A stretch of DNA of 55,548 nucleotides, the filler included, from Stramenopiles sp. TOSAG23-3 (lineage: Eukaryota): NCBI GenBank assembly GCA_900128585.1. It is 4 parts of 4 records of this genome, joined end to end, with 100 filler letters (N's around TTAATTAATTAA, not from the genome) between each part and the next. Parts side by side here need not be neighbours in the genome. Positions count along the whole stretch, not along the records: positions 1 to 25,664 come from LT642286.1; positions 25,765 to 51,249 come from LT642287.1; positions 51,350 to 53,399 come from LT645125.1; positions 53,500 to 55,548 come from LT645126.1. One strand, written 5' to 3'. The stretch's first letter is position 1. Every line of letters starts with the position of its first letter. Both the position numbers and the translations under genes were made by a program. The notes below the pieces were generated by a model. It was not told the origin of the DNA, searched no databases, and saw only the letters and a program-made list of their open reading frames with translations. This document shows positions 1 through 55,548 of the stretch, piece by piece.

Positions 1-1333
1 CAGTGCTGCAACACGTATCCAAACGTTAGTACGTATGGTGCAATCTCGTCGCCACTTCAAACACTTCTTGTCTGCAACGGTGGTATTGCAGTCCTTTGGA
101 AGACTAATTTTAATGCAGAAAACACTTCGTCGTGAAACTAATGCTGCCACTATCATTGAGAGTAATGTACGCCGGTACCAAGTACAAGTTAATTTCATGA
201 AATTGAAGCATTGCGCTACACGCATTCAAGCACACTACAGAATGCACATGTCGGCAAAAATGTTCAAAAAGACACGAAGAGCATCGATTAAAATACAGTC
301 CTTCCATCGTTGTTCCTCTGCATGGAGACGGCGAGTTGCAATAAAGAAGGCGTGTAAAGTGGTTGAAAAACATTACAATAACTTGTTGTTGCGACGTGAA
401 AAGATGCTAAAGGAAGCTGCGGTCTTAAAGATACAAGCAATTATTAGGGGAAACCAAGCACGAAGATGTGCGGAACGAATGATGAAATTTAAAAGTCTTC
501 AAAAGTTAGAAGCAATTCGAATTAAATACGCCGCAATGACTATCCAGCAGGCTTTCAGACAGTTCCGCCGAAGCCATTATGTTAGAGTTCTTCAACGATT
601 TGCACGAATCTGCGGTGCAAAGAGTTTTGCTATAACTAAAAGAAAGAGCGTAGTGACCATGCAGTCGTTTTTTCGCGCTGTGCTTGTACGAAAAGACATG
701 CCAAGGCGAATTAAAGAAGCTCGAAAGCGTGTTGAAGAGGCGGCAAAATTGGCTGCAGAAGCTGACCGACTGGGCAATAGAACAGCAGTAGCCTTGAATG
801 TTTTATTGAACTCGACTAATTTAAGCGGTGTGAAACGAGCCATCGTAACGTTAGAAGTGTCAACCCGACTTTCAGATATTTGTGCCTTCAAATTTGTAGA
901 AATGGGAGCCGTCCCAATCATTTACAAATTAATACGCAGCTGCAACAGATCCGAACCGCACAGGGCAGTCCTTGCGTATGCCCTTAACGTCCTGCGTCAC
1001 ACTTCCTGTTACGAAAAAGCAAATACTTCGGAGTACCTGCCACCTCGAAAGCATCGTATTGAAACCCTGTTAGAATTAATGCAAACGTTCCGCGAACAGC
1101 CTGAAGTCCTTCGCCAAATAACGCATCTAATGTTTCACTTATGCAAAGATCGGTCGTTCGCAAAACAATTGTCACTTGATCGTGATGTCATGAAAAGGTT
1201 GCTGAGCATATTGAGATTGCTCCAGCGAAAGGTGAAACATAGCACCGGGGTGAATAAGAAGAAGAGGAGTCTTGAAATGAGAGGAGTCCGCAATTTAGAG
1301 CGATTGATTGAACGAATCAACACTGGTCGCTAG
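1..1333 (+). CDS. ASPM: Abnormal spindle (ASPM/Asp)-like protein, C-terminal part (IQ repeats + Armadillo-like end); 5' end lies outside the window
   Basis: Many IQxxxRG-type motifs (ATRIQAHYR, LKIQAIIRG, TMQSFFR) followed by LGNRTAVAL...LEVSTRLS...LIRSCNRSEPH, characteristic of the ASPM C-terminus; frame stays open upstream of the track start. Confidence 0.8.
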   Translation, partial: SAATRIQTLVRMVQSRRHFKHFLSATVVLQSFGRLILMQKTLRRETNAATIIESNVRRYQVQVNFMKLKHCATRIQAHYRMHMSAKMFKKTRRASIKIQSFHRCSSAWRRRVAIKKACKVVEKHYNNLLLRREKMLKEAAVLKIQAIIRGNQARRCAERMMKFKSLQKLEAIRIKYAAMTIQQAFRQFRRSHYVRVLQRFARICGAKSFAITKRKSVVTMQSFFRAVLVRKDMPRRIKEARKRVEEAAKLAAEADRLGNRTAVALNVLLNSTNLSGVKRAIVTLEVSTRLSDICAFKFVEMGAVPIIYKLIRSCNRSEPHRAVLAYALNVLRHTSCYEKANTSEYLPPRKHRIETLLELMQTFREQPEVLRQITHLMFHLCKDRSFAKQLSLDRDVMKRLLSILRLLQRKVKHSTGVNKKKRSLEMRGVRNLERLIERINTGR

Positions 1334-2052
1334 TCACTCGCTCCACCGTATATATTCCACCGATGATGCGTTATTTTCGTTTACTATTATTATTACCCAT
1401 GTATAATATTTTCATAAAAAATGGATAAGAAGTTTTCTTGTCGTCGACTACTTCGTTCCACGTACCGTGCGTATTTCCGTAGTGGGTACCCTGTATTATA
1501 CCTTTACCGGGTACAGGAACCAACCTGGTTTTAATACAGGTACAGGCACCTCCCTATATTAATATTAATTATAATACCTGTACCACCTGGTACGTAATGA
1601 ATATTCCTTGTGTATTGTATTGTGTTGCTGTGTTCTTATAATTCCCTCGTAATAGCTATATATTATAGTTGCTCATCATCAATCACGAAGAAGTTAAAAA
1701 AAACTGTTGCCAGCCATCCACTTACAGTAACACTACTACCACATCAAAATAATAAGAAATACACCACCACCACCTCTCAACTCTCAACAACTACTAATTA
1801 TTATACTTCTTGTACAATACTACTACTTGGTACCACATTACAACAAACGAATTTTGTTTTTTTTAACAATTAAATGTAAAAGGACCATGCCCATGGTAGA
1901 CGGACTTTATTCCGAACCGTTTAAAAAGCGCCATAAAAGCGACAATAAATGATTGATTACATTGTTTATAGAATAGAAATAAAACGACATTCCAGTTGGC
2001 TTCAAGTACTTTTTTTGTGTGCAGTTTTCCTCGAGTATACAACAGTGTCAAC

Positions 2053-3033
2053 ATGAGAAGGTTTGACGTTTACTTAAAGGCGGACTCTATGGTCCAGGAA
2101 AAAAGCTATACCGGGGCAATAATGACCCTCTTGAGCTCTTTGGTTATCATAATGTTGTTTCGTTCAGAGTTTAATAGTTACAATGAAGTTCGCATTGCGG
2201 ATCACATGGTAGTGGACCCAGCGTATGGGGAGAGAATCATTACCGTGAACCTGTCCCTTTCGTTTTTGAAGCTCAAGTGCCACGAGGTAAATATTGATAT
2301 CGACGACCGTAGTGGACACCATGACTTGCATGTGTCGGACGATATGCAAAAGAGTCCATACGTGCACTTGGAAGATATGGAGCTAGAACCCGAAAAATAT
2401 AACAACGAGCAACGGTTGGTAAAAAATGCCCCTGGGTGCTCGGTGAAAGGAACATTCAAAATACGAAAGGTTGCCGGTAATTTTCACGTCGCACTAGGGA
2501 AAAATTTAGCAGCCAAAAGTGGCCAGGTTACGCACACAAGTGACGTGCCGAAGTACCAGTTCAGCATGAGTGACATATCCAAGTACAACTCGTCCCATAT
2601 TATTCACCATTTGGACTTTGGATCAACTGGAAAATTAGCAACATTAGGCTTAGAGAAATACCCGTTGGACAATGTAACGAAAATATTGCCCGCGACGTCG
2701 AAAACTGCCCAGTACCAGTACTTTATCAAAATTGTACCAACAGAGTACGAGACGTTGGGTGGGTCGAAGCGAAATTCCCACCAATTTTCATTTACGTCAC
2801 ACGCCCGGGAAGTTAGTAAATCGAGTTCAATTTTTATCGCGCATTTCCCGCATCCTGGTGTGTTCTTTAAATACGATTTTTCGCCCATCATGGTCTCCTT
2901 TAAGGAAGAAAAATCGTCGTTAATGACCTTTCTGACGTCAGTGTGTGCAATAATTGGGGGCGTTTTCACCTGTGCAGGTTTGCTGACCAGGTGTTGCATA
3001 GGTACAGTGGATGTGATATCCAAGCTGGACTAA
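2053..3033 (+). CDS. ERGIC / Erv41-Erv46 family ER-Golgi cycling membrane protein
   Basis: RRFDVYLK, N-terminal TM, GCSVKG...KVAGNFHV, YQYFIKIVPT, PGVFFKYDFSPI, FLTSVCAIIGGVFT, C-terminal KLD; first ATG at 2053. Confidence 0.92.
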   Translation: MRRFDVYLKADSMVQEKSYTGAIMTLLSSLVIIMLFRSEFNSYNEVRIADHMVVDPAYGERIITVNLSLSFLKLKCHEVNIDIDDRSGHHDLHVSDDMQKSPYVHLEDMELEPEKYNNEQRLVKNAPGCSVKGTFKIRKVAGNFHVALGKNLAAKSGQVTHTSDVPKYQFSMSDISKYNSSHIIHHLDFGSTGKLATLGLEKYPLDNVTKILPATSKTAQYQYFIKIVPTEYETLGGSKRNSHQFSFTSHAREVSKSSSIFIAHFPHPGVFFKYDFSPIMVSFKEEKSSLMTFLTSVCAIIGGVFTCAGLLTRCCIGTVDVISKLD

Positions 3034-3050
3034 AGGATTTCTAAAAAATA

Positions 3051-3139
3051 AAAACAAGAAAATTGGCTGTTATTTAAGTAATTAATTTAATTCTTAAATT
3101 GATTCTGTAATTTTGTTTCGTTGTTGGTTGTCAATCACC
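3051..3139 (+). repeat. Repeat family A copy (~90 bp)
   Basis: AAAACAAGAAAATTGGCTGTTATTTAAGTAATTAA...TTTTGTTTCGTTGTTGGTTGTCAATCACC matches 55261-55369. Confidence 0.9.
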
Positions 3140-3233
3140 AAATAGGATTTTTTTTAATTTACACACACACGCCGTCGTCACAGCGTGATGAAACGCTCTT
3201 GGCCATCTTAAATTACCTCTAGCTCCCTTGTGC

Positions 3234-4457
3234 CTACAGCAGTTTGCTGCTTCTTATTTGCTGACACCGGCGATATGCGTAGAATACGAATCCAAACATC
3301 AAAAAGGCCATTATCATAAATGGTACTCGCCACGACTGCTTCACTATTTCGTGCTCTTTCGAGACGTGCTGCAAATGATGGCCGGTCAATTCTTCAAGGC
3401 GTTTCAACTGCTCGTTCATCTCATCCTCTTGCGCCTCGAGCTTGGATATCATACTATACAAATGTGCATTTAAGCCCTTCACCTGATTTTCCAGGTGGTA
3501 CTTAATGTCCGTGATGCGCTCTTGATGCTCGTCCCCCTGTTGCTGCAAGGTTTTTACAATGCCCGTCTCTTTTACAATGTTGTTGATGCCCTCCATCTCG
3601 TCGTCGGTCGGTGCATCTGGGTCAACAGCATGTTGTCCGTTGCCTTCCGGGTCTGGGGATCTTTCCGTTTGAATTGTTACACCAAATATATCGTGAGCAT
3701 CCGTTAGGTCGCCAGTTGAAGCTGTGAACCCAAAATAATAGCCACCCTGGGGCAAGTACACTCCGTTCACATCGACACACCGTGTCCAAGTGTCGGAGTT
3801 GTGAAGGTTAATGTCCACGATAAGCTTGGGCTTTGAGTAATGGATCCGCACCGTGCTTATTTGCTGCGCCTCGGGTCCGTCGGTGTACGAACGGAATAGA
3901 GAGTGACAGGCAGGGATACCATGCTGCAGACCACCGTCTCCATGAATGTAGCTGAGCGTCCCATCGTTCGTCATGACAGACACATAAGGGTGGTTCTGCC
4001 GATCTCGGTTCCCGTTATCAAAAGTATCAAAAAAGACACCTAAACCTGTCCAATAGTCTCGTGATCCAAACACCGGTCCAGGTTCGTTCGCTTCGCTGGT
4101 GTACCAAAATGCAAACCCATCGCCGAAAAAGTCTACCCCCTTTCCATGCACTTTAAACTTAATCGTAACTTCCCACTCGTCCCCTAACATGCTGGCCGCG
4201 ATGCCCTCTGCGGTCCAAAGGGAACCTGCCTGGGACTGGAGTTCTGGAGTCAAGCGAATAAAGTCTTCTTGCACCGTGGTGCTGCCGCTGATGGACCACA
4301 TCCCGTACAACCTACCATCGTTGTAAGGCGTCTTATCAAGTGAAAGATCTTCGTTTCGATTCATAAGGGCTCGAGCGTTGTCCATGCTAATAAAAAGCAA
4401 CACGAAAAGAACACACAGAGAAAATGTGGAGACCGCCCGGTCTACAAAAACACTCAT
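3234..4457 (-). CDS. L-type lectin cargo receptor (VIP36/ERGIC-53, LMAN family)
   Basis: Signal peptide, IRLTP, GDGFAFWY, GPVFGS, GLGVFFDTFDN, YFGFTASTGDLTDAHD, coiled coil, C-terminal TM. Confidence 0.93.
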   Translation of the reverse strand: MSVFVDRAVSTFSLCVLFVLLFISMDNARALMNRNEDLSLDKTPYNDGRLYGMWSISGSTTVQEDFIRLTPELQSQAGSLWTAEGIAASMLGDEWEVTIKFKVHGKGVDFFGDGFAFWYTSEANEPGPVFGSRDYWTGLGVFFDTFDNGNRDRQNHPYVSVMTNDGTLSYIHGDGGLQHGIPACHSLFRSYTDGPEAQQISTVRIHYSKPKLIVDINLHNSDTWTRCVDVNGVYLPQGGYYFGFTASTGDLTDAHDIFGVTIQTERSPDPEGNGQHAVDPDAPTDDEMEGINNIVKETGIVKTLQQQGDEHQERITDIKYHLENQVKGLNAHLYSMISKLEAQEDEMNEQLKRLEELTGHHLQHVSKEHEIVKQSWRVPFMIMAFLMFGFVFYAYRRCQQIRSSKLL

Positions 4458-7060
4458 TTTTCCGCTTGCCACTCTTTTCGTAACCGGTTAAGTAGATATG
4501 CCTAAGAAGTAAGCGCCCTAATATGCGTTGAACAGTAAGAACGCGTTTGTAAACAGAAATATACCTTATTTCTTCTCTCTCTCTCACTTCCTCTTTACAC
4601 GTGTTTTGATTTGACACGAGCAGTTGCTAGATGAAATCGTTTATAACTTTCATTCATTTACGTCTATACAAAAGCTACATACAGTATAATTTAATTTTTA
4701 TTAAAATCAGTTAAAAAAATTTGTATTGTGTATTGTATTTTTTTATATATTTTATTAAATATAAATTATAAAAAATTATTATTATTTATTATTATTACAC
4801 TGTAATTATAAAATTACTGTTGTTGTATTATTATTTCGTATTTTATAATAATAATAATAGGTATTTATTATATTTATTTATTTATTTTTTAAATATAATC
4901 CTCCCTCCGTCGTCGTCGTCTCTTCTTCTTTTTTTATTAAATATTATTATTATTATCCGTGGTGGTTCCATCCAGTCTCTCCTCTCCCTCTCCAGTGGTG
5001 CATTGGTGCATTGGTGCATTTCGATCGGTCGTCATCATCGCCTCGCCTGCTGCCATCGTTCCTCTCTCTCGCTCCTCGCCTCCGTCGTTATAGTCGTTCT
5101 ATCTTCTCCTCCTCGTCCTTCTTCTCTTCATATCGTATTTATAGTATTTATTAGTATTTATTAGTATACCAAATCTTTGCTGTGACTACAGCGACTTTTT
5201 TCTTTTATTTCAGGATTTAAATTATATTATTATTTTATCGGTATTATTAATTATACTGTACAGTATTACATTATTATTGCTTCTATTAGCCTTTTAAAAT
5301 TATTACTTATATTTTACATTCGTACTATTGTATTCTATGCTGCTTGGATAGCATAACATTACGTACGTAGTCGTCTTCGTACATTAAATACGAGGAAGAG
5401 ACAAAGAAGATGCTTTTCTTTTAAATTTTTTTTTGTTCACAACAACAGGTACTGTACAGTAGAGAGAAAAGGGAAAAAAAAAGGAGAAAACAATTAGACG
5501 ACTATAATAATAATTAATAATAGAATTGTTTTCTGTTTGAAGAAGAGAAGAAGAAGAAGGAAGAAAAAAACAAAACAAAAAATTAAAAATATTTCATTAT
5601 CTCTTTGTTGCTATTATTTGTTTTGTATTTGTACACTTACACAGTATAATAATATAATAATTAAAAGATGCAATCAACTCCACCACCGCCACCGCGCGCT
5701 GCATTTTTTATTTATTTAATTTTATTATACAGTCATTTTTTACGACTACCGACCTCGTATTTAATTAAAACCCTATAATAATATTTACATTCCATTCCGT
5801 TGTTGGAATACTTTCGACACGTGGTGTGAGTTTGGATTTCTGTTGCTTTTGTTGTTGTTCCAAATATTATTATTAGACTATACAAATACGAAGGGATTTA
5901 TTTAATTGTTACGAGGACGCAAAGTAAATAGTTAGCAAATAAATAATTTATTATTTCTCCTTTGTACCTACTGTACCTTGTATTTATTTATCAAATTATT
6001 ATTTTATTAGAACGACATAGACAGTAGGACTAATAAAATTTAATCTATTGTGGATTCGTATTCGTTTGTTGTTTTACTCAGCTATTTCTATCTGCTCGAA
6101 TCTGCCGAACCACACATACGGTCGTCACACCCTCCCTCGGCCTTCTTACTCCTCCTCGTACGGCGGTACCGGTACGTAATAATACTCGGATGTGTGTGGG
6201 GTGGTGCGAGAAGATAATTTTATTTTCGATTGGCACACATTTCCCTAAATCCCTTGGTTTTATTCCTGGTACGGTAGTATTAATAATACCGTACCACCGA
6301 TCGACGACCGACCTGCGGTGGTGAAGCAATTCCATTCCGACAACTGGGGCATACGAAGCAAATGCAGGGATTGTGTGCCCCCTCCCCTTTCTTTTTTATA
6401 GTAGTAAATTAAAAAAAAATGTATTTAATAAAATATTATTGTATTATTTTTTTTCCCTTTCTTCTTTGCTATCCAATGTTACTGGTAGTATCATTTTTTT
6501 TGCAAAAATTTATTATTTATTATTTTTTTTACCAAGTAGTTAGTCGTCTATTATTTATTACAATAGTTAGTTATTGTCCATTATTATATTATGTACATTG
6601 AGTTGCTTTTTTTTAATTTACCACCAGACTTTGTTGTACACTATTATTATTATTTGGGTTCCCGTACCTGGTATTATTATACTGTAATACGACGTACGAA
6701 GAGGAAGAAAAAAGAAAAAAAATAATAATAATAATTTTATTTAAAAAATAATAATAATATATAATTAATAAAGAACACATTACTTCTTTCGCCATTTCGG
6801 AGTTAGTTACTGATGAAAATTGCATTGCATAAAGGAAATAAATAATTAAAACGCAGGCATTCGACATTAGTTACATTTAACTGCCCAATTTTTTTTTGAC
6901 GTAAAGCAAACTGTGTCTATAAGTTTAATTATTTAGTTTACGTTGCCCGTGACGACATTTTATAAGTCGTGGCATTTTCCTATACCGTCGGAGCTGGAGG
7001 ACCAACGTGCTTCACCCCCGCCCCCGCACGCACGCGCACACACTCAACCCACTGTAAAAG

Positions 7061-9103
7061 ATGAACTCCCAGACGAGAAAGAAAGGTCCTTTGAAAGGCG
7101 ACCACCAATTGATTGCTGGTGTCCGAGGTAAAAACGACGGTGATCGCATCGACGAATCTCTGGGCCTTGCAGGAGGCCACCACAGCAGCACAACCCCTCC
7201 AAAAGATACAAAAATTCAATACAGCTCAAGGAAAAGCCCAATATCTCGGAAAAGTCCTCGCAGTAGCCCTAGAAGCTCACCGGCAAGGCGAACACCGTCT
7301 CCGCACCATATTCATAAGTCGCACAAGGAGGGCCGAGTGAGTCCCAGAACTCGGGGCTTAAAGTCGACTGGGGCGTACGGGAAGGGTGGCCGGGGCACCA
7401 AGTTGGTGCACAGCTCAGCCCCGGCACACGACGCGAAGGGGACCGTGGGGGGCGGGATTCGCTCTGCGTTTGCCAGTAGTAAAAACTCAAGCAATTCGAT
7501 TTCGTCTTCGAGTGAAGTTAATCAGATATTGTCCAAAGGAAAACGCATTGGAATGCAACACTCTCTTCACAAAACGGTCGGGGAGAACCCTCCACCCGGA
7601 GTTTTCGAAGTGAATGCCCGCCAGAAACCGAGCGCCCTAATCGCGGCGCCTAAAGTCAACCCAAACAATGGGACTGTCGGTGGCGGGACACGCCTTATTA
7701 TGTCGAAGGTGCCAGTGCGTCATCGTAAAACGGGGCGAACGGCGTTGCGTAGCGACCGTGATCGTGAGTTTCTGAACAATCCGATCCCGAAAGGTGAAAG
7801 CATCCTGCCCTGGTTTGCCTCCAACCAAACTGGCGAGGCGGGGACCCAAACGGGGTTGGTTTACAATGCTGACGGAGTCCACCCCGACGTGGAAGCGTAT
7901 TCGCGAATTAAAGATGGGTTTGGGCGGCGCAGGTCCAACTCATGGGGTCCCTCTGCCCGTCGTCGCGCGCTTGCGGCATCTTCTACTGGCAAAACTGCTG
8001 AGAAGGGGCAGAGTGGTGGAAGAAAAAAACATGAAAAGCCGGTGGACCCAAGCGTAGCGGCAACCCCTGGGGGCAAGAATGCCCGGCCCCGCAACGGCAT
8101 GAACTTGGCGTTTACACCAAAGGATTATGCCCCTGCAGGCAAACCTTACTATAAAGAAATATCCATCGAAGACATCGACAAGATGCAAGGAATACTATCT
8201 CAAATGAAGGAGGACATGCTTCGCAAAGAGCAAGATTCTGTGGTGGTCAAGGGTCCGCTGCGAGAAATGCTCGAGCAGCACCAAGAACACTTTGACGACG
8301 TTGGGACGGACCTGGAAATTATCTCAAATTCTGTACATGACGAACACGCGATGTCGCTGGAAAAGTCGCGCCGGCGCGCTAAGTCTGGCCCTGCTGCGCT
8401 CAGGAGAAACTATGGGGACATGAAGCAAGTTTTTGATGCCATGAATGAAATGCAAGGCACACCTGGAAAGAGCCTTCGAGCATCGTTCGAGGAAATAGAA
8501 GAGGAAATTAGAAAAAAGCGGCTCGCGGGAGATGGTAGAACGAATGGAAACGCTGGCCCTTACGCAGTGTACGCGGCGGCGCAGCTGCGACTGCGCACGT
8601 CTTTGGAAGATTCCGGGGCCATCAGTGGTGGCACCGCACCAAACTTTAAAATGTTTCGCTCGAAAAGCACGGATGACGAAGACGCCAATCCGGAGACCTC
8701 CCCCAGAAAGAGTGCAGCAGTCGACCATGAAAATAAAAGCAGCAAAAGCGTGTCCACGGGTACGTCCCCTTTGAAAATTTCTACTCCAAGAAAACCGGAA
8801 AGTCCTTCAGAAGCAGGCTTCGACTTGATAGAACGTCCGTCGTTAGGGGAAGCTTTAAACGAAATTCAGCCATCTTCTGACTTGAGCAAATCTCCTCCCA
8901 AAGTTTCTCGGGTGTTGTCGGACACAGAAATTCCACGATTGAAATTAGATATGTTGAACCTCTCAATCAAAAGTCCGAGAGGTCAAAACTCCTGCAATTC
9001 CCCAGATTTATCGAAGCAAATGCTGGATATTGCAAGTCCAAGGTCTGCATTCTCGAAAACATCTGCACGGAGTACCCTGACAAACAGTTCTTCCGAGAAC
9101 TGA
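7061..9103 (+). CDS. Hypothetical S/P/K/R-rich, largely disordered protein
   Basis: 680-codon ATG-started ORF with coding-like GC against AT-rich flanks; no recognisable domain. Confidence 0.75.
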   Translation: MNSQTRKKGPLKGDHQLIAGVRGKNDGDRIDESLGLAGGHHSSTTPPKDTKIQYSSRKSPISRKSPRSSPRSSPARRTPSPHHIHKSHKEGRVSPRTRGLKSTGAYGKGGRGTKLVHSSAPAHDAKGTVGGGIRSAFASSKNSSNSISSSSEVNQILSKGKRIGMQHSLHKTVGENPPPGVFEVNARQKPSALIAAPKVNPNNGTVGGGTRLIMSKVPVRHRKTGRTALRSDRDREFLNNPIPKGESILPWFASNQTGEAGTQTGLVYNADGVHPDVEAYSRIKDGFGRRRSNSWGPSARRRALAASSTGKTAEKGQSGGRKKHEKPVDPSVAATPGGKNARPRNGMNLAFTPKDYAPAGKPYYKEISIEDIDKMQGILSQMKEDMLRKEQDSVVVKGPLREMLEQHQEHFDDVGTDLEIISNSVHDEHAMSLEKSRRRAKSGPAALRRNYGDMKQVFDAMNEMQGTPGKSLRASFEEIEEEIRKKRLAGDGRTNGNAGPYAVYAAAQLRLRTSLEDSGAISGGTAPNFKMFRSKSTDDEDANPETSPRKSAAVDHENKSSKSVSTGTSPLKISTPRKPESPSEAGFDLIERPSLGEALNEIQPSSDLSKSPPKVSRVLSDTEIPRLKLDMLNLSIKSPRGQNSCNSPDLSKQMLDIASPRSAFSKTSARSTLTNSSSEN

Positions 9104-9146
9104 GGCATTCTTGGTTACGCTGCTAGGAAAGGTAACAAATTCTTAT

Positions 9147-9170
9147 AACAAAAAATTGGCTGTTATTTAA
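9147..9170 (+). repeat. Repeat family A terminal motif
   Basis: AACAAAAAATTGGCTGTTATTTAA, 44 nt after the stop codon at 9103. Confidence 0.75.
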
Positions 9171-9266
9171 AAGTATAATTTGTTTTAAGTAATTAAAAAA
9201 TAATGTGACTTCTATATTAAAAACGAATAATGTACTGCGAACTGAACTCTACTGGGATGGATTCTT

Positions 9267-9293
9267 AAAAACAAAAAATTGGCTGTTATTTTT
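9267..9293 (+). repeat. Repeat family A terminal motif
   Basis: AAAAACAAAAAATTGGCTGTTATTTTT. Confidence 0.75.
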
Positions 9294-9680
9294 TTTTTTA
9301 AATTCTATAGTATGCTTTAAGTAAAAAAAACAAAATAGATAGTAATATTTTTTTTTTAAATTAAATAAACGCGTAAGAACTTATAGGGTTGTGTACAAAC
9401 CAACAGTTCCAGGGTTTTTAAAACGAATCCATGAATGTTACGACTTCCGCCGTAAGAGTTCGAATTACATTTGAGTGGTCTCGGCATAACTCTATTTTTA
9501 ACCACAAGTGTCCAAGTAAAAATTAACAAACCCGGGCAAAACCCGAACACCATGAGTTTTTGTGTGTTTTTCTATAGGGCAAAAAAAAACGCACTAGAGC
9601 ACGGTACTTGTACTAGATAATCCAGTATTAAATACGATAGTTGTCTATCTATATTTTCCATATTAAAAATACAACATTTC

Positions 9681-9891
9681 AGCATGGGATAAAAAATATC
9701 AAGGTCCAAAATTGAACATGGTGTTTTTGTATTTAAGTTGTTGGCAAAAAAAAGAAAAAAAGAAAAACGAAGATTGTTGTGAGGGTACGGTAGTTAAAAG
9801 CATGGGATAAAAAATATCAAGGTCCAAAATTGAACATGGTGTTTTTGTATTTCAGTTGTTGGCAAAAAAAATAAAAGAAAAACGAAGATTG
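9681..9891. repeat. Near-identical direct repeat, ~95-bp unit, 118-bp period
   Basis: AGCATGGGATAAAAAATATCAAGGTCCAAAATTGAACATGGTGTTTTTGTATTT...GAAGATTG at 9681 and 9799. Confidence 0.95.
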
Positions 9892-9989
9892 ATTGAGGAG
9901 GAAAAAGGAAGAAGAAGTGAAAAAAAGAGGAGGAGGGAGCACAGGAGCAGAGGTAACGTTTAACCAGGTCCCTTACTTTGCTACTTTGT

Positions 9990-10208
9990 TCGTAGTCTAA
10001 ATAAAGGAGTGTTGACCCTATCTCTCCCTACACTTCGTACACGAACAGAACAATTGGTTTCCGGTCAGAAATCTAGTACTAGTTTTTTCTAATTTCATGA
10101 TACATTTCCTCGTAGTGTAAATAAAGTTATTAGGGTTGATCCTAATACAACCCTACACGAATACAGAACAATTGGTTTGGGTCCGGTAAGGAGAAATCTA
10201 TTACTAGT
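9990..10208. repeat. Diverged direct repeat, ~120-bp period
   Basis: TCGTAGT.TAAATAAAG...CCCTACAC...ACAGAACAATTGGTTT...CCGGT...AGAAATCTA.TACTAGT at 9990 and 10110. Confidence 0.85.
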
Positions 10209-10945
10209 GTTTTAGGTAAGACGTAATTATGCTATTTCCCTTTTAAACTATTTCAATTTCTGACTCATTTTAATTTGATGACAGAACTTTAGTATTATAT
10301 TATATTTTAAATCCAAAAACGAATTATCTGTGTTGCTATATTATTAGCTGTATTATATTAAAACATCGCATTTTCTTTTAAATCCCGAAAAAGGCAAATT
10401 TCATCGTATTGAAACATCGCTCTTTTATAAATTAAGGATATAATTATATATTTTATATTTTATTATCATAAACTTATTGATATGATTAATTTTAAAAGAT
10501 GACCACCTTAATTATCAAAAAGAAACAAAAGAAAGTGCTATTATTTTTTTTATGGATCAAATAAACAATCATATTGTGTGTATGTAAAATCCCTCGTTAT
10601 AGAGTTTCTACTGTGGTTACTACACTAATTAAAGAGAGAATACCATCTCATGTTTCAGCATACGTTGACATATGCTGTGAATGTTTTGTATTTTAAAATG
10701 TTCCCTCTTTCGTAGCATCAACACAACAGGAGGAACTTTTTCTTTAAATCGGACGGACACTCTGGCCACCCGCCGCTGCAAGTAGTTGTGTACAAGAACA
10801 CTCTTCCGTCTCTATGTTAGTTGATTCCAAAGGAATAAAAATGTTTGTAGGTAGGATATAATAACGTCGTTAGTCCTTTTGCTCACCAATTTATATTCAC
10901 ATTATACATATATATATATATACATACGTATATTCTTTGCTGACA

Positions 10946-12769
10946 ATGGATCCGAAAAAGACGGAGGAGTCCCCGAAAGCCCCCCCGCTGCCGCCTGCCA
11001 TCGCCAGCTTGAAACGACAGCGGAACGAGCAAAACTCTTTTGCGTGGTACCAGTATATGATTGTTCCAGAGACTATCAGGAACATAAACATATACAAACT
11101 GAACAAATTTCCGGGATTTGTGCCCGATGATTTCAACACGTTCCAGGACCAACTTCTGGCGTTGGGCGTCGCCAAGTTCATTGACGAAAGGGATCCACCA
11201 GAGTCTATGTCGTTGTCGGACATTGCTGTAAAATTTTATGCATACTTTGTCGGCCGTATGAAAACTGATAGGTTGTTGCACTTACTGACGTTTTCGTTTC
11301 TAAACGAAAGAATACCCCACGACATCTTAAAGAAGTTTAAATTCTTTGAGTGGAAAACCAACTCAAGCACGATAGGGATGACAGGGGCCAAGAAACAGGT
11401 GCAAATCAAGTTTACCAAGTTCTACAAGACTACGCCGTTCCATATCTCTGCCTCCCTGCGCGAGGTGTTCGTCAATTCTAAAAATTACTGGATATCCGGC
11501 AAGCGCGATCGATCGTTGAGCGGGGCCAAGGTAAAGGGTAAGAAATCTTCCTCGAAGAAGAAAAATGCGCTCGGGGAAAGCCCGCTCCTTTGCGAGCTGA
11601 AGTTTGACAAAGTGATCAACGAAGCGCGAGAAATGTTTGTTGTTTCCTGCATTCGAGCGGGAGTAGAAAAGGAGACCATTGCCAAATTCTGCGCCTCCCA
11701 ATTCCTTGGCAGACCAATCAAATCGTGGAACGAAATTCTGATGCCAGACCGAGCCGCCAGCCCGAAGATCTCCACCGTCGCTCTCGCCAGGGATCCATCC
11801 CCAAAGGTGGTCTCGCGCTGGGACTGGACGATGGACCCAAGAGATTATATTTTGAGAACGTGGCGCTTCATGGCGGGCGTGCCCAGCGCAGGCCCAGACA
11901 TGGTGTCCCTCGAACTGTTCCAGAAAGAGATCTTGAGAGAGTACGGCGCGGATGCAATATACTACGTAAAGGACTTTTACAACCCGAGCTTTGTTGATGG
12001 GTTAGTGTACGACCATCCGAAAATGACGGAATTGTTTGGGCCATACAAAGGTCGTGCAAAGCACCTCCTGGATTACTTTAGCTCGGAAAACATTTACGAC
12101 GTTTTCAAGTTCATGTTTAGTGGTGACAATTCCTTGCCGATTGCGTCAAGAGCGGTAACGGCTGAAGGCTTCAAAGTCGAAGCGCGTGCCCGTGTAGTAT
12201 TTTCGCCCTCAAAGCGTTATTTAGCGCTTGTTATTGAGTCTATAACGAACGTCCTTGAATTTGAAAATCCGCAAGAGTTCAAAATAGATGTCTCCAAAGG
12301 CATAAGCAATTCGTTCGCGAACAACGTTCGTGCGTACGTATATGAGTCCATTCGCTTCATGATGGGATATCCTGTAGATTCTGTACCTGATCCCACGTCG
12401 CTCGGGGTGTTTATCAATGATCTAAAGCAGTACAAAACGGACGGTGAACAGGCTATTTTATACCAAGTAATTGATCATCATTTGCCTCGCGACAAATCAG
12501 TGGTGTACGAATCTCCAAGATTCGAAGAACTGTTCGGGCCCCTGGCACGCCGGCACGAGCGATTGGAAAGCGCCCTTGACATTAATACAATTTGGAACGC
12601 CGGTAAGCAGATCTTCCTCGGCAAGGCATTCATGTTTAAGCTGAAAGTGAACACAATTGATAGTACCCGTCTCTGTATTTCGATATATTTTAAACGATCA
12701 ACTTGCGGAAGGTACCATGGACGGGTAATAGAGCTCAAAAAAACCGAACGGGTTGATGATGCGAAGTAA
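10946..12769 (+). CDS. Uncharacterised protein with two internally repeated PAS-like domains
   Basis: Internal repeat R.Y....RFM.G.P...PD..SL..F...AI.Y...VY..P...ELFGP; first copy ends in PAC-like TAEGFKVEARARVV...LVIESIT. Confidence 0.75.
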   Translation: MDPKKTEESPKAPPLPPAIASLKRQRNEQNSFAWYQYMIVPETIRNINIYKLNKFPGFVPDDFNTFQDQLLALGVAKFIDERDPPESMSLSDIAVKFYAYFVGRMKTDRLLHLLTFSFLNERIPHDILKKFKFFEWKTNSSTIGMTGAKKQVQIKFTKFYKTTPFHISASLREVFVNSKNYWISGKRDRSLSGAKVKGKKSSSKKKNALGESPLLCELKFDKVINEAREMFVVSCIRAGVEKETIAKFCASQFLGRPIKSWNEILMPDRAASPKISTVALARDPSPKVVSRWDWTMDPRDYILRTWRFMAGVPSAGPDMVSLELFQKEILREYGADAIYYVKDFYNPSFVDGLVYDHPKMTELFGPYKGRAKHLLDYFSSENIYDVFKFMFSGDNSLPIASRAVTAEGFKVEARARVVFSPSKRYLALVIESITNVLEFENPQEFKIDVSKGISNSFANNVRAYVYESIRFMMGYPVDSVPDPTSLGVFINDLKQYKTDGEQAILYQVIDHHLPRDKSVVYESPRFEELFGPLARRHERLESALDINTIWNAGKQIFLGKAFMFKLKVNTIDSTRLCISIYFKRSTCGRYHGRVIELKKTERVDDAK

Positions 12770-14051
12770 ATTAAATGGGGATAAGTATATGGGAAGATGC
12801 GACGGATGTGAAATAGCAAAAACCGAAAAAAGAAAGACCAAATGGAAGCAAAAGTGTAGGCACGTCTTGTGTGAGCTTTATTTTTTATCCTGAAAATTTT
12901 TTTATGTACACCGTTTGTATTTTAGGAAAGCATATGAATATACGAATCTCGTAACCGTCTAATAGTATTTTTTTTTGTATGAAAGACAAAACGCGAGAAA
13001 CACACTTTTTGACTTTTGCATCGGGTTGCTAAGTATATTTTAATTTTGCTTTTTTTTTTCTTCCTAAGATAATCAAAATTTTGATGGAGAGAGGAGGTTA
13101 CCCGATCCCCTCGGCACATCCCGACTTGTACGAAGTACTAGTACATTCTTGATAGGAGGAGGTGGAGAAATATTGGATTCTTCGGTTTTTCATTAGCAAC
13201 TGTAAACGCTGCTGTGTTTATCTATTACCAACTTGGTAACATAAAAGCACACCGGATTCAATTACTGGTAGGTGTTCGCTCGTGACGACTCGTGACAAGC
13301 CCTTTTTCGCTTTGTTAGATCTTCCGGTATTACCTAATCTGTAACCCTACGAGGTACTAGTCTAGTAAAAACTTGTCGAGCTGGCCAAACCCCCGTTGAG
13401 TAAAGGAAGCCTGCTGTACGAGGTATAATAGGGAAGATCCCCCTTATCGTATGTAATATTATACCATCCTACTATAAAATTGAGGATGAAAAACAAATTC
13501 ATTTTTAGAAGAGTTGCTTTTGAAGAAGAAGAAAATAATAATCGGTGTTTATACGGTGCTGTAGGGTAATATAAATCGATGATGAGCGTATAACTGCACC
13601 TTGGGTATATTTTTATGTCATTACAATACCGTACGTACAGGCACCAACCGGAACCTGGTATACCGGTAGTAGAGTCGTCTATTTATTTTATTATTTTTTT
13701 ATTATAATATTTATTTTTTTTTAAAAGAAGAAGAAGAAAAGAAGAAGAAGGACAGGAGAGAAGATCGAAACAACAACAACACAACAAGAAAAAAAAATAA
13801 TAGAATAAATAATAATAATAATAATAAAAAAAAAAAGCTGCTGCTCCTCGCGATTGATACTGTGAGAAAAAAAAACCTTCGTATTTTGAAACGTAGCGAT
13901 ACTTGTACAGACGCCAGTAACACAACAACCCTTGACATGGTAGTGATTTTGTGCAAAATGACTGTTATGGTTTAATAACTACTGTAAATAGTAATACTAC
14001 TGAATATTTGGTAACGCTACTTGCTTACACAGAAGAAAAGGTACGAAGACC

Positions 14052-14594
14052 ATGGCGCTTTCCCTTAATAAGGTGGTTCCGGGGGTTTCTTTAACTTTTG
14101 TGGGGGTCAATGCCCTGGCGTTTGTTTTGTACGGGGAAGATAAAACTGGTACGCCGAAATATGCTCGTCTTGGTCTTTTGTCGTGCACATTGTTAGACAT
14201 GTGCGGTTCTATGGTGCATTGGTTGCTGAAACCTATGGGTGGCCTGGAGCGTGTCGCCATGATGGATTTGGGTGCGGACACTGCTGTTAAGTGGTATTTG
14301 GGAAAAGTTCAAGCGCAAGAAGGTTTGCAGAGAGTTGTAAAATGCTTGGTTTACCTTTACGTATTTTTCCGAGAGCAGGGACACACGTTTAAAGCTCTAA
14401 GTCTCATTTTTCTTCACCAAATTGCCGAGATATGGACTCTATTTTACTATAAAAGGAACGGATTAAAAAACCTATTCAAGAAGGGAAGACACATAAATGC
14501 GCCTGGGCAAGCCCGTTGGACTATATTTTTAATGTTGTCCGGTATACCTATTTTTCGCGGGCTCCTCAACGGAGACTATGCAAAAAATATTTGA
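14052..14594 (+). CDS. Hypothetical multi-pass membrane protein
   Basis: 180-codon ATG ORF with several hydrophobic segments, bounded by AT-rich spacers. Confidence 0.75.
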   Translation: MALSLNKVVPGVSLTFVGVNALAFVLYGEDKTGTPKYARLGLLSCTLLDMCGSMVHWLLKPMGGLERVAMMDLGADTAVKWYLGKVQAQEGLQRVVKCLVYLYVFFREQGHTFKALSLIFLHQIAEIWTLFYYKRNGLKNLFKKGRHINAPGQARWTIFLMLSGIPIFRGLLNGDYAKNI

Positions 14595-15379
14595 TCGTTT
14601 ACATGGGATTTAGCTGCTTGAACAAATCACAATGTTCTTTTTTACACTACATTTTTTAATTAATTTTTGTTCTTCAATGGTCACAAAAATCTTTTTTATT
14701 TTTTTATATATTTTGTTGTTCGATTATTAGAATAAAATATATAAATACTACTACAGAAGAAGAGCCAGACAACAGAAGAGGAATAGGGAATAGGAGGAAG
14801 TGCGGTCACGAAAAGAATTGTATTAAAAGACACTAAAAAGTTGAAACGATTATATCTAAAAATAGATAGACGCGGTATTTTATTTAATGATATTATAGTC
14901 TATATGGTATATTCGTTATACAGTCCCCAACCACATATTTGTTAATTAAGGACAATGATTTTTACATTTCTATACAGCTCTTTTTAAAAAGTATATTATT
15001 TTATTGATAAACAAACCTATCCTTAATGTTCAAAGCAATCCGCAGCGATCCAATTTGAGTGATAAATGATAAGTATTAATCAATTGTATTCTCTATGACA
15101 GATGATAGGTATTATTTATTTATATTCAAATTTAACGATCTACTGCTGGTGGTCTTATTTAAAAAAAAAACTATGAAGTATATCTATATCGACACACTAA
15201 CTTTAAACCCGGTCAAGAACACTTGAAGCGATAAATGGGAGTTAATCATTGCATTTAATATTGTTTTTACAACTTATCCTTCTCCGAGAATTGAATCTTG
15301 TGCTGTATGTAAAATTCTTCATTTGAATGGGGAGAGTCGATTTCTAATCGAGTATCTTTGGATCTGGAATTAAAGGAAC

Positions 15380-16160
15380 ATGTCGAAAGTTGCCCCAGAT
15401 TATATCGCACTAGACGAAGAGGCGAAGGAGGCGAAGGAGGCGAAGGAGCCCAGTGCACCAGCACGACCCTCTCGGCCTTCGCGGCCAGTACGGTCGCAGA
15501 CAAAGGTGCAACCGACGAATGCGATCGTAGAAGAAGTGCCTAGTACAAATGATACTGTGGAACAATTAAAAAAAAATCTGTCGTCCCTGCCCCAGCCTGT
15601 AAAGAAAGTAAAGGAAACCCCAGTACTTAACCCAGTGATGGAAGTTGCCGTGGTTAAAGAGCCAGACACACCAAAGGCCCCCAGAGAAGAAGAAAAGGGG
15701 GACAATCCTGCAACTTCCTCTTTGACCGACCCGGAGAACCATGCGTCTAAAGGACAGGGGGAAACAACTCTCCAGAAGACTTTTTCTGTACGGAAATGAG
15801 GAGGTTAATGGCCTGTTGACACCAGATCAATTTCAAAAAATTGTCTCACAGTTTGAAGATCAAATGGTGCATAACATCATGGGCTCTCTCGGGAAAAACA
15901 TGGGCACTTTGATGTCAGCTGTTTTCGTTGCAGTGAGTGTTTTGCTTCTATTGTTTGGTTTCTTGTTTCTGGGGATATCTACATTTTCTACTGCCGGGGC
16001 ATTTAATGCTGGTACAAGTGGAAGCTTGTTCATGGGTCTTGGAAATGTGCTGAATGGAGATGAAGAAGAGGAGGAGGACGACGATGATGACGATGACGAT
16101 GATGGTGATGAGGGAATTGCGGAAGCAATCGCCGACAATATTGAAATGGTAGAGGGGTGA
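15380..16160 (+). CDS. Probably one frameshifted gene: P/E/K-rich N-terminus, degenerate EF-hand, TM segment, acidic tail (assembly error or pseudogene)
   Basis: ORFs 15380-15799 and 15741-16160 overlap in a +1 relationship near a G5 run (~15757-15761); the second lacks a convincing own start. Confidence 0.55.
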
Positions 16161-16377
16161 AATGAGGCTCATGCGCAGGATGATTTTACGGGTACTTGTG
16201 CGTTAAAATGAACTACAAGATCGTGATTAATTCTGTTTTAGAAAATTAAGAATTATCATAACTCTTTTTTAAAAGAAATTTTATAAATAATTCTTTAAAT
16301 ATTTTTTATAAGAACACATACTTGCAACACTGGTTTAAAAGTTTAAATCTTCTCCCTCTCTAGTCGAGACTACGGAC

Positions 16378-17124
16378 TTACGGAGTGTGCATCGACTGGT
16401 GTCGCCGCGGAATGAGCGGTGCTCTCGCCAAATTTAGCCTTCTGGTAATTACCATAGCATCGGTTCTATTGGTAGGAAGACCTGCGTCTTCGGAGAGCAA
16501 TTCTTTTTTCACCTGCTCTTTCTGCCGCAACGAGTACGTTGCGTTCCAAATCAGCACGGGCATCTCGCGCTGCTTATATATACGTTTCCATCCCTGACGG
16601 TAGCCCATCAAACACTTTGTACTTATCGGGAAAAGCGAGCAACTATCTCCCGGGGTTTCCGCGGGTTCGCAAATTTGTTCGGTTTCGGGTGTTCCGCTAT
16701 CTGGCATAAGGGTGGAAGTCTTTGGCGGTGGGGCATAAGCTAACAATTCCCAAGTGTCTAAATTCATGCTTTGGAGCACGACGTCCTTTGTTAAGGGGCC
16801 AACATGACTTCGAATTGAACCTGTTGGTATTGTTCTGGTCTGTTTGCTCGACCCAACTGCTTTCCCCACTGATCTGTCTCCCTTTCTTTTTCCAGATTTG
16901 TCAACCCCGTAGAAAAAACTTGGAACTTTAAAGTTCTCTGCAGACCGTGAATCACTTTGAGGATGCACTCCAAAAAAATTATCCGCTGGAAGATCCCCTT
17001 CATCGATCGGAAAAACTACCGCAACCCCATCCCTCGGAGCCCGAACTTTCTTACTTGGTAAATCTGGTTGCACATTCGCCGTTTTTGGACGACTCCGCTT
17101 CAAGGAGAGCCGTTTGAGTGGCAT
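16378..17124 (-). CDS. Hypothetical protein with basic NLS-like N-terminus
   Basis: 248-codon ATG ORF in a GC-richer block; MPLKRLSLKRSRPK. Confidence 0.65.
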   Translation of the reverse strand: MPLKRLSLKRSRPKTANVQPDLPSKKVRAPRDGVAVVFPIDEGDLPADNFFGVHPQSDSRSAENFKVPSFFYGVDKSGKRKGDRSVGKAVGSSKQTRTIPTGSIRSHVGPLTKDVVLQSMNLDTWELLAYAPPPKTSTLMPDSGTPETEQICEPAETPGDSCSLFPISTKCLMGYRQGWKRIYKQREMPVLIWNATYSLRQKEQVKKELLSEDAGLPTNRTDAMVITRRLNLARAPLIPRRHQSMHTP

Positions 17125-18039
17125 CTATCTTAAACAACCGTGCTGAATGTACTATAACTAATTTATTCCAGCCAACATACTAAAAGGACTGGTGTAACGA
17201 ACACATTATTTCAAGTACAACAAAAATCATAATGTACGTTTTAAGAAGCAAAGGAGCTACGATTAATTATTATATTAAAAATAAGAAAAGAAATAAATAA
17301 TATTATTATTGAAAAGAGATCAGTCATCATCATTTATTAATATTTAGTTTCGAAGAAGTGGTTGCTGTTTTTGAAAGCGCGTTCCGTTTGAAATGAACTT
17401 TCTATTCCATAGTGTGTCGTCTGATGATGTTCGGTATTTTTTCACTCGTACGACCCATATATTTCTTCTTCAAAAAATAATAATACTACGTAGTTTTATT
17501 TTTCAAAAATATAGAAAAAGAATGAATAGAGAGAGACTTATTACTAGTCTATCATACGAGATAATAATATCTAAAAAGCTAGAAGAAGACGAACCAATTA
17601 TAAATTAAAAATAAATTTTTAAAATAATAGGTGCACAACATCAGCTCTACTAACACAAATTACTTTTATTAAATTATATTATTTTTTTACGTTGTGCGTG
17701 GTTGGTTTAATTTTCGTCCTCCGTATTATTATTTTCTTTTATTATTATTTATTATTATCTAAAAAGAAGTATTTTTTTATTATCTTCATTTCCTATTAAC
17801 CAATTGAAGAAATGTTACTACTACCGGTAACTGTACTTGCATTTTTTGTTGTATTTTTATAACAACGACAATTACTTATTGATATTTATTATAATATGTG
17901 AAAGTGGAAAGAAGAAGATATTTTGTAGTTGCAATTCTTCTTCATCAGTGTTTGGACTCATACCATAGAGGTTCCCTTCCTTTTGTGGCATTTTCATACA
18001 TCTATACGGGAAACGACGTTGTAAATATTGACTGTTTCT

Positions 18040-18391
18040 ATGGGCATTTGCTGTTCTTCGGACGACAGTGTGTCCCAACCAGTTCAGCGGGGAAAGGGGA
18101 AAGGAAAGGGGCAGCAGTGGGGGGGGGGGTAAAGCACTTGGTGGGGGCGGCTCGATGACCAATGACGAACTTCGACTGGCTGCAACGAACGCTGCTGAGG
18201 CGAGAAGGTTGGAAAATGAGAAGTTGGGCGATCCTAATAAATTTAAGCGAGAGCAGCTCGTTGGAAAGATCCAGTCGTACTATGCATCTGCGGGCGTAGA
18301 CCCCCCGATCGGCCTTTCCGCTAGTCAAGACATTGGTGCCCTCAAAAAGCACTTAGAGCATGCAAAAAAGTTAGGGAAAACGAATTACTAA
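18040..18391 (+). CDS. Small dually acylated (MGICCS) SVIP-like protein, with a +1 frameshift in a G11 run
   Basis: ATG 18040 gives MGICCSSDD...QQWGGG-stop; the +1 frame continues KALGGGG...RLAATNAAEARR...YYASAGVDPPIGL to 18391. Confidence 0.7.
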
Positions 18392-18674
18392 GGCAGCGTA
18401 TTGATTTCGCTTACATTTTTCCTACTGCGTGCGTAAAAGCAAAGACAGATTTTTATGAATGACGTTTTTATATTTAGTTCACCCCAGGCCTCGTTTTGAT
18501 GAAATGCACAGACGAAGCACGGGCGGAAAATTTAAATGTACAATAGTTCACACGAAAAAGCTAAGAATTAAGAATTTAAAGTTCAGTTATCTATTACTCT
18601 CGCACGGTGGATGTGTATCATTATATATTTATGCTGTAACTATATAATTGTTTTTTTTATGCTGACTGCACTGG

Positions 18675-20546
18675 TTATAATTTCGGTTTATTCTTTTTCT
18701 TGTGCTTTTTTCCGCCCCGCTTCCCCCGCTTCCTCTTGCGATGGTTCGGGTCGGACTCGGTCGCTTTCTCAACCTTTTTCCTCGCCTGCACCCCCGCCAT
18801 CCAGCACCGATCTTTGAAAGGAACGCCAAGCAACGCCCCTTCCTCTGCGAAAGAAATTTTCTTTCCTTTCTTACTTTGCTGGGGTGAACCGCTCGAGCCC
18901 TCCTCGTTGCCCTCTTCGTCTCCACTGCTACTGCTCCAATCGCTCTGGTTGCCGTTGATGGGGAGGGTTGCCAAGTTGACGGCACCGCCGGAGTAGCTCA
19001 GCGGCTCCGCCAAGACGCCCTCGCCGGCTTCGGTTTTCTCGGCAGACTTGGCGCTGGGCTTGCTTTTCTTTGCCTTCCCCCCCCCGCTACCAGAGGCGCC
19101 GACAGTGGTGAGGGCTTTCAAGTGCTGGTCCACAGACTGCCCGTTGCTCTCCAAGAGTTGTACTAAACTTTTCGCCAAAAATGAATAGTTTCGGGTAAAG
19201 AAAGTGAAGGCAAACCCAGGTTCTCCGTTCCGACCCGTCCGACCCACACGGTGAACGTACTGTTCGAGGGAGCTGGACATGTCCCAGTTTACGACCACTT
19301 CGAGGTGTTTCATGTGGAGCCCCCGAGCGGCCACGTCAGTCGATACCATAACAGACACTTTTCCCGCTTTAAAATCGTTCAGGACAAGGGTCCTGGAAGC
19401 TTGGGGTAGTTTGCCGTGCAGAGCCCCTACTTTAAAATCCTGCTTTCGCAGAAACCCTTCGACGTACACGAGAGTCTTTATCTTGTTGCAGAACACCAAC
19501 ACTGGCGTAAGGTGGCGCTTTTCTGCGTCGTCGGCCCTCAGTTTGGTCAGAAACTTGATGAGCTTTTTTGACTTTTTGTGCTCGGCGCACACTTGCACCA
19601 GCTGTGTCACGGTGGGGCTTATGCCCATCTTAACGTCCCCGTTCCCCGAAAACGTCCCATCCGTCACGATCTCAACTCTCGGTTCCGCCACCCAGTTTCT
19701 TATCAGACTCGTCAATCGTTTCGGGAGCGTCGCGGAGAACAGAGAGATTTGGCAGGCCGTGCGAATTTGCCCTTTGATCTGAGCCAGTTGGTCCTCGAAT
19801 CCCAGTTCCAGCATGCGGTCGGCCTCGTCCAGCACGAGGTACGTCACGCGCCGAAGGCTCATCATGCCCACGGACAGTATGTCGATCAAGCGGCCAGGCG
19901 TGGCAACGACTATGTGGGTCCCGCTAAGGAGCGCGTCGAATTGCTCCTCCTTGCCCACTCCTCCAACAAGGGCAACTGCGTTTACATCAAATTTTCGCTT
20001 GAACGATTTCGCGACGACTGCAATCTGGAGTGCAAGCTCGCGCGTGGGCGATATGATCAGTGCTATTGGCCCTTGGTTCTTCCCAGAGTCTACTGGCTTC
20101 TGGGCGGCAATGTGCGGCAACGCCGGAAGCAGAAAGCCTAGCGTTTTCCCCGAGCCCGTGGGGGCGCACGCAACCACGTTGTTCCCCGAGAGCAACGCTG
20201 GCCACGCCTGACACTGCACGGCCGTGGGACGCTTCAGTTTCGAGAGTTTAAAGTACAACCGAAAAGTATCCGGGAGCCTCTGGTCAGTCACCGAGTCGAT
20301 TTTTACGCCATGCACTGGCCTCGTTTCGTTCAGCTTTGCCCGCCCTTCTCGCGGGCAGTTCGCAGGGAAGAAGCACCGTTGGAATGGGGCCCCAGCGTTG
20401 TTTTTCCACCCGTATTCTACTGGTTTTAAAATTTGTCCTTTGGACTTTTCCTCCACTTCCCTTTTCCGCCCCATAAACTCCCCCTTCACCTGCTTCATAT
20501 ATTTCTTTTGGCGCTTCTTCGAAGGAAGCCTTGACAAGTCCGCCAT
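18675..20546 (-). CDS. DEAD-box RNA helicase (Dbp2/Dbp3-like) with basic C-terminal tail
   Basis: Q motif PTAVQ, APTGSGKT, PTRELA, TPGRL, DEAD, SAT, TDVAARG, HRVGRTGR. Confidence 0.95.
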   Translation of the reverse strand: MADLSRLPSKKRQKKYMKQVKGEFMGRKREVEEKSKGQILKPVEYGWKNNAGAPFQRCFFPANCPREGRAKLNETRPVHGVKIDSVTDQRLPDTFRLYFKLSKLKRPTAVQCQAWPALLSGNNVVACAPTGSGKTLGFLLPALPHIAAQKPVDSGKNQGPIALIISPTRELALQIAVVAKSFKRKFDVNAVALVGGVGKEEQFDALLSGTHIVVATPGRLIDILSVGMMSLRRVTYLVLDEADRMLELGFEDQLAQIKGQIRTACQISLFSATLPKRLTSLIRNWVAEPRVEIVTDGTFSGNGDVKMGISPTVTQLVQVCAEHKKSKKLIKFLTKLRADDAEKRHLTPVLVFCNKIKTLVYVEGFLRKQDFKVGALHGKLPQASRTLVLNDFKAGKVSVMVSTDVAARGLHMKHLEVVVNWDMSSSLEQYVHRVGRTGRNGEPGFAFTFFTRNYSFLAKSLVQLLESNGQSVDQHLKALTTVGASGSGGGKAKKSKPSAKSAEKTEAGEGVLAEPLSYSGGAVNLATLPINGNQSDWSSSSGDEEGNEEGSSGSPQQSKKGKKISFAEEGALLGVPFKDRCWMAGVQARKKVEKATESDPNHRKRKRGKRGGKKHKKKNKPKL

Positions 20547-20826
20547 GCTTAATCAATACACACCACTATACAGTGCCCTCCTCCTGCTGCGCTGCTCACT
20601 ATAAAGCGGACTTGCCAGTTCGCTCGCGAGTGGTGGAATACTATATATATATAGTACGTTTATGCTCAGCACACTGTTTGATCGTTCCCTGTTTCAATGG
20701 TATAGTAAAAAATTCCTCTACCTCGTCTCTTTTTTTTTATTCCGACCCCGTAAGCTTTTATCAGAAAGTACAAACAATGAAGTCTTGTTTACTCTTTATT
20801 ACCAACCAACCAGCTGTAAGTAAATA

Positions 20827-20952
20827 NNNNNNNNNNNNNNNNNNNNNNNNNNNNNNNNNNNNNNNNNNNNNNNNNNNNNNNNNNNNNNNNNNNNNNNNNN
20901 NNNNNNNNNNNNNNNNNNNNNNNNNNNNNNNNNNNNNNNNNNNNNNNNNNNN
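20827..20952. other. Assembly gap (126 N)
   Basis: N run. Confidence 1.
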
Positions 20953-21261
20953 TTGTTTTTTGCTCGTTGTTGTTGGTTGTTGTTTATTATTTTTTTATGA
21001 TCGATGATGATGATGCGACGCGAGGAGGAGGAGGATGATTTATTTTGTTGTTGTTTGTTGTGTTTTGTTTGAATGTGAATGAGGAAAGAATTGCATTGTT
21101 GCATAGAATATTCATAAACATGTACTTAATGTAGATATCATCGTGTTAGTATTTGAAATGATATACGTACAATAAACCAAGTTCGTCTTTTCAACGGTTT
21201 TGGACAAACTCTGCGTTGTTGTAGTTGCGTGCTGTATAAACACTTTTGCAAAGAGGGCGGA

Positions 21262-22134
21262 ATGGAAACGTTGGCCAGGTTTGGGATCGCTGGGATGGCA
21301 GGCTGTGGTGCGAGTTGCTGTGTGCACCCGCTGGATGTGGTACGGATTAATCTACAGATTGACCAGGCAGGGAAAAAAGTTTACAAGGGAACGTTTCACT
21401 GCTTGTCGCACATATACAAGGAGGCGGGGGTGTCCGGGCTGTACGCCGGGCTATCTGCTGGCATGTTTCGACAGATCACGTACGGTATGCCTCGTATGGC
21501 TTTCGTTCCGATACTGTACGACAAGGCCCGGTCGCCCGGGGAGAAAAACTTGCCGCTGTACAAGAAGCTAATTTGCGGAGCCGTCGCCGGCGGCACGGCT
21601 TCTATGTTCGGCGTTCCCAGCGAGGTGTCGTTGGTTCGCATGTCAGGCGACCAGAAGCTTCCCCTGGCGCACCCGGACCGACGAAACTATACCTCCGTCT
21701 TCAACGCGCTCCGCCGAATAGCCAGCGAGGAGGGGGTTGCGAACCTCTGGAAAGGCGCGATGCCCACGGTGACACGGGCGATCCTGCTGAACATGGGGCA
21801 GATGCCTGTTGCATCCCAAGCAAAGGAATATTTCTCCGAAAACACCAGCCTCACGGGCATACCTTTGAAATTTTGTTCCGCGATGGTGGCATCCGTGTTT
21901 GCCGTTGGTTTCAGCTGCCCCGCCGACGTCGTGAAGAGTCGTATGCAGAACATGCAACCGGGGGAATACACAGGGTCAATAGACTGCGTGAAAAAGATGG
22001 TCAGGCTGGAAGGCCCGCTTTCTTTGTACAAAGGATACACTCCCGCCTTCATTAAGCTTGCCCCTCACACGGTAATTTCGTTCATCATTTTGGATTCGTT
22101 GTCCAAAATTATCCTTGGGAAGGAAACGTTGTAG
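21262..22134 (+). CDS. Mitochondrial carrier, 2-oxoglutarate/malate (dicarboxylate) type
   Basis: Three PxD/ExxxxR signatures (HPLDVVR, VPSEVSLVRM, CPADVVKSR), LYAGLSAGMFRQITY, RRNYTSVFNAL, KLAPHTVI. Confidence 0.93.
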   Translation: METLARFGIAGMAGCGASCCVHPLDVVRINLQIDQAGKKVYKGTFHCLSHIYKEAGVSGLYAGLSAGMFRQITYGMPRMAFVPILYDKARSPGEKNLPLYKKLICGAVAGGTASMFGVPSEVSLVRMSGDQKLPLAHPDRRNYTSVFNALRRIASEEGVANLWKGAMPTVTRAILLNMGQMPVASQAKEYFSENTSLTGIPLKFCSAMVASVFAVGFSCPADVVKSRMQNMQPGEYTGSIDCVKKMVRLEGPLSLYKGYTPAFIKLAPHTVISFIILDSLSKIILGKETL

Positions 22135-22430
22135 GAGGCCAATCGAGCTACGGCAACACGTTTTGATGTTTTACCTGGAAGACTTTGATCGCAGTTGTCG
22201 CGACCAAGGTGGGAATGAAGGGGTTTCATTTGAAAAGGGGTGGCAACCGTTCACCCCACAAGTTACATCAAAATTGTGATCAATCGAAACTTGTCATGAT
22301 TGATCAACATTAAAATCAAACGTTCTATGTCAATGAAAGGTGTAGTCGATAATAAAATTAATTCTTTGTATGATGAAGTCATTTTTGTCGTTCTTGTGGT
22401 AGTAGTGTCAATTTATTACCAAAAGTCTGC

Positions 22431-22960
22431 TAATGCTATTCCATGTAAATTTTATCCTTTTTGTTAAAAAATAAAAACACGACCGTCGTTGGTTTTCTTT
22501 AAGTAAAAGGCTTTGATAGACACCTGTTCAACAAAGCCGACTCGATTTTCAAAGTATGGAATTGTCCCGCCAGAAAATGACAAAAGAAAGCAAAGGAGAG
22601 ACTTATCTGCATAAGTTTAGCTCATGCAAATATTCCTCTACGGATGTACGGTCTTCAACGAACGTTTGTAAATTGTTTGCCCTATAATGACTTGGAATTG
22701 CGGTTCCAAGGGACAATTTTTTTAGAAATGTGTGATTTGGGGCAAATGCCACCCGGTCAGACACTTATTCCTTCGTTCGCGTTGGAAAAATGAGGCGTAG
22801 TGGCATAATTTCTCATATCTCAAAAGACTTTTGACCATTTAAAATTGTAAAAATTATCCATTTTTCATAAAGATCTCTTTGTTTCAAATAGTTCGCACAA
22901 AGTGCTTTCCCATTTTTCAATTCCGCGCCAAAGATACAGAAGAGAGGAATAATTCGTCTC
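22431..22960 (+). repeat. Repeat family B, ~530-bp interspersed non-coding element (most complete copy)
   Basis: 22431-22790 aligns with 53010-53399; 22827-22960 aligns with the reverse complement of 51116-51249. Confidence 0.9.
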
Positions 22961-23088
22961 TCATCCATCATCGCATTCTTCCTTCGGTATTTTCTATGCT
23001 GTGTTTATGTCAAATACCGCGTTCTCAAAACAACAGGAAGGTAGGATGAAGCGTACAAGTTGAAGAAAATTATTATTATTCCTGTAGT

Positions 23089-23214
23089 NNNNNNNNNNNN
23101 NNNNNNNNNNNNNNNNNNNNNNNNNNNNNNNNNNNNNNNNNNNNNNNNNNNNNNNNNNNNNNNNNNNNNNNNNNNNNNNNNNNNNNNNNNNNNNNNNNNN
23201 NNNNNNNNNNNNNN
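23089..23214. other. Assembly gap (126 N)
   Basis: N run. Confidence 1.
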
Positions 23215-23392
23215 TATATATAAACGCAGATGATTAAACCCAATAGGAATGTTCTTCAATTTAACTTGGAGATGCAATTACTTTGACACCCCCCCCTTCT
23301 TGTTTGAAGAGACCGGCTGCGTGTTTTTCTTTCTCTCACTTCTCTTCTTCCCTTCCTCTCTCTCCCCTTCTTCACGGATTGTTATTATTATT

Positions 23393-24079
23393 ATGGGAGC
23401 AGCGTCGTCCACCGAAGGTCCAGTGCCTCGCAAGACTCACGAAAAACAAGTCCGTGAGTTACATGACAGGTTTGACCGGCGAAAACGCGAGATCGAGACG
23501 ACCTGGTGTGCTAGATACGACGAGTTGCAGTCAGAGTACAACTATTTTCGGTACGCAGCTGGTTTGGGGCTGATGGGCTTGGGGGTGGTGTACATGGTGT
23601 TTGCAAAGAGCGCCCGTGGGACGGGCGCGTTGACGAAGGAGGCGGCGAACCAACTTCGCCTGGAGGCCCAACGCTCAAAAGACATGGCGAAGCGAGAAGC
23701 CGGCAGGGCTGTCAACGAGGCGAACAAATCGTTCGCCAAAGAGTTGATAGTGGTTTCCGACGACCTGGACAGGGCACTCGGCGCATTGTCCGAGGACGAA
23801 GCGTCCAGCGACATGCACGACGGGGTCCTTCTGACACAGAAAGCGCTAGAGAAAGCGTTTAGCAACCACGGTTTGACTAAACTCAACCCTCTTGGGGAAC
23901 CATTTGACCCTAATTTCCACGAGTCGATTTTCTGCGTTACAGAGAAAGAGGCAAATAATTTTGAAAACAATCATATATCCGAAGTAGAGACAGTTGGGTT
24001 CCTGCTGCATGGGACGGTCCTCCGAGCTCCGAGAGTGATTATCAACAAGTGGGACGCGGACGAGGGTCAGACGGACTAA
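23393..24079 (+). CDS. grpE: GrpE-family nucleotide exchange factor with an atypical N-terminal hydrophobic segment
   Basis: FAKELIVVSDDLDRAL, GVLLTQKAL, NPLGEPFDPNFHES, GFLLHGTVLRAPRV; first ATG after the T-rich leader at 23393. Confidence 0.88.
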   Translation: MGAASSTEGPVPRKTHEKQVRELHDRFDRRKREIETTWCARYDELQSEYNYFRYAAGLGLMGLGVVYMVFAKSARGTGALTKEAANQLRLEAQRSKDMAKREAGRAVNEANKSFAKELIVVSDDLDRALGALSEDEASSDMHDGVLLTQKALEKAFSNHGLTKLNPLGEPFDPNFHESIFCVTEKEANNFENNHISEVETVGFLLHGTVLRAPRVIINKWDADEGQTD

Positions 24080-24203
24080 GGACGTAATAGTAGTTATAGT
24101 TACGGGTTGCGGCTATTTCGTGCGAGGACGAAGGAAGGCACTAACAAAAGCAAAAGCAATTTAAGAGAACATCTCTTAATCCTGTCTGTTATTTAGATAC
24201 ATG

Positions 24204-24408
24204 TAAAGGTTATTAAAAATGTATTTCTTACCTGCCAAATGTTCAACCCATACAAGCAGACTCTTGTCCTATCACCATCCTCTAATTCGCTCCATCTAGA
24301 ATCACCCAACACTATCTTAAGATTTTTTATTTGTGGTAAAGACGGAAAGAGTCCGCTTGTATGGGTTGAACATTTGGCAGGTAAGAAATACATTTTTAAT
24401 AACCTTTA
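24204..24408. mobile_element. MITE-like foldback element (201 bp, ~60-bp TIRs, TA on both sides)
   Basis: 24203-24265 is the reverse complement of 24347-24409 with one mismatch; TA at 24204-24205 and 24407-24408. Confidence 0.8.
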
Positions 24409-25196
24409 CCTGCCCCCAAGTACGACGCTTTGAACATCGTGCCCCGATACAAGCCTTTCATTCCTTCCGCCCCCAACAGCTCCTTTGCAACTACGAAGTG
24501 CTCCACGACGCCTTTGATGCCGATCCCATGCGCTGGACGGTTTGGGTCTAAAAACATACGCTTTTGGACAACAGAGCGAATGACGTCTGCAGGAATGTTC
24601 CCGCAGAGGGCCCCGGTCACACCCGCGCAGAAGCCACCCCCCAAGCTGGCCACAAACGGCGGAAGATTTGCATCTCGAAAATAACCACGGTACGTGCTCA
24701 AGGTGCCAAAGTAAATTCCAGTAAAGATAGACTGGCGCAGTTGCATGCCGAACCAGCCGCAGTACAAGCCGCTCAGGCCTCTCTGCTTGTACGTGTGCTT
24801 CATGAATGCAACCATGCTGTTCTTAAATTTATTTGTAGTGTCGACCTGCAGGCCTAACTTTGCAACCTCAAACGGAGAGATCGCCAGAATTTCTGGGAAC
24901 GTGGCGAGGGCGCCCGCCGCAATCTTCTGCGGAATCGAACACTCGCTCGGCTTCTTCCCCCATAGGGCGTTCGACATAACTGGGTTGAAAAAAAACTTAC
25001 TGGCGCGCATCACCGTCGCACGGGTAACTTCTGGCGCCATTCCTTGCCCAAAAAAACCCCTAACCCCATACTTTGCGTAAAAATCCCCCCTGGACGTCCC
25101 AGACATCTTCAAGGCGCGCAAAACGTCGACAGGGTAGAACACTACCGCCACGACGAGACTGCTCGCCCCCAACGGAACCAGCGTGTCAAAGTTCAT
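24396..25196 (-). CDS. Mitochondrial carrier family protein; 3' end interrupted by the foldback element or an intron (possible last exon 24140-24100)
   Basis: YPVDVLR, SPFEVAKL, IPADVIRS signatures and LYRG; homology stops at GCAG|GTAAAG before the sixth TM helix is complete. Confidence 0.88.
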   Translation of the reverse strand: MNFDTLVPLGASSLVVAVVFYPVDVLRALKMSGTSRGDFYAKYGVRGFFGQGMAPEVTRATVMRASKFFFNPVMSNALWGKKPSECSIPQKIAAGALATFPEILAISPFEVAKLGLQVDTTNKFKNSMVAFMKHTYKQRGLSGLYCGWFGMQLRQSIFTGIYFGTLSTYRGYFRDANLPPFVASLGGGFCAGVTGALCGNIPADVIRSVVQKRMFLDPNRPAHGIGIKGVVEHFVVAKELLGAEGMKGLYRGTMFKASYLGAGKGY

Positions 25197-25664
25197 TCCA
25201 AAGTCCGTCTCCGTTCGTCTTTTTGCCGGAGCTACGTATGTACGTCACAAAGTTTTATAAAGAGAGAGTGAAAAAAAAGTAGGAGCAGATTGAATATTTT
25301 TCTTACTCCGTTTAAAGCGTTCCGTTTCCAAGAATTTCTATCTATCAATTTGGAATTGATTATATAGTTTATTCCTTCTTTCATTTGTTCAATCACAGTC
25401 GTATTATATATAGCTTCATACCTACACCTCATCATCATACATACTTGAACCTATAAGAAATATAGACGACACAACACCCGACAACATTTAAAAAAAAAAA
25501 AAATAATAATAAAAAAATAATATAATAAGCTTGATATTTTTTTGGTATTTTTTGGTACGGTATTTGTGCAAAGTAATATTAAAAAAATTATTGCTCCTTA
25601 TATGACGTTATATTTCTTGGCTTAATTACTACACTGGTCGCTGCGTGGGCTGCATCACTTTTGA

Positions 25665-25764
25665 NNNNNNNNNNNNNNNNNNNNNNNNNNNNNNNNNNNN
25701 NNNNNNNNTTAATTAATTAANNNNNNNNNNNNNNNNNNNNNNNNNNNNNNNNNNNNNNNNNNNN
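25665..25764. other. Scaffold gap with artificial six-frame-stop linker
   Basis: 44 N + TTAATTAATTAA + 44 N. Confidence 0.97.
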
Positions 25765-25836
<72 letters not shown>

Positions 25837-25837
25837 A
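25765..25837. repeat. (AAAG)n microsatellite
   Basis: Perfect tetranucleotide run abutting the gap. Confidence 0.97.
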
Positions 25838-26043
25838 GATACAACAAGAAATTGATTATATTACATTCGTACCGGTAGAATAGGAGGAGGAGTCAGTCGC
25901 TCGGTAGAGATTCTAAGCATTAATATATACACAGCATAGCGAATGATGCTGTGTCGATTCTCCCAAGAAGAAGGAGAAGGACTTTATCTTTCTTATTTCA
26001 TACTACATACTTTTATTACATATAGACGACTATCTAAAACACA

Positions 26044-27792
26044 TTAACCGTCAGGGTAGATGATTTTGTCGACCATGTGAAGGATTGTTCCGTTCTCCAC
26101 CCTTATGTCCCGCTTTCCATCGATCACACGGACCACTCTTCTTGGCTGATTTCGAGTTCCTAGCCAAAGGACGTACTCCCCGACCTCGTTCAGTCTACAG
26201 TTCATCGTCTGCTCCATGTTCCCACAGAGGAGCATTCCTGGTCCTTGGTTGCCAAGGATGTACAGGTCTTGCATCTGGTAAGGACCCCCAAGGATGTGGG
26301 TTCCCCAACAATCATCTTCCCATGTATCCACGAACTCGTCCAAAAATGCACTGTCGGGGGGTACAAATAACGTCACCCCGTGAAATTGTTCTGGGCGTTC
26401 GTGCACCTGCTCGTGGACGATTTCGAGAAACCGGCCAGCGTCTCCAAAGCCTTTCAACGCTTCCAACAAGGAGGGAACTTTCAAGTTTGCCTCTGCTACT
26501 TTCTCGTTAACAATCTTCTCCGCTACCTCGACCTTCTTCTTGAGAAGCTTTATGCCGCTTTCGAACCGAGCGCTGCTCGCGCCGGGCTTGGTCAAGGCCG
26601 CAACTTTTTGCAGCGCTGCCCCCGCCGCCTTCAGCCTCTTTTCTATGGACTCCAAGTGACACACGGGCCGTGCATCGTCCGTTATGGCCGCCAGGCGATC
26701 CTTGTACTTTCTGTACTCTTTCATCAGCCTAACGTGATTATCCTTCGTCGCACGCTTCTCTCTCCTCGCCTGCGCCTTTGCGGCCTTCTCTTCCCGCTCC
26801 CGCTTATCCTTGCCGAGAGTGCGCCTCGCCTCCCTCAGGCGGCGGTTTTGTCTACAAAAGTAACCGGTGGTGTCAAAGTCTACCCGGCACACCACTTGGT
26901 CGTCGGTGCGGTCGTCGTACAGAATGCCCCCGTTCATTGCATAGTATGCCGTCGAGTACCCTTCGAACGTTTTGAACTGAACGTACGCGTCAAACGTTAG
27001 GGAATCTTCCTGGTCCCTGCTGACCATCTCAAACATTAAGTCTACGGATTTGACAGGACCGAAGCGCATGAAGGCGGCCTGGACGATTATGTGCCCGCGC
27101 TGCGTAAAGTTGAAAAGGCGGTCGTCGGGGGCAGCCCCTAAATCGTTGTCGTCGTCGTCAATGAACCAGATCGCCGGAAGGGAGTACAGAACAAGGGTGT
27201 CCGGTCGCTCCCCCGAGGGCAACTGTTCGAAATACGGTGCACTTGGAATTTTGTGCTGCACTAGCACAGCATGGCGGAAAAAATCACTCCAAGGGTAGTT
27301 GTCCGGGCCTTTTGCCAACAACATGACCTCGTGCTCAAGGGGAGAGGCGAGGTGGACGTGGCTGTAGAACCGAACGCTGGGGGACAACGTTTCCAACGAA
27401 ATTCTTTGCTCTGACTGGCGCGACGAGACTGACCTTGCTTTTGAACTTGGTCTAGGAATGCTCAAATCCTCTGCTTTTCGTTCGCTGTAATGGTCGCCTT
27501 CCTTTTCAGAATAGTCTGCGTCCTCCTCCCCAGCCGTTTCCCCGCTACTTCCGGGCGACGGGGTCACTGGCGAACCCGCCCCGATTTGTTCTTGTTCCTC
27601 GTGCTCTTGGTGCTCCTCCTTTTCTGCTGGAGTCATTGGTCGAGGAATGGAGGAAAGGGGTGTACTAATTCGTTCTGCATTCTTTCCCTCTTCCTGAAAC
27701 ACGCTCTTCTGCCTATGCTGCTCTCCTTTCTCCTCTTTGATTTTCTGTCCGCCAACCTCGTTGCCCTCCGCGAACAAGTCCAAGGCGTCCAT
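26044..27792 (-). CDS. AKAP17A-like RRM protein fused to a C-terminal fasciclin (FAS1)-like domain
   Basis: ERPDTLVLYSLPAIWF, FMRFGPVKSVD, FDAYVQF, VDFDTTGY + coiled coil (AKAP17A-like); VTLFVPPDSAF and ENGTILHMVDKII (FAS1 H1/H2). Confidence 0.78.
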   Translation of the reverse strand: MDALDLFAEGNEVGGQKIKEEKGEQHRQKSVFQEEGKNAERISTPLSSIPRPMTPAEKEEHQEHEEQEQIGAGSPVTPSPGSSGETAGEEDADYSEKEGDHYSERKAEDLSIPRPSSKARSVSSRQSEQRISLETLSPSVRFYSHVHLASPLEHEVMLLAKGPDNYPWSDFFRHAVLVQHKIPSAPYFEQLPSGERPDTLVLYSLPAIWFIDDDDNDLGAAPDDRLFNFTQRGHIIVQAAFMRFGPVKSVDLMFEMVSRDQEDSLTFDAYVQFKTFEGYSTAYYAMNGGILYDDRTDDQVVCRVDFDTTGYFCRQNRRLREARRTLGKDKREREEKAAKAQARREKRATKDNHVRLMKEYRKYKDRLAAITDDARPVCHLESIEKRLKAAGAALQKVAALTKPGASSARFESGIKLLKKKVEVAEKIVNEKVAEANLKVPSLLEALKGFGDAGRFLEIVHEQVHERPEQFHGVTLFVPPDSAFLDEFVDTWEDDCWGTHILGGPYQMQDLYILGNQGPGMLLCGNMEQTMNCRLNEVGEYVLWLGTRNQPRRVVRVIDGKRDIRVENGTILHMVDKIIYPDG

Positions 27793-28374
27793 TTCTACTA
27801 TCCAATGTTCCTTCTCAGTCGATTAAATACACCGAGGTCAAGGTCAATCCAAATAAAAAATATTTCACGCGCCCATGCCGTTAATTTCTGAAATCGCAAC
27901 AAAAAAATACTTTTCTTTCGAAAGAATCGTTTCCTGGTTTCGTTTTCTTTTATATTCCATTTCGAACATTTCAAAATTTGAACTACAAACAACGATTGAT
28001 TATTATTACTTCTTTTTTGTTGTTGTTGTTCTTGTGTTGTGCTCTAATTAATATTTAGTCTAGTTATTATTTTTTATGATATAGAAATAGCACAGGACGT
28101 CCGTTATTTTAGATGCTTCTTCATCAACATAATTCTTCTTCTTTTTTTTTTCAAAAAAAATAAAATACAAATAAAATACCACACCACCACCACCACTCTT
28201 CTTATCTTTTTTCTTTGTGAATTTAATAATAATTCTTCTGAACAAAAGTTAATTGTTTGAAAAAGTATTTGGGGACGTATAGTTAATCCATGGTGTTTTT
28301 GTGAAAAGGTGGTGTACTTTCAATTCAAGAAACAGTTCTTGAAGGACATTATTACAGGGTAGTTACTGCCTGCA

Positions 28375-30036
28375 ATGCTCAGTAGAGTGAACGTAGTTGC
28401 CTCGTGGTTCACGGGAGGAGTTCGCGTCCGGAAGAGGGGGTTTTGCTCTGCCCTGTTGGAGAAGTTGGAAGTTCATGCTGAAACGAACGGATCCTCAACT
28501 GCCATTATTGAAAATTTTGTGGGCTCCTCGAGGAAGGAAACGAACTACAAGGCACTTTGGGAGAAAGTCAAACTTACTGCCGACGCCCTCAGCCAGGCTG
28601 AGCCTTCGCCGGGCCGAACGTCCCCCAGAAGCAACCGGGTCGGATTTTTATGTCAACCGGGCAGCAACTATGTGATTACCCTCTTTGCCATTTGGAGGTG
28701 TGGTTACGTCGCCGTTCCACTGTCGCCCGCTCACCCTGCGAAAGAGCTGGACTACATCATCAATGATGGCGACGTTGATTTCGTTCTTGCAGAGCCAGAG
28801 TTTATCGAGAGCGAGAATCACCTGCAACCCCTTGCCCTGGAGAACCAACCTGTGCTGGACGTGGAGGGTTTGATACAGGCTGCAAACGCTGAGGAAGAAT
28901 CGACCCTGTCGCGGAAGAATGCAGCGCCAGGACGTGCTGCTGCGTACTTGATATACACCAGTGGTACGACAGGGCGCCCAAAGGGAGTCGTGCACACCCA
29001 CAAAGCCATTGAAGTGCAGGTGAACGACTTGGTCTCAGCGTGGAAATGGCAAAACACAGACCACATTCTCCACTTTCTTCCTTTGCACCATGTCCATGGT
29101 GTCGTAAATAAACTCCTGTGCTGCCTGTATGCGGGCGCTGTCTGCGAATTTATCGATAGCACACCCGAATCGATCCTTTCACGCTTGGTAGGGGCCAATG
29201 CCCTGGGCGACATAAATTTATTCATGGCTGTCCCAACAGTCTATGCGCGCTTGATAGAAGCTTACCATAAGCTCCCTAAGAAAGAGCAGGAAAAAGTGTA
29301 CACTTCGTGCCAGAACATGCGCCTGATGGTCAGCGGCTCTGCTGCGTTGCCAACAGGGGTAATGAAAGAGTGGGAGAGAATAAGTGGTCACACGCTGCTG
29401 GAGCGTTACGGCATGACAGAATTCTGCATGGCCCTGAGCAACCCGTTGACACCTGTGGAAGAACGGCACCCGGGCTGTGTGGGTCTACCTCTTCCATCCG
29501 TGGAGGTAAGAATATGTGGTACGTCGAACCCCTCCGATGTCGCCGAAGTTTCCCCTGGAACGTCGGGCGAGCTTCGTGTCAAAGGGAAAGGGGTGTTTAA
29601 GATTTACCACAACCGTCCGGAAGAAACAGAGAGCGCGTTTGACGATGAAGGCTACTTTATGACGGGAGACATCGCCCGGTACAACAGTGATTTGGAAACG
29701 TACGAAATTTTGGGTCGTGCAAGTGTGGACATAATTAAGTCTGGCGGCTACAAAATCAGCGCGTTGGAAGTGGAGCGGCATTTGCTCGACCACCCCTGCA
29801 TTGCTGAGGTGTCCGTCATTGGCCTGGTAGACCCAACATGGGGGGAAAATGTTGTCGCGGTGGTGCGACTCACCGAACAGTCGTCTGGTTTGGAGTTGGA
29901 CGATTTGCGTCAGTGGGCATCAAAGCGAATTGCGTCGTACAAACTTCCAACAAAAATGCACATTGTAGAAGCTATTCAAAAAAACGCAATTGGAAAAATC
30001 AACAAAAAAGAATTGGCAAAGAATTTTGAAATATAA
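28375..30036 (+). CDS. ACSF3: Malonyl-CoA synthetase-like acyl-CoA ligase (ACSF3/MatB) with a mitochondrial-type presequence
   Basis: YTSGTTGRPKG, LPLHHVHG, FMAVPTVY, RLMVSGSAAL, LERYGMTE, ILGRASVDIIKSGGYKISALEVE. Confidence 0.9.
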   Translation: MLSRVNVVASWFTGGVRVRKRGFCSALLEKLEVHAETNGSSTAIIENFVGSSRKETNYKALWEKVKLTADALSQAEPSPGRTSPRSNRVGFLCQPGSNYVITLFAIWRCGYVAVPLSPAHPAKELDYIINDGDVDFVLAEPEFIESENHLQPLALENQPVLDVEGLIQAANAEEESTLSRKNAAPGRAAAYLIYTSGTTGRPKGVVHTHKAIEVQVNDLVSAWKWQNTDHILHFLPLHHVHGVVNKLLCCLYAGAVCEFIDSTPESILSRLVGANALGDINLFMAVPTVYARLIEAYHKLPKKEQEKVYTSCQNMRLMVSGSAALPTGVMKEWERISGHTLLERYGMTEFCMALSNPLTPVEERHPGCVGLPLPSVEVRICGTSNPSDVAEVSPGTSGELRVKGKGVFKIYHNRPEETESAFDDEGYFMTGDIARYNSDLETYEILGRASVDIIKSGGYKISALEVERHLLDHPCIAEVSVIGLVDPTWGENVVAVVRLTEQSSGLELDDLRQWASKRIASYKLPTKMHIVEAIQKNAIGKINKKELAKNFEI

Positions 30037-30779
30037 AATATGCAATATTATTTTATTTTTGTTATTTTAATTATTATTGCTTCACAGAAGGATGATCATG
30101 TGGTGTTGGTTGGATGGATGAATTCTTTTTTTTTTCTTTGCTATAATAATATTATTTATTATTATTTTTTTACCCATTTATTTATTACCGCCGGTATTAC
30201 CGGTAGACCAATTAGTTAATATTATTCGGTCTATTTAATATTAATATTAATACCAGGTAATAAGGAATCACCGAAGTTCAACAACAACAACAATCGAAAA
30301 AACATTTTATTTTTTAAATAATATATTATTAATATCTAGACGACCAATAACAGCATTGCAATAGCATCATAAATAAGACGAAGAAGACGTATTTTAATAA
30401 ATTACTACAACAACAACAACAGCAGTTGAAAAAAAAAAAAAGAAGGAAGAAGAAGAGAAGAAGAGAAGAAGAGAAGGAAGAAGAAGAGAAAAGAAGAGGA
30501 GATTTTATTATTATTATTATTTTATTATTTTTTTTTTATTATATTATTAATAATTTTAAAAAATTATATTAATATATTTGATTAATAACGGTGAATAATC
30601 ATATTATTATACGAGGAGCAAGTTGTTGCGCATGAAAAATAGACGATCAATGCATGAAGAATTTTCGTAAGTGTGCTCGAATGAATGCAAAGTTAAAGCG
30701 TTGAGTCCCAAGTGTCCACGCAACTAATTTTGGCTTGGTGCGTACTCACACTCACACATAGTACGTAACTACGTGCAAC

Positions 30780-33700
30780 ATGTTAAAGAAACACCATGAA
30801 AAAATCCGTGGTGGTGTTCGAAGTTTTATCCACTTCCTTACCCGGTTGTACATATCTGACGTGGAAGTGAGGGGGCTCCGAAATTTGCAACGATTGCAAA
30901 GCGGGAGCAGCGGGGCCATTTTTGCTGGTAATCATCCCTCCGGACTGCTCGACCCAATGGTTGTCATGACTGCCCTTCCAGACAAGAAAATTAGTTCAGT
31001 GGCAAAGTACGGCCTGTTCAAAGCCCCCGTCGTGGGCTTCTTCCTTCAAGTTATGCAAAGCGTGCCGGTTGCGCAGCCCTACGATCATGACCTCCCCCCA
31101 GAAAAGCAGATGCCAAAGGAGGAGCGTCAGAAAATGAATGAGCAGATGTTCAAGACCGTCACGCAACGTTTGGTTGACGGTGTGAACGTGTGCATTTTTC
31201 CCGAGGGGACGTGCCATTCCACCCCACAAATCAAGGCGCTGAAAGTTGGGACAGCGCGGATGGCGCTGCAAGTATCGGCCGGAACGAACGGGGAGATGCG
31301 AATACCCATTTTTCCTGTGGGGATAACGTACTCCGTTCCGAGTGGTGCAAGGTTTAGAGCAAAGGTTTTGGTAGACATTGGGCACCCCGTTGAAGTAACG
31401 GATGAACTGTTGGCAATGTACCAAAGTGGAGACCCTTCTGCCGCCCGTTTGGCAGAGGAAAAGATGACGGGCCGTATCGATCGCCACCTCAGCGACGTGA
31501 CCGTGCGTGTGCCGGACTGGGTTGTGGAGCTTGAAAAGCACTGCAAAGTCAGGGGCTTGGCCAAGCCTGTTTATTCAACCGTGCGTAAAGGCAAGAAATG
31601 GTACGAGCAGCAGGGGGTTGCCTTGGGGAAATTCGTGTTTGGGGACCAACAGGAGGGAGCCGTCGGGGTCAGGGAAGACTTTCAGCAGTACGACTCTGAC
31701 AAAGACGGGGCCCTGACGGCCGCTGAACTTTCAACGATGATGGGTGAAAAATTGGGCGCTACGGTGTCCATCAAACAAGCAGAAAAGATGATTTCTGATT
31801 TTTCAAAAAATGGCGAAAAAACCTTATCTCTGCTAGAGTTTGAAACCATGGTCGGCATGGAGCGAAGGAAAGAACAGTGCCGCATCGAGGTAGGGGATGC
31901 CGCGTTCACCAGCGTCCCCCACTACGAAACGGTGGCGGAAGCCCGAAGGCGAATGCGAAAAACGCAGGCGGACAGTGCCATGCAGTCTGGCGCCATCGCG
32001 GCCGCAAAAATTGTTCCAGAAAAACCCAGCATTGAGCTGCAACGAGATGCGGCCCGCAATGCACTGTTTAGTCTGGCAAAACTGCAGCCGACGCCAAGCG
32101 AGTGGGACTTCATTAACTTAATGCACTTATCGCGCCGCATCTACAAGCCCCACTCTGCAAAGTTAACGCTGGGGCAGTATGCCGACTTGACTCGGTCGTT
32201 CGCCAAAGTAGCTGTGCGACGAATTGACGATCCTGTCTTTCAAAAGCTTTGGAAAAGTGTCATGGGGTACAACAGCAAATTGGGAGAGCTGGGTTTGACG
32301 GACAAGTACGTCGCTCAGCATGCTAGGGGGTCCGACCCGCTCAATGAACGGTTGAACAAACTGCGCGAGAAGGCCCGCTTGACGATCGCAACGACCTTTT
32401 TGAAGCAAATGGTCGGGCTCGCGGGCGGCATCGCGCACAGTCCAATTGTAATTCTGGCGCAGGTCGCTGGGACTAAAATGGGCGTGGATGAGTTCGGGGA
32501 CCGAAGTGTTGAGGCCACCATGAGAATAGTTGCGAGCCTTGGAGGCATCGTGCTATATTACCCCACAGTTGCAATTGCCGTCAGCGCGTACTCTGGCTCG
32601 TTCCTGCTCGGGCTGTCCGTGATCCCCGCCATGGCACTCTCGGGCTATACATGGATACATCAGCGACCTATGCAAAACGCCGTAAAGCTGCTAAAAGGGT
32701 CTTTAAAACTTCTAACGAGCAAAGACACTGTTGATGGGCTGCGCCTGGAACGATCTCTGCTTCAATCTGAACTGCGGGACTTCGCCGACGCCCACGCGGC
32801 GCCCGGCGTGAAAGGCTGGTGGAAAAACCCAGAGAAGTACATTTCCAAAATCAAAGAAAAGCGAGTGCAGGAGACAATGGAATTTCTTGAAGGAGCCCAA
32901 CGGGTAACGCAACAGGGCATAGAGCAAGCGGCGTTGGTCCCATTGACGATTCCGCTGTCCAATCGTTTTAAACGCATCGAGAACGAGCGGGCCGTGCTTA
33001 CACTGAAACAATCCCAAGGGAACGAGAACGTTTTGCTCTGGATCCCGGGCCGAAACGACAGTTTCTTTCACGTCCACATCTTGGACAGAGTGCTAAATGC
33101 TGGCTTTGATTTGGCTGTCTTGGACCTGCGGCGCTGCGGTCGCAGCAAAATCGATGCAGACGGGACAACCCCTCTGGTAGAAGAATTTCTGGCCCACGAC
33201 TCTTACGACTTTGCGGAGTACCACGAAGAATTCGACTCGGCTTTGTCTTTTCTCAAAAGGCCCACGCCGCTCTCTCCCACACTGGATGTTGCCGCCGGCA
33301 ACGGCTGCGGGAAGTACTATGAAAATATCGTCGTGTACGCGCACTCTACAGGCGGGCTGGTTGCAGCACAATACGGTGCAGACGGTAGTGACAACAGTGG
33401 TGCATGGCGGGGAGCAATCGATGGGTATATCTTCAACTCGCCATTTTGGTCGTGGAATCTACCCTGGTACAACAAGCTCCTGCTCGAAAAGCTCGAGAAT
33501 GCAATGAGGGCTGACCTAGTCGATCCGGGCACGAAAATGTCGGTGGGGGGAGCTCCATCAGAGTACTCCATGGACTTGTACAAGACGTACGGTTTTACGC
33601 ACCCGCTTTTGAAAAGCCTGAAAGACCTGCATGTCACTGCTGGATGGATGAACGCCGTCAAAAGTGTCCAAACCCAACTTTACGACGGAAGACTCGTTTT

Positions 33701-33935
33701 GAAGAAACCCTCGTTGGTTATGTCGACTCCAGCCGATGAAGTGCTGGTGAACGACGATATTGAACAACTTTCGCAACACCTCTTGTGGGAAGAGAACCCG
33801 GATCTGTTTCAATACAAGCAAGTGGGCAGTAGTGAAGCTGAACCGTCTGCCCACGACCTGTTGGCTGCTCCAAGCGCCATTCGCGTCGATGAAGCCATGA
33901 GGCATATCGAACAGTTTTTAAACCGTCACTTTTAA
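30780..33935 (+). CDS. Multidomain lipid enzyme: PlsC/GPAT (Sct1/Gpt2-like) acyltransferase with dsRBD-like/EF-hand insert, TM region and C-terminal alpha/beta hydrolase
   Basis: NHPSGLLD, IFPEGTCH, LKVGTARMAL; EF loop DSDKDGALTAAE; WIPGRND, DLRRCGRS, AHSTGG, FNSPF, HD. Confidence 0.88.
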   Translation: MLKKHHEKIRGGVRSFIHFLTRLYISDVEVRGLRNLQRLQSGSSGAIFAGNHPSGLLDPMVVMTALPDKKISSVAKYGLFKAPVVGFFLQVMQSVPVAQPYDHDLPPEKQMPKEERQKMNEQMFKTVTQRLVDGVNVCIFPEGTCHSTPQIKALKVGTARMALQVSAGTNGEMRIPIFPVGITYSVPSGARFRAKVLVDIGHPVEVTDELLAMYQSGDPSAARLAEEKMTGRIDRHLSDVTVRVPDWVVELEKHCKVRGLAKPVYSTVRKGKKWYEQQGVALGKFVFGDQQEGAVGVREDFQQYDSDKDGALTAAELSTMMGEKLGATVSIKQAEKMISDFSKNGEKTLSLLEFETMVGMERRKEQCRIEVGDAAFTSVPHYETVAEARRRMRKTQADSAMQSGAIAAAKIVPEKPSIELQRDAARNALFSLAKLQPTPSEWDFINLMHLSRRIYKPHSAKLTLGQYADLTRSFAKVAVRRIDDPVFQKLWKSVMGYNSKLGELGLTDKYVAQHARGSDPLNERLNKLREKARLTIATTFLKQMVGLAGGIAHSPIVILAQVAGTKMGVDEFGDRSVEATMRIVASLGGIVLYYPTVAIAVSAYSGSFLLGLSVIPAMALSGYTWIHQRPMQNAVKLLKGSLKLLTSKDTVDGLRLERSLLQSELRDFADAHAAPGVKGWWKNPEKYISKIKEKRVQETMEFLEGAQRVTQQGIEQAALVPLTIPLSNRFKRIENERAVLTLKQSQGNENVLLWIPGRNDSFFHVHILDRVLNAGFDLAVLDLRRCGRSKIDADGTTPLVEEFLAHDSYDFAEYHEEFDSALSFLKRPTPLSPTLDVAAGNGCGKYYENIVVYAHSTGGLVAAQYGADGSDNSGAWRGAIDGYIFNSPFWSWNLPWYNKLLLEKLENAMRADLVDPGTKMSVGGAPSEYSMDLYKTYGFTHPLLKSLKDLHVTAGWMNAVKSVQTQLYDGRLVLKKPSLVMSTPADEVLVNDDIEQLSQHLLWEENPDLFQYKQVGSSEAEPSAHDLLAAPSAIRVDEAMRHIEQFLNRHF

Positions 33936-34311
33936 ACAGAAAAAATCTCTGATAAAATTCTAAAAGATATTTATCATTTTCGTATATGAATAAATAAGAA
34001 AAAAAACAAATTAAAAATATATTATGGCTATTATATAATTTGTTTTTAATTTTATAATAAAAAACAAATTATATAGTATGTTTTAAGACTGTACTATATT
34101 ACTATATATTTTGTTTTGTTTTAAGACTCTCATTTTAAATCAAATACTACTTCAAAAATGTAATAATATTGTGTTGCTCCTTTTGTCCATTCTAATCAAT
34201 ATATCATACCATTGTCACTTAGTCTTGACTATCATTCTCAGATACGTACTCCATGCATGATCCAAATCGGTAGGTGGATTGGCAATGCTTTCAAATGATC
34301 TGTAATTAACT

Positions 34312-34490
34312 TCCTCTTCCGATGTCTCACTCATAGATAACTGAAACCTTGTGTGATTTTCCAAGCAGCGGCGTAAATATTTTAGAGGTGCCCGTTGTCT
34401 GTCTTGTACATCAGTCAATGGATTATCATTTGTGGGTTGGGGTGGCGGGGGAGGGTTGTACCTTAAAAGCAAGAAAATTGGCTGTGATTA
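34312..34490 (+). repeat. Repeat family A: internal segment followed by the terminal motif
   Basis: 34312-34438 matches 55424-55548; AAAAGCAAGAAAATTGGCTGTGATT at 34465. Confidence 0.9.
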
Positions 34491-34625
34491 CACATACATA
34501 CTCAATCGTAGAGCGATTTTTAGAGATTTAAGAACACGCGTGTACCTTAACGGAAACACGCGGTCGTAAAAAAATTATTATTTACTCGCGTGTTACATTT
34601 TAATCTTCATATACCAGAGGCGCCC

Positions 34626-36653
34626 TTACCACGCACTGTTGTCGGCCCCGCCGCCGCTACTGTTGCGGTTGTAGCCGCCACCACCGTAGCCGCCGCCGCC
34701 ACCACCGTAGCCGCCGCCGCCACCACCGTAGCCGCCGCCACCACCACCACCTCCACCGTAGCCGCCGCCGCCGCCGCCTCGGCCGCCGCCGCCTCGGCCG
34801 CCGCCGCTGCGATAATCTTTCGCACCAAAATTGCTTTTCTTATTTCTACCACCCCCGCGTCCACGTCCGTAGGAGCGCGATTGCATCATTTGGTCCAACC
34901 ACTGAGGAACCTCGAGCTTGTTCTCGGTCAACAATTCATGAAGGTCTTTGCAGACGTTTCGGTTCTTGTCGTTCATCATGGCCAAGGCGGTGCCTTTGGA
35001 GCCGATCCTACCCGTGCGCCCAATGCGATGCACGTAATCGTCAATGTTGGTGGGCATGTCGTAGTTAATGACATGCGTAACGCCTTTAATATCCAACCCA
35101 CGCGCCGCGACGTCGGTCGCGACCATGATCGGGGTCTGCCCGTTTCGAAACGTGTTCAACGCGTCTTCGCGCTCCCGCTGGGAACGGTCGCCGTGAATAG
35201 ACGTTGTGGGAAACCCCTCGCGGATGAGCGTGTTCTCGAGCGAGTCAGCGCCGCGCTTGGTCATGACGAAAATCAAAACCAAACCTTCGTCGATCGTGTT
35301 CAGGTATTTGATCAGAAACGGCTGCTTGTGCTGCTCCTCTACGAACTCGATTTTCTGGTCGACGTCTGTGTTGGCAGCACCAACCCGGCCTACGGCGAGG
35401 AAGACGTAGTTATTCAAAAAATCACCAGCAAGCTGTTGAATCGTGGATGGGAATGTGGCACTGAACATAAACGTCAAGCGTTCCTCTTTAATGGGCAAGT
35501 CCTCTTCTTCCACAATTTTGCGAATCTGGGGCTCGAAACCCATGTCGAGCATACGGTCGGCTTCGTCCAGAATCAACAGCCGGCAGCACGCCAACGAGAT
35601 TCGGCCACGCTCGATCAGGTCGCCGAGGCGCCCTGGGGTCGCGGTGAGAATGTCGCAGCCACGCTCCAGCTCCCTCATCTGCTGCTTGATGTCGGTGCCG
35701 CCGTACACTACCACGGTGGAGAGTCCGGTCATGTAACAAAACTTTCTGGCCTCGTCGTGGATTTGGCAGGCCAATTCGCGGGTCGGGGCCATGATGAGCG
35801 CGCCCGGGTACGCCTTGGGGTACCGGGAACGGTACCGTTCCTCTGGTCGCTCCCTGGGGCCTTTTCGCAGCATGACCATGATGGCCGGGAACAAAAACCC
35901 GGCAGTTTTTCCAGACCCAGTCTGAGCACACGCCATTAAGTCGCGGTCTATAGCTCCGATGGGTATACTGTACTTCTGCACTGGGGTCGGCCTGTTGTAC
36001 TTGGCGAGGACAGTGTTTGCGTACAAACTCTCGCCCAAAATCTCAGCAGTGTACTCATTGATCGGTTCCGGGCACCCTTCTCCACCGACCTCAATGGGAA
36101 TGTTGTCGTACGTGTCAAAGTTGATACCGGTGTTTTCTACGGTGCCAAAGAGCTCGGTTTCAAGGCGCTGGTCGCGGCGTAAGCTTCCGTGGTAGCCCAG
36201 CTCGTTCTGTCGCCCCGAACCGCCCCCATTCCGGCCGTAACCGTTCCGGCCGCCGCCGCCGCCGCGGCGGTCGTCGCGCCTGCGGTCGTTGTAACCCCGG
36301 CCGCCTCCATCATTCCCCCGGTCCCAACGGCTGTTTCCGGATTGTGGTGGGCCACGGTTTCCGCCCCGCTGTTGGAAGCCGCCGCCACCGCCGCCGTTGC
36401 CCCCTTGGAAGCCGCCCCCTCGGTTTCCACCACGGAAGCCGCCGTCGTTGCGCCCTCGGTTTCCACCGTGGAAGCCGCCGCCGTTGCCCCCTTGGTTGCC
36501 CCCTTGGTTGCCCCCCTGGTTGCCCCCCTGGTTGCCCCCCTGGTTGCCCCCCCGGTTGCCCCCCTGGCCGTTTCCTCCGCTACCTTGCGATTGTTTATTT
36601 CTCAAGGCTGGTGGTACATACTTGCTGTTGCCTGTGCTTGCAAAACTAGACAT
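34626..36653 (-). CDS. DDX3: DEAD-box RNA helicase Ded1/DDX3
   Basis: [65 protein letters not shown] tails; first ATG 36653. Confidence 0.96.
36481..36570 (-). repeat. 12-bp coding minisatellite (GGNQ)n in the DDX3 N-terminus
   Basis: Repeated GGTTGCCCCCCT units on the + strand. Confidence 0.9.
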
Positions 36654-37607
36654 AAAACGTGTGAAGTCAAAAAATAATAGATACTTGTTTGTTGAGTTGA
36701 TGTTAATAATCGTTAAAGAAAAGTCCTTTCCGTATGCTTCAATTCTCTTTCCTTTTTCTTCTTCGCTAAAACTAACTAACGTGTACGTACGTAACCAAAT
36801 CATCTAAATCAATTACGTAAATAATAATTCCAAAAGTATTAATTATATATACAATACAGTTTCCTTCCTTCCCTTTTGGCTTTTGGCCCTTCCTTTTCCT
36901 TCCTCCTCCCTTTTGTTGGCCTTTTATGGTTCTTACTTCTTACTACTACGTACGAGTAAACGTACTAGTTATTATATTTATACTTTATCTTTACTTCACT
37001 CCTTCTTTCTTTCTTTCTTTCTTTTAATTATATAATAAATAAATACTTCCAGATAGATACAGTATAATAAGGAAGGATAATGAAGGAAGAAGGAATTCTA
37101 TTTCAATGAATTTAGGGAAAAAGATTAAATCTCTGATAATAATGAATATATATTGTTGTTATAATTATCCTTAAGGTATGAAACGCTTATGCTATTTCAT
37201 TACTAATTTAAAACGAAAAGAAGAAAACCATTAAATTTTTTTATTTTTTTATTTCTTTCGTTCCTCTGCTGTATTTCTATTATTATTTGTACTTAATGAA
37301 TAAATAAATAGAGACTTAGTATACGAATCTCTTAAAAGATTGCTTTTTATTGGTTGGTTGTGCGTGTCGTGGAAAAATAATAAGGAAATTATTAAAATAT
37401 AAAAATATATTTAGTATACAAATAACGTATAAATTAAAGAAGAAATGAAACCAAAATTGAGTTTTTATTAAAACATTTATCCATTGAACAATACCCAAAA
37501 AAGGAAGTCAAAAATGTTAAGGAATGAAATTAAAAAAAGAATTCTTGTTAAATATTATATTGACCCTGATCTTAACCCTAATTATGTCCTTCTTCAAGAA
37601 GCGAAGC

Positions 37608-37812
37608 GAAAAGAAAAGAAAAAGAAAAGAAAAGAAAAGAAAAGAAAAGAAAAGAAAAAGAAAAGAAAAGAAAAGAAAAGAAAAGAAAAGAAAAGAAAAG
37701 AAAAGAAAAGAAAAGAAAAGAAAAAGAAAAAGAAAAGAAAAGAAAAGAAAAGAAAAGAAGCGAAAAGAAAAGAAAAGAAAAGAAAAGAAAAGAAAAGAAA
37801 AGAAGCGAAAAG
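37608..37812. repeat. (AAAAG)n pentanucleotide microsatellite
   Basis: ~200-bp imperfect run. Confidence 0.97.
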
Positions 37813-38267
37813 AGGAACAACAACATCTCCTCCTTCTATCCTCTTCTTCTCCTCGTAGTCTATGTAAATATTAATTAGACTACTAGATATTATATTACAA
37901 AATGCGCACAGATAATAATAATAAAATATGTGCCTTGTTGCTTTTCTTCTTCTTCTTCTTCTTTCTTCCTTCTTCTTCTTCTATCTTCTTGATGATTATT
38001 ATTATTAAATTATTATTAATTATTTTATTTTCTTTATTTTAAATCTCAAGTTATTAGGATATATATGGTATTTATTTTGTTAGCTAGACGACTACCCTTG
38101 TGGTGAATCAGTTACGTCTTCCAAAAGTGAGTTATGAGAAGTTGAACCGTGCATTCTATATCTATTTCTATAAAAATAGAACTAATTGGAGACCAAGCTT
38201 GGTTTTGACACGCGGAAGGACGGACGAACGCACGCTCGGGGGGGGGGGTCCAGTTCCCACACAAACC

Positions 38268-38768
38268 ATGCCAATCGAGTGCGTTGCCGTTATAGGGAAA
38301 AAGAACAACCCTCTGTATTTATCAACTTTTCCTCCCAACAATAGTACTGACGTGCAGCACAGGTTTCAGCTAGTAGTGTATTCCTCGCTGGACGTCATTG
38401 ACACGCTTGTGAAGAAAAATGAGAATGGGGCTTCGGGGGGCGACGGTGGAAGCAAGACCAACGAGAACGGGAGCGGCGGCGCCGGGGACGGGAAAGAGTT
38501 CCTCGGGTACTTGTGCTCCGTGGAGCACTTTAAGATATTTGGCTACGTCACGAATACGTCTATAAAATTTATTCTTGTCGTCAGCGACGAAGTGGACCGT
38601 CTCAAAACCCCGTACAGAAAAGTGCAAAACTTCTTGTCTTCCATGCACTCCCTGTACATCGAAGCCATATACAACCCGTTCTATACCCTGGAAACGCCGA
38701 TTACGTCGAAGGGTTTTGCTGGCAAAGTCAACGCTTTGGTGGGGCAGAGTGAGAAGCAGTGGTTTTGA
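38268..38768 (+). CDS. TRAPPC2L: TRAPP complex subunit 2-like (sedlin family)
   Basis: CVAVIGKKNNPLY, YSSLDVID, FLGYL, KIFGYVTNTSIKFILV, LYIEAIYNPFY, ITSKGF. Confidence 0.92.
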   Translation: MPIECVAVIGKKNNPLYLSTFPPNNSTDVQHRFQLVVYSSLDVIDTLVKKNENGASGGDGGSKTNENGSGGAGDGKEFLGYLCSVEHFKIFGYVTNTSIKFILVVSDEVDRLKTPYRKVQNFLSSMHSLYIEAIYNPFYTLETPITSKGFAGKVNALVGQSEKQWF

Positions 38769-38981
38769 ATGCGGGGCGCGGTGGTGTGATGTCGTTTTTG
38801 CGCGCTTGTCCTCGTAAATTAATGTAATTGATAATAGAGCTATGTGGGGGAAATCCGGGGAATTTTTTTGTGCGGGCGCGGTAAGCAGTTTAAGTTAAAA
38901 CCACGAAGGAGTAAAGAAGGTGGAAAGTATTTTTTTAATATAAAAAAGCAAAAAAAAGAGATGTGAAAAGGATTTATTTTG

Positions 38982-39008
38982 AAAAACAAAAAATAATGGC
39001 TGTTGTTT
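38982..39008 (+). repeat. Repeat family A terminal motif (diverged)
   Basis: AAAAACAAAAAATAATGGCTGTTGTTT. Confidence 0.55.
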
Positions 39009-39393
39009 AGGTAGACTATATAATATTTAAATTTTATCTTCTTCGTTGTAAGTACCCCGAATTTATTTCTGCTACTTACGCCAAGTAAAGTTTTACTTCC
39101 TTCAAATGTACCTGTGCGAATTTATTTCTGCTCCGGTGGTTCTTTATTGATAATCAAATTTATAACGGTGAGGTATGAGATTTAATCAAAAATATGATCA
39201 GATAAAATTACCCGAAAAAGGCGTTAAATCCACATGTCGTGTAAGATCTTACGAATTGCATTATTTACATAATTCTTTAATTAAATAAAAAAACTAATTA
39301 TATAGTATGTTAAAATAAAATATATATACTTTTGTTCGATTGCTTTTTGGTAGACTACCCAGAGTTTTCTTTTGCGCTGTGCGTCGGTGTTTT

Positions 39394-41013
39394 TTACAAG
39401 ATGCTGTCCCGACTGGCGTTCAAGGTATCTCCTAGCTTCATCTGGTAAGCCCTAATGCTCTGTGTCAAACTCATGTTGCCGTTGGTCGCCGCTAAAATAT
39501 CGTCGTCGTTCAGGTTATCGTTATCCTTCAAGGATGGTGCGCTGACGCTCGTGTACTTTGCAAGCAGACCGTGGGCCTTCCGTGGCCCCATGTCGGGCAT
39601 TTTCGGCAGCACGGCACGTTTGTGCTTCGCCTTCATCTGCCTCTTCTTCTCACTGATCAAGGCGCCGTAGCGATGTACCAGGTTCTTCATCCGCGACTCG
39701 AGAATTCCCAAGTACAGCATGTAGTTTTCGTTCTTTACCTCGGTGGTAGGGTCGCTAATCGATACAGCCTCGGGGTGGGACGATAAGAAGTCCGTCTCGC
39801 CGCCGTTCTCGGAGGCCTTCGTTATGTACTTGTCGCATCCAATTTTGAAAAACGTAGTGTGAAGCGGTTCGAACAATTTCTCCAAATCCTCGAGGCGGCC
39901 GCGCTGCGCCCTCGTTGCTTCATTGTATATACTTTCGGTGTTCAGGAAGCTGCTCTGGTGCTCCGACAGAACTTCCGCTCTCTCCGCGTTTCGGGCCTCG
40001 TTGTTCGACATGATCGTCTTAAATTCGTTGTTCAATGCCTGCACCTCTCGCAATATCTGCTCGTACTCTAGCGTTACCTTGTTGACTTCGTTGATGCGCG
40101 CGAATTCTGTCTTGGACATTGTCTCGAACGCCTCCTTGACGTCCTCGGCGGCCTTCTCCGGGTCCCCGGTCCACTCTACGCCCGCGGCCTCGCACATACT
40201 CGCGTACTGGTCTTCAACCTGCTCCATTTCGTTCTTGGCCCTTCGGTAGGCAATGTCGGCCTGGCTTTCACTACTTTGGCTCTTGCTCTTGTGCGTGGGC
40301 GATTTCACGCTACCGACGATGGAAAACGTGCGCGCCACGCTGGTCCGTCGGTGCAGCTTCGACCGTTGCAGTTTCTGAATGGCAATATCTGTCTGATCGA
40401 TGACGAGGGTCATGTCTTCGTAGTCCTTCAAGAACTGGTGCTTGTCTTGGTCGTACATTTTCTTCAAATCCTGCATGCGAAGTTGGGCAGCGTCGCGGTC
40501 CGCGTACAAATTCTCAATCTCATAATTCAACTGCCGAAGTTCCGACGCCGTCTCCGCTAGCTCATCTACCATTCGTGCGGAGACTCTCTCAAACACAATT
40601 TTTTCCCGCCGAGCAAGGTCTATCTCTCTCTTAATCTCGTTGTTTTGCCCCACTGCCTTGTCGTTCTTTCCAAGTATGAACCCTGTGCGCCGGGTCAACA
40701 GCTCGCACTCGCGCTGGATTCGCCTAGAGCTGACGTCTGGTGCGTCCGCGGCACCTAACTTTCGGGAGTGGAGCGCTCTAATATCGTCTCCCCTCGTCAC
40801 CCACGTTGGGTAACTGCCCATCTTCTTTCGAACGTCCCACAGTGCACTTTTAAGCACGTCTACCTGGGGAGTAAGCTCGTCGACAGACTTCTGCAGCTCG
40901 ACGATTTCTTCCTGTATGTCTTCCTTTTCCAACTCCAGCCCATGGGCTTCACGGACTGCCTTTTGCTGCCATATTGTCAGCGGCTTCACTCCAGATACGT
41001 CGTCCTCGTCCAT
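39394..41013 (-). CDS. Outer dynein arm docking complex coiled-coil protein (ODAD1/CCDC114-CCDC63 family)
   Basis: Long coiled coil with NNEIKREIDLARREKIVFE, LYADRDAAQ, FFKIGCD, NENYMLYLGILESR. Confidence 0.75.
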   Translation of the reverse strand: MDEDDVSGVKPLTIWQQKAVREAHGLELEKEDIQEEIVELQKSVDELTPQVDVLKSALWDVRKKMGSYPTWVTRGDDIRALHSRKLGAADAPDVSSRRIQRECELLTRRTGFILGKNDKAVGQNNEIKREIDLARREKIVFERVSARMVDELAETASELRQLNYEIENLYADRDAAQLRMQDLKKMYDQDKHQFLKDYEDMTLVIDQTDIAIQKLQRSKLHRRTSVARTFSIVGSVKSPTHKSKSQSSESQADIAYRRAKNEMEQVEDQYASMCEAAGVEWTGDPEKAAEDVKEAFETMSKTEFARINEVNKVTLEYEQILREVQALNNEFKTIMSNNEARNAERAEVLSEHQSSFLNTESIYNEATRAQRGRLEDLEKLFEPLHTTFFKIGCDKYITKASENGGETDFLSSHPEAVSISDPTTEVKNENYMLYLGILESRMKNLVHRYGALISEKKRQMKAKHKRAVLPKMPDMGPRKAHGLLAKYTSVSAPSLKDNDNLNDDDILAATNGNMSLTQSIRAYQMKLGDTLNASRDSIL

Positions 41014-41366
41014 ACTTCTGTGATAAATTGACGTGCGCTATACTGGCAAAGCAATGTGCAACACCGGTGAATTCACAAGCTTCGACTAATTTCAACAAAA
41101 TCGTCTCGTACAGAAATCGTTGCGTGATTTTAAGAGTGGTGGAAAGCGACAGTTGTACGAACAAACCCAACGTTTAATGATTATAAAAAAGAAGAAGAAG
41201 AGGAAAGAAAGAAAGAAGAAATAATATATAGGTAAATAGAGGGCAGTTAGTTAAGCCATTGGCAACAACAACAACACCGCTCTTTCTTTTAACAGTCGTC
41301 TTCTATCGTCGTATTATCAATGCAGTTAATATTGGATTACCAGCAATAATAAATAATGGGCGATCA

Positions 41367-41432
41367 AAGAAGAAGAAGAAGAAGAAGAAGAAGAAGAAGA
41401 AAGAAGAAAGAAGAAGAAGAAGAAGAAGAAGA
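41367..41432. repeat. (GAA)n microsatellite
   Basis: Imperfect trinucleotide run. Confidence 0.95.
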
Positions 41433-42507
41433 AAGGGGAAACAACATACAACGGGATCGAAAAGAAACGGAAGAATATTTACACTTCCTTTCTTCCTTCC
41501 TTCCTTCCTTCCCCCCACTGTCCGTCCCCTGTTGTTTCCCTTTACGATGTCATTCAGTTTTTATTCTTTTTTTGTTGTACTGTAGTACATTCACTATTAT
41601 ACTTACTTAGCTGTAGCACACTCTCTAGTAAGTAAGCTCTAAGGCAAGATGCCAACGGTAAACATAGGACGGCTACTCCTCGTACATTTACATCTATTTA
41701 CATCCTATATGTTATAATTTAAACTGTACTGTAGTAGGAAGCACGATTACAACTCAGGACTGTGACTAAAGTTGTTCCGTATTATTAGTCGTTCTATTAA
41801 TTAGACTATTAGTCAGTTCTAGAGTGTTGCAGTTGTTTAGAAACACACACACACCCTCGTGAAAACTCTGCTGCTTGAATCTAATAATTAATAGTCGGTT
41901 CTATTATTGCGGTGTCCGTGTTATTGTTATTGTTTTTATATTGCTTTTACAACAGTCATCGTTCTCTGAAAATAAAAAACGATATTTTACATACTAATAA
42001 TAGATGACTACTTCGTACAGTACGAGGTACGGAACCTTTATTAATACCTGGTATTCATACCTGTACCTGGGTATTATTAGGACTAATGAGTACCTGGTAC
42101 CGTACCTGGTACCAACCAAAGGAATGTATTAAATACCAAACTCCTAAAGTAGTATTTATTAACTAGACTATTAAAATATATATTAACTAGAATTTTAGTA
42201 CACGACCGTCCCAGTTATATATAGTCACAGTCATCTGCTGTTGCATGTACGGTACGGTACCGGTAGGTACTTTGTGCAAATAGTACATGTCTTATTGCCA
42301 CTTATCACGATGAAGCAGTCGTCGGTCTGGGTTTCAAATGTTTCAAAATTGCGTTGTTAAAAAATTGCTTTTTCTTCGGTTAAAAAAAATGTATTACACA
42401 CGTACTTTTTAGTATTCTTATAATAATTCTTATTAAACTGGATATATTTTTGTTTTTCCAATTATGTGTTTTTTAGAGATTATTGTTAGTTCGCAGTACA
42501 TTTAATT

Positions 42508-42540
42508 TTAATTACTTAAATAACAGCCAATTTTCTTGTT
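42508..42540 (-). repeat. Repeat family A terminal motif (minus strand)
   Basis: Reverse complement reads AACAAGAAAATTGGCTGTTATTTAAGTAATTAA, 72 nt after the stop of the minus-strand AAA gene. Confidence 0.9.
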
Positions 42541-42611
42541 ATTGTTAATTCACAGTGCCCTGATGCTCGCAAATTGGCCTCCCCATAAGTAAAGCAGATC
42601 TAATTTTCTGT

Positions 42612-44948
42612 TCAATCAAGCTCCTGGGCAATGGCCCACAAAAAGTCGTCCCTGGAGACGCCAGTCTTGCCAACCTCGCCGTTTGTGCCCGCTTCGTCGA
42701 GCAAGTGTTTGATTGCTGCTTGCTGGAAAAGATTGTAGAGGGCAGCACCGTTCATTCCTGCCGTCAATGAGCTGGCTTCTTTCATCAAGCTGTTCGTGTC
42801 AAGCACTCCGTTGCCTCTGCTCTCCCACTTGATTTGCGTCGCATACTTTGTCAGGATGTCCAACCGTGCCTCCTCGTCCGGCAATCCCACGTGAATCACC
42901 TTGTCGAATCGACCGGGGCGCAGCAATGCTGGATCTATAAGGTCCAGACGATTGGTTGCACCCAGAACTACAATACGATTTGCAAGTATTGACCCGGAAC
43001 GCTCTTCTCTCAATCCGTCCATTTCCATCATCAATTGGGCTATCATGCTGTTTCCTAACCTTCCAGATGTTTCTCGGTCCCCGAACATGGCCTGAATTTC
43101 GTCAAGAAATATCACGCAAGGACTTTTTTCATGGGCCCTGCGAAACAACTCCCCGATTGCAGCCTCGCTCGCCCCCACGTCACCTTTCATCAGACTGGAA
43201 AATGAGGCAGCTATAAACGCTGTGCCGGCGTACGATGCCACCGCTTTCGCAATCAAAGTTTTCCCTGTCCCAGGCGGCCCGTACATCAGAATTCCGCATG
43301 GGGGCAAGATCCCTGACTGCTCGAACTGTTCTGGGTACAAGAATGGCCAGACCACGGCTTCGTTTAGAACCTTCTTTATTTCCTTCAAGCCTCCCACTGA
43401 ATTCCAATCGTCTTGCGAAGACCGCCTCTTCACATCGACCCCATCGCCTCCCTGCATGTTCCCTGTCAAAACGCCCTCTGTCCTTTTCGTGCGCATTGAT
43501 CCGGCCCGGGACAGTCCGGTTTCGATGTCCAACCATGAAACTTCAATCTTCTCGGACGCTGGGACACTTTTCATGGACACCTGAAGCAGCACGTGCCCAA
43601 ACAACATCTGTATGTCACCGCGAGCGAAACCATTGCATCGCTTCGCCAAGTCGTTTACCACTGCGCAGTAGTCCAACTTCTCCCTGTTGCTTCCCGAGTG
43701 CACGCTGTATTTGCTGCTGTCAAAAAAGTAACTGATCGTGTCTCGCCGCTCCACGGCCGATGGCAGGGCAAGGTGGCAGTGGGTGCTGAACAGGGAAGCT
43801 GCTTCCGTCTCCAAGTTCCCCTTGCTTGTGGTTGTCCCGCAAACGAGCAAGCGAGTATTTTTCCCTTTTTCAGACTTTATCAGTGATAAACAGCGCTTCA
43901 ACTCTTGAAGCGCAAACTTTCTATCGTTCAGAATAACATGGTCTGCACTCCCAAGCATTTTTTCTGAAGCCTTTTCCATGAATGGCAGAACCATGTCAAT
44001 GTCTTCTAGTACGACCAAGCAGCCCCTGTTGCGTTCTACTGAGGGTCTCGCACCGCCCCCATGGCCCGTGCGCCCCCCCAGTCCGAGGACGCGCGCGCGC
44101 TTTATCGCGTTCAAAAATATGTCCCGAATGGCACGGTCGGTTTCCCCTTCGTACACTTGATTTGCGATCTTGATCATATTGATTGGAACAATCTCATACC
44201 CAAAACAGTCCCCTAGAGTTGACAACAGTTCTAACTTTCCGCTCCCGTGTACACCCGACAACAGCAGGTTCGATTTTGCGCCAGAGGGGCCCACGCTGCC
44301 ATGGTCTAACCAATTCTCAAGGGTGCCCACAACGTCTGAGGATCCAAACGAACGCTTCCAGCCGACCAATGACTCTAATTTTCTGCATTCAACATCATCT
44401 CTTGCGTCTGCATCGGAAAGGATTTCTATAAGAGTTGATACCGTCATAACACCTACTTCCACGGCTGGCGTAAAGCTCGACGCACCGTTTGGCAACGCAC
44501 GCTTGCAGGTTATGCGGCAGCCCTCCGACAGAGTCCACGAGGAGCCTATTTTTACAATTTTGTCGCACAGTTTGTCGTGAATGTATTGTTCTACGTTGAA
44601 GGCCTTCGAAAGAGACGACCGGCCGCGAATGTCGAAAGACACCATACCCCAAACGTGCAACTTTAACCGTGCAAGAGAAACCTTTTTCATCTCTGCCAAC
44701 GGGTCGTCGCTCAATAAGTCGCTCTCCAGCATTTTCAATGTACATTTATCTTTGCCCTGCTTCACGTCCAACACGACGCGAGCGGCGCTCACGACCATTT
44801 TTCCTCTGTTGTAAACTTTAGCTACCTGCCCATGTTCTAGTCTATAACACTTCAAAGCCTCGACGCCGACGTGAATTTCCGATTCGACACTTGACCGCGG
44901 CGACTTGTCTTTCCGGACCACGTTCTCAAGGAAGTACTCAACAGACAT
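42612..44948 (-). CDS. CDC48/AFG2-family double AAA+ ATPase with a degenerate D1 domain
   Basis: D1: GVHGSGK, VVLEDID. D2: GGLKEIK, YGPPGTGKT, IFLDEIQ, ATNRLDLIDPALLRPGRFD; first in-frame ATG 44948. Confidence 0.9.
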   Translation of the reverse strand: MSVEYFLENVVRKDKSPRSSVESEIHVGVEALKCYRLEHGQVAKVYNRGKMVVSAARVVLDVKQGKDKCTLKMLESDLLSDDPLAEMKKVSLARLKLHVWGMVSFDIRGRSSLSKAFNVEQYIHDKLCDKIVKIGSSWTLSEGCRITCKRALPNGASSFTPAVEVGVMTVSTLIEILSDADARDDVECRKLESLVGWKRSFGSSDVVGTLENWLDHGSVGPSGAKSNLLLSGVHGSGKLELLSTLGDCFGYEIVPINMIKIANQVYEGETDRAIRDIFLNAIKRARVLGLGGRTGHGGGARPSVERNRGCLVVLEDIDMVLPFMEKASEKMLGSADHVILNDRKFALQELKRCLSLIKSEKGKNTRLLVCGTTTSKGNLETEAASLFSTHCHLALPSAVERRDTISYFFDSSKYSVHSGSNREKLDYCAVVNDLAKRCNGFARGDIQMLFGHVLLQVSMKSVPASEKIEVSWLDIETGLSRAGSMRTKRTEGVLTGNMQGGDGVDVKRRSSQDDWNSVGGLKEIKKVLNEAVVWPFLYPEQFEQSGILPPCGILMYGPPGTGKTLIAKAVASYAGTAFIAASFSSLMKGDVGASEAAIGELFRRAHEKSPCVIFLDEIQAMFGDRETSGRLGNSMIAQLMMEMDGLREERSGSILANRIVVLGATNRLDLIDPALLRPGRFDKVIHVGLPDEEARLDILTKYATQIKWESRGNGVLDTNSLMKEASSLTAGMNGAALYNLFQQAAIKHLLDEAGTNGEVGKTGVSRDDFLWAIAQELD

Positions 44949-45320
44949 CCCAAAAAAAACGGAGGGATTCACCCCATGTAAAACGAAACACTACGAATGA
45001 ATGCAAATGCAATATAATCGAAGGCTGTTCAATAAGTACCATTTCCTTGTTTTATGTATACACGCACAATCTTAACCCGTTTGCAAATAAAAAATCGCTT
45101 TGTTAAATTTAATACCGATCAATTGACAATGAAACATGATTGTCAATTGGGATTTGAGCGCGTAAGAATAGTAAATAATAAAGCTCATCTCATCATCTCA
45201 GAGGATAGGCCAACAAAATAGTGTTAAATATGAGGGTTTAAAAGTCAGTCATTAAAAAAATCGGAGGAGAGCTTATTGAGTACGGCACAGGTATAATATA
45301 AATACCAGGTACAACATCAT

Positions 45321-47444
45321 CTATCCACTTGGGGCGTCCCCGTACCACTTTAAGCGTATTTTCAAATTTCCCCGCAATTCCGTCGAGAGAAGCGCCTCGT
45401 GAGAATCGTCTGACCTGCAGTTCTGGCAGCCCAACATAGCGCCGCCGTTTTCCGAGACGCTTATGACCGGTATATTGATGCTCTTGACGCTTGCTTTTAC
45501 GGGCTCTAGCGCTTTCGCGCGCATAGCTTTCGGTCCGTAGCAGCAGAAGATCATCATTGCGGCTCCCGCAGCATGCACCGCTTCTGCAATGTCGGCGAAC
45601 GTGGTGGATTCTGGGAAACCATCAGCAGGACGACACACGACCACTGCTTTTCCCTGGCATTCCTCTTTGTCAAAATTCGTGTAACTGTGGGAGAGACACG
45701 TTATGTCGACCGAACGAGACGAAAAATTAGAACGGATTCCAAAGTTCTTGGCGCGTTTGCAACGAACAGATTTTCTCCAAAGTTCGCGGGGCCCGTGGCC
45801 GACGACTCGCCCTTCTAACTTTAGGCGCGGTGGCTGCACAACAGCAATTGAATACAAAGGTCCGCAGCCAATGCTGCACACGAACTGACCTGCCAGGTCT
45901 GCGAACGGTAACAGGCTTTCTTCCGCTGGACCCCGCACACCAGTCTCCTGCAAGTCGATGCCATTGCCAAATTGCTCACTTGGAGTGCGCCCCCACACAA
46001 ACACAGTCCCCCCCGACGCCAGCGCTGTCGTATGCATGCTTCCGCACGCAACGTCTTTAACTATCAGCTGCACTCCTTCTTCGTCGCACAGTTGCACTTC
46101 TACGGGTTCGTTGATGAAAAACTTTGTTTTCTGGAGGGAGCCCGACGATCGTGGCGCCACTTGACCGTGCTGGTTACTGCCCCACATGTACAGCCTTCCG
46201 CCTTCAAACAGGGCAGCGTAGTGCCTTTCGCCTGCCGCAATCTTGATGCATCGGGAACCCTCGCTTTCAGGGAACGCCACAGAGACGCTGTCCATGCCCC
46301 TCTTTCTGGTCGACCCCGTTTTGCGGTCCGGGCTGTTCCAGTGAACGTCACCATCGCTGTCTAAAATGAGAAAACTCCGCTCCCCGCAAACAACCTGGGC
46401 TATCCGCTGCAGTTTGCCTGACCTTTCGTCGTCGCCGCCCCTTGCCCTCCATCTCAAGGGGGGCAGCAGGTGAAACGAATCGTCCGTGCGACCTCTGATT
46501 CCTAGATTGTTTCCAATACCGTCTCGCGCATGCCGGTCGTCCTCGGACCGAAAGAAGCGATTGGTGCTATTTTTCGCGCCGTCGCCTGCGGTCGCAACTT
46601 CCCTCAAAAAGAACTCTCCCTCAACATTATTTCGCCACATCACCAAACAGTCCACCTCCTTCTCGGAATCGTCGTTCAGAAGTGCCATAGACGCAATGTT
46701 TCCATCCCCGAACGAACAGATCACGGGCTTCCTGTTCAACTTGGTGGGATACAAGGGCGTGTCGTCGAGAGAACACAGTGACAGGGGAATGCTTTCGAGC
46801 GACTGTGCCCCCCCGGAATTCTTGTACTCCAGCTCGGAGTCCGACGACACCGCGACGATCGTGTGCTCCCTCCCGCACGCAAACTCCTCTGCCTGTCCCC
46901 CATTTATGTGGCATTTCTCGAAACCCCTAGCTGTACCCGTCCCCTCCTGAAGTGCCGCGGCCCCGATTCCAACGCTGTACAAAGTCTTGTCCCGCGCTTG
47001 CAAAATAATATGCATATCCCCTGCGTCTACTTTTGACACCGTGTCCGCTTCGACCGATTTTGGCAAGGGGATCGTGAACTGGGCGTTCGACGGCACCTCG
47101 TGGTTTCCAAGGTCGTTGTTGACCGCTAGTCCGCCGCATAGGTAGGCTAAGCGACGAAATCCTGACAAACGGCTACCCTTTCCGTCCTCTATGTTGTCCG
47201 TATTCTTGCTGGAAACCTCTACGTCGTCTGCCATCTTTCCCCACACATAAACCCCACCGTTAGCATCGAACGATATCGAAGGCGGTGGCAATCCCTCGGA
47301 TGTGCGGAACGATGGCACGCCTGACCATTTACTCTTTGCACTCACCTGTTCTGGAACTAGACCGGCGACAGCTGGGGGGGTCGCTTTTATCCCCACTGCA
47401 CTTTCGGCGGACTGGCCGGCACCGCCCGTCTGCTCACCGGACAT
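45321..47444 (-). CDS. RCC1-repeat protein with C-terminal PA (protease-associated)-like domain
   Basis: VDAGDMH, FACGREHT, IAAGERH, LYMWGSNQHGQ, VACGSMHT, VFVWG; GKAVVVCR...FADIAEAVHAAGAAMMI...INIPVISVS. Confidence 0.8.
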   Translation of the reverse strand: MSGEQTGGAGQSAESAVGIKATPPAVAGLVPEQVSAKSKWSGVPSFRTSEGLPPPSISFDANGGVYVWGKMADDVEVSSKNTDNIEDGKGSRLSGFRRLAYLCGGLAVNNDLGNHEVPSNAQFTIPLPKSVEADTVSKVDAGDMHIILQARDKTLYSVGIGAAALQEGTGTARGFEKCHINGGQAEEFACGREHTIVAVSSDSELEYKNSGGAQSLESIPLSLCSLDDTPLYPTKLNRKPVICSFGDGNIASMALLNDDSEKEVDCLVMWRNNVEGEFFLREVATAGDGAKNSTNRFFRSEDDRHARDGIGNNLGIRGRTDDSFHLLPPLRWRARGGDDERSGKLQRIAQVVCGERSFLILDSDGDVHWNSPDRKTGSTRKRGMDSVSVAFPESEGSRCIKIAAGERHYAALFEGGRLYMWGSNQHGQVAPRSSGSLQKTKFFINEPVEVQLCDEEGVQLIVKDVACGSMHTTALASGGTVFVWGRTPSEQFGNGIDLQETGVRGPAEESLLPFADLAGQFVCSIGCGPLYSIAVVQPPRLKLEGRVVGHGPRELWRKSVRCKRAKNFGIRSNFSSRSVDITCLSHSYTNFDKEECQGKAVVVCRPADGFPESTTFADIAEAVHAAGAAMMIFCCYGPKAMRAKALEPVKASVKSINIPVISVSENGGAMLGCQNCRSDDSHEALLSTELRGNLKIRLKWYGDAPSG

Positions 47445-47645
47445 TCTATAGTTGTTATTCACAACAGAACAGTCCGAAAGGTCCCGGGGAATATCAATAC
47501 TCCTTTTTGTCCACACATATGCTTCGGGGAGTGGTACAAACGTAGCATGAATTTCATTTATTTGTGAAACATCAATCCCTTGCAACCAGTACATTCGAGA
47601 AGAACAATCAATTTTTAATACCAATAGTATAGTTCATAACTTATA

Positions 47646-47715
47646 GAAGAAGAAGAAGAAGAAGAAGAAGAATGAAGAAGAAAGAAATTAAAAATTAAAA
47701 ATTAAAAATTAAAAT
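47646..47715. repeat. (GAA)n followed by (AAAATT)n simple repeats
   Basis: Directly visible. Confidence 0.9.
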
Positions 47716-48087
47716 TTTTAAGAGTTGTCTCACCGTCCCACCAACCATTTTAGTGCTGTGTTCCTGTTGTAATTTAATTCTTTTTTTTTTTGACTCCTCG
47801 TTCTTCTTCTTCTTCGCCTCCCTCTCGCCTCGTAAAATATTTTAATAAATATTATAATAAAATCATCAATAATAATAGTCCTAGTTGTTGTTGCTGTTCC
47901 TTTTTTCTTTCTTCTTTTTTTCCTTCTTCCTCCTCCTCTGCCCTCTGCTGTGGAGTGACCGAGTGACCCCATCCACTTTGAAGCATTGTGTGTGAAGAAG
48001 AATGAATGAAGAAGAATGATCTTGCCAAATGCTTCTTAAATGTTTTTTTAATTCAAAAAAAAACACTCTAATAACAGCACAACACCA

Positions 48088-49050
48088 CTACATTTTGCTG
48101 TTTCCCATCAACAAATTATTATGATTTTGCCGATCGTTGTTTTTGTTTTCCAAAAGTCTTCGAGGGTGCCTACCGTCTACATATCCAATGAACGGAGGAG
48201 AAACAGTCCACCCCAGCATTTCCTGAAGCTTTGTGGGTAACGTCTTTACCACCTCTCTATCCACTCCTATCAAATGATTTTCTTGCGGTCGTAACCATGC
48301 GCTTATGAATTCTATTAAAATGCCGAGGCGGGGAGTCTTGCTATTGTTTTTTCCTCCACCATGAAGAAGAGAGCCGCGGTAAATCATGATGCTGCCGGCT
48401 TTCATTTCGCACTGTATTGCTCTTGAAGCCTCGCTCGCACCGTTTTCAGACTTTTGCAACTGGGAAACGGTGTTCTTTGCGCTTACCCCTCCCGTATTGT
48501 ACGAAGCATCAAGACCGTTCGGCAAAACGTTCTTTACGGCATAGTCGTTTTCGCCACTGTACTGCCACGTGTGACTGCCTGGGTAGAGCACGGTTCCGCC
48601 GTTTTCTTTTGTAAAATCGTCGACCGCAATCATGCAGTTGATTACGATCTCATCGTGGGGTCGTGGTACTGGGTACTTACCATCGTCCCTGTGCAAAGGT
48701 TGCTCCTTCTCTCCCGGGCCGATATTGATCCCCACGGTTGAGGACAGCAGGAAGTGCTCTGAACCAAGGACCGACGAGACAACATCCAGGACTAACGGGT
48801 CGGTGACAAAGGAATCGAACGTCCGCGTCTTGTTAAAAAGCGAATAACATCGCTGGGTTTTTCCTCCTTCAAAACGGTTTCTCCCCTTTGGAGTTTTTGG
48901 CAGCAGTTTTTTGTGAAACTCGTTTTGAATTTCTTTTATGTTTGGAAGAAAACCCTCCAAAATGCAATACCCGTGCTCACTCAACGAATCAAAAACTCTA
49001 CGCCGATTAAACGGCGCCTGCAGTCGAGGCCGCACTCGGGCCGAAGACAT
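48088..49050 (-). CDS. PhyH-family Fe(II)/2-oxoglutarate dioxygenase, C-terminal SKM
   Basis: HGYCILEG, IGPGEKEQPLHRDD, DDFTKENGGT..PGSH, LLHGGGKN, WLRPQEN. Confidence 0.92.
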   Translation of the reverse strand: MSSARVRPRLQAPFNRRRVFDSLSEHGYCILEGFLPNIKEIQNEFHKKLLPKTPKGRNRFEGGKTQRCYSLFNKTRTFDSFVTDPLVLDVVSSVLGSEHFLLSSTVGINIGPGEKEQPLHRDDGKYPVPRPHDEIVINCMIAVDDFTKENGGTVLYPGSHTWQYSGENDYAVKNVLPNGLDASYNTGGVSAKNTVSQLQKSENGASEASRAIQCEMKAGSIMIYRGSLLHGGGKNNSKTPRLGILIEFISAWLRPQENHLIGVDREVVKTLPTKLQEMLGWTVSPPFIGYVDGRHPRRLLENKNNDRQNHNNLLMGNSKM

Positions 49051-49817
49051 TGCAGACACTGAACTGCAGCAGTCCACTCCCCCCGTTGTAATTGTACAAC
49101 CACTACGATATTCGAATCATAGAAATCTCGATTTCGAAACATATCAACACCAGTTGTGTATATCGTTTTAATAGTCGTTTTGAATAGTAGGAAGAATAGT
49201 CGTCTTGTTTTTTTTATCTACCATCTCTTCTTTTTTATCTAATATAATAATAATAAATAGTTGTTAAAATATATCTTTTCTTCTTCTTTTCTTCTTCTTC
49301 TATCTTTCGCAACAACCAACACTAAAAAACGATAAATTAAATTTATGTTTCATCATCAATTTTTACATAAACACAGCATCATCATCATTCATCTCAATCC
49401 ACTCAACTCAGTTGAAACTCTCAAATTGATTCGTCCTCCTCCCTCCTCGTTCTTTTACTATTTAAAATTATATAAATTAATAAAATTAAATTAATATTCT
49501 TCTTGAACTTCTTCTTCAATTTTATTATTATTTTTATCACAAAATGTTAGATGCTGTGTGATGTATAATATTATAACTATTTATTACTACTCAAAGAAGA
49601 AAGTGTGTGGTGAATATCCCGATCCCCCCCCGACCCCTAAAGATAAAGAATGAAACGAGGAAAGCCATTCGAAGCTAAATGCTATATGTAACTAAGCGCT
49701 TAAAGAAAACGTATGCATTGTAGCCAATAGATCATTCAAATTTGTTCTTGAATAAACAATCGGTAGGCAACCCTGGTACACGCGAAGAAGTGAGAAAAGG
49801 ACAAGGCAACGACAACA

Positions 49818-50912
49818 ATGAAGAAGACCATGGCGGTGACGGGAATCGGAGCTCCACTGGAGGTTGTAAAGACTGAAGTGCCTGTCCCGAAAGGGGATCA
49901 GGTGCTGATCAAGACCACGTATGGCGGATTGTGCCACAGCGATTTGCACCAGATTGACGGGTATTTTGATTTGGGAAACAATGCCAAGTTGGATATGGGC
50001 AAGTTCAGGAAGCTTCCGTTCGCCGTAGGACACGAAATTGAGGGCGTGGTGGTTGCTGTAGGCGAGAACGCAAAGGGGAAGGTCGCGGTTGGCCAGTCTT
50101 ACGGTATTTACCCGTGGGGGGGGTGCATGAACTGTGGCGAATGCAACCGTGGCTATGAGAACATATGCAGCATGCCTCATGTGAATGATTTGGGCAACGG
50201 AAAAAACATGGAAGGCGGCTATTCCAGCCACGTTCTTGTGCCGCACTTCCAGTACTGCTTCGACAAAACGGGAATCCCGGACGGGCTTGCTGCAACGTAT
50301 ATGTGCGCTGGCTTGACTGGGTTTTCTGCCATCAAGAAGATTGGCCCACCCCCGAACGGGCCGAAAGATATCGTGATTCTCGGGCTAGGAGGTGTCGGTA
50401 TGCAGGGGTTTCAAATGGCGAAAGCGCTCAACGGGGGGGCGCCGATGGCGGTGGATTTACGGGACGAAGCACTTGCGGTTGCACGTGCGGAGGGAGCGAT
50501 AACCTTCAACGCGGCCGATAAGAAGATCGTCAAAAAGATAAGGGCAGAGACATCCAATGGGCTCGGGGTGTTTGGCGTCATCGATTTCGTTGGTGGCGAC
50601 AAAACCTTCGCACTAAGCCAGCAGATCATTCGTCGAGGTGGCATCATCGTCCAAGTTGGGCTTTTGGGTGGTGCCATGAGCATGCCCCTCCCCATGTTTC
50701 CGCTGAGGGCGATGCAGATAAAGGGAACGCTCGTTGGGTCGCTGCCTGAGTGCCACGAAATGTTCGACCTGCTCCGTGCGGGAAAAATTGGCGAAATCCC
50801 GTACCACATACGTAGTATTAGAGAAGCCAACCAGGCCATTGCGGACATGAAGGCCGGGAAGCTCGTTGGTCGCTGTATCTTCAAACACGATTGGGGTGAA
50901 AGTAGTCTATAA
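49818..50912 (+). CDS. Zn-dependent medium-chain alcohol dehydrogenase, C-terminal SSL
   Basis: GLCHSDLH, GHEIEG, CMNCGECNRGYENIC, GLGGVG, DFVG. Confidence 0.95.
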   Translation: MKKTMAVTGIGAPLEVVKTEVPVPKGDQVLIKTTYGGLCHSDLHQIDGYFDLGNNAKLDMGKFRKLPFAVGHEIEGVVVAVGENAKGKVAVGQSYGIYPWGGCMNCGECNRGYENICSMPHVNDLGNGKNMEGGYSSHVLVPHFQYCFDKTGIPDGLAATYMCAGLTGFSAIKKIGPPPNGPKDIVILGLGGVGMQGFQMAKALNGGAPMAVDLRDEALAVARAEGAITFNAADKKIVKKIRAETSNGLGVFGVIDFVGGDKTFALSQQIIRRGGIIVQVGLLGGAMSMPLPMFPLRAMQIKGTLVGSLPECHEMFDLLRAGKIGEIPYHIRSIREANQAIADMKAGKLVGRCIFKHDWGESSL

Positions 50913-51115
50913 TGTTTGGGGGCGTTCGTTTTCGTTTTTTCTTTTTTTTTATTAGTACTAGACCTACTATATTATTATTTATCTCCTCGGTTAAGCTATT
51001 ATTATTAATAAACAGATAGTTTTGAGCCCGTAATATAAACATAGCATTGGTAACTAACAGAACAATAGTATTATAAATAATAAGTATTATAAGAATAATA
51101 TGCACAACAAAGGGC

Positions 51116-51249
51116 GAGACGAAAAATCTTGATGACGAGTATCTTTGGCGCGGAATTGAAAAATGGGAAGCGACTTTGTGTAAACTATTTGAGATGAAGA
51201 GATCTTTACGAAAAAAGTATAATTTTTACTATTTCAACCGTTCAAAAGT
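51116..51249 (-). repeat. Repeat family B partial copy (right end, inverted), cut by gap
   Basis: GTATCTTTGGCGCGGAATTGAAAAATGGGAA...TCAAAAGT matches the reverse complement of 22827-22937. Confidence 0.9.
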
Positions 51250-51349
51250 NNNNNNNNNNNNNNNNNNNNNNNNNNNNNNNNNNNNNNNNNNNNTTAATTA
51301 ATTAANNNNNNNNNNNNNNNNNNNNNNNNNNNNNNNNNNNNNNNNNNNN
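51250..51349. other. Scaffold gap with artificial linker
   Basis: 44 N + TTAATTAATTAA + 44 N. Confidence 0.97.
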
Positions 51350-51351
51350 CC

Positions 51352-52740
51352 GTGAGTAACGGCGCACAAGGCTACCAGTCTTTCGGAAGTTTTCACTCCG
51401 ACGATGTCGAAGTATTAATCCGGGAAAGCGAGGACGAGTACATCACACCCGAAGTTCCTTTCGACACGTTCCGGGTGTTCGAGTGGGCTACTTCGAGCGC
51501 GAAGGAGCTAGATTTTGGGGAAAATGCAAGGTCTGAGTTTTTTATTGACAGCTCGTGGACCTTTCTCAACCACGGGGCGTTCGGTGGATCCCTTCGTGAA
51601 ATTACTCGTTACGGCGATGAGTGGCGTCGGTTTTGTGAAACGCAGCCCCTGCGGTTCTACGACAGAGTCCTGTTGCCCCACTTGGTCCACTCCCACCGTG
51701 CACTCGGGAAATTTATAAACTGTGAACCAGTGGATGTGGTTCTTGTTCCGAACGCAACGACCGCTCTAAATGCCGTGATGCGCTCACTTGTCCAGGGGAG
51801 CGACGACAATATTCTCATGTTGGACGTGGGGTATGGTGCAATCAAGAAAGTCTGTGAAACCGTGTGCCGTGGCCTCGGCGCCACGGCGGACGTGGTCCCG
51901 ATCAGCGAGAGCTTGCTATCGGCAGCGGTCGACGATGGTGAACCCTCCAGCGTCGACGACATACTCGTAGGGGCGGTCGAATCCTCACTTCAAGGCAATA
52001 CCACGTACAAAGTCGTGGTCCTGGACCACACTACCAGCAACACGGGCCTGAACTTACCTGTCGAAAAGATTGCAAGGGTGTGCAAGGAGTACGGCTGCAT
52101 CGTTGTCGTCGACGGTGCCCACGGTCTCCTTGCCCGGGACCTAGACATGCGGGCAATGGCCCAGTGTGGTGTCGACTTCTACGCCGGGAACTGCCACAAG
52201 TGGCTGGCCTCAAACAAGGGCCTGGGGTTTATGTGGACAAACGCAAAAGACGCCGTTAAACCCGTTGTCATATCACACGGGTACGACGATGGGTACCTCA
52301 GCTCGTTCATGTGGGACGGATGTCGAGACTACAGTGCAGCGCTGACACTCCCGTACCTCCTGCAGTTCTGGGACTCGGTCGGTCAGGCAAGGGTCCGAGA
52401 GTACCAGAAAAAAATCCTTGTTGGGGCTCTTCGGGGTCTGTCGGACATATGGCACGACGGGGACGCATCCCAGAGCTTTGTTGTCCCTTCTGGGTCGCAC
52501 CTCGAACGATTCCATTCTCCGCTCGGCTTGGTGCGGCTGCCTTCCCGCCTTCAAGACCCAGCCGGGAGCGCAGACTCTGCAACGTCAAAGGCAATTCAAG
52601 ACAGGCTTCACCACGACCATAAAATCGAAGTCCCAGTAAAAAACATAAACGGTCAGCTGTTCTGCAGACTCAGCGCGCACATATACAACACCCCCAGCGA
52701 GTACGAAAAGCTCGGGCACGTCCTGCTTGCACAGGAATGA
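51352..52740 (+). CDS. Class-V PLP enzyme (L-cysteine desulfhydrase / Egt2 / isopenicillin-N epimerase-like); 5' end probably in the gap
   Basis: FLNHGAFG, VPNATTALN, DHTTSNTG, VDGAHG, DFYAGNCHKW, WDGCRDYSA, RLSAHIYN. Confidence 0.9.
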   Translation: MSNGAQGYQSFGSFHSDDVEVLIRESEDEYITPEVPFDTFRVFEWATSSAKELDFGENARSEFFIDSSWTFLNHGAFGGSLREITRYGDEWRRFCETQPLRFYDRVLLPHLVHSHRALGKFINCEPVDVVLVPNATTALNAVMRSLVQGSDDNILMLDVGYGAIKKVCETVCRGLGATADVVPISESLLSAAVDDGEPSSVDDILVGAVESSLQGNTTYKVVVLDHTTSNTGLNLPVEKIARVCKEYGCIVVVDGAHGLLARDLDMRAMAQCGVDFYAGNCHKWLASNKGLGFMWTNAKDAVKPVVISHGYDDGYLSSFMWDGCRDYSAALTLPYLLQFWDSVGQARVREYQKKILVGALRGLSDIWHDGDASQSFVVPSGSHLERFHSPLGLVRLPSRLQDPAGSADSATSKAIQDRLHHDHKIEVPVKNINGQLFCRLSAHIYNTPSEYEKLGHVLLAQE

Positions 52741-53009
52741 AACTGGGAAACCCGCGTTCTGCGAACTGTGAGAGTAAGAGAGAGAAGTAATTTTTGAGGA
52801 AAGAGAGAGATGCAATGTATTAATTAGAAAGGAGAGCAGGCCGACCGCCTCGTAAACTAAGTATGAATCAACAGTTAACAAGATTTATACAATGAATCAA
52901 GAGATTTTAATCAAGAGACACGAGTAACTTATTTTTATGTCACTCAGAAGATTTTTCAAGAATTTTTCGGTTCTTCGAAAATTTAATCAAGTTCCTTGGT
53001 CAGATGTCG

Positions 53010-53399
53010 TAATGCTATTCCATGTTAATTTTATCGCTTTCGTGCAAAAATAAAGAGACGACCGTCGTTGTATTTTTAAAAGTAAAAGGCCATGGTAGAC
53101 AGCTGTTCTAGAAAGTGTTCAGTGTCCTTGGCGCGAAAAAAAATCCGACTCGATTTTTAAAGTATGGAAGCGTTCGGCCAGAAAATGACAAACTAAAGCA
53201 AGGAGAACGCATAACTGCATAAGTTTAGATCGGGTAATCGTTGCGCTCACAATATTAAAGCGTCAACAAACGTTTATAAATTGTTTGCCCTCTAATGACT
53301 TGGAAATGCGGTTCCTAGGGACAATTTAGTGTGAAATGAACGATTTCGACCAAACGGCACCCCAACAAACACTTATTCATTCGTCGGTGTTTGAAAAAC
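53010..53399 (+). repeat. Repeat family B partial copy (left part), cut by gap
   Basis: Collinear blocks shared with 22431-22790 (TAATGCTATTCCATGT, CCGACTCGATTTT, GCCAGAAAATGACAAA, TAATGACTTGGAA). Confidence 0.92.
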
Positions 53400-53499
53400 N
53401 NNNNNNNNNNNNNNNNNNNNNNNNNNNNNNNNNNNNNNNNNNNTTAATTAATTAANNNNNNNNNNNNNNNNNNNNNNNNNNNNNNNNNNNNNNNNNNNN
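53400..53499. other. Scaffold gap with artificial linker
   Basis: 44 N + TTAATTAATTAA + 44 N. Confidence 0.97.
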
Positions 53500-53554
53500 A
53501 AACAAAAAATATGCTCCAGTGAGGAATTGAGGCCACAGACAGATCCAATTATCA

Positions 53555-55222
53555 TTGAAAGGCACGGTATCTACCCCCGGCCAGCAGAAAGTAGTGCAAC
53601 ATTTTCTCCTGGAGTCCAGTTTTTTGGCATCCCTCGTTGAGCGAAGCACTAAAACCGATAGCAATTCGGTGAAGTATACTTCGTATACCATTCAAGTCCA
53701 GCAAAAGACGATAACGTGGAAGATTCAGCGCAGGTATCGCGATTTTGTGGACTTTCGATTGAAATTAAGACGCCTAGGTTTCCTTCAGATTGCTAAACTT
53801 CCACCAAAAACGTGGACTAAACAAAATTTTGATGCCAACTTCCTAGCGAAGCGGCAAGAGGCACTAGCCGTGTGGATCAGTGACGTATTGTCGTACTTTA
53901 ATAAAGAATCGAGCGGGGATATGGTCTGTTTCCAGCGGGATAAAGGCTCCACAAGTGACCAATATGTGAAACTCTGCCAGTGTATTCGAACATTTTTCAT
54001 CGATAAAGACCTTCAAAAATGCGATACTTCTGCTGAATGTATCGGTTCATCTCCCCTTTCGAAATCTAAAGCCAGTGACGCCGATGAAATTACAGCAGGG
54101 AAAACTTCTAGCCCAATCTCAGCCGTGACATTAACAAGTTTTGAATTACTAAAGGTTCTTGGCAAAGGGTCTTATGGAAAGGTAATTTTAGTACGAAAGA
54201 ATTCAGGTCATGATATTGGATCTTTGTATGCGATGAAAGTCTTAAAGAAGGAACATGTTATGAAGAAAAAACAAGTGGCGCATACAAAAACTGAGCGAAG
54301 CGTTCTAGGTACCATTCGCCACCCGTTTATTGTCCGTTTGCATTACGCATTCCAAACGGGGGATAAACTGCATTTTGTTCTAGATTATTGCTCTGGTGGA
54401 GAATTATTTTTCCATCTTCAAAAACATGGTCGATTCCCCCCGAAATTGGCCTTGTTTTACACTGCAGAATTAACTCTTGCTTTGGGAGAATTACACTCTC
54501 ATGGTATTGTATACCGCGATATGAAGCCGGAAAACATTCTTCTTGACGACCTTGGCCACGTTCAATTGGCAGACTTTGGACTTTCGAAGGAAGGGATCAA
54601 AAGTGGAGAAAAGGGTACTAGATCTTTTTGTGGGACACCTGAGTATCTTGCACCAGAGGTTTTGGAACGTAAAGGCCACGGCTTTGCAGTAGACTGGTGG
54701 GCTTTAGGTGCATTGCTGTATGAAATGATCACTGGCCTACCTCCGTGGTATTCCAGAGATCGGCAAAAAATGTTTGCTTGTATAAGAGGTGCACCACTTC
54801 AATTTCCGGGATATGTGGTGGGTGATTTGAAAGCATTAATATCTGATTTCCTTGTGCGTGATCCAATGAGCAGACTAGGTGGGCGTGGACGAGATGTATG
54901 TGAAGTCCGAGAACACCCTATTTTTAGATTTGTAAATTGGGACACGCTACTACGGCGCGAAACTAAACCACCTTGGAAACCTCCAGTTGCAGGTCCATTT
55001 AAAAACAGCTATGATATTAGCAATTTTGAGGACAGCTTCACTAACTTACCTGTACAAAGTTTGGGTTCCAGCGTAACAAATGAACCCAGCCGCATTGACA
55101 GAGCCCAGTCTGCAACAAATGGTGCATTCGAAGGATTCACTTACGTTGGCGAAAGTGTCTTACTTGGAGATAATTTTCGAGAAAAATTGAATATTAACAA
55201 AAGTAGTGCTCCGAAAAATTGA
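53555..55222 (+). CDS. PX-domain AGC Ser/Thr kinase (SGK/S6K-like); true start not visible
   Basis: PX: YTSYTI, RRYRDF, LPPKTW, KRQEAL. Kinase: GKGSYG, YAMKVL, YRDMKPEN, DFGLSK, FCGTPEYLAPE; hydrophobic motif FEGFTY. Confidence 0.93.
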   Translation: MKGTVSTPGQQKVVQHFLLESSFLASLVERSTKTDSNSVKYTSYTIQVQQKTITWKIQRRYRDFVDFRLKLRRLGFLQIAKLPPKTWTKQNFDANFLAKRQEALAVWISDVLSYFNKESSGDMVCFQRDKGSTSDQYVKLCQCIRTFFIDKDLQKCDTSAECIGSSPLSKSKASDADEITAGKTSSPISAVTLTSFELLKVLGKGSYGKVILVRKNSGHDIGSLYAMKVLKKEHVMKKKQVAHTKTERSVLGTIRHPFIVRLHYAFQTGDKLHFVLDYCSGGELFFHLQKHGRFPPKLALFYTAELTLALGELHSHGIVYRDMKPENILLDDLGHVQLADFGLSKEGIKSGEKGTRSFCGTPEYLAPEVLERKGHGFAVDWWALGALLYEMITGLPPWYSRDRQKMFACIRGAPLQFPGYVVGDLKALISDFLVRDPMSRLGGRGRDVCEVREHPIFRFVNWDTLLRRETKPPWKPPVAGPFKNSYDISNFEDSFTNLPVQSLGSSVTNEPSRIDRAQSATNGAFEGFTYVGESVLLGDNFREKLNINKSSAPKN

Positions 55223-55260
55223 AATATCACAAGATATTGAAAATTGGTTTCATATTTTTT

Positions 55261-55548
55261 AAAAACAAGAAAATTGGCTGTTGTTATATAAGTAATTAAA
55301 TTTAGCTTCCTCATACCCTAATCCTAACTTGGTTCTGTTATTTTGTTTCGTTGTTGGTTGTCAATCACCGATGGGATATAATTTCCAATATTGAACAATT
55401 TAATTCCTTTTGTCTGCTTACGGCCTCATCCGATATCTCACTCATAGGTAACTTAATCCTTTTACGATTTTCCAAGCAGCGGCTTAATTGTTTTAGAGGT
55501 GCTCGTTGTCTGTCTTGTAAATCAGTCATGGGATTGTCATCTGTGGGT
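55261..55548 (+). repeat. Repeat family A, longest copy (>=288 bp, runs off the window)
   Basis: Terminal motif 39 nt after the kinase stop; shares segments with both 3051-3139 and 34312-34438. Confidence 0.92.

Follow-up and report, generated by a model that had tools for sequence, protein, structure and literature searches.

Behind several stop codons of the Stramenopiles sp. TOSAG23-3 assembly GCA_900128585.1 the same short motif recurs, in the window analysed here (the whole stretch of 55,548 nt, filler included). This raises the question of what the motif is and why it stands there. The host is a stramenopile-like, intron-poor eukaryote with a compact genome that is 62% coding. The motif is not a free-standing signal. 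Motif, 3' UTR and open reading frame (ORF) are continuous in one element, and the motif is quite probably the antisense reading of the last ~45 nt (...TTAATTACTTAAATAACAGCCAATTTTCTTGTTTTTA) of a non-LTR (LINE-like) retrotransposon family. We regard this as a new family of a known kind of retrotransposon, in an unusual niche.

Motif copies in the window

A pattern scan of the window finds six matches to AACAARAAAATTGGCTGTTRTT at up to three mismatches (Table 1); shuffled windows hold 0.01 on average, and none of 100 shuffles reaches six. A seventh copy, at 38984-39005, is more diverged than the other six. With a profile made from the motif copies (nhmmer), exactly seven matches are obtained in the window at E <= 1.7e-6 and no weaker extra copies, the next match having E = 3.9. 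The seven sites listed in the earlier note are therefore borne out, and its distances from stop codon to motif (18, 44, 164, 530, 214, 72 and 39 nt) agree with the gene models. Its claim that copies avoid genes and their upstream regions also stands, with none found in genes or in divergent (promoter) intergenic DNA, and the only minus-strand copy, at 42.5 kb, does lie behind a minus-strand gene, that of an AAA-ATPase. Two points need to be qualified. The motif is in sense orientation behind genes at all copies, as had been said, but it is only from the loci at 9.1 kb, 42.5 kb and perhaps 55.2 kb that anything can be learnt from this, because at three of the six loci (3.0, 34 and 39 kb) the genes are convergent and either strand would qualify. 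The copy at 34468 is indeed 530 nt from the stop upstream, but it is probably not linked to that gene, since it adjoins a longer copy of the same element.

The parent element

When the genome contigs are scanned with a 21-nt pattern, four loci are found. Three of them (L001, L002 and L004) match the 21-mer only and were rejected as relatives, being chance matches in bacterial contigs. The fourth, L003 (contig CALGTL010000157.1, 4101 bp), has ~115 nt in common with the window copies. It contains an ORF of 1191 aa, open at its 5' end (positions 2-3577), which ends ~115 nt before the reverse complement of the motif; the contig end cuts it inside the putative reverse transcriptase (RT), so that the full length is at least 1191 aa. 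Behind the L003 tail comes a 370-bp foldback, which extends as far as the contig does; within 414 nt of the tail no gene can be made out. A pile-up of copies had been suggested as the way to a full-length element and any RT or transposase; the pattern scan leads to a large ORF-bearing element, but no full-length copy was seen.

Aligned with L003, the eight window copies have one common tail end and differing starts, from 25 to at least 309 bp, in agreement with the variable lengths described before. The size classes are ~25 bp (E5), ~40-50 bp (E3, E7), ~100-125 bp (E1, E2, E6) and at least 309 bp (E8). The copies are 5'-truncated and antisense to the neighbouring gene, tail-to-tail with it. 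In the window, tblastn with eight family proteins finds only two coding fragments (E4 and E8). A mobile element of the non-LTR type with one-sided truncation, one of the options raised earlier, is thereby upheld, as the common end runs on unbroken into the 3' UTR and C-terminal coding part of an element with a large ORF. Its polarity has to be reversed: the motif strand is the antisense one (first-strand cDNA), and the ORF and 3' end of the element lie on the opposite strand. RNAalifold on the eight copies gives no pairs, and thus no conserved RNA structure in the tail.

The family is not confined to these copies. Relatives found through a word index belong to clusters of 116, 11, 83 and 62 member sequences, and an exhaustive search gives 295 fragment matches at E <= 1e-3, 54 of them at E <= 1e-30. 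A tRNA or LTR origin was also considered and dropped, with no tRNAs from ARAGORN, no gathering-level Rfam matches and no LTR structure in the window.

Putative reverse transcriptase and endonuclease

Of the 30 named Atlas clusters (language-model) that are nearest to the N-terminal 240 aa of the ORF, 26 carry RVT_1, with a top score of 0.96. There are also conserved QGDP and FADD blocks, which we take to be RT motifs B and C. A Pfam search with the 1191-aa ORF and six N-terminal fragments finds neither RVT nor any other family; phmmer of the ORF against PDB sequences gives no matches, and a profile of its N-terminal region gives none either. The AF2 model of the N-terminal part is poor (pLDDT 54.5) and its Foldseek matches are meaningless.

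The C-terminal part is better modelled, with a pLDDT above 90 over ~170 residues in the model of residues 620-1050. In a Foldseek search of this domain against the PDB, R2 retrotransposon proteins make up six of the top eight matches and PD-(D/E)XK nucleases rank after them. The best matches are weak (9dou_A, E = 0.014, prob 0.98; 9nl2_A, E = 0.031, prob 0.97), with none at E <= 0.001. The region also has a conserved C..C..H..C..H and D/E/K pattern, and ~170 aa of Ser/Pro-rich sequence come after the nuclease-like domain. The ORF would thus consist of an RT-like region, then a cysteine/histidine cluster, then a PD-(D/E)XK R2-like restriction-like endonuclease (RLE), and the predicted protein would be expected to have RT activity. 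The proposed R2/RLE assignment is best read as a consistent lead, not as proof.

Individual copies

Table 1. Motif matches and element copies in the window (window coordinates; the strand of a copy is that of the element)
Feature	Position	Strand	Description
AACAARAAAATTGGCTGTTRTT matches	3053, 9146, 9269, 34468, 55264	+	pattern scan
AACAARAAAATTGGCTGTTRTT match	42519-42540	-	pattern scan
E1	3043..3158	-	5'-truncated copy: 3' UTR and tail
E2	9135..9262	-	short copy, second subfamily
E3	9266..9304	-	short tail copy
Possible degenerate old copy (tentative)	34002..34078	-	67-143 nt past stop at 33935
E4	34160..34459	-	5'-truncated: last ~64 ORF codons and part of 3' UTR
E5	34465..34490	-	25-bp tail fragment
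E6	38982..39080	-	diverged copy; nhmmer E = 3e-7
E7	42480..42547	+	50-bp copy (42489-42538) and flanking 9-bp repeats
E8	55240..55548	-	longest copy, at least 309 bp, runs past window end

E1 aligns with L003 3574-3698 and with window 55260-55384. Its tail ends 10-16 nt past the stop (3033) of an ERGIC3-like gene, and its truncated end is ~76 nt from the stop (3234) of a convergent lectin gene. The tail of E2 lies ~32-41 nt past the stop at 9103. Only its core (9135-9181) aligns with L003, and its reach to ~9262 was judged by eye against E7, with which it has the tail and a block GTTCGCAGTACATT in common. E3 is directly upstream of E2 in element orientation, making a tandem pair. E5 similarly adjoins the truncated 5' end of E4, in a head-to-tail junction. 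The canonical tail is not recognisable in E4, whose minus strand encodes the ORF C-terminus at 34245-34436; it matches L003 3357-3568 by blastn (window 34459-34248; 79% over 212 nt, E = 1e-45) and P0241-P0243 by tblastn (E = 4e-12 to 2e-17), and is 86% identical to 55424-55548. The tentative old copy at 34002..34078 scores 57 in local alignment with E3 (shuffles: mean 33, sd 5, maximum 48 of 200); aligned to five other references its scores are not above shuffles. E6 lies in a convergent intergenic region with its tail 214 nt past the stop (38768) of a Sedlin-like gene, and aligns weakly with L003 3610-3691. The tail of E7 faces the stop (42612) of the AAA-ATPase gene. E8 extends from the ORF C-terminus (55374-55547) through stop codon and 3' UTR to the tail, which lies 18-39 nt past the stop (55222) of a PX-kinase gene; it matches L003 3379-3692 by blastn (window 55548-55260; 77% over 317 nt, E = 2e-56), with a tblastn E of 4e-13. 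By eye count, the coding fragments of E4 and E8 have 13 amino-acid changes from ~17 nt changes in 41 codons.

Target-site duplications were tested at five boundary pairs, of which one is convincing, one marginal and three have none. On both sides of E7 stands the same 9-bp sequence TTATTGTTA (42480-42488 and 42539-42547), a perfect direct repeat, and only 2 of 300 shuffles of its flanks contain a direct repeat of at least 9 nt. The marginal case is E1, with the 7-bp AGGATTT on both sides, which 25 of 300 shuffles do likewise. An 8-nt 'duplication' ATATTGAA seen by eye around E8 was dropped, since the alignment with L003 places its right-hand copy within the element.

Placement and a possible insertion route

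At all six loci the tail faces a stop codon at 10-214 nt. Under random placement 13.3% of intergenic (position, strand) states would qualify, giving p = 5.6e-6 for six loci, with a 230-nt threshold that was picked after seeing the data and an orientation that is informative at ~3 loci. The placement is non-random. The flanks of the six window loci and L003 contain no long common target sequence, and what recurs is a position, behind stop codons, rather than a single conserved target. Hidden convergent small genes would overturn the argument from orientation, but nothing credible is found in the stop-to-stop ORFs at 9100-10950 and 41014-42611.

Insertion may proceed by target-primed reverse transcription. 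A nick would be made in the gene-sense strand just past the stop codon, often at a TT|AAAA-like sequence, and the A-rich 3' end of the nicked strand would anneal to the element RNA at its U-rich end. As the element tail is U-rich, the priming strand would be the A-rich one. The cDNA, corresponding to the motif strand, would then extend away from the gene. Early abort of its synthesis would be the usual outcome, which would leave copies with a common gene-proximal end and variable stops, from the shortest to the longest seen here. Template jumps or repeated insertions could account for the two tandem pairs.

Alternative explanations

The retrotransposon reading has to be set against two other views of what the repeated sequence is. 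The ORF could belong to a multi-copy host gene family, the short copies being leftovers of its 3' UTR from segmental duplication or gene conversion, and the failure of Pfam and PDB sequence searches to match an RT family, together with the lack of a full-length element among the copies seen, would agree with this. It is nevertheless very improbable, given copies behind six unrelated genes with exactly one common end, the 9-bp flanking duplication at E7, hundreds of fragmentary relatives, E4/E8 coding differences that are mostly non-synonymous, as in decaying copies, and the R2-like fold matches with RVT_1-like features. A Helitron-like rolling-circle element with one-ended truncation, the other option of the earlier note, has one conserved end with variable extent as its only feature in common with the copies, and we give it next to no credence. 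The 1191-aa ORF has no Pfam match to Helitron_like_N, Rep or PIF1 helicase and instead resembles an RT with an R2-like endonuclease, the ends are not 5'-TC...CTRR-3', and a subterminal GC hairpin is lacking. E7 moreover has its 9-bp target duplication, and Helitrons are not known to make any.

If the copies are those of a retrotransposon, their position can be understood in more than one way. Targeting of gene 3' ends fits the placement statistics, and within one window selective survival fits them equally. Without targeting, insertion would be near-random in A/T-rich DNA and, with 62% of the genome coding, the only copies to survive would be those in gene 3' flanks, in whichever orientation is least harmful. 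This is a substantial possibility, if somewhat short of probable. The flanks have no long target sequence in common, insertions into coding or promoter DNA would be selected against in such a compact genome, and L1-type TT|AAAA-like nick sites are generic. On the other hand, 76% of the intergenic positions in the window are more than 230 nt downstream of any stop and hold none of the six loci, and the tails of E1, E2 and E8 are 10-40 nt from stops, within probable 3' UTRs, where an insertion would not obviously do the least harm. In six of eight copies a GG[AT]T[TG] is found 8-23 nt away from the junction (by eye; background ~0.003 per position), a post hoc pattern, and GGATT-type words show no general enrichment in 3' flanks (3 in ~3.4 kb against 29 in 34 kb). 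RLE-type elements are also typically target-specific, according to excerpts of PMC4640811. Another view, itself compatible with a retrotransposon origin, is that the antisense tail (AAAAACAAGAAAATTGGCTGTTATTTAAGTAATTAA) has been exapted and kept as a host cleavage/polyadenylation, termination or 3' UTR regulatory site. The tails are 10-80 nt past the stop at four loci, and host 3' UTRs almost certainly run into them. The motif strand has an A-rich block, then a GU/U-rich TGTT(A/G)TT, then a UUAUUUAA-like block, presumably elements of the poly(A) or ARE type. If E1 were taken out, only ~80 nt would separate the convergent genes ending at 3033 and 3234, so that the insert is within their termination zone, and two further genes have weak CTGTTATT-like matches in their 3' flanks, in sense orientation, at 24186 and 48077. 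We nevertheless consider exaptation unlikely, though not far-fetched. The motif is found behind only six of ~24 window genes and so cannot be a general signal, CTGTT[AG]TT is also found six times in non-3' contexts, and the copies are of very unequal length and show decay (E4 without a tail; E6 and 34002-34078 degenerate), as neutral remnants would. A further reading is a tentative one: an R2-like element may home to the termination zone behind the stop codons of ordinary protein-coding genes, always tail-to-tail with the gene, where it would find a safe harbour, and the host gene might in turn use its antisense tail as a terminator or poly(A) cassette. The literature passages returned by our search describe no non-LTR element as homing behind stop codons.

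Relation to known elements

In Dictyostelium, TRE5 and TRE3 are non-LTR retrotransposons that are targeted to tRNA genes, using RNA polymerase III landmarks and an APE-type endonuclease. They resemble the present family in keeping a fixed side, distance and orientation to genes in a gene-dense protist, which is read as a safe-haven strategy, but the landmark here is the Pol II protein-coding gene, on its stop-codon/terminator side. The SIDERs of Leishmania are short, degenerate remnants of extinct or rare retroposons, concentrated in 3' UTRs, strand-biased and co-opted for mRNA regulation, and are a model for exaptation. SIDERs, however, belong to polycistronic units, are sense-oriented and have retained a 5' signature, whereas the copies here are antisense and keep the 3' tail, and a regulatory role is only a candidate. 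TT|AAAA is the target of L1-type endonucleases, and the junctions at 9267, 34465 and 55261 read TT|AAAA as had been claimed. Unlike in L1, the tail here is U-rich rather than poly(A), and the nuclease-like domain appears RLE-type rather than APE-type.

There is also likeness with the R2/NeSL/Utopia/CRE group of non-LTR retrotransposons, which has a C-terminal RLE. The present element is like this group in its single large ORF, where an RT-like region precedes a Cys/His cluster and a domain with R2 proteins as its best structural matches, in its 5'-truncated copies with a common 3' end, and in having a specific tail sequence rather than poly(A). Excerpts of PMC4640811 describe Utopia as inserted in tandem, as is seen here, and as present in stramenopiles (oomycetes), and they describe known RLE members as homing to repeated genes or microsatellites, among them rDNA, snRNA and spliced-leader genes. 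Here, in contrast, the flanks come from the 3' ends of protein-coding genes that are unrelated and have no long target in common, and the ORF differs in lacking a Pfam RVT_1 match and in the Ser/Pro-rich end after its nuclease-like domain.

Should the targeting be true, an R2-like enzyme would recognise a feature of Pol II gene ends and not a repeated gene, a new kind of target choice for this element class, with a bearing on the persistence of mobile elements in compact genomes and on the current interest in R2-type proteins for site-directed insertion. With the copies assigned to an element, an anonymous 3' motif becomes a datable and countable retrotransposon insertion family in an uncultured-type stramenopile genome, and one without Pfam-recognisable domains that is otherwise known only from hundreds of metagenomic fragments. 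When these genomes are annotated, it is advisable to mask such tails before searching for 3' UTR or terminator motifs.

Repeated motif and the element that carries it

In the window, the 22-nt motif noticed behind stop codons has six matches at up to three mismatches, against a mean of 0.01 in dinucleotide-preserving shuffles (0/100 reach six). A profile built from the copies recovers exactly seven in a search of the window (E = 1.5e-9 to 1.7e-6; next match E = 3.9), the seventh being a diverged copy at 38984. With six matches by pattern and seven by profile, the earlier note's observation of this motif is borne out, and its coordinates, its stop-codon distances and the sole minus-strand copy (42519-42540) were all reproduced.

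A 21-nt form of the motif was found at four loci in genome_contigs; at three of them, all in bacterial contigs, the 21-mer matches by chance. The fourth, L003 (CALGTL010000157.1, 4101 bp, binned in a bacterial MAG), has about 115 nt in common with the window copies, and an insertion within this stretch is found elsewhere only in the copy at 55264. On the strand opposite the motif, L003 encodes P0241, a 5'-open ORF of 1191 aa, whose end is followed by about 115 nt and then by the reverse complement of the motif. The P0241 C-terminus (…PTDNNPLTNLQDRQRAP…SEISDEEV…) is also present on the window minus strand at 34215-34487 and 55365-55547 (tblastn, E = 4e-13 to 2e-17), with no significant tblastn match elsewhere in the window. 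At the DNA level, L003 3379-3692 aligns with window 55548-55260 (E = 2e-56) and L003 3357-3568 with window 34459-34248 (E = 1e-45), and the remaining copies align only over the last 40-125 nt. This continuity from motif to ORF, together with the alignments, means that the earlier note, reading the wrong strand, had as its "conserved end" the 3' terminus of an ORF-bearing element. The motif is thus part of the element, and the window copies are its 5'-truncation series, 25 bp to at least 309 bp long from the common end.

Copies of the element in the window, in element orientation
Copy	Coordinates	Remarks
E1	3158→3043	
E2	~9262→9135	
E3	9304→9266	
E4	34459→34160	Carries ORF end and 3' UTR; tail decayed
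E5	34490→34465	25-bp tail piece; abuts truncated 5' end of E4
E6	39080→38982	
E7	42489→42538	Plus strand
E8	55548→55240	Extends past window end
Candidate ninth copy	34002-34078	Degenerate; support against E3 alone

A target duplication is present at one copy, E7, where perfect 9-bp direct repeats, TTATTGTTA, bracket an insert of 50 bp (at least 9 nt in 2/300 shuffles). The 7-bp flanking repeat of E1 is marginal (25/300 shuffles), and none was found at three other boundary pairs. The head-to-tail pairs E3-E2 and E5-E4 are as expected for template jumping or repeated insertion; tandem insertion is reported for Utopia (PMC4640811). Upstream of the tail (the ~45-nt 3' end of the element), E2 and E7 read GTTCGCAGTACATT, unlike E1, E8 and L003, so that at least two subfamilies have the tail in common. 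Such a common tail would fit a reverse transcriptase (RT) that recognises the 3' end of its own RNA. Both E2 and E7 start with GTTCGCAGTACATT (window regions 9190-9262 and 42489-42502), unlike the ORF-linked 3' UTR of E1, E8 and L003, and may represent a short non-autonomous (SINE-like) partner with the LINE tail alone in common. A telomere-repeat-like CCCTAATCCTAAC lies within the 3' UTR in E8 (55311-55323) and L003 (3628-3640), and is not present in E1.

Type of element

Neither Pfam nor PDB sequence searches recognised anything in P0241. Four word-index relatives (678-851 aa) belong to clusters of 116, 11, 83 and 62 members, and an exhaustive search gave 295 fragment matches, 54 of them with E <= 1e-30; the family is abundant and known solely from pieces. 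The N-terminal fragments have in common the blocks SRQGTQQGDPIGM and AFADDLxIVAP, which we take to be RT motifs B and C. For residues 1-240, 26 of the 30 nearest named Atlas clusters carry RVT_1 (top score 0.96), which is a lead and not a test, and the N-terminal model (pLDDT 54.5) is too poor to use. For residues 620-1050, an AlphaFold model from a 69-row alignment is confident across about 170 residues. A Foldseek search of the PDB with this model places R2 retrotransposon proteins in six of the top eight positions, followed by restriction enzymes and viral cap-snatching PD-(D/E)XK nucleases, with a best R2 match of E = 0.014 (prob 0.98) and none of the matches reaching E <= 0.001. Taken as a whole, these results make a non-LTR retrotransposon with a restriction-like endonuclease (R2/NeSL/Utopia type) the most likely identity of the element. 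Elements of this type are known in stramenopiles (PMC4640811). This one is a new family within a known class, in an unusual niche. The non-LTR reading of the earlier note, a mobile element with one-sided truncation, is supported, with the polarity reversed, and its Helitron alternative is rejected.

Placement and mechanism

Each of the six loci has its tail pointing towards a stop codon 10-214 nt away. Tail-to-tail placement within 230 nt of a stop, a cut-off chosen after the data were seen, applies to 13.3% of intergenic (position, strand) states, giving 5.6e-6 for six loci. At three of the six loci the neighbouring genes converge, which makes orientation uninformative there and leaves about three informative loci; position without orientation covers 23.9% of intergenic sequence and gives about 2e-4. 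The placement of the copies is non-random. L003 is silent on this point, because a foldback (3731-4100, ~370 bp, with 153-nt arms that are 92% complementary and outer 31-nt arms) begins 33 nt past the tail of the element and occupies the rest of the contig. Part of this foldback is weakly like window 6385-6493 (67%, E = 3.5e-5).

We infer target-primed reverse transcription as the insertion route. The gene-sense strand would be nicked, its A-rich 3' end would pair with the U-rich tail of the element RNA, and the first cDNA strand would be the motif strand. This route would account both for the constant adjacency of the common end to the gene and for the TT|AAAA reading at several junctions. 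The flanks hold no long common target; GG[AT]T[TG], a pattern chosen post hoc, was seen by eye 8-23 nt from the junction in 6/8 copies (background ~0.003 per position). That the endonuclease's choice of target is by itself the source of the placement bias is plausible, if somewhat short of an even chance, and survival of copies in the only sites that tolerate them, as the sole cause, is likewise a reading we would hold tentatively. The earlier note also proposed a transposon-derived 3'-end signal, which is possible as a putative secondary role of the tails: those 10-40 nt past stops must fall inside host 3' UTRs, but a tail lies behind just 6 of ~24 genes, and the copies are decaying as neutral remnants do.

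The 3' flank of the ACSF3-like gene (30095-30125) reads GGATGGATGAATTCTTTTTTTTTT, resembles the E3-adjoining flank GGGATGGATTCTT| and holds no insert; it is possibly an empty-site-like sequence.

Host genome and other repeats

The window, eukaryotic with few introns, carries about 24 long ORFs, the majority with Pfam domains, and genes cover 62% of it; searches for tRNAs and for Rfam families found none. Among named sequences, those closest to its DDX3-type helicase come from oomycetes, thraustochytrids and diatoms (62-66% identity), and for the ACSF3-like enzyme no relative exceeds 50% identity, so the host is a stramenopile-like protist that has no close relative among sequenced organisms. 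Two 126-N runs (20827-20952, 23089-23214) and three 100-bp blocks (25665-25764, 51250-51349, 53400-53499) of 44 N, the six-frame-stop linker TTAATTAATTAA and 44 N resemble scaffold gaps or joins, making the window a stitched draft. No motif copy adjoins them.

An inverted repeat of 66 nt (24200-24265 / 24347-24412; 97% complementary, 81 nt apart) sits between convergent GrpE-like and carrier genes. The two genes have the same sense sequence right behind their stops, with one arm overlapping the stop at 24396; the repeat may be either a foldback element or a bidirectional terminator. Another inverted pair (111 nt, 86%; 22827-22937 / 51139-51249, ~28 kb apart), whose second copy stops at an assembly gap, is a further dispersed repeat with no relation to the motif. 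Long intergenic (AAAG)n and (AAAAG)n microsatellites occupy 25765-25850 and 37560-37830, and a 124-aa "ORF" at 37484-37858 is probably just the repeat at 37560-37830. Two plus-strand ORFs of 139 aa (15380-15799, 15741-16160) overlap in different frames and have no Pfam match; a single gene interrupted by a frameshift, a short intron or an assembly error could account for both.

Follow-up and report, generated by a model that had tools for sequence, protein, structure and literature searches.

LPCAT1 and LPCAT2 combine a PF01553-type acyltransferase with EF-hand Ca2+ motifs, and in both proteins the EF-hands come after the catalytic domain. Acylating and deacylating-type domains are found in one chain in plant phytyl ester synthases (Hydrolase_4 + DAGAT) and in bacterial fusions of Hydrolase_4 with PF01553. 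The 'type B' dsRBDs, namely Staufen dsRBD5, Loquacious (Loqs) dsRBD3 and DCL4 dsRBD2, bind proteins rather than RNA. LPCAT1 is an acyltransferase that is inhibited by Ca2+ and has an EF-hand-type Ca2+-binding motif (PMC3439698). The fungal Sct1/Gpt2 (Gat2/Gat1) GPATs show the motif pattern H-x4-DP, V-x-x-P-Q/Y, FPEG-x-x-H and VP-x-G-x-x-Y (PMC6353168, Table 1).

Here we compare these systems with a gene at 30780–33935 (+) in the window, the whole 55,548-nucleotide stretch of DNA from Stramenopiles sp. TOSAG23-3 that was analysed; coordinates below are positions in the whole window and residue numbers refer to the 1051-codon protein. The predicted protein runs from a Sct1/Gpt2-like acyltransferase through a 194-residue insert (residues 248–441) and a helical membrane region to an α/β hydrolase. 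By sequence profile and predicted structure, which bear out what a first-pass annotation of this DNA had proposed, it is a three-level nest in which the acyltransferase holds a dsRBD-fold insert and the insert holds an EF-hand pair. Unlike in LPCAT1/2, which are without a hydrolase, the EF-hands lie within a dsRBD which is in turn inserted in the enzyme, and the acyltransferase is of another subfamily. The phytyl ester synthases differ in domain order and acyltransferase family, and neither they nor the bacterial fusions have the dsRBD, the EF-hands or the Sct1-like membrane region; both are the nearest clusters in ESM Atlas feature space, with scores of 0.76–0.82 that, being under 0.9, are leads only and not kinship.

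Acyltransferase scaffold and family distribution

The gene is a single-exon ORF of 1051 codons plus stop, also intact in independent assemblies, that extends from an ATG at 30780 to a stop codon ending at 33935 with no interruption, as the first-pass annotation had stated; all motifs quoted there were located in the predicted protein. The acyltransferase catalytic domain (residues 1–247, 30780–31520, +) is defined by Pfam, by its motifs and by BLASTP to two relatives, P0141 and P0056. Pfam Acyltransferase (PF01553) covers residues 28–182 with an E-value of 3e-18 and 66 bits against a cut-off of 23. The HX4D motif NHPSGLLD occupies residues 51–58 (30930–30953), with N51, H52 and D58 at least 90% conserved in 14 sequences, and FPEG (residues 140–143, 31197–31208) is invariant in the same set. 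Residues 442–716 (32103–32927, +) form a Sct1/Gpt2-like helical region with hydrophobic membrane segments, as indicated by BLASTP, hydropathy and the AF2 model, in which long helices are predicted; hydrophobic 19-residue windows lie at residues 544–565 and 581–626, and a conserved GDRSVEATM is encoded at 32496–32522.

P0141 is a 749-aa fungal acyltransferase from Bifiguratus adelaidae, which we take to be of the Sct1/Gpt2 type from its source name and its length. BLASTP aligned it in three segments (E = 1e-16, 4e-12 and 5e-8), and the catalytic domain and the helical/membrane region that follows are colinear with the query, with residues 123–247 matching 204–324 and residues 442–594 matching 324–477 (E = 4e-12). 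In the 458-aa relative P0056, to which query residues 431–677 align at 214–448 (E = 1e-17), 'PDW' runs straight into the ...ARRLYKP helix. The segments VTVRVPDW (residues 240–247) and LMHLSRRIYKP (residues 447–457, with LTLGQYADLTRSF at 462–474) were taken in the first pass to be adjacent in Sct1/Gpt2-type GPATs, and this adjacency holds in P0141 and P0056. Because the flanks adjoin in these two proteins, residues 248–441 (31521–32102) are an insert; the earlier call of an insert thus stands, while its borders shift from the reported 31515–32100. The four acyltransferase motifs follow the Gat1p/Gat2p pattern of PMC6353168. In contrast to the fungal enzyme P0141, the protein carries the dsRBD/EF-hand insert, at precisely the point at which P0141 lacks one, and it ends in a hydrolase of ~335 residues instead of the fungal C-terminal tail.

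Both enzyme Pfam domains were present in 20 of 25 homolog hits, and the dsRBD segments are kept in all 13 aligned homologs, P0017 being without part of helix 1. EF-hands occur in only 3 of the 25 homolog clusters, one of which is named MAST-4, the label that the closest named relative carries. As judged from these sequences, the combination of acyltransferase, dsRBD and hydrolase is a conserved protist family and not unique to this gene, and the EF-hand nest alone is lineage-specific. The earlier remark that no such protein had been described therefore applies to the EF-hand nest and not to the acyltransferase/dsRBD/hydrolase fusion. JGI and UniRef already auto-name relatives as acyltransferase/hydrolase.

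The dsRBD-fold insert and its EF-hand pair

The domain model of the insert has the topology α-β-[EF pair]-β-β-α (H12–22, E29–35, E129–136, E139–142 and H183–197) with a core pLDDT of 95–98. Helix α1 and strand β1 (residues 248–270, 31521–31589, +) were delineated from AF2, the family profile and hhalign; AF2 places the helix at 247–257 and the strand at 264–269, the block having a pLDDT of 97–98 in the domain model, and WVVELEKHCKVRGLAKPVYS spans residues 247–266. The β1-β2 loop contains a low-confidence linker (residues 271–297, 31590–31670, +; pLDDT under 50) and the EF-hand pair. Strands β2 and β3 (residues 362–384, 31863–31931, +) are predicted at 364–371 and 374–377 with a pLDDT of 97. 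The basic residues RRK precede strand β2, CRIEVGDAAF corresponds to residues 367–376, and F376 and S378 are nearly invariant or invariant in 14 sequences. An extra basic helix, ETVAEARRRMRK..., and a loop follow (residues 385–416, 31932–32027, +; AF2 helix 385–403), and in 12 of 14 family members this segment between β3 and the last dsRBD helix is net positive. Helix α2 and the return to the acyltransferase scaffold occupy residues 417–441 (32028–32102, +; AF2 helix 418–432, block pLDDT 95). The helix includes QRDAARNALFSL (residues 421–432); within it, a set of 14 sequences shows A424, A425, A428 and F430 to be invariant or almost so, and in a set of 28 their conservation is at least 90%.

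A VIA search against 48,161 chains returned dsRBD proteins in 41 of the best 50 rows (Z 8.6–6.1), with alignments that cover 60–82 residues, often the entire target domain, and extend to model residue ~200. The tool's own note places Z 7–8 within the range reachable by unrelated models; such values being non-decisive, the dsRBD fold call rests on the consistency of the rows and on an independent sequence match. This match came from a profile built from six EF-less family segments and searched against the PDB with matches taken up to E 10, which gave eight matches, all to dsRBD chains, six of them the DUS2 dsRBD (E 5e-4 to 1.7e-3), followed by RDE-4 (E 0.36) and RNase III (E 2.1). Pfam dsrm was found in one of the six family segments (E 0.13, 13 bits against a cut-off of 23), and hhalign to the E. 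coli RNase III dsRBD gave E 0.051 with a probability of 1%. The insert is a dsRBD fold as judged by profile and model, and the fold check proposed in the first pass, in which mostly dsRBD chains matched, came out in its favour. DUS2 shares the α-β-β-β-α fold (VIA Z 7.2) and is the best sequence match (E 5e-4), and the type B domains scored VIA Z 7.9 (Staufen dsRBD5), 7.9 (Loquacious dsRBD3) and 8.6 (DCL4 dsRBD2). Whereas those domains belong to RNA-pathway proteins, the module here lies inside a lipid enzyme; it differs from them further in the extra basic helix and in a hypervariable β1-β2 loop that houses the whole EF-hand pair.

The pair itself (residues 298–361, 31671–31862, +) was identified by Pfam, the model, Foldseek and VIA. 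EF-hand_7 (PF13499) matches residues 301–358 with E 2.8e-8 and 34.4 bits against a cut-off of 30, and the domain model contains four EF helices (59–68, 79–90, 96–106 and 116–123), so that the earlier proposal of two EF-loops, the second degenerate, is upheld. The Foldseek matches of the pair are calmodulins, centrin is also among the structural matches, and 9 of the best 50 VIA rows are EF-hand proteins aligned to model residues 56–128 (Z 6.1–7.0). The canonical 12-residue Ca2+ loop has the pattern D-x-D/N-x-D/N/S-G-x-hydrophobic-x-x-x-E. Loop 1, DSDKDGALTAAE (residues 305–316, 31692–31727), fits it at every position and stays canonical in P0003 and P0004, the 85% and 67% relatives. Loop 2, DFSKNGEKTLSLLE (residues 340–353, 31797–31838), has 14 residues, is degenerate with no canonical fit, and varies at position 1 among the three EF-bearing relatives.

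The C-terminal hydrolase

Residues 717–1051 (32928–33932, +) form a monoglyceride-lipase-like α/β hydrolase, according to Pfam matches near the cut-off, Foldseek and conserved residues. Hydrolase_4 (PF12146) at 845–1000 scores 25.9 bits, below its cut-off of 27, and Abhydrolase_6 at 753–915 scores 24.7 bits, below 26.3; the precomputed Pfam list gives PF12146 for the 100% cluster and for 22 of 25 homolog hits. AHSTGG (residues 854–859) and SAHD (residues 1023–1026) contribute to a putative triad of Ser856, Asp986 and His1025 (codons at 33345, 33735 and 33852), assigned from motif position and not from model geometry. H855, S856 and G858 are invariant in 14 sequences, among which D986 and H1025 reach a conservation of at least 90%. 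P0143, a stand-alone relative of this hydrolase, has a C2 domain.

In the Foldseek search with the whole model, 7ozm and 6eic were matched with E 6e-10 to 1.5e-9 and TM(target) 0.74–0.75, and 4zxf and 3hju follow. The best match was Rv0183 of Mtb (E 6e-10, TM(target) 0.74), and then the yeast and human MGLs. The MGLs as a group (Rv0183, Yju3p and MGLL) are the best structural matches at E 6e-10 to 5e-9 and TM(target) 0.66–0.75, and they share the Ser-Asp-His triad with an HS-x-G elbow. The identity is only 12–17%, none of them was detected by a single-sequence PDB search, and such searches with each enzyme half found no solved relative. The C-terminal domain is, on its predicted structure, an α/β hydrolase with a cap and a fold closest to monoglyceride lipases. 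Of the earlier description as a lysophospholipase-like hydrolase, the serine hydrolase is retained, but the nearest folds are monoglyceride lipases of bacteria, yeast and man, with lysophospholipase L2 matching at E 0.061 only. Unlike the MGLs, this hydrolase is covalently fused behind a membrane-bound acyltransferase, and the likeness does not indicate a substrate preference.

Alternative readings and proposed function

We read the protein, with a probability of roughly 55% and on the basis of homology and models, as a membrane-anchored glycerolipid enzyme with two activities, from a marine stramenopile, that carries a docking or regulatory, Ca2+-responsive dsRBD-fold module. That the long ORF is instead an assembly or gene-model artefact joining two or three neighbouring genes is hardly credible. 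None of the contigs from the four RNA-library runs covers the ORF from end to end, and these runs are contigs rather than raw reads; yet contigs from all four are colinear with the gene and show no joints, some of them reach across the borders of the insert and the border between membrane region and hydrolase, and no stop codon interrupts 3153 nt. Copies of the full 1053 aa come from many independent contigs and sources, the same protein (1048 of 1053 aligned positions identical, a 2-residue gap included) occurs in a 12-member cluster from several sources, and the 85% ortholog L005 1079-4240, on a contig of 32 kb, is likewise a single ORF. After 31652 the length varies by 6 nt (Met-Arg); this indel occurs in P0002 and in one contig from RNA run X5. 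The fused relatives number at least 20, among them a named Triparma protein, a Creolimax model and P0027, encoded by a Trinity transcript. Purifying selection acts on all parts, dN/dS against the 85% ortholog being 0.038 for the acyltransferase, 0.127 for the EF pair, 0.139 for the dsRBD core and 0.079 for the hydrolase. The locus is a real, expressed and conserved gene and not the chimera that the first pass had asked about, and given the 12-member cluster and the intact 85% ortholog, the architecture occurs far beyond chance. The C-terminal domain could also be a thioesterase (acyl-CoA or other), a hydrolase of unrelated esters, or a non-catalytic scaffold or lipid-droplet anchor, since an α/β-hydrolase fold does not fix the substrate, the Pfam families fall below their cut-offs, and Foldseek also lists the thioesterase DcsB, feruloyl/chlorogenic esterases and PETase (E 4e-8 to 5e-7). 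We consider this improbable, however, as monoglyceride lipases from three kingdoms make up the best 10 Foldseek rows and 22 of the best 26 listed, the family as a whole keeps the triad and the nucleophile elbow HS-x-G, and the GPAT fusion and the C2-domain relative point to lipids.

The partner of the dsRBD-fold module is a closer question. It is doubtful that the module truly binds RNA (dsRNA, a tRNA-like RNA or ribosomal RNA) and so tethers or regulates the lipid enzyme, with the EF pair in the RNA-contact loop making binding Ca2+-dependent. In sequence it comes closest to the dsRBD of DUS2, which binds tRNA, and its core carries a net charge of +8 in this protein; the core is positive in 12 of 14 members, but the two shortest members, at 0 and -1, argue against RNA. 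Canonical dsRBDs contact RNA through an α1 glutamate, the β1-β2 loop and a basic N-terminus of α2; the last helix here begins S-I-E-L-Q, and a KKxAK-type motif is absent there. Also against RNA, the β1-β2 loop is 3 to 93 residues long with no conserved residue, the Pfam dsrm cut-off is not reached, and a literature search gave no lipid enzyme with an RNA-binding dsRBD. The RNA contacts of the hDus2 dsRBD, as listed in PMC9775027, were mapped via the DUS2 profile alignment with an inferred numbering offset. On this mapping, the loop residue R397 falls where 12 of 14 members have K/R at most three residues before β2, and the α2 lysines map to the post-β3 segment that is net positive in as many members, whereas the equivalent of the α1 glutamate (hDus2 E376, E. 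coli RNase III register) corresponds to Lys253 in this protein, a position that varies within the family. In these alignments the canonical dsRNA-contact positions are kept only in part. RNA is a tentative candidate, and a protein or an acidic membrane is a somewhat likelier partner, at slightly less than even odds.

The dsRBD-fold domain occupies a surface joint of the acyltransferase at which insert-less relatives have 0 residues, and the whole fusion family conserves it. Under the preferred reading of a bifunctional glycerolipid enzyme, the acyltransferase would make lysophosphatidic acid, and the hydrolase would strip a monoacylglycerol or lysophospholipid of its one acyl chain. Both enzymes would act on one monoacyl-glycerolipid pool, and a single polypeptide could then, at the first step of glycerolipid synthesis, set or edit flux and acyl composition. 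If the two active sites were to face opposite sides of the membrane, as they might, this would speak against substrates drawn from one pool. The basic dsRBD-fold module would serve the acyltransferase for docking or regulation, and Ca2+ on EF-hand 1 would alter the geometry of the loop through which classical dsRBDs contact their ligand. This change may render the module responsive to Ca2+, in the way that EF-hands confer Ca2+ sensitivity on LPCAT1. The acylation, deacylation, Ca2+ and RNA roles are all predicted from homology and models.

The three-level nest in this membrane protein carries no annotation so far. In a stronger and improbable version, the embedded dsRBD would bind RNA, with Ca2+ as the switch for that binding, and the bound RNA would in turn switch the GPAT/lipase balance at the first step of lipid synthesis. 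If true, the protein would be an RNA- and Ca2+-gated lipid enzyme without a described counterpart, with a Ca2+ sensor in place of the ligand-contact loop of a dsRBD.

The GPAT-lipase gene and its surroundings

The GPAT-lipase gene is real, conserved and expressed. It occupies 30780–33935 (+) of the window as a single ORF of 1051 codons, and residue mapping located all motif strings quoted in the first-pass annotation at the positions given there. In Pfam searches, residues 28–182 matched the acyltransferase family PF01553 (E 3e-18) and residues 301–358 matched the EF-hand pair PF13499 above the curated cut-off (E 2.8e-8). Hydrolase_4 and Abhydrolase_6 were both found over residues 753–1000, each 1–2 bits below its own cut-off, and NCBIfam agreed weakly, with AGP_acyltrn at 1.9e-12 and lysophospholipase L2 at 0.061. 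Hydropathy analysis placed hydrophobic windows at residues 544–565 and 581–626.

The protein was found in a 12-member cluster (ENA, JGI, Logan and EukProt), where comparison gave identity at 1048 of 1053 aligned positions, and these copies include several complete ones, each on its own contig (43 kb in one case). The 85% ortholog, an EF-hand-bearing relative, is encoded by an uninterrupted single ORF of 1053 codons on a 32-kb contig. Four RNA-library runs from four studies contained contigs that are colinear with the ORF at 95–100% identity, have no joints, and cross both insert borders and the border between the membrane region and the hydrolase. Being contigs, these data show presence rather than transcript ends; none in the four runs holds the whole ORF and some parts of it are uncovered in single runs, gaps that are not evidence of absence. 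P0027, a fused relative at greater distance, comes from a Trinity transcript model. The overall dN/dS against the 85% ortholog was 0.079 (Nei–Gojobori); by part it rose from 0.038 in the acyltransferase through 0.079 in the hydrolase and 0.127 in the EF pair to 0.139 in the dsRBD core. dS was about 1, and the values for the short regions are noisy. These values therefore indicate purifying selection on all parts. A 6-nt insertion at 31652/31653, an in-frame population variant that lengthens the disordered linker ahead of EF-hand 1 by Met-Arg, sets other assemblies of this protein apart from the window and was also seen in one RNA-library contig.

The window is gene-dense eukaryotic nuclear DNA that encodes ERGIC, L-type lectin, DEAD-box helicases, mitochondrial carriers, GrpE, sedlin and an ODAD1-like protein, and no Rfam RNA family was found in it. 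Directly upstream of the GPAT-lipase gene and on the same strand lies an AMP-binding (acyl-CoA-synthetase-like) gene of 553 aa (28375–30036, +). On the contig of the 85% ortholog the neighbors differ on both sides and no acyl-CoA-synthetase-like gene lies upstream, so the adjacency looks fortuitous and, with synteny absent, we make no claim of functional linkage. A 725-aa DEAD-box helicase (34626–36803, −) carries at either end a long low-complexity tail rich in Gly, Asn and Arg; a 449-aa ORF on the opposite strand (34590–35939) and several Ala/Pro-rich ORFs look like shadows of the helicase repeats. Three further ORFs, of 680 aa (7061–9103, +), 610 aa (10937–12769, +) and 582 aa (26044–27792, −), matched no Pfam family at E up to 1e-5.

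The insert in the acyltransferase scaffold

BLASTP against P0141, a 749-aa acyltransferase of Bifiguratus adelaidae, aligned residues 204–324 of that protein with 123–247 of the GPAT-lipase and residues 324–477 with 442–594, so that both flanks join at one residue. In P0056, a 458-aa protein named GPAT/DHAPAT by JGI whose similarity extends as far as GPAT-lipase residue 677, the ...ARRLYKP helix directly follows 'PDW'. Because the flanks are contiguous in both proteins, residues 248–441 (31521–32102) are an insert in an Sct1/Gpt2-like scaffold, and the adjacency given in the first-pass annotation is borne out. Sct1/Gpt2 GPATs are the closest known kind for this scaffold, and its four motifs match the Gat1p/Gat2p pattern as tabulated in PMC6353168 (Table 1). 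A scan of GTDB genomes with P0056 gave only three loci, of a distant bacterial PlsC type and over residues 3–147, and a single-sequence search of the acyltransferase half against the PDB gave nothing useful (PlsC 5kym, E 0.075).

Three segments of the insert, PDW..EL...C....P.Y, V.V.VG..F.S and RQAAR.AFF.L, are conserved in the alignment of the GPAT-lipase with 13 homologs, with part of the first helix absent in one of the 14 sequences (the homolog P0017). Between the first and the second segment lie 3 to 93 residues, depending on the sequence. With a profile built from six EF-less family segments, the PDB gave eight matches at E up to 10, of which six are DUS2 dsRBDs (5e-4 to 1.7e-3), including a RIKEN entry that we take to be mouse Dus2, and the remaining two are RDE-4 and RNase III. 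The Pfam dsrm model matched one of the six EF-less segments at an E of 0.13, and because it thus falls short of significance, no source annotates a dsRBD. An hhalign alignment to E. coli RNase III, used for register only, covered α1 to β2 (E 0.051, probability 1%).

The AlphaFold2 model of residues 236–450, obtained with a 27-row alignment, has a mean pLDDT of 79, with 95–98 by block for the dsRBD core elements. From the N-terminal end, it predicts one helix and one strand, then a disordered linker and the four helices of the EF-hands, and after these two strands, a basic helix and a last helix. Foldseek of this model against the PDB returned calmodulin-type structures only (best E 2.3e-3, none at or below 1e-3), and in the ESM Atlas the insert alone lay nearest to an EF-hand cluster (0.82). 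Since the EF pair dominates Foldseek, the dsRBD was seen only in a Foldseek-independent structure search of 48,161 chains. Among the 50 best rows listed, 41 span the insert model across the EF pair, and 38 of these carry titles of the dsRBD, RNase III, Dicer or DGCR8 type; the other three (DHX29 and two mitoribosome chains) are presumably dsRBD-bearing as well. The remaining nine rows are EF-hand proteins that cover model residues 56–128 only. Z scores were 8.6 for TRBP2, 8.6 for DCL4 dsRBD2, 8.4 for HYL1, 8.0 for Xlrbpa (60/60 residues aligned) and 7.2 for DUS2, and by the tool's own warning a Z of 7–8 alone can be chance. Together, the consistent list and the separate sequence match make the fold call firm, namely that the insert is predicted to be a dsRBD fold with an EF-hand pair nested in it, for which the DUS2 dsRBD and protein-binding dsRBDs are the closest known kinds.

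EF loop 1 (DSDKDGALTAAE) follows the canonical pattern, as it does in the 85% relative and in the 67% relative, a third EF-hand-bearing cluster, and loop 2 is degenerate with 14 residues. Of the 25 proteins from the 90% cluster search, only three have PF13499, namely the cluster of the GPAT-lipase itself and those at 85% and 67%. The EF-hand nest, a late and lineage-specific addition, sits in the β1–β2 loop, the ligand loop of the dsRBD. At this loop, unrelated low-complexity stretches of 33–81 residues, rich in His, Gly or Ser, are inserted in other members of the family, and the loop is an insertion hot spot. The closest acyltransferases with EF-hands and Ca2+ sensitivity are LPCAT1/2, as presented in PMC3439698.

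The hydrolase domain and the family

In Foldseek, the whole-protein model (mean pLDDT 79.5) matched monoglyceride lipases first, led by M. tuberculosis Rv0183 (E 6e-10, TM on target 0.74) and followed by yeast Yju3p and human MGLL; these lipases are the closest known kind for the C-terminal fold. H855, S856 and G858 are invariant in 14 sequences and D986 and H1025 are conserved in at least 90%. A single-sequence search of the hydrolase half against the PDB gave nothing useful, the best match being cytochrome c (E 0.78). Relatives of the domain exist stand-alone. One of them, P0143, has an N-terminal C2 (Ca2+/lipid-binding) domain, a second, independent link of this hydrolase type to a Ca2+/membrane module.

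PF01553 and PF12146 occur together in 20 of the 25 proteins from the 90% cluster search (E up to 1e-3), and an exhaustive search of 1.84 billion representatives yielded 43 proteins at E up to 1e-30. The dsRBD fold within a lipid acyltransferase is conserved in 14 of 14 aligned sequences, whose named members come from stramenopiles (MAST-4 and Triparma) and from Creolimax, an ichthyosporean. EukProt gives one member of the 85% cluster the name 'Stramenopile-MAST_4', a Triparma laevis protein and Creolimax model CFRG4904T1 are among the fused relatives with names, and the JGI pipeline names several relatives '1-acyl-sn-glycerol-3-phosphate acyltransferase/alpha-beta hydrolase superfamily...'. 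The combination of acyltransferase, dsRBD and hydrolase thus makes up a small yet widespread protist family. P0026 (975 aa) combines a related PF01553 acyltransferase with a C92 permuted papain-like amidase (PF05708), without the alpha/beta hydrolase. Two family members from one data set, P0019 and P0024, bear consecutive EukProt gene numbers (g3628.t1 and g3629.t1), which suggests tandem paralogues in their organism.

The building blocks of the GPAT-lipase are all textbook domains; their arrangement is undescribed in the literature searched, and the domain-in-domain-in-domain nest is unannotated. In the full-text literature searched, no paper turned up on a GPAT/PlsC enzyme that contains a dsRBD, or on an acyltransferase-dsRBD-hydrolase fusion. 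In the portions of the sources consulted, Aurantiochytrium PLAT2 is a GPAT of the GPAT3/4 type, outside this family, and in the diatom TAG review no hydrolase fusion accompanies the GPATs listed. The whole protein lay nearest to bacterial and plant hydrolase-acyltransferase fusions in the ESM Atlas (0.76–0.82), a likeness that serves as a lead only.

Possible roles of the module

In the passages of PMC9775027 consulted, hDus2 contacts RNA through T369, K371, E376 and R379 in helix α1, R397 at the end of the β1–β2 loop, and K419, K420 and Q424 at the start of α2. We mapped these contacts via the DUS2 profile alignment, with the numbering offset inferred. E376 corresponds to Lys253 of the GPAT-lipase, a variable position in the family, and the E. 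coli RNase III register agrees. R397 falls in a stretch with K/R within three residues before β2 in 12 of 14 members, and the α2 lysines fall in the post-β3 segment, whose net charge is positive in 12 of the 14. The dsRBD core has a net charge of +8 and the EF insert −6. This partial contact conservation and these charges therefore neither support nor exclude RNA binding, and we regard RNA as a rather doubtful ligand of the module. A basic surface near a membrane enzyme that makes an acidic lipid could equally well bind the membrane or a partner protein. We favor a role of the dsRBD-fold module in docking or regulation, and EF-hand 1 would make it Ca2+-responsive.

With RNA as its ligand, the module would tie RNA directly to glycerolipid synthesis at its first committed step; with protein or membrane as its partner, it would be a clear natural example of a dsRBD put to use outside RNA biology. 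It would also exemplify a domain-in-domain-in-domain insertion in which every partner stays folded and subject to purifying selection. By itself, the joining of GPAT and lipase hints at an intrinsic make-and-break cycle of monoacyl lipids in marine grazers that are abundant and uncultured.
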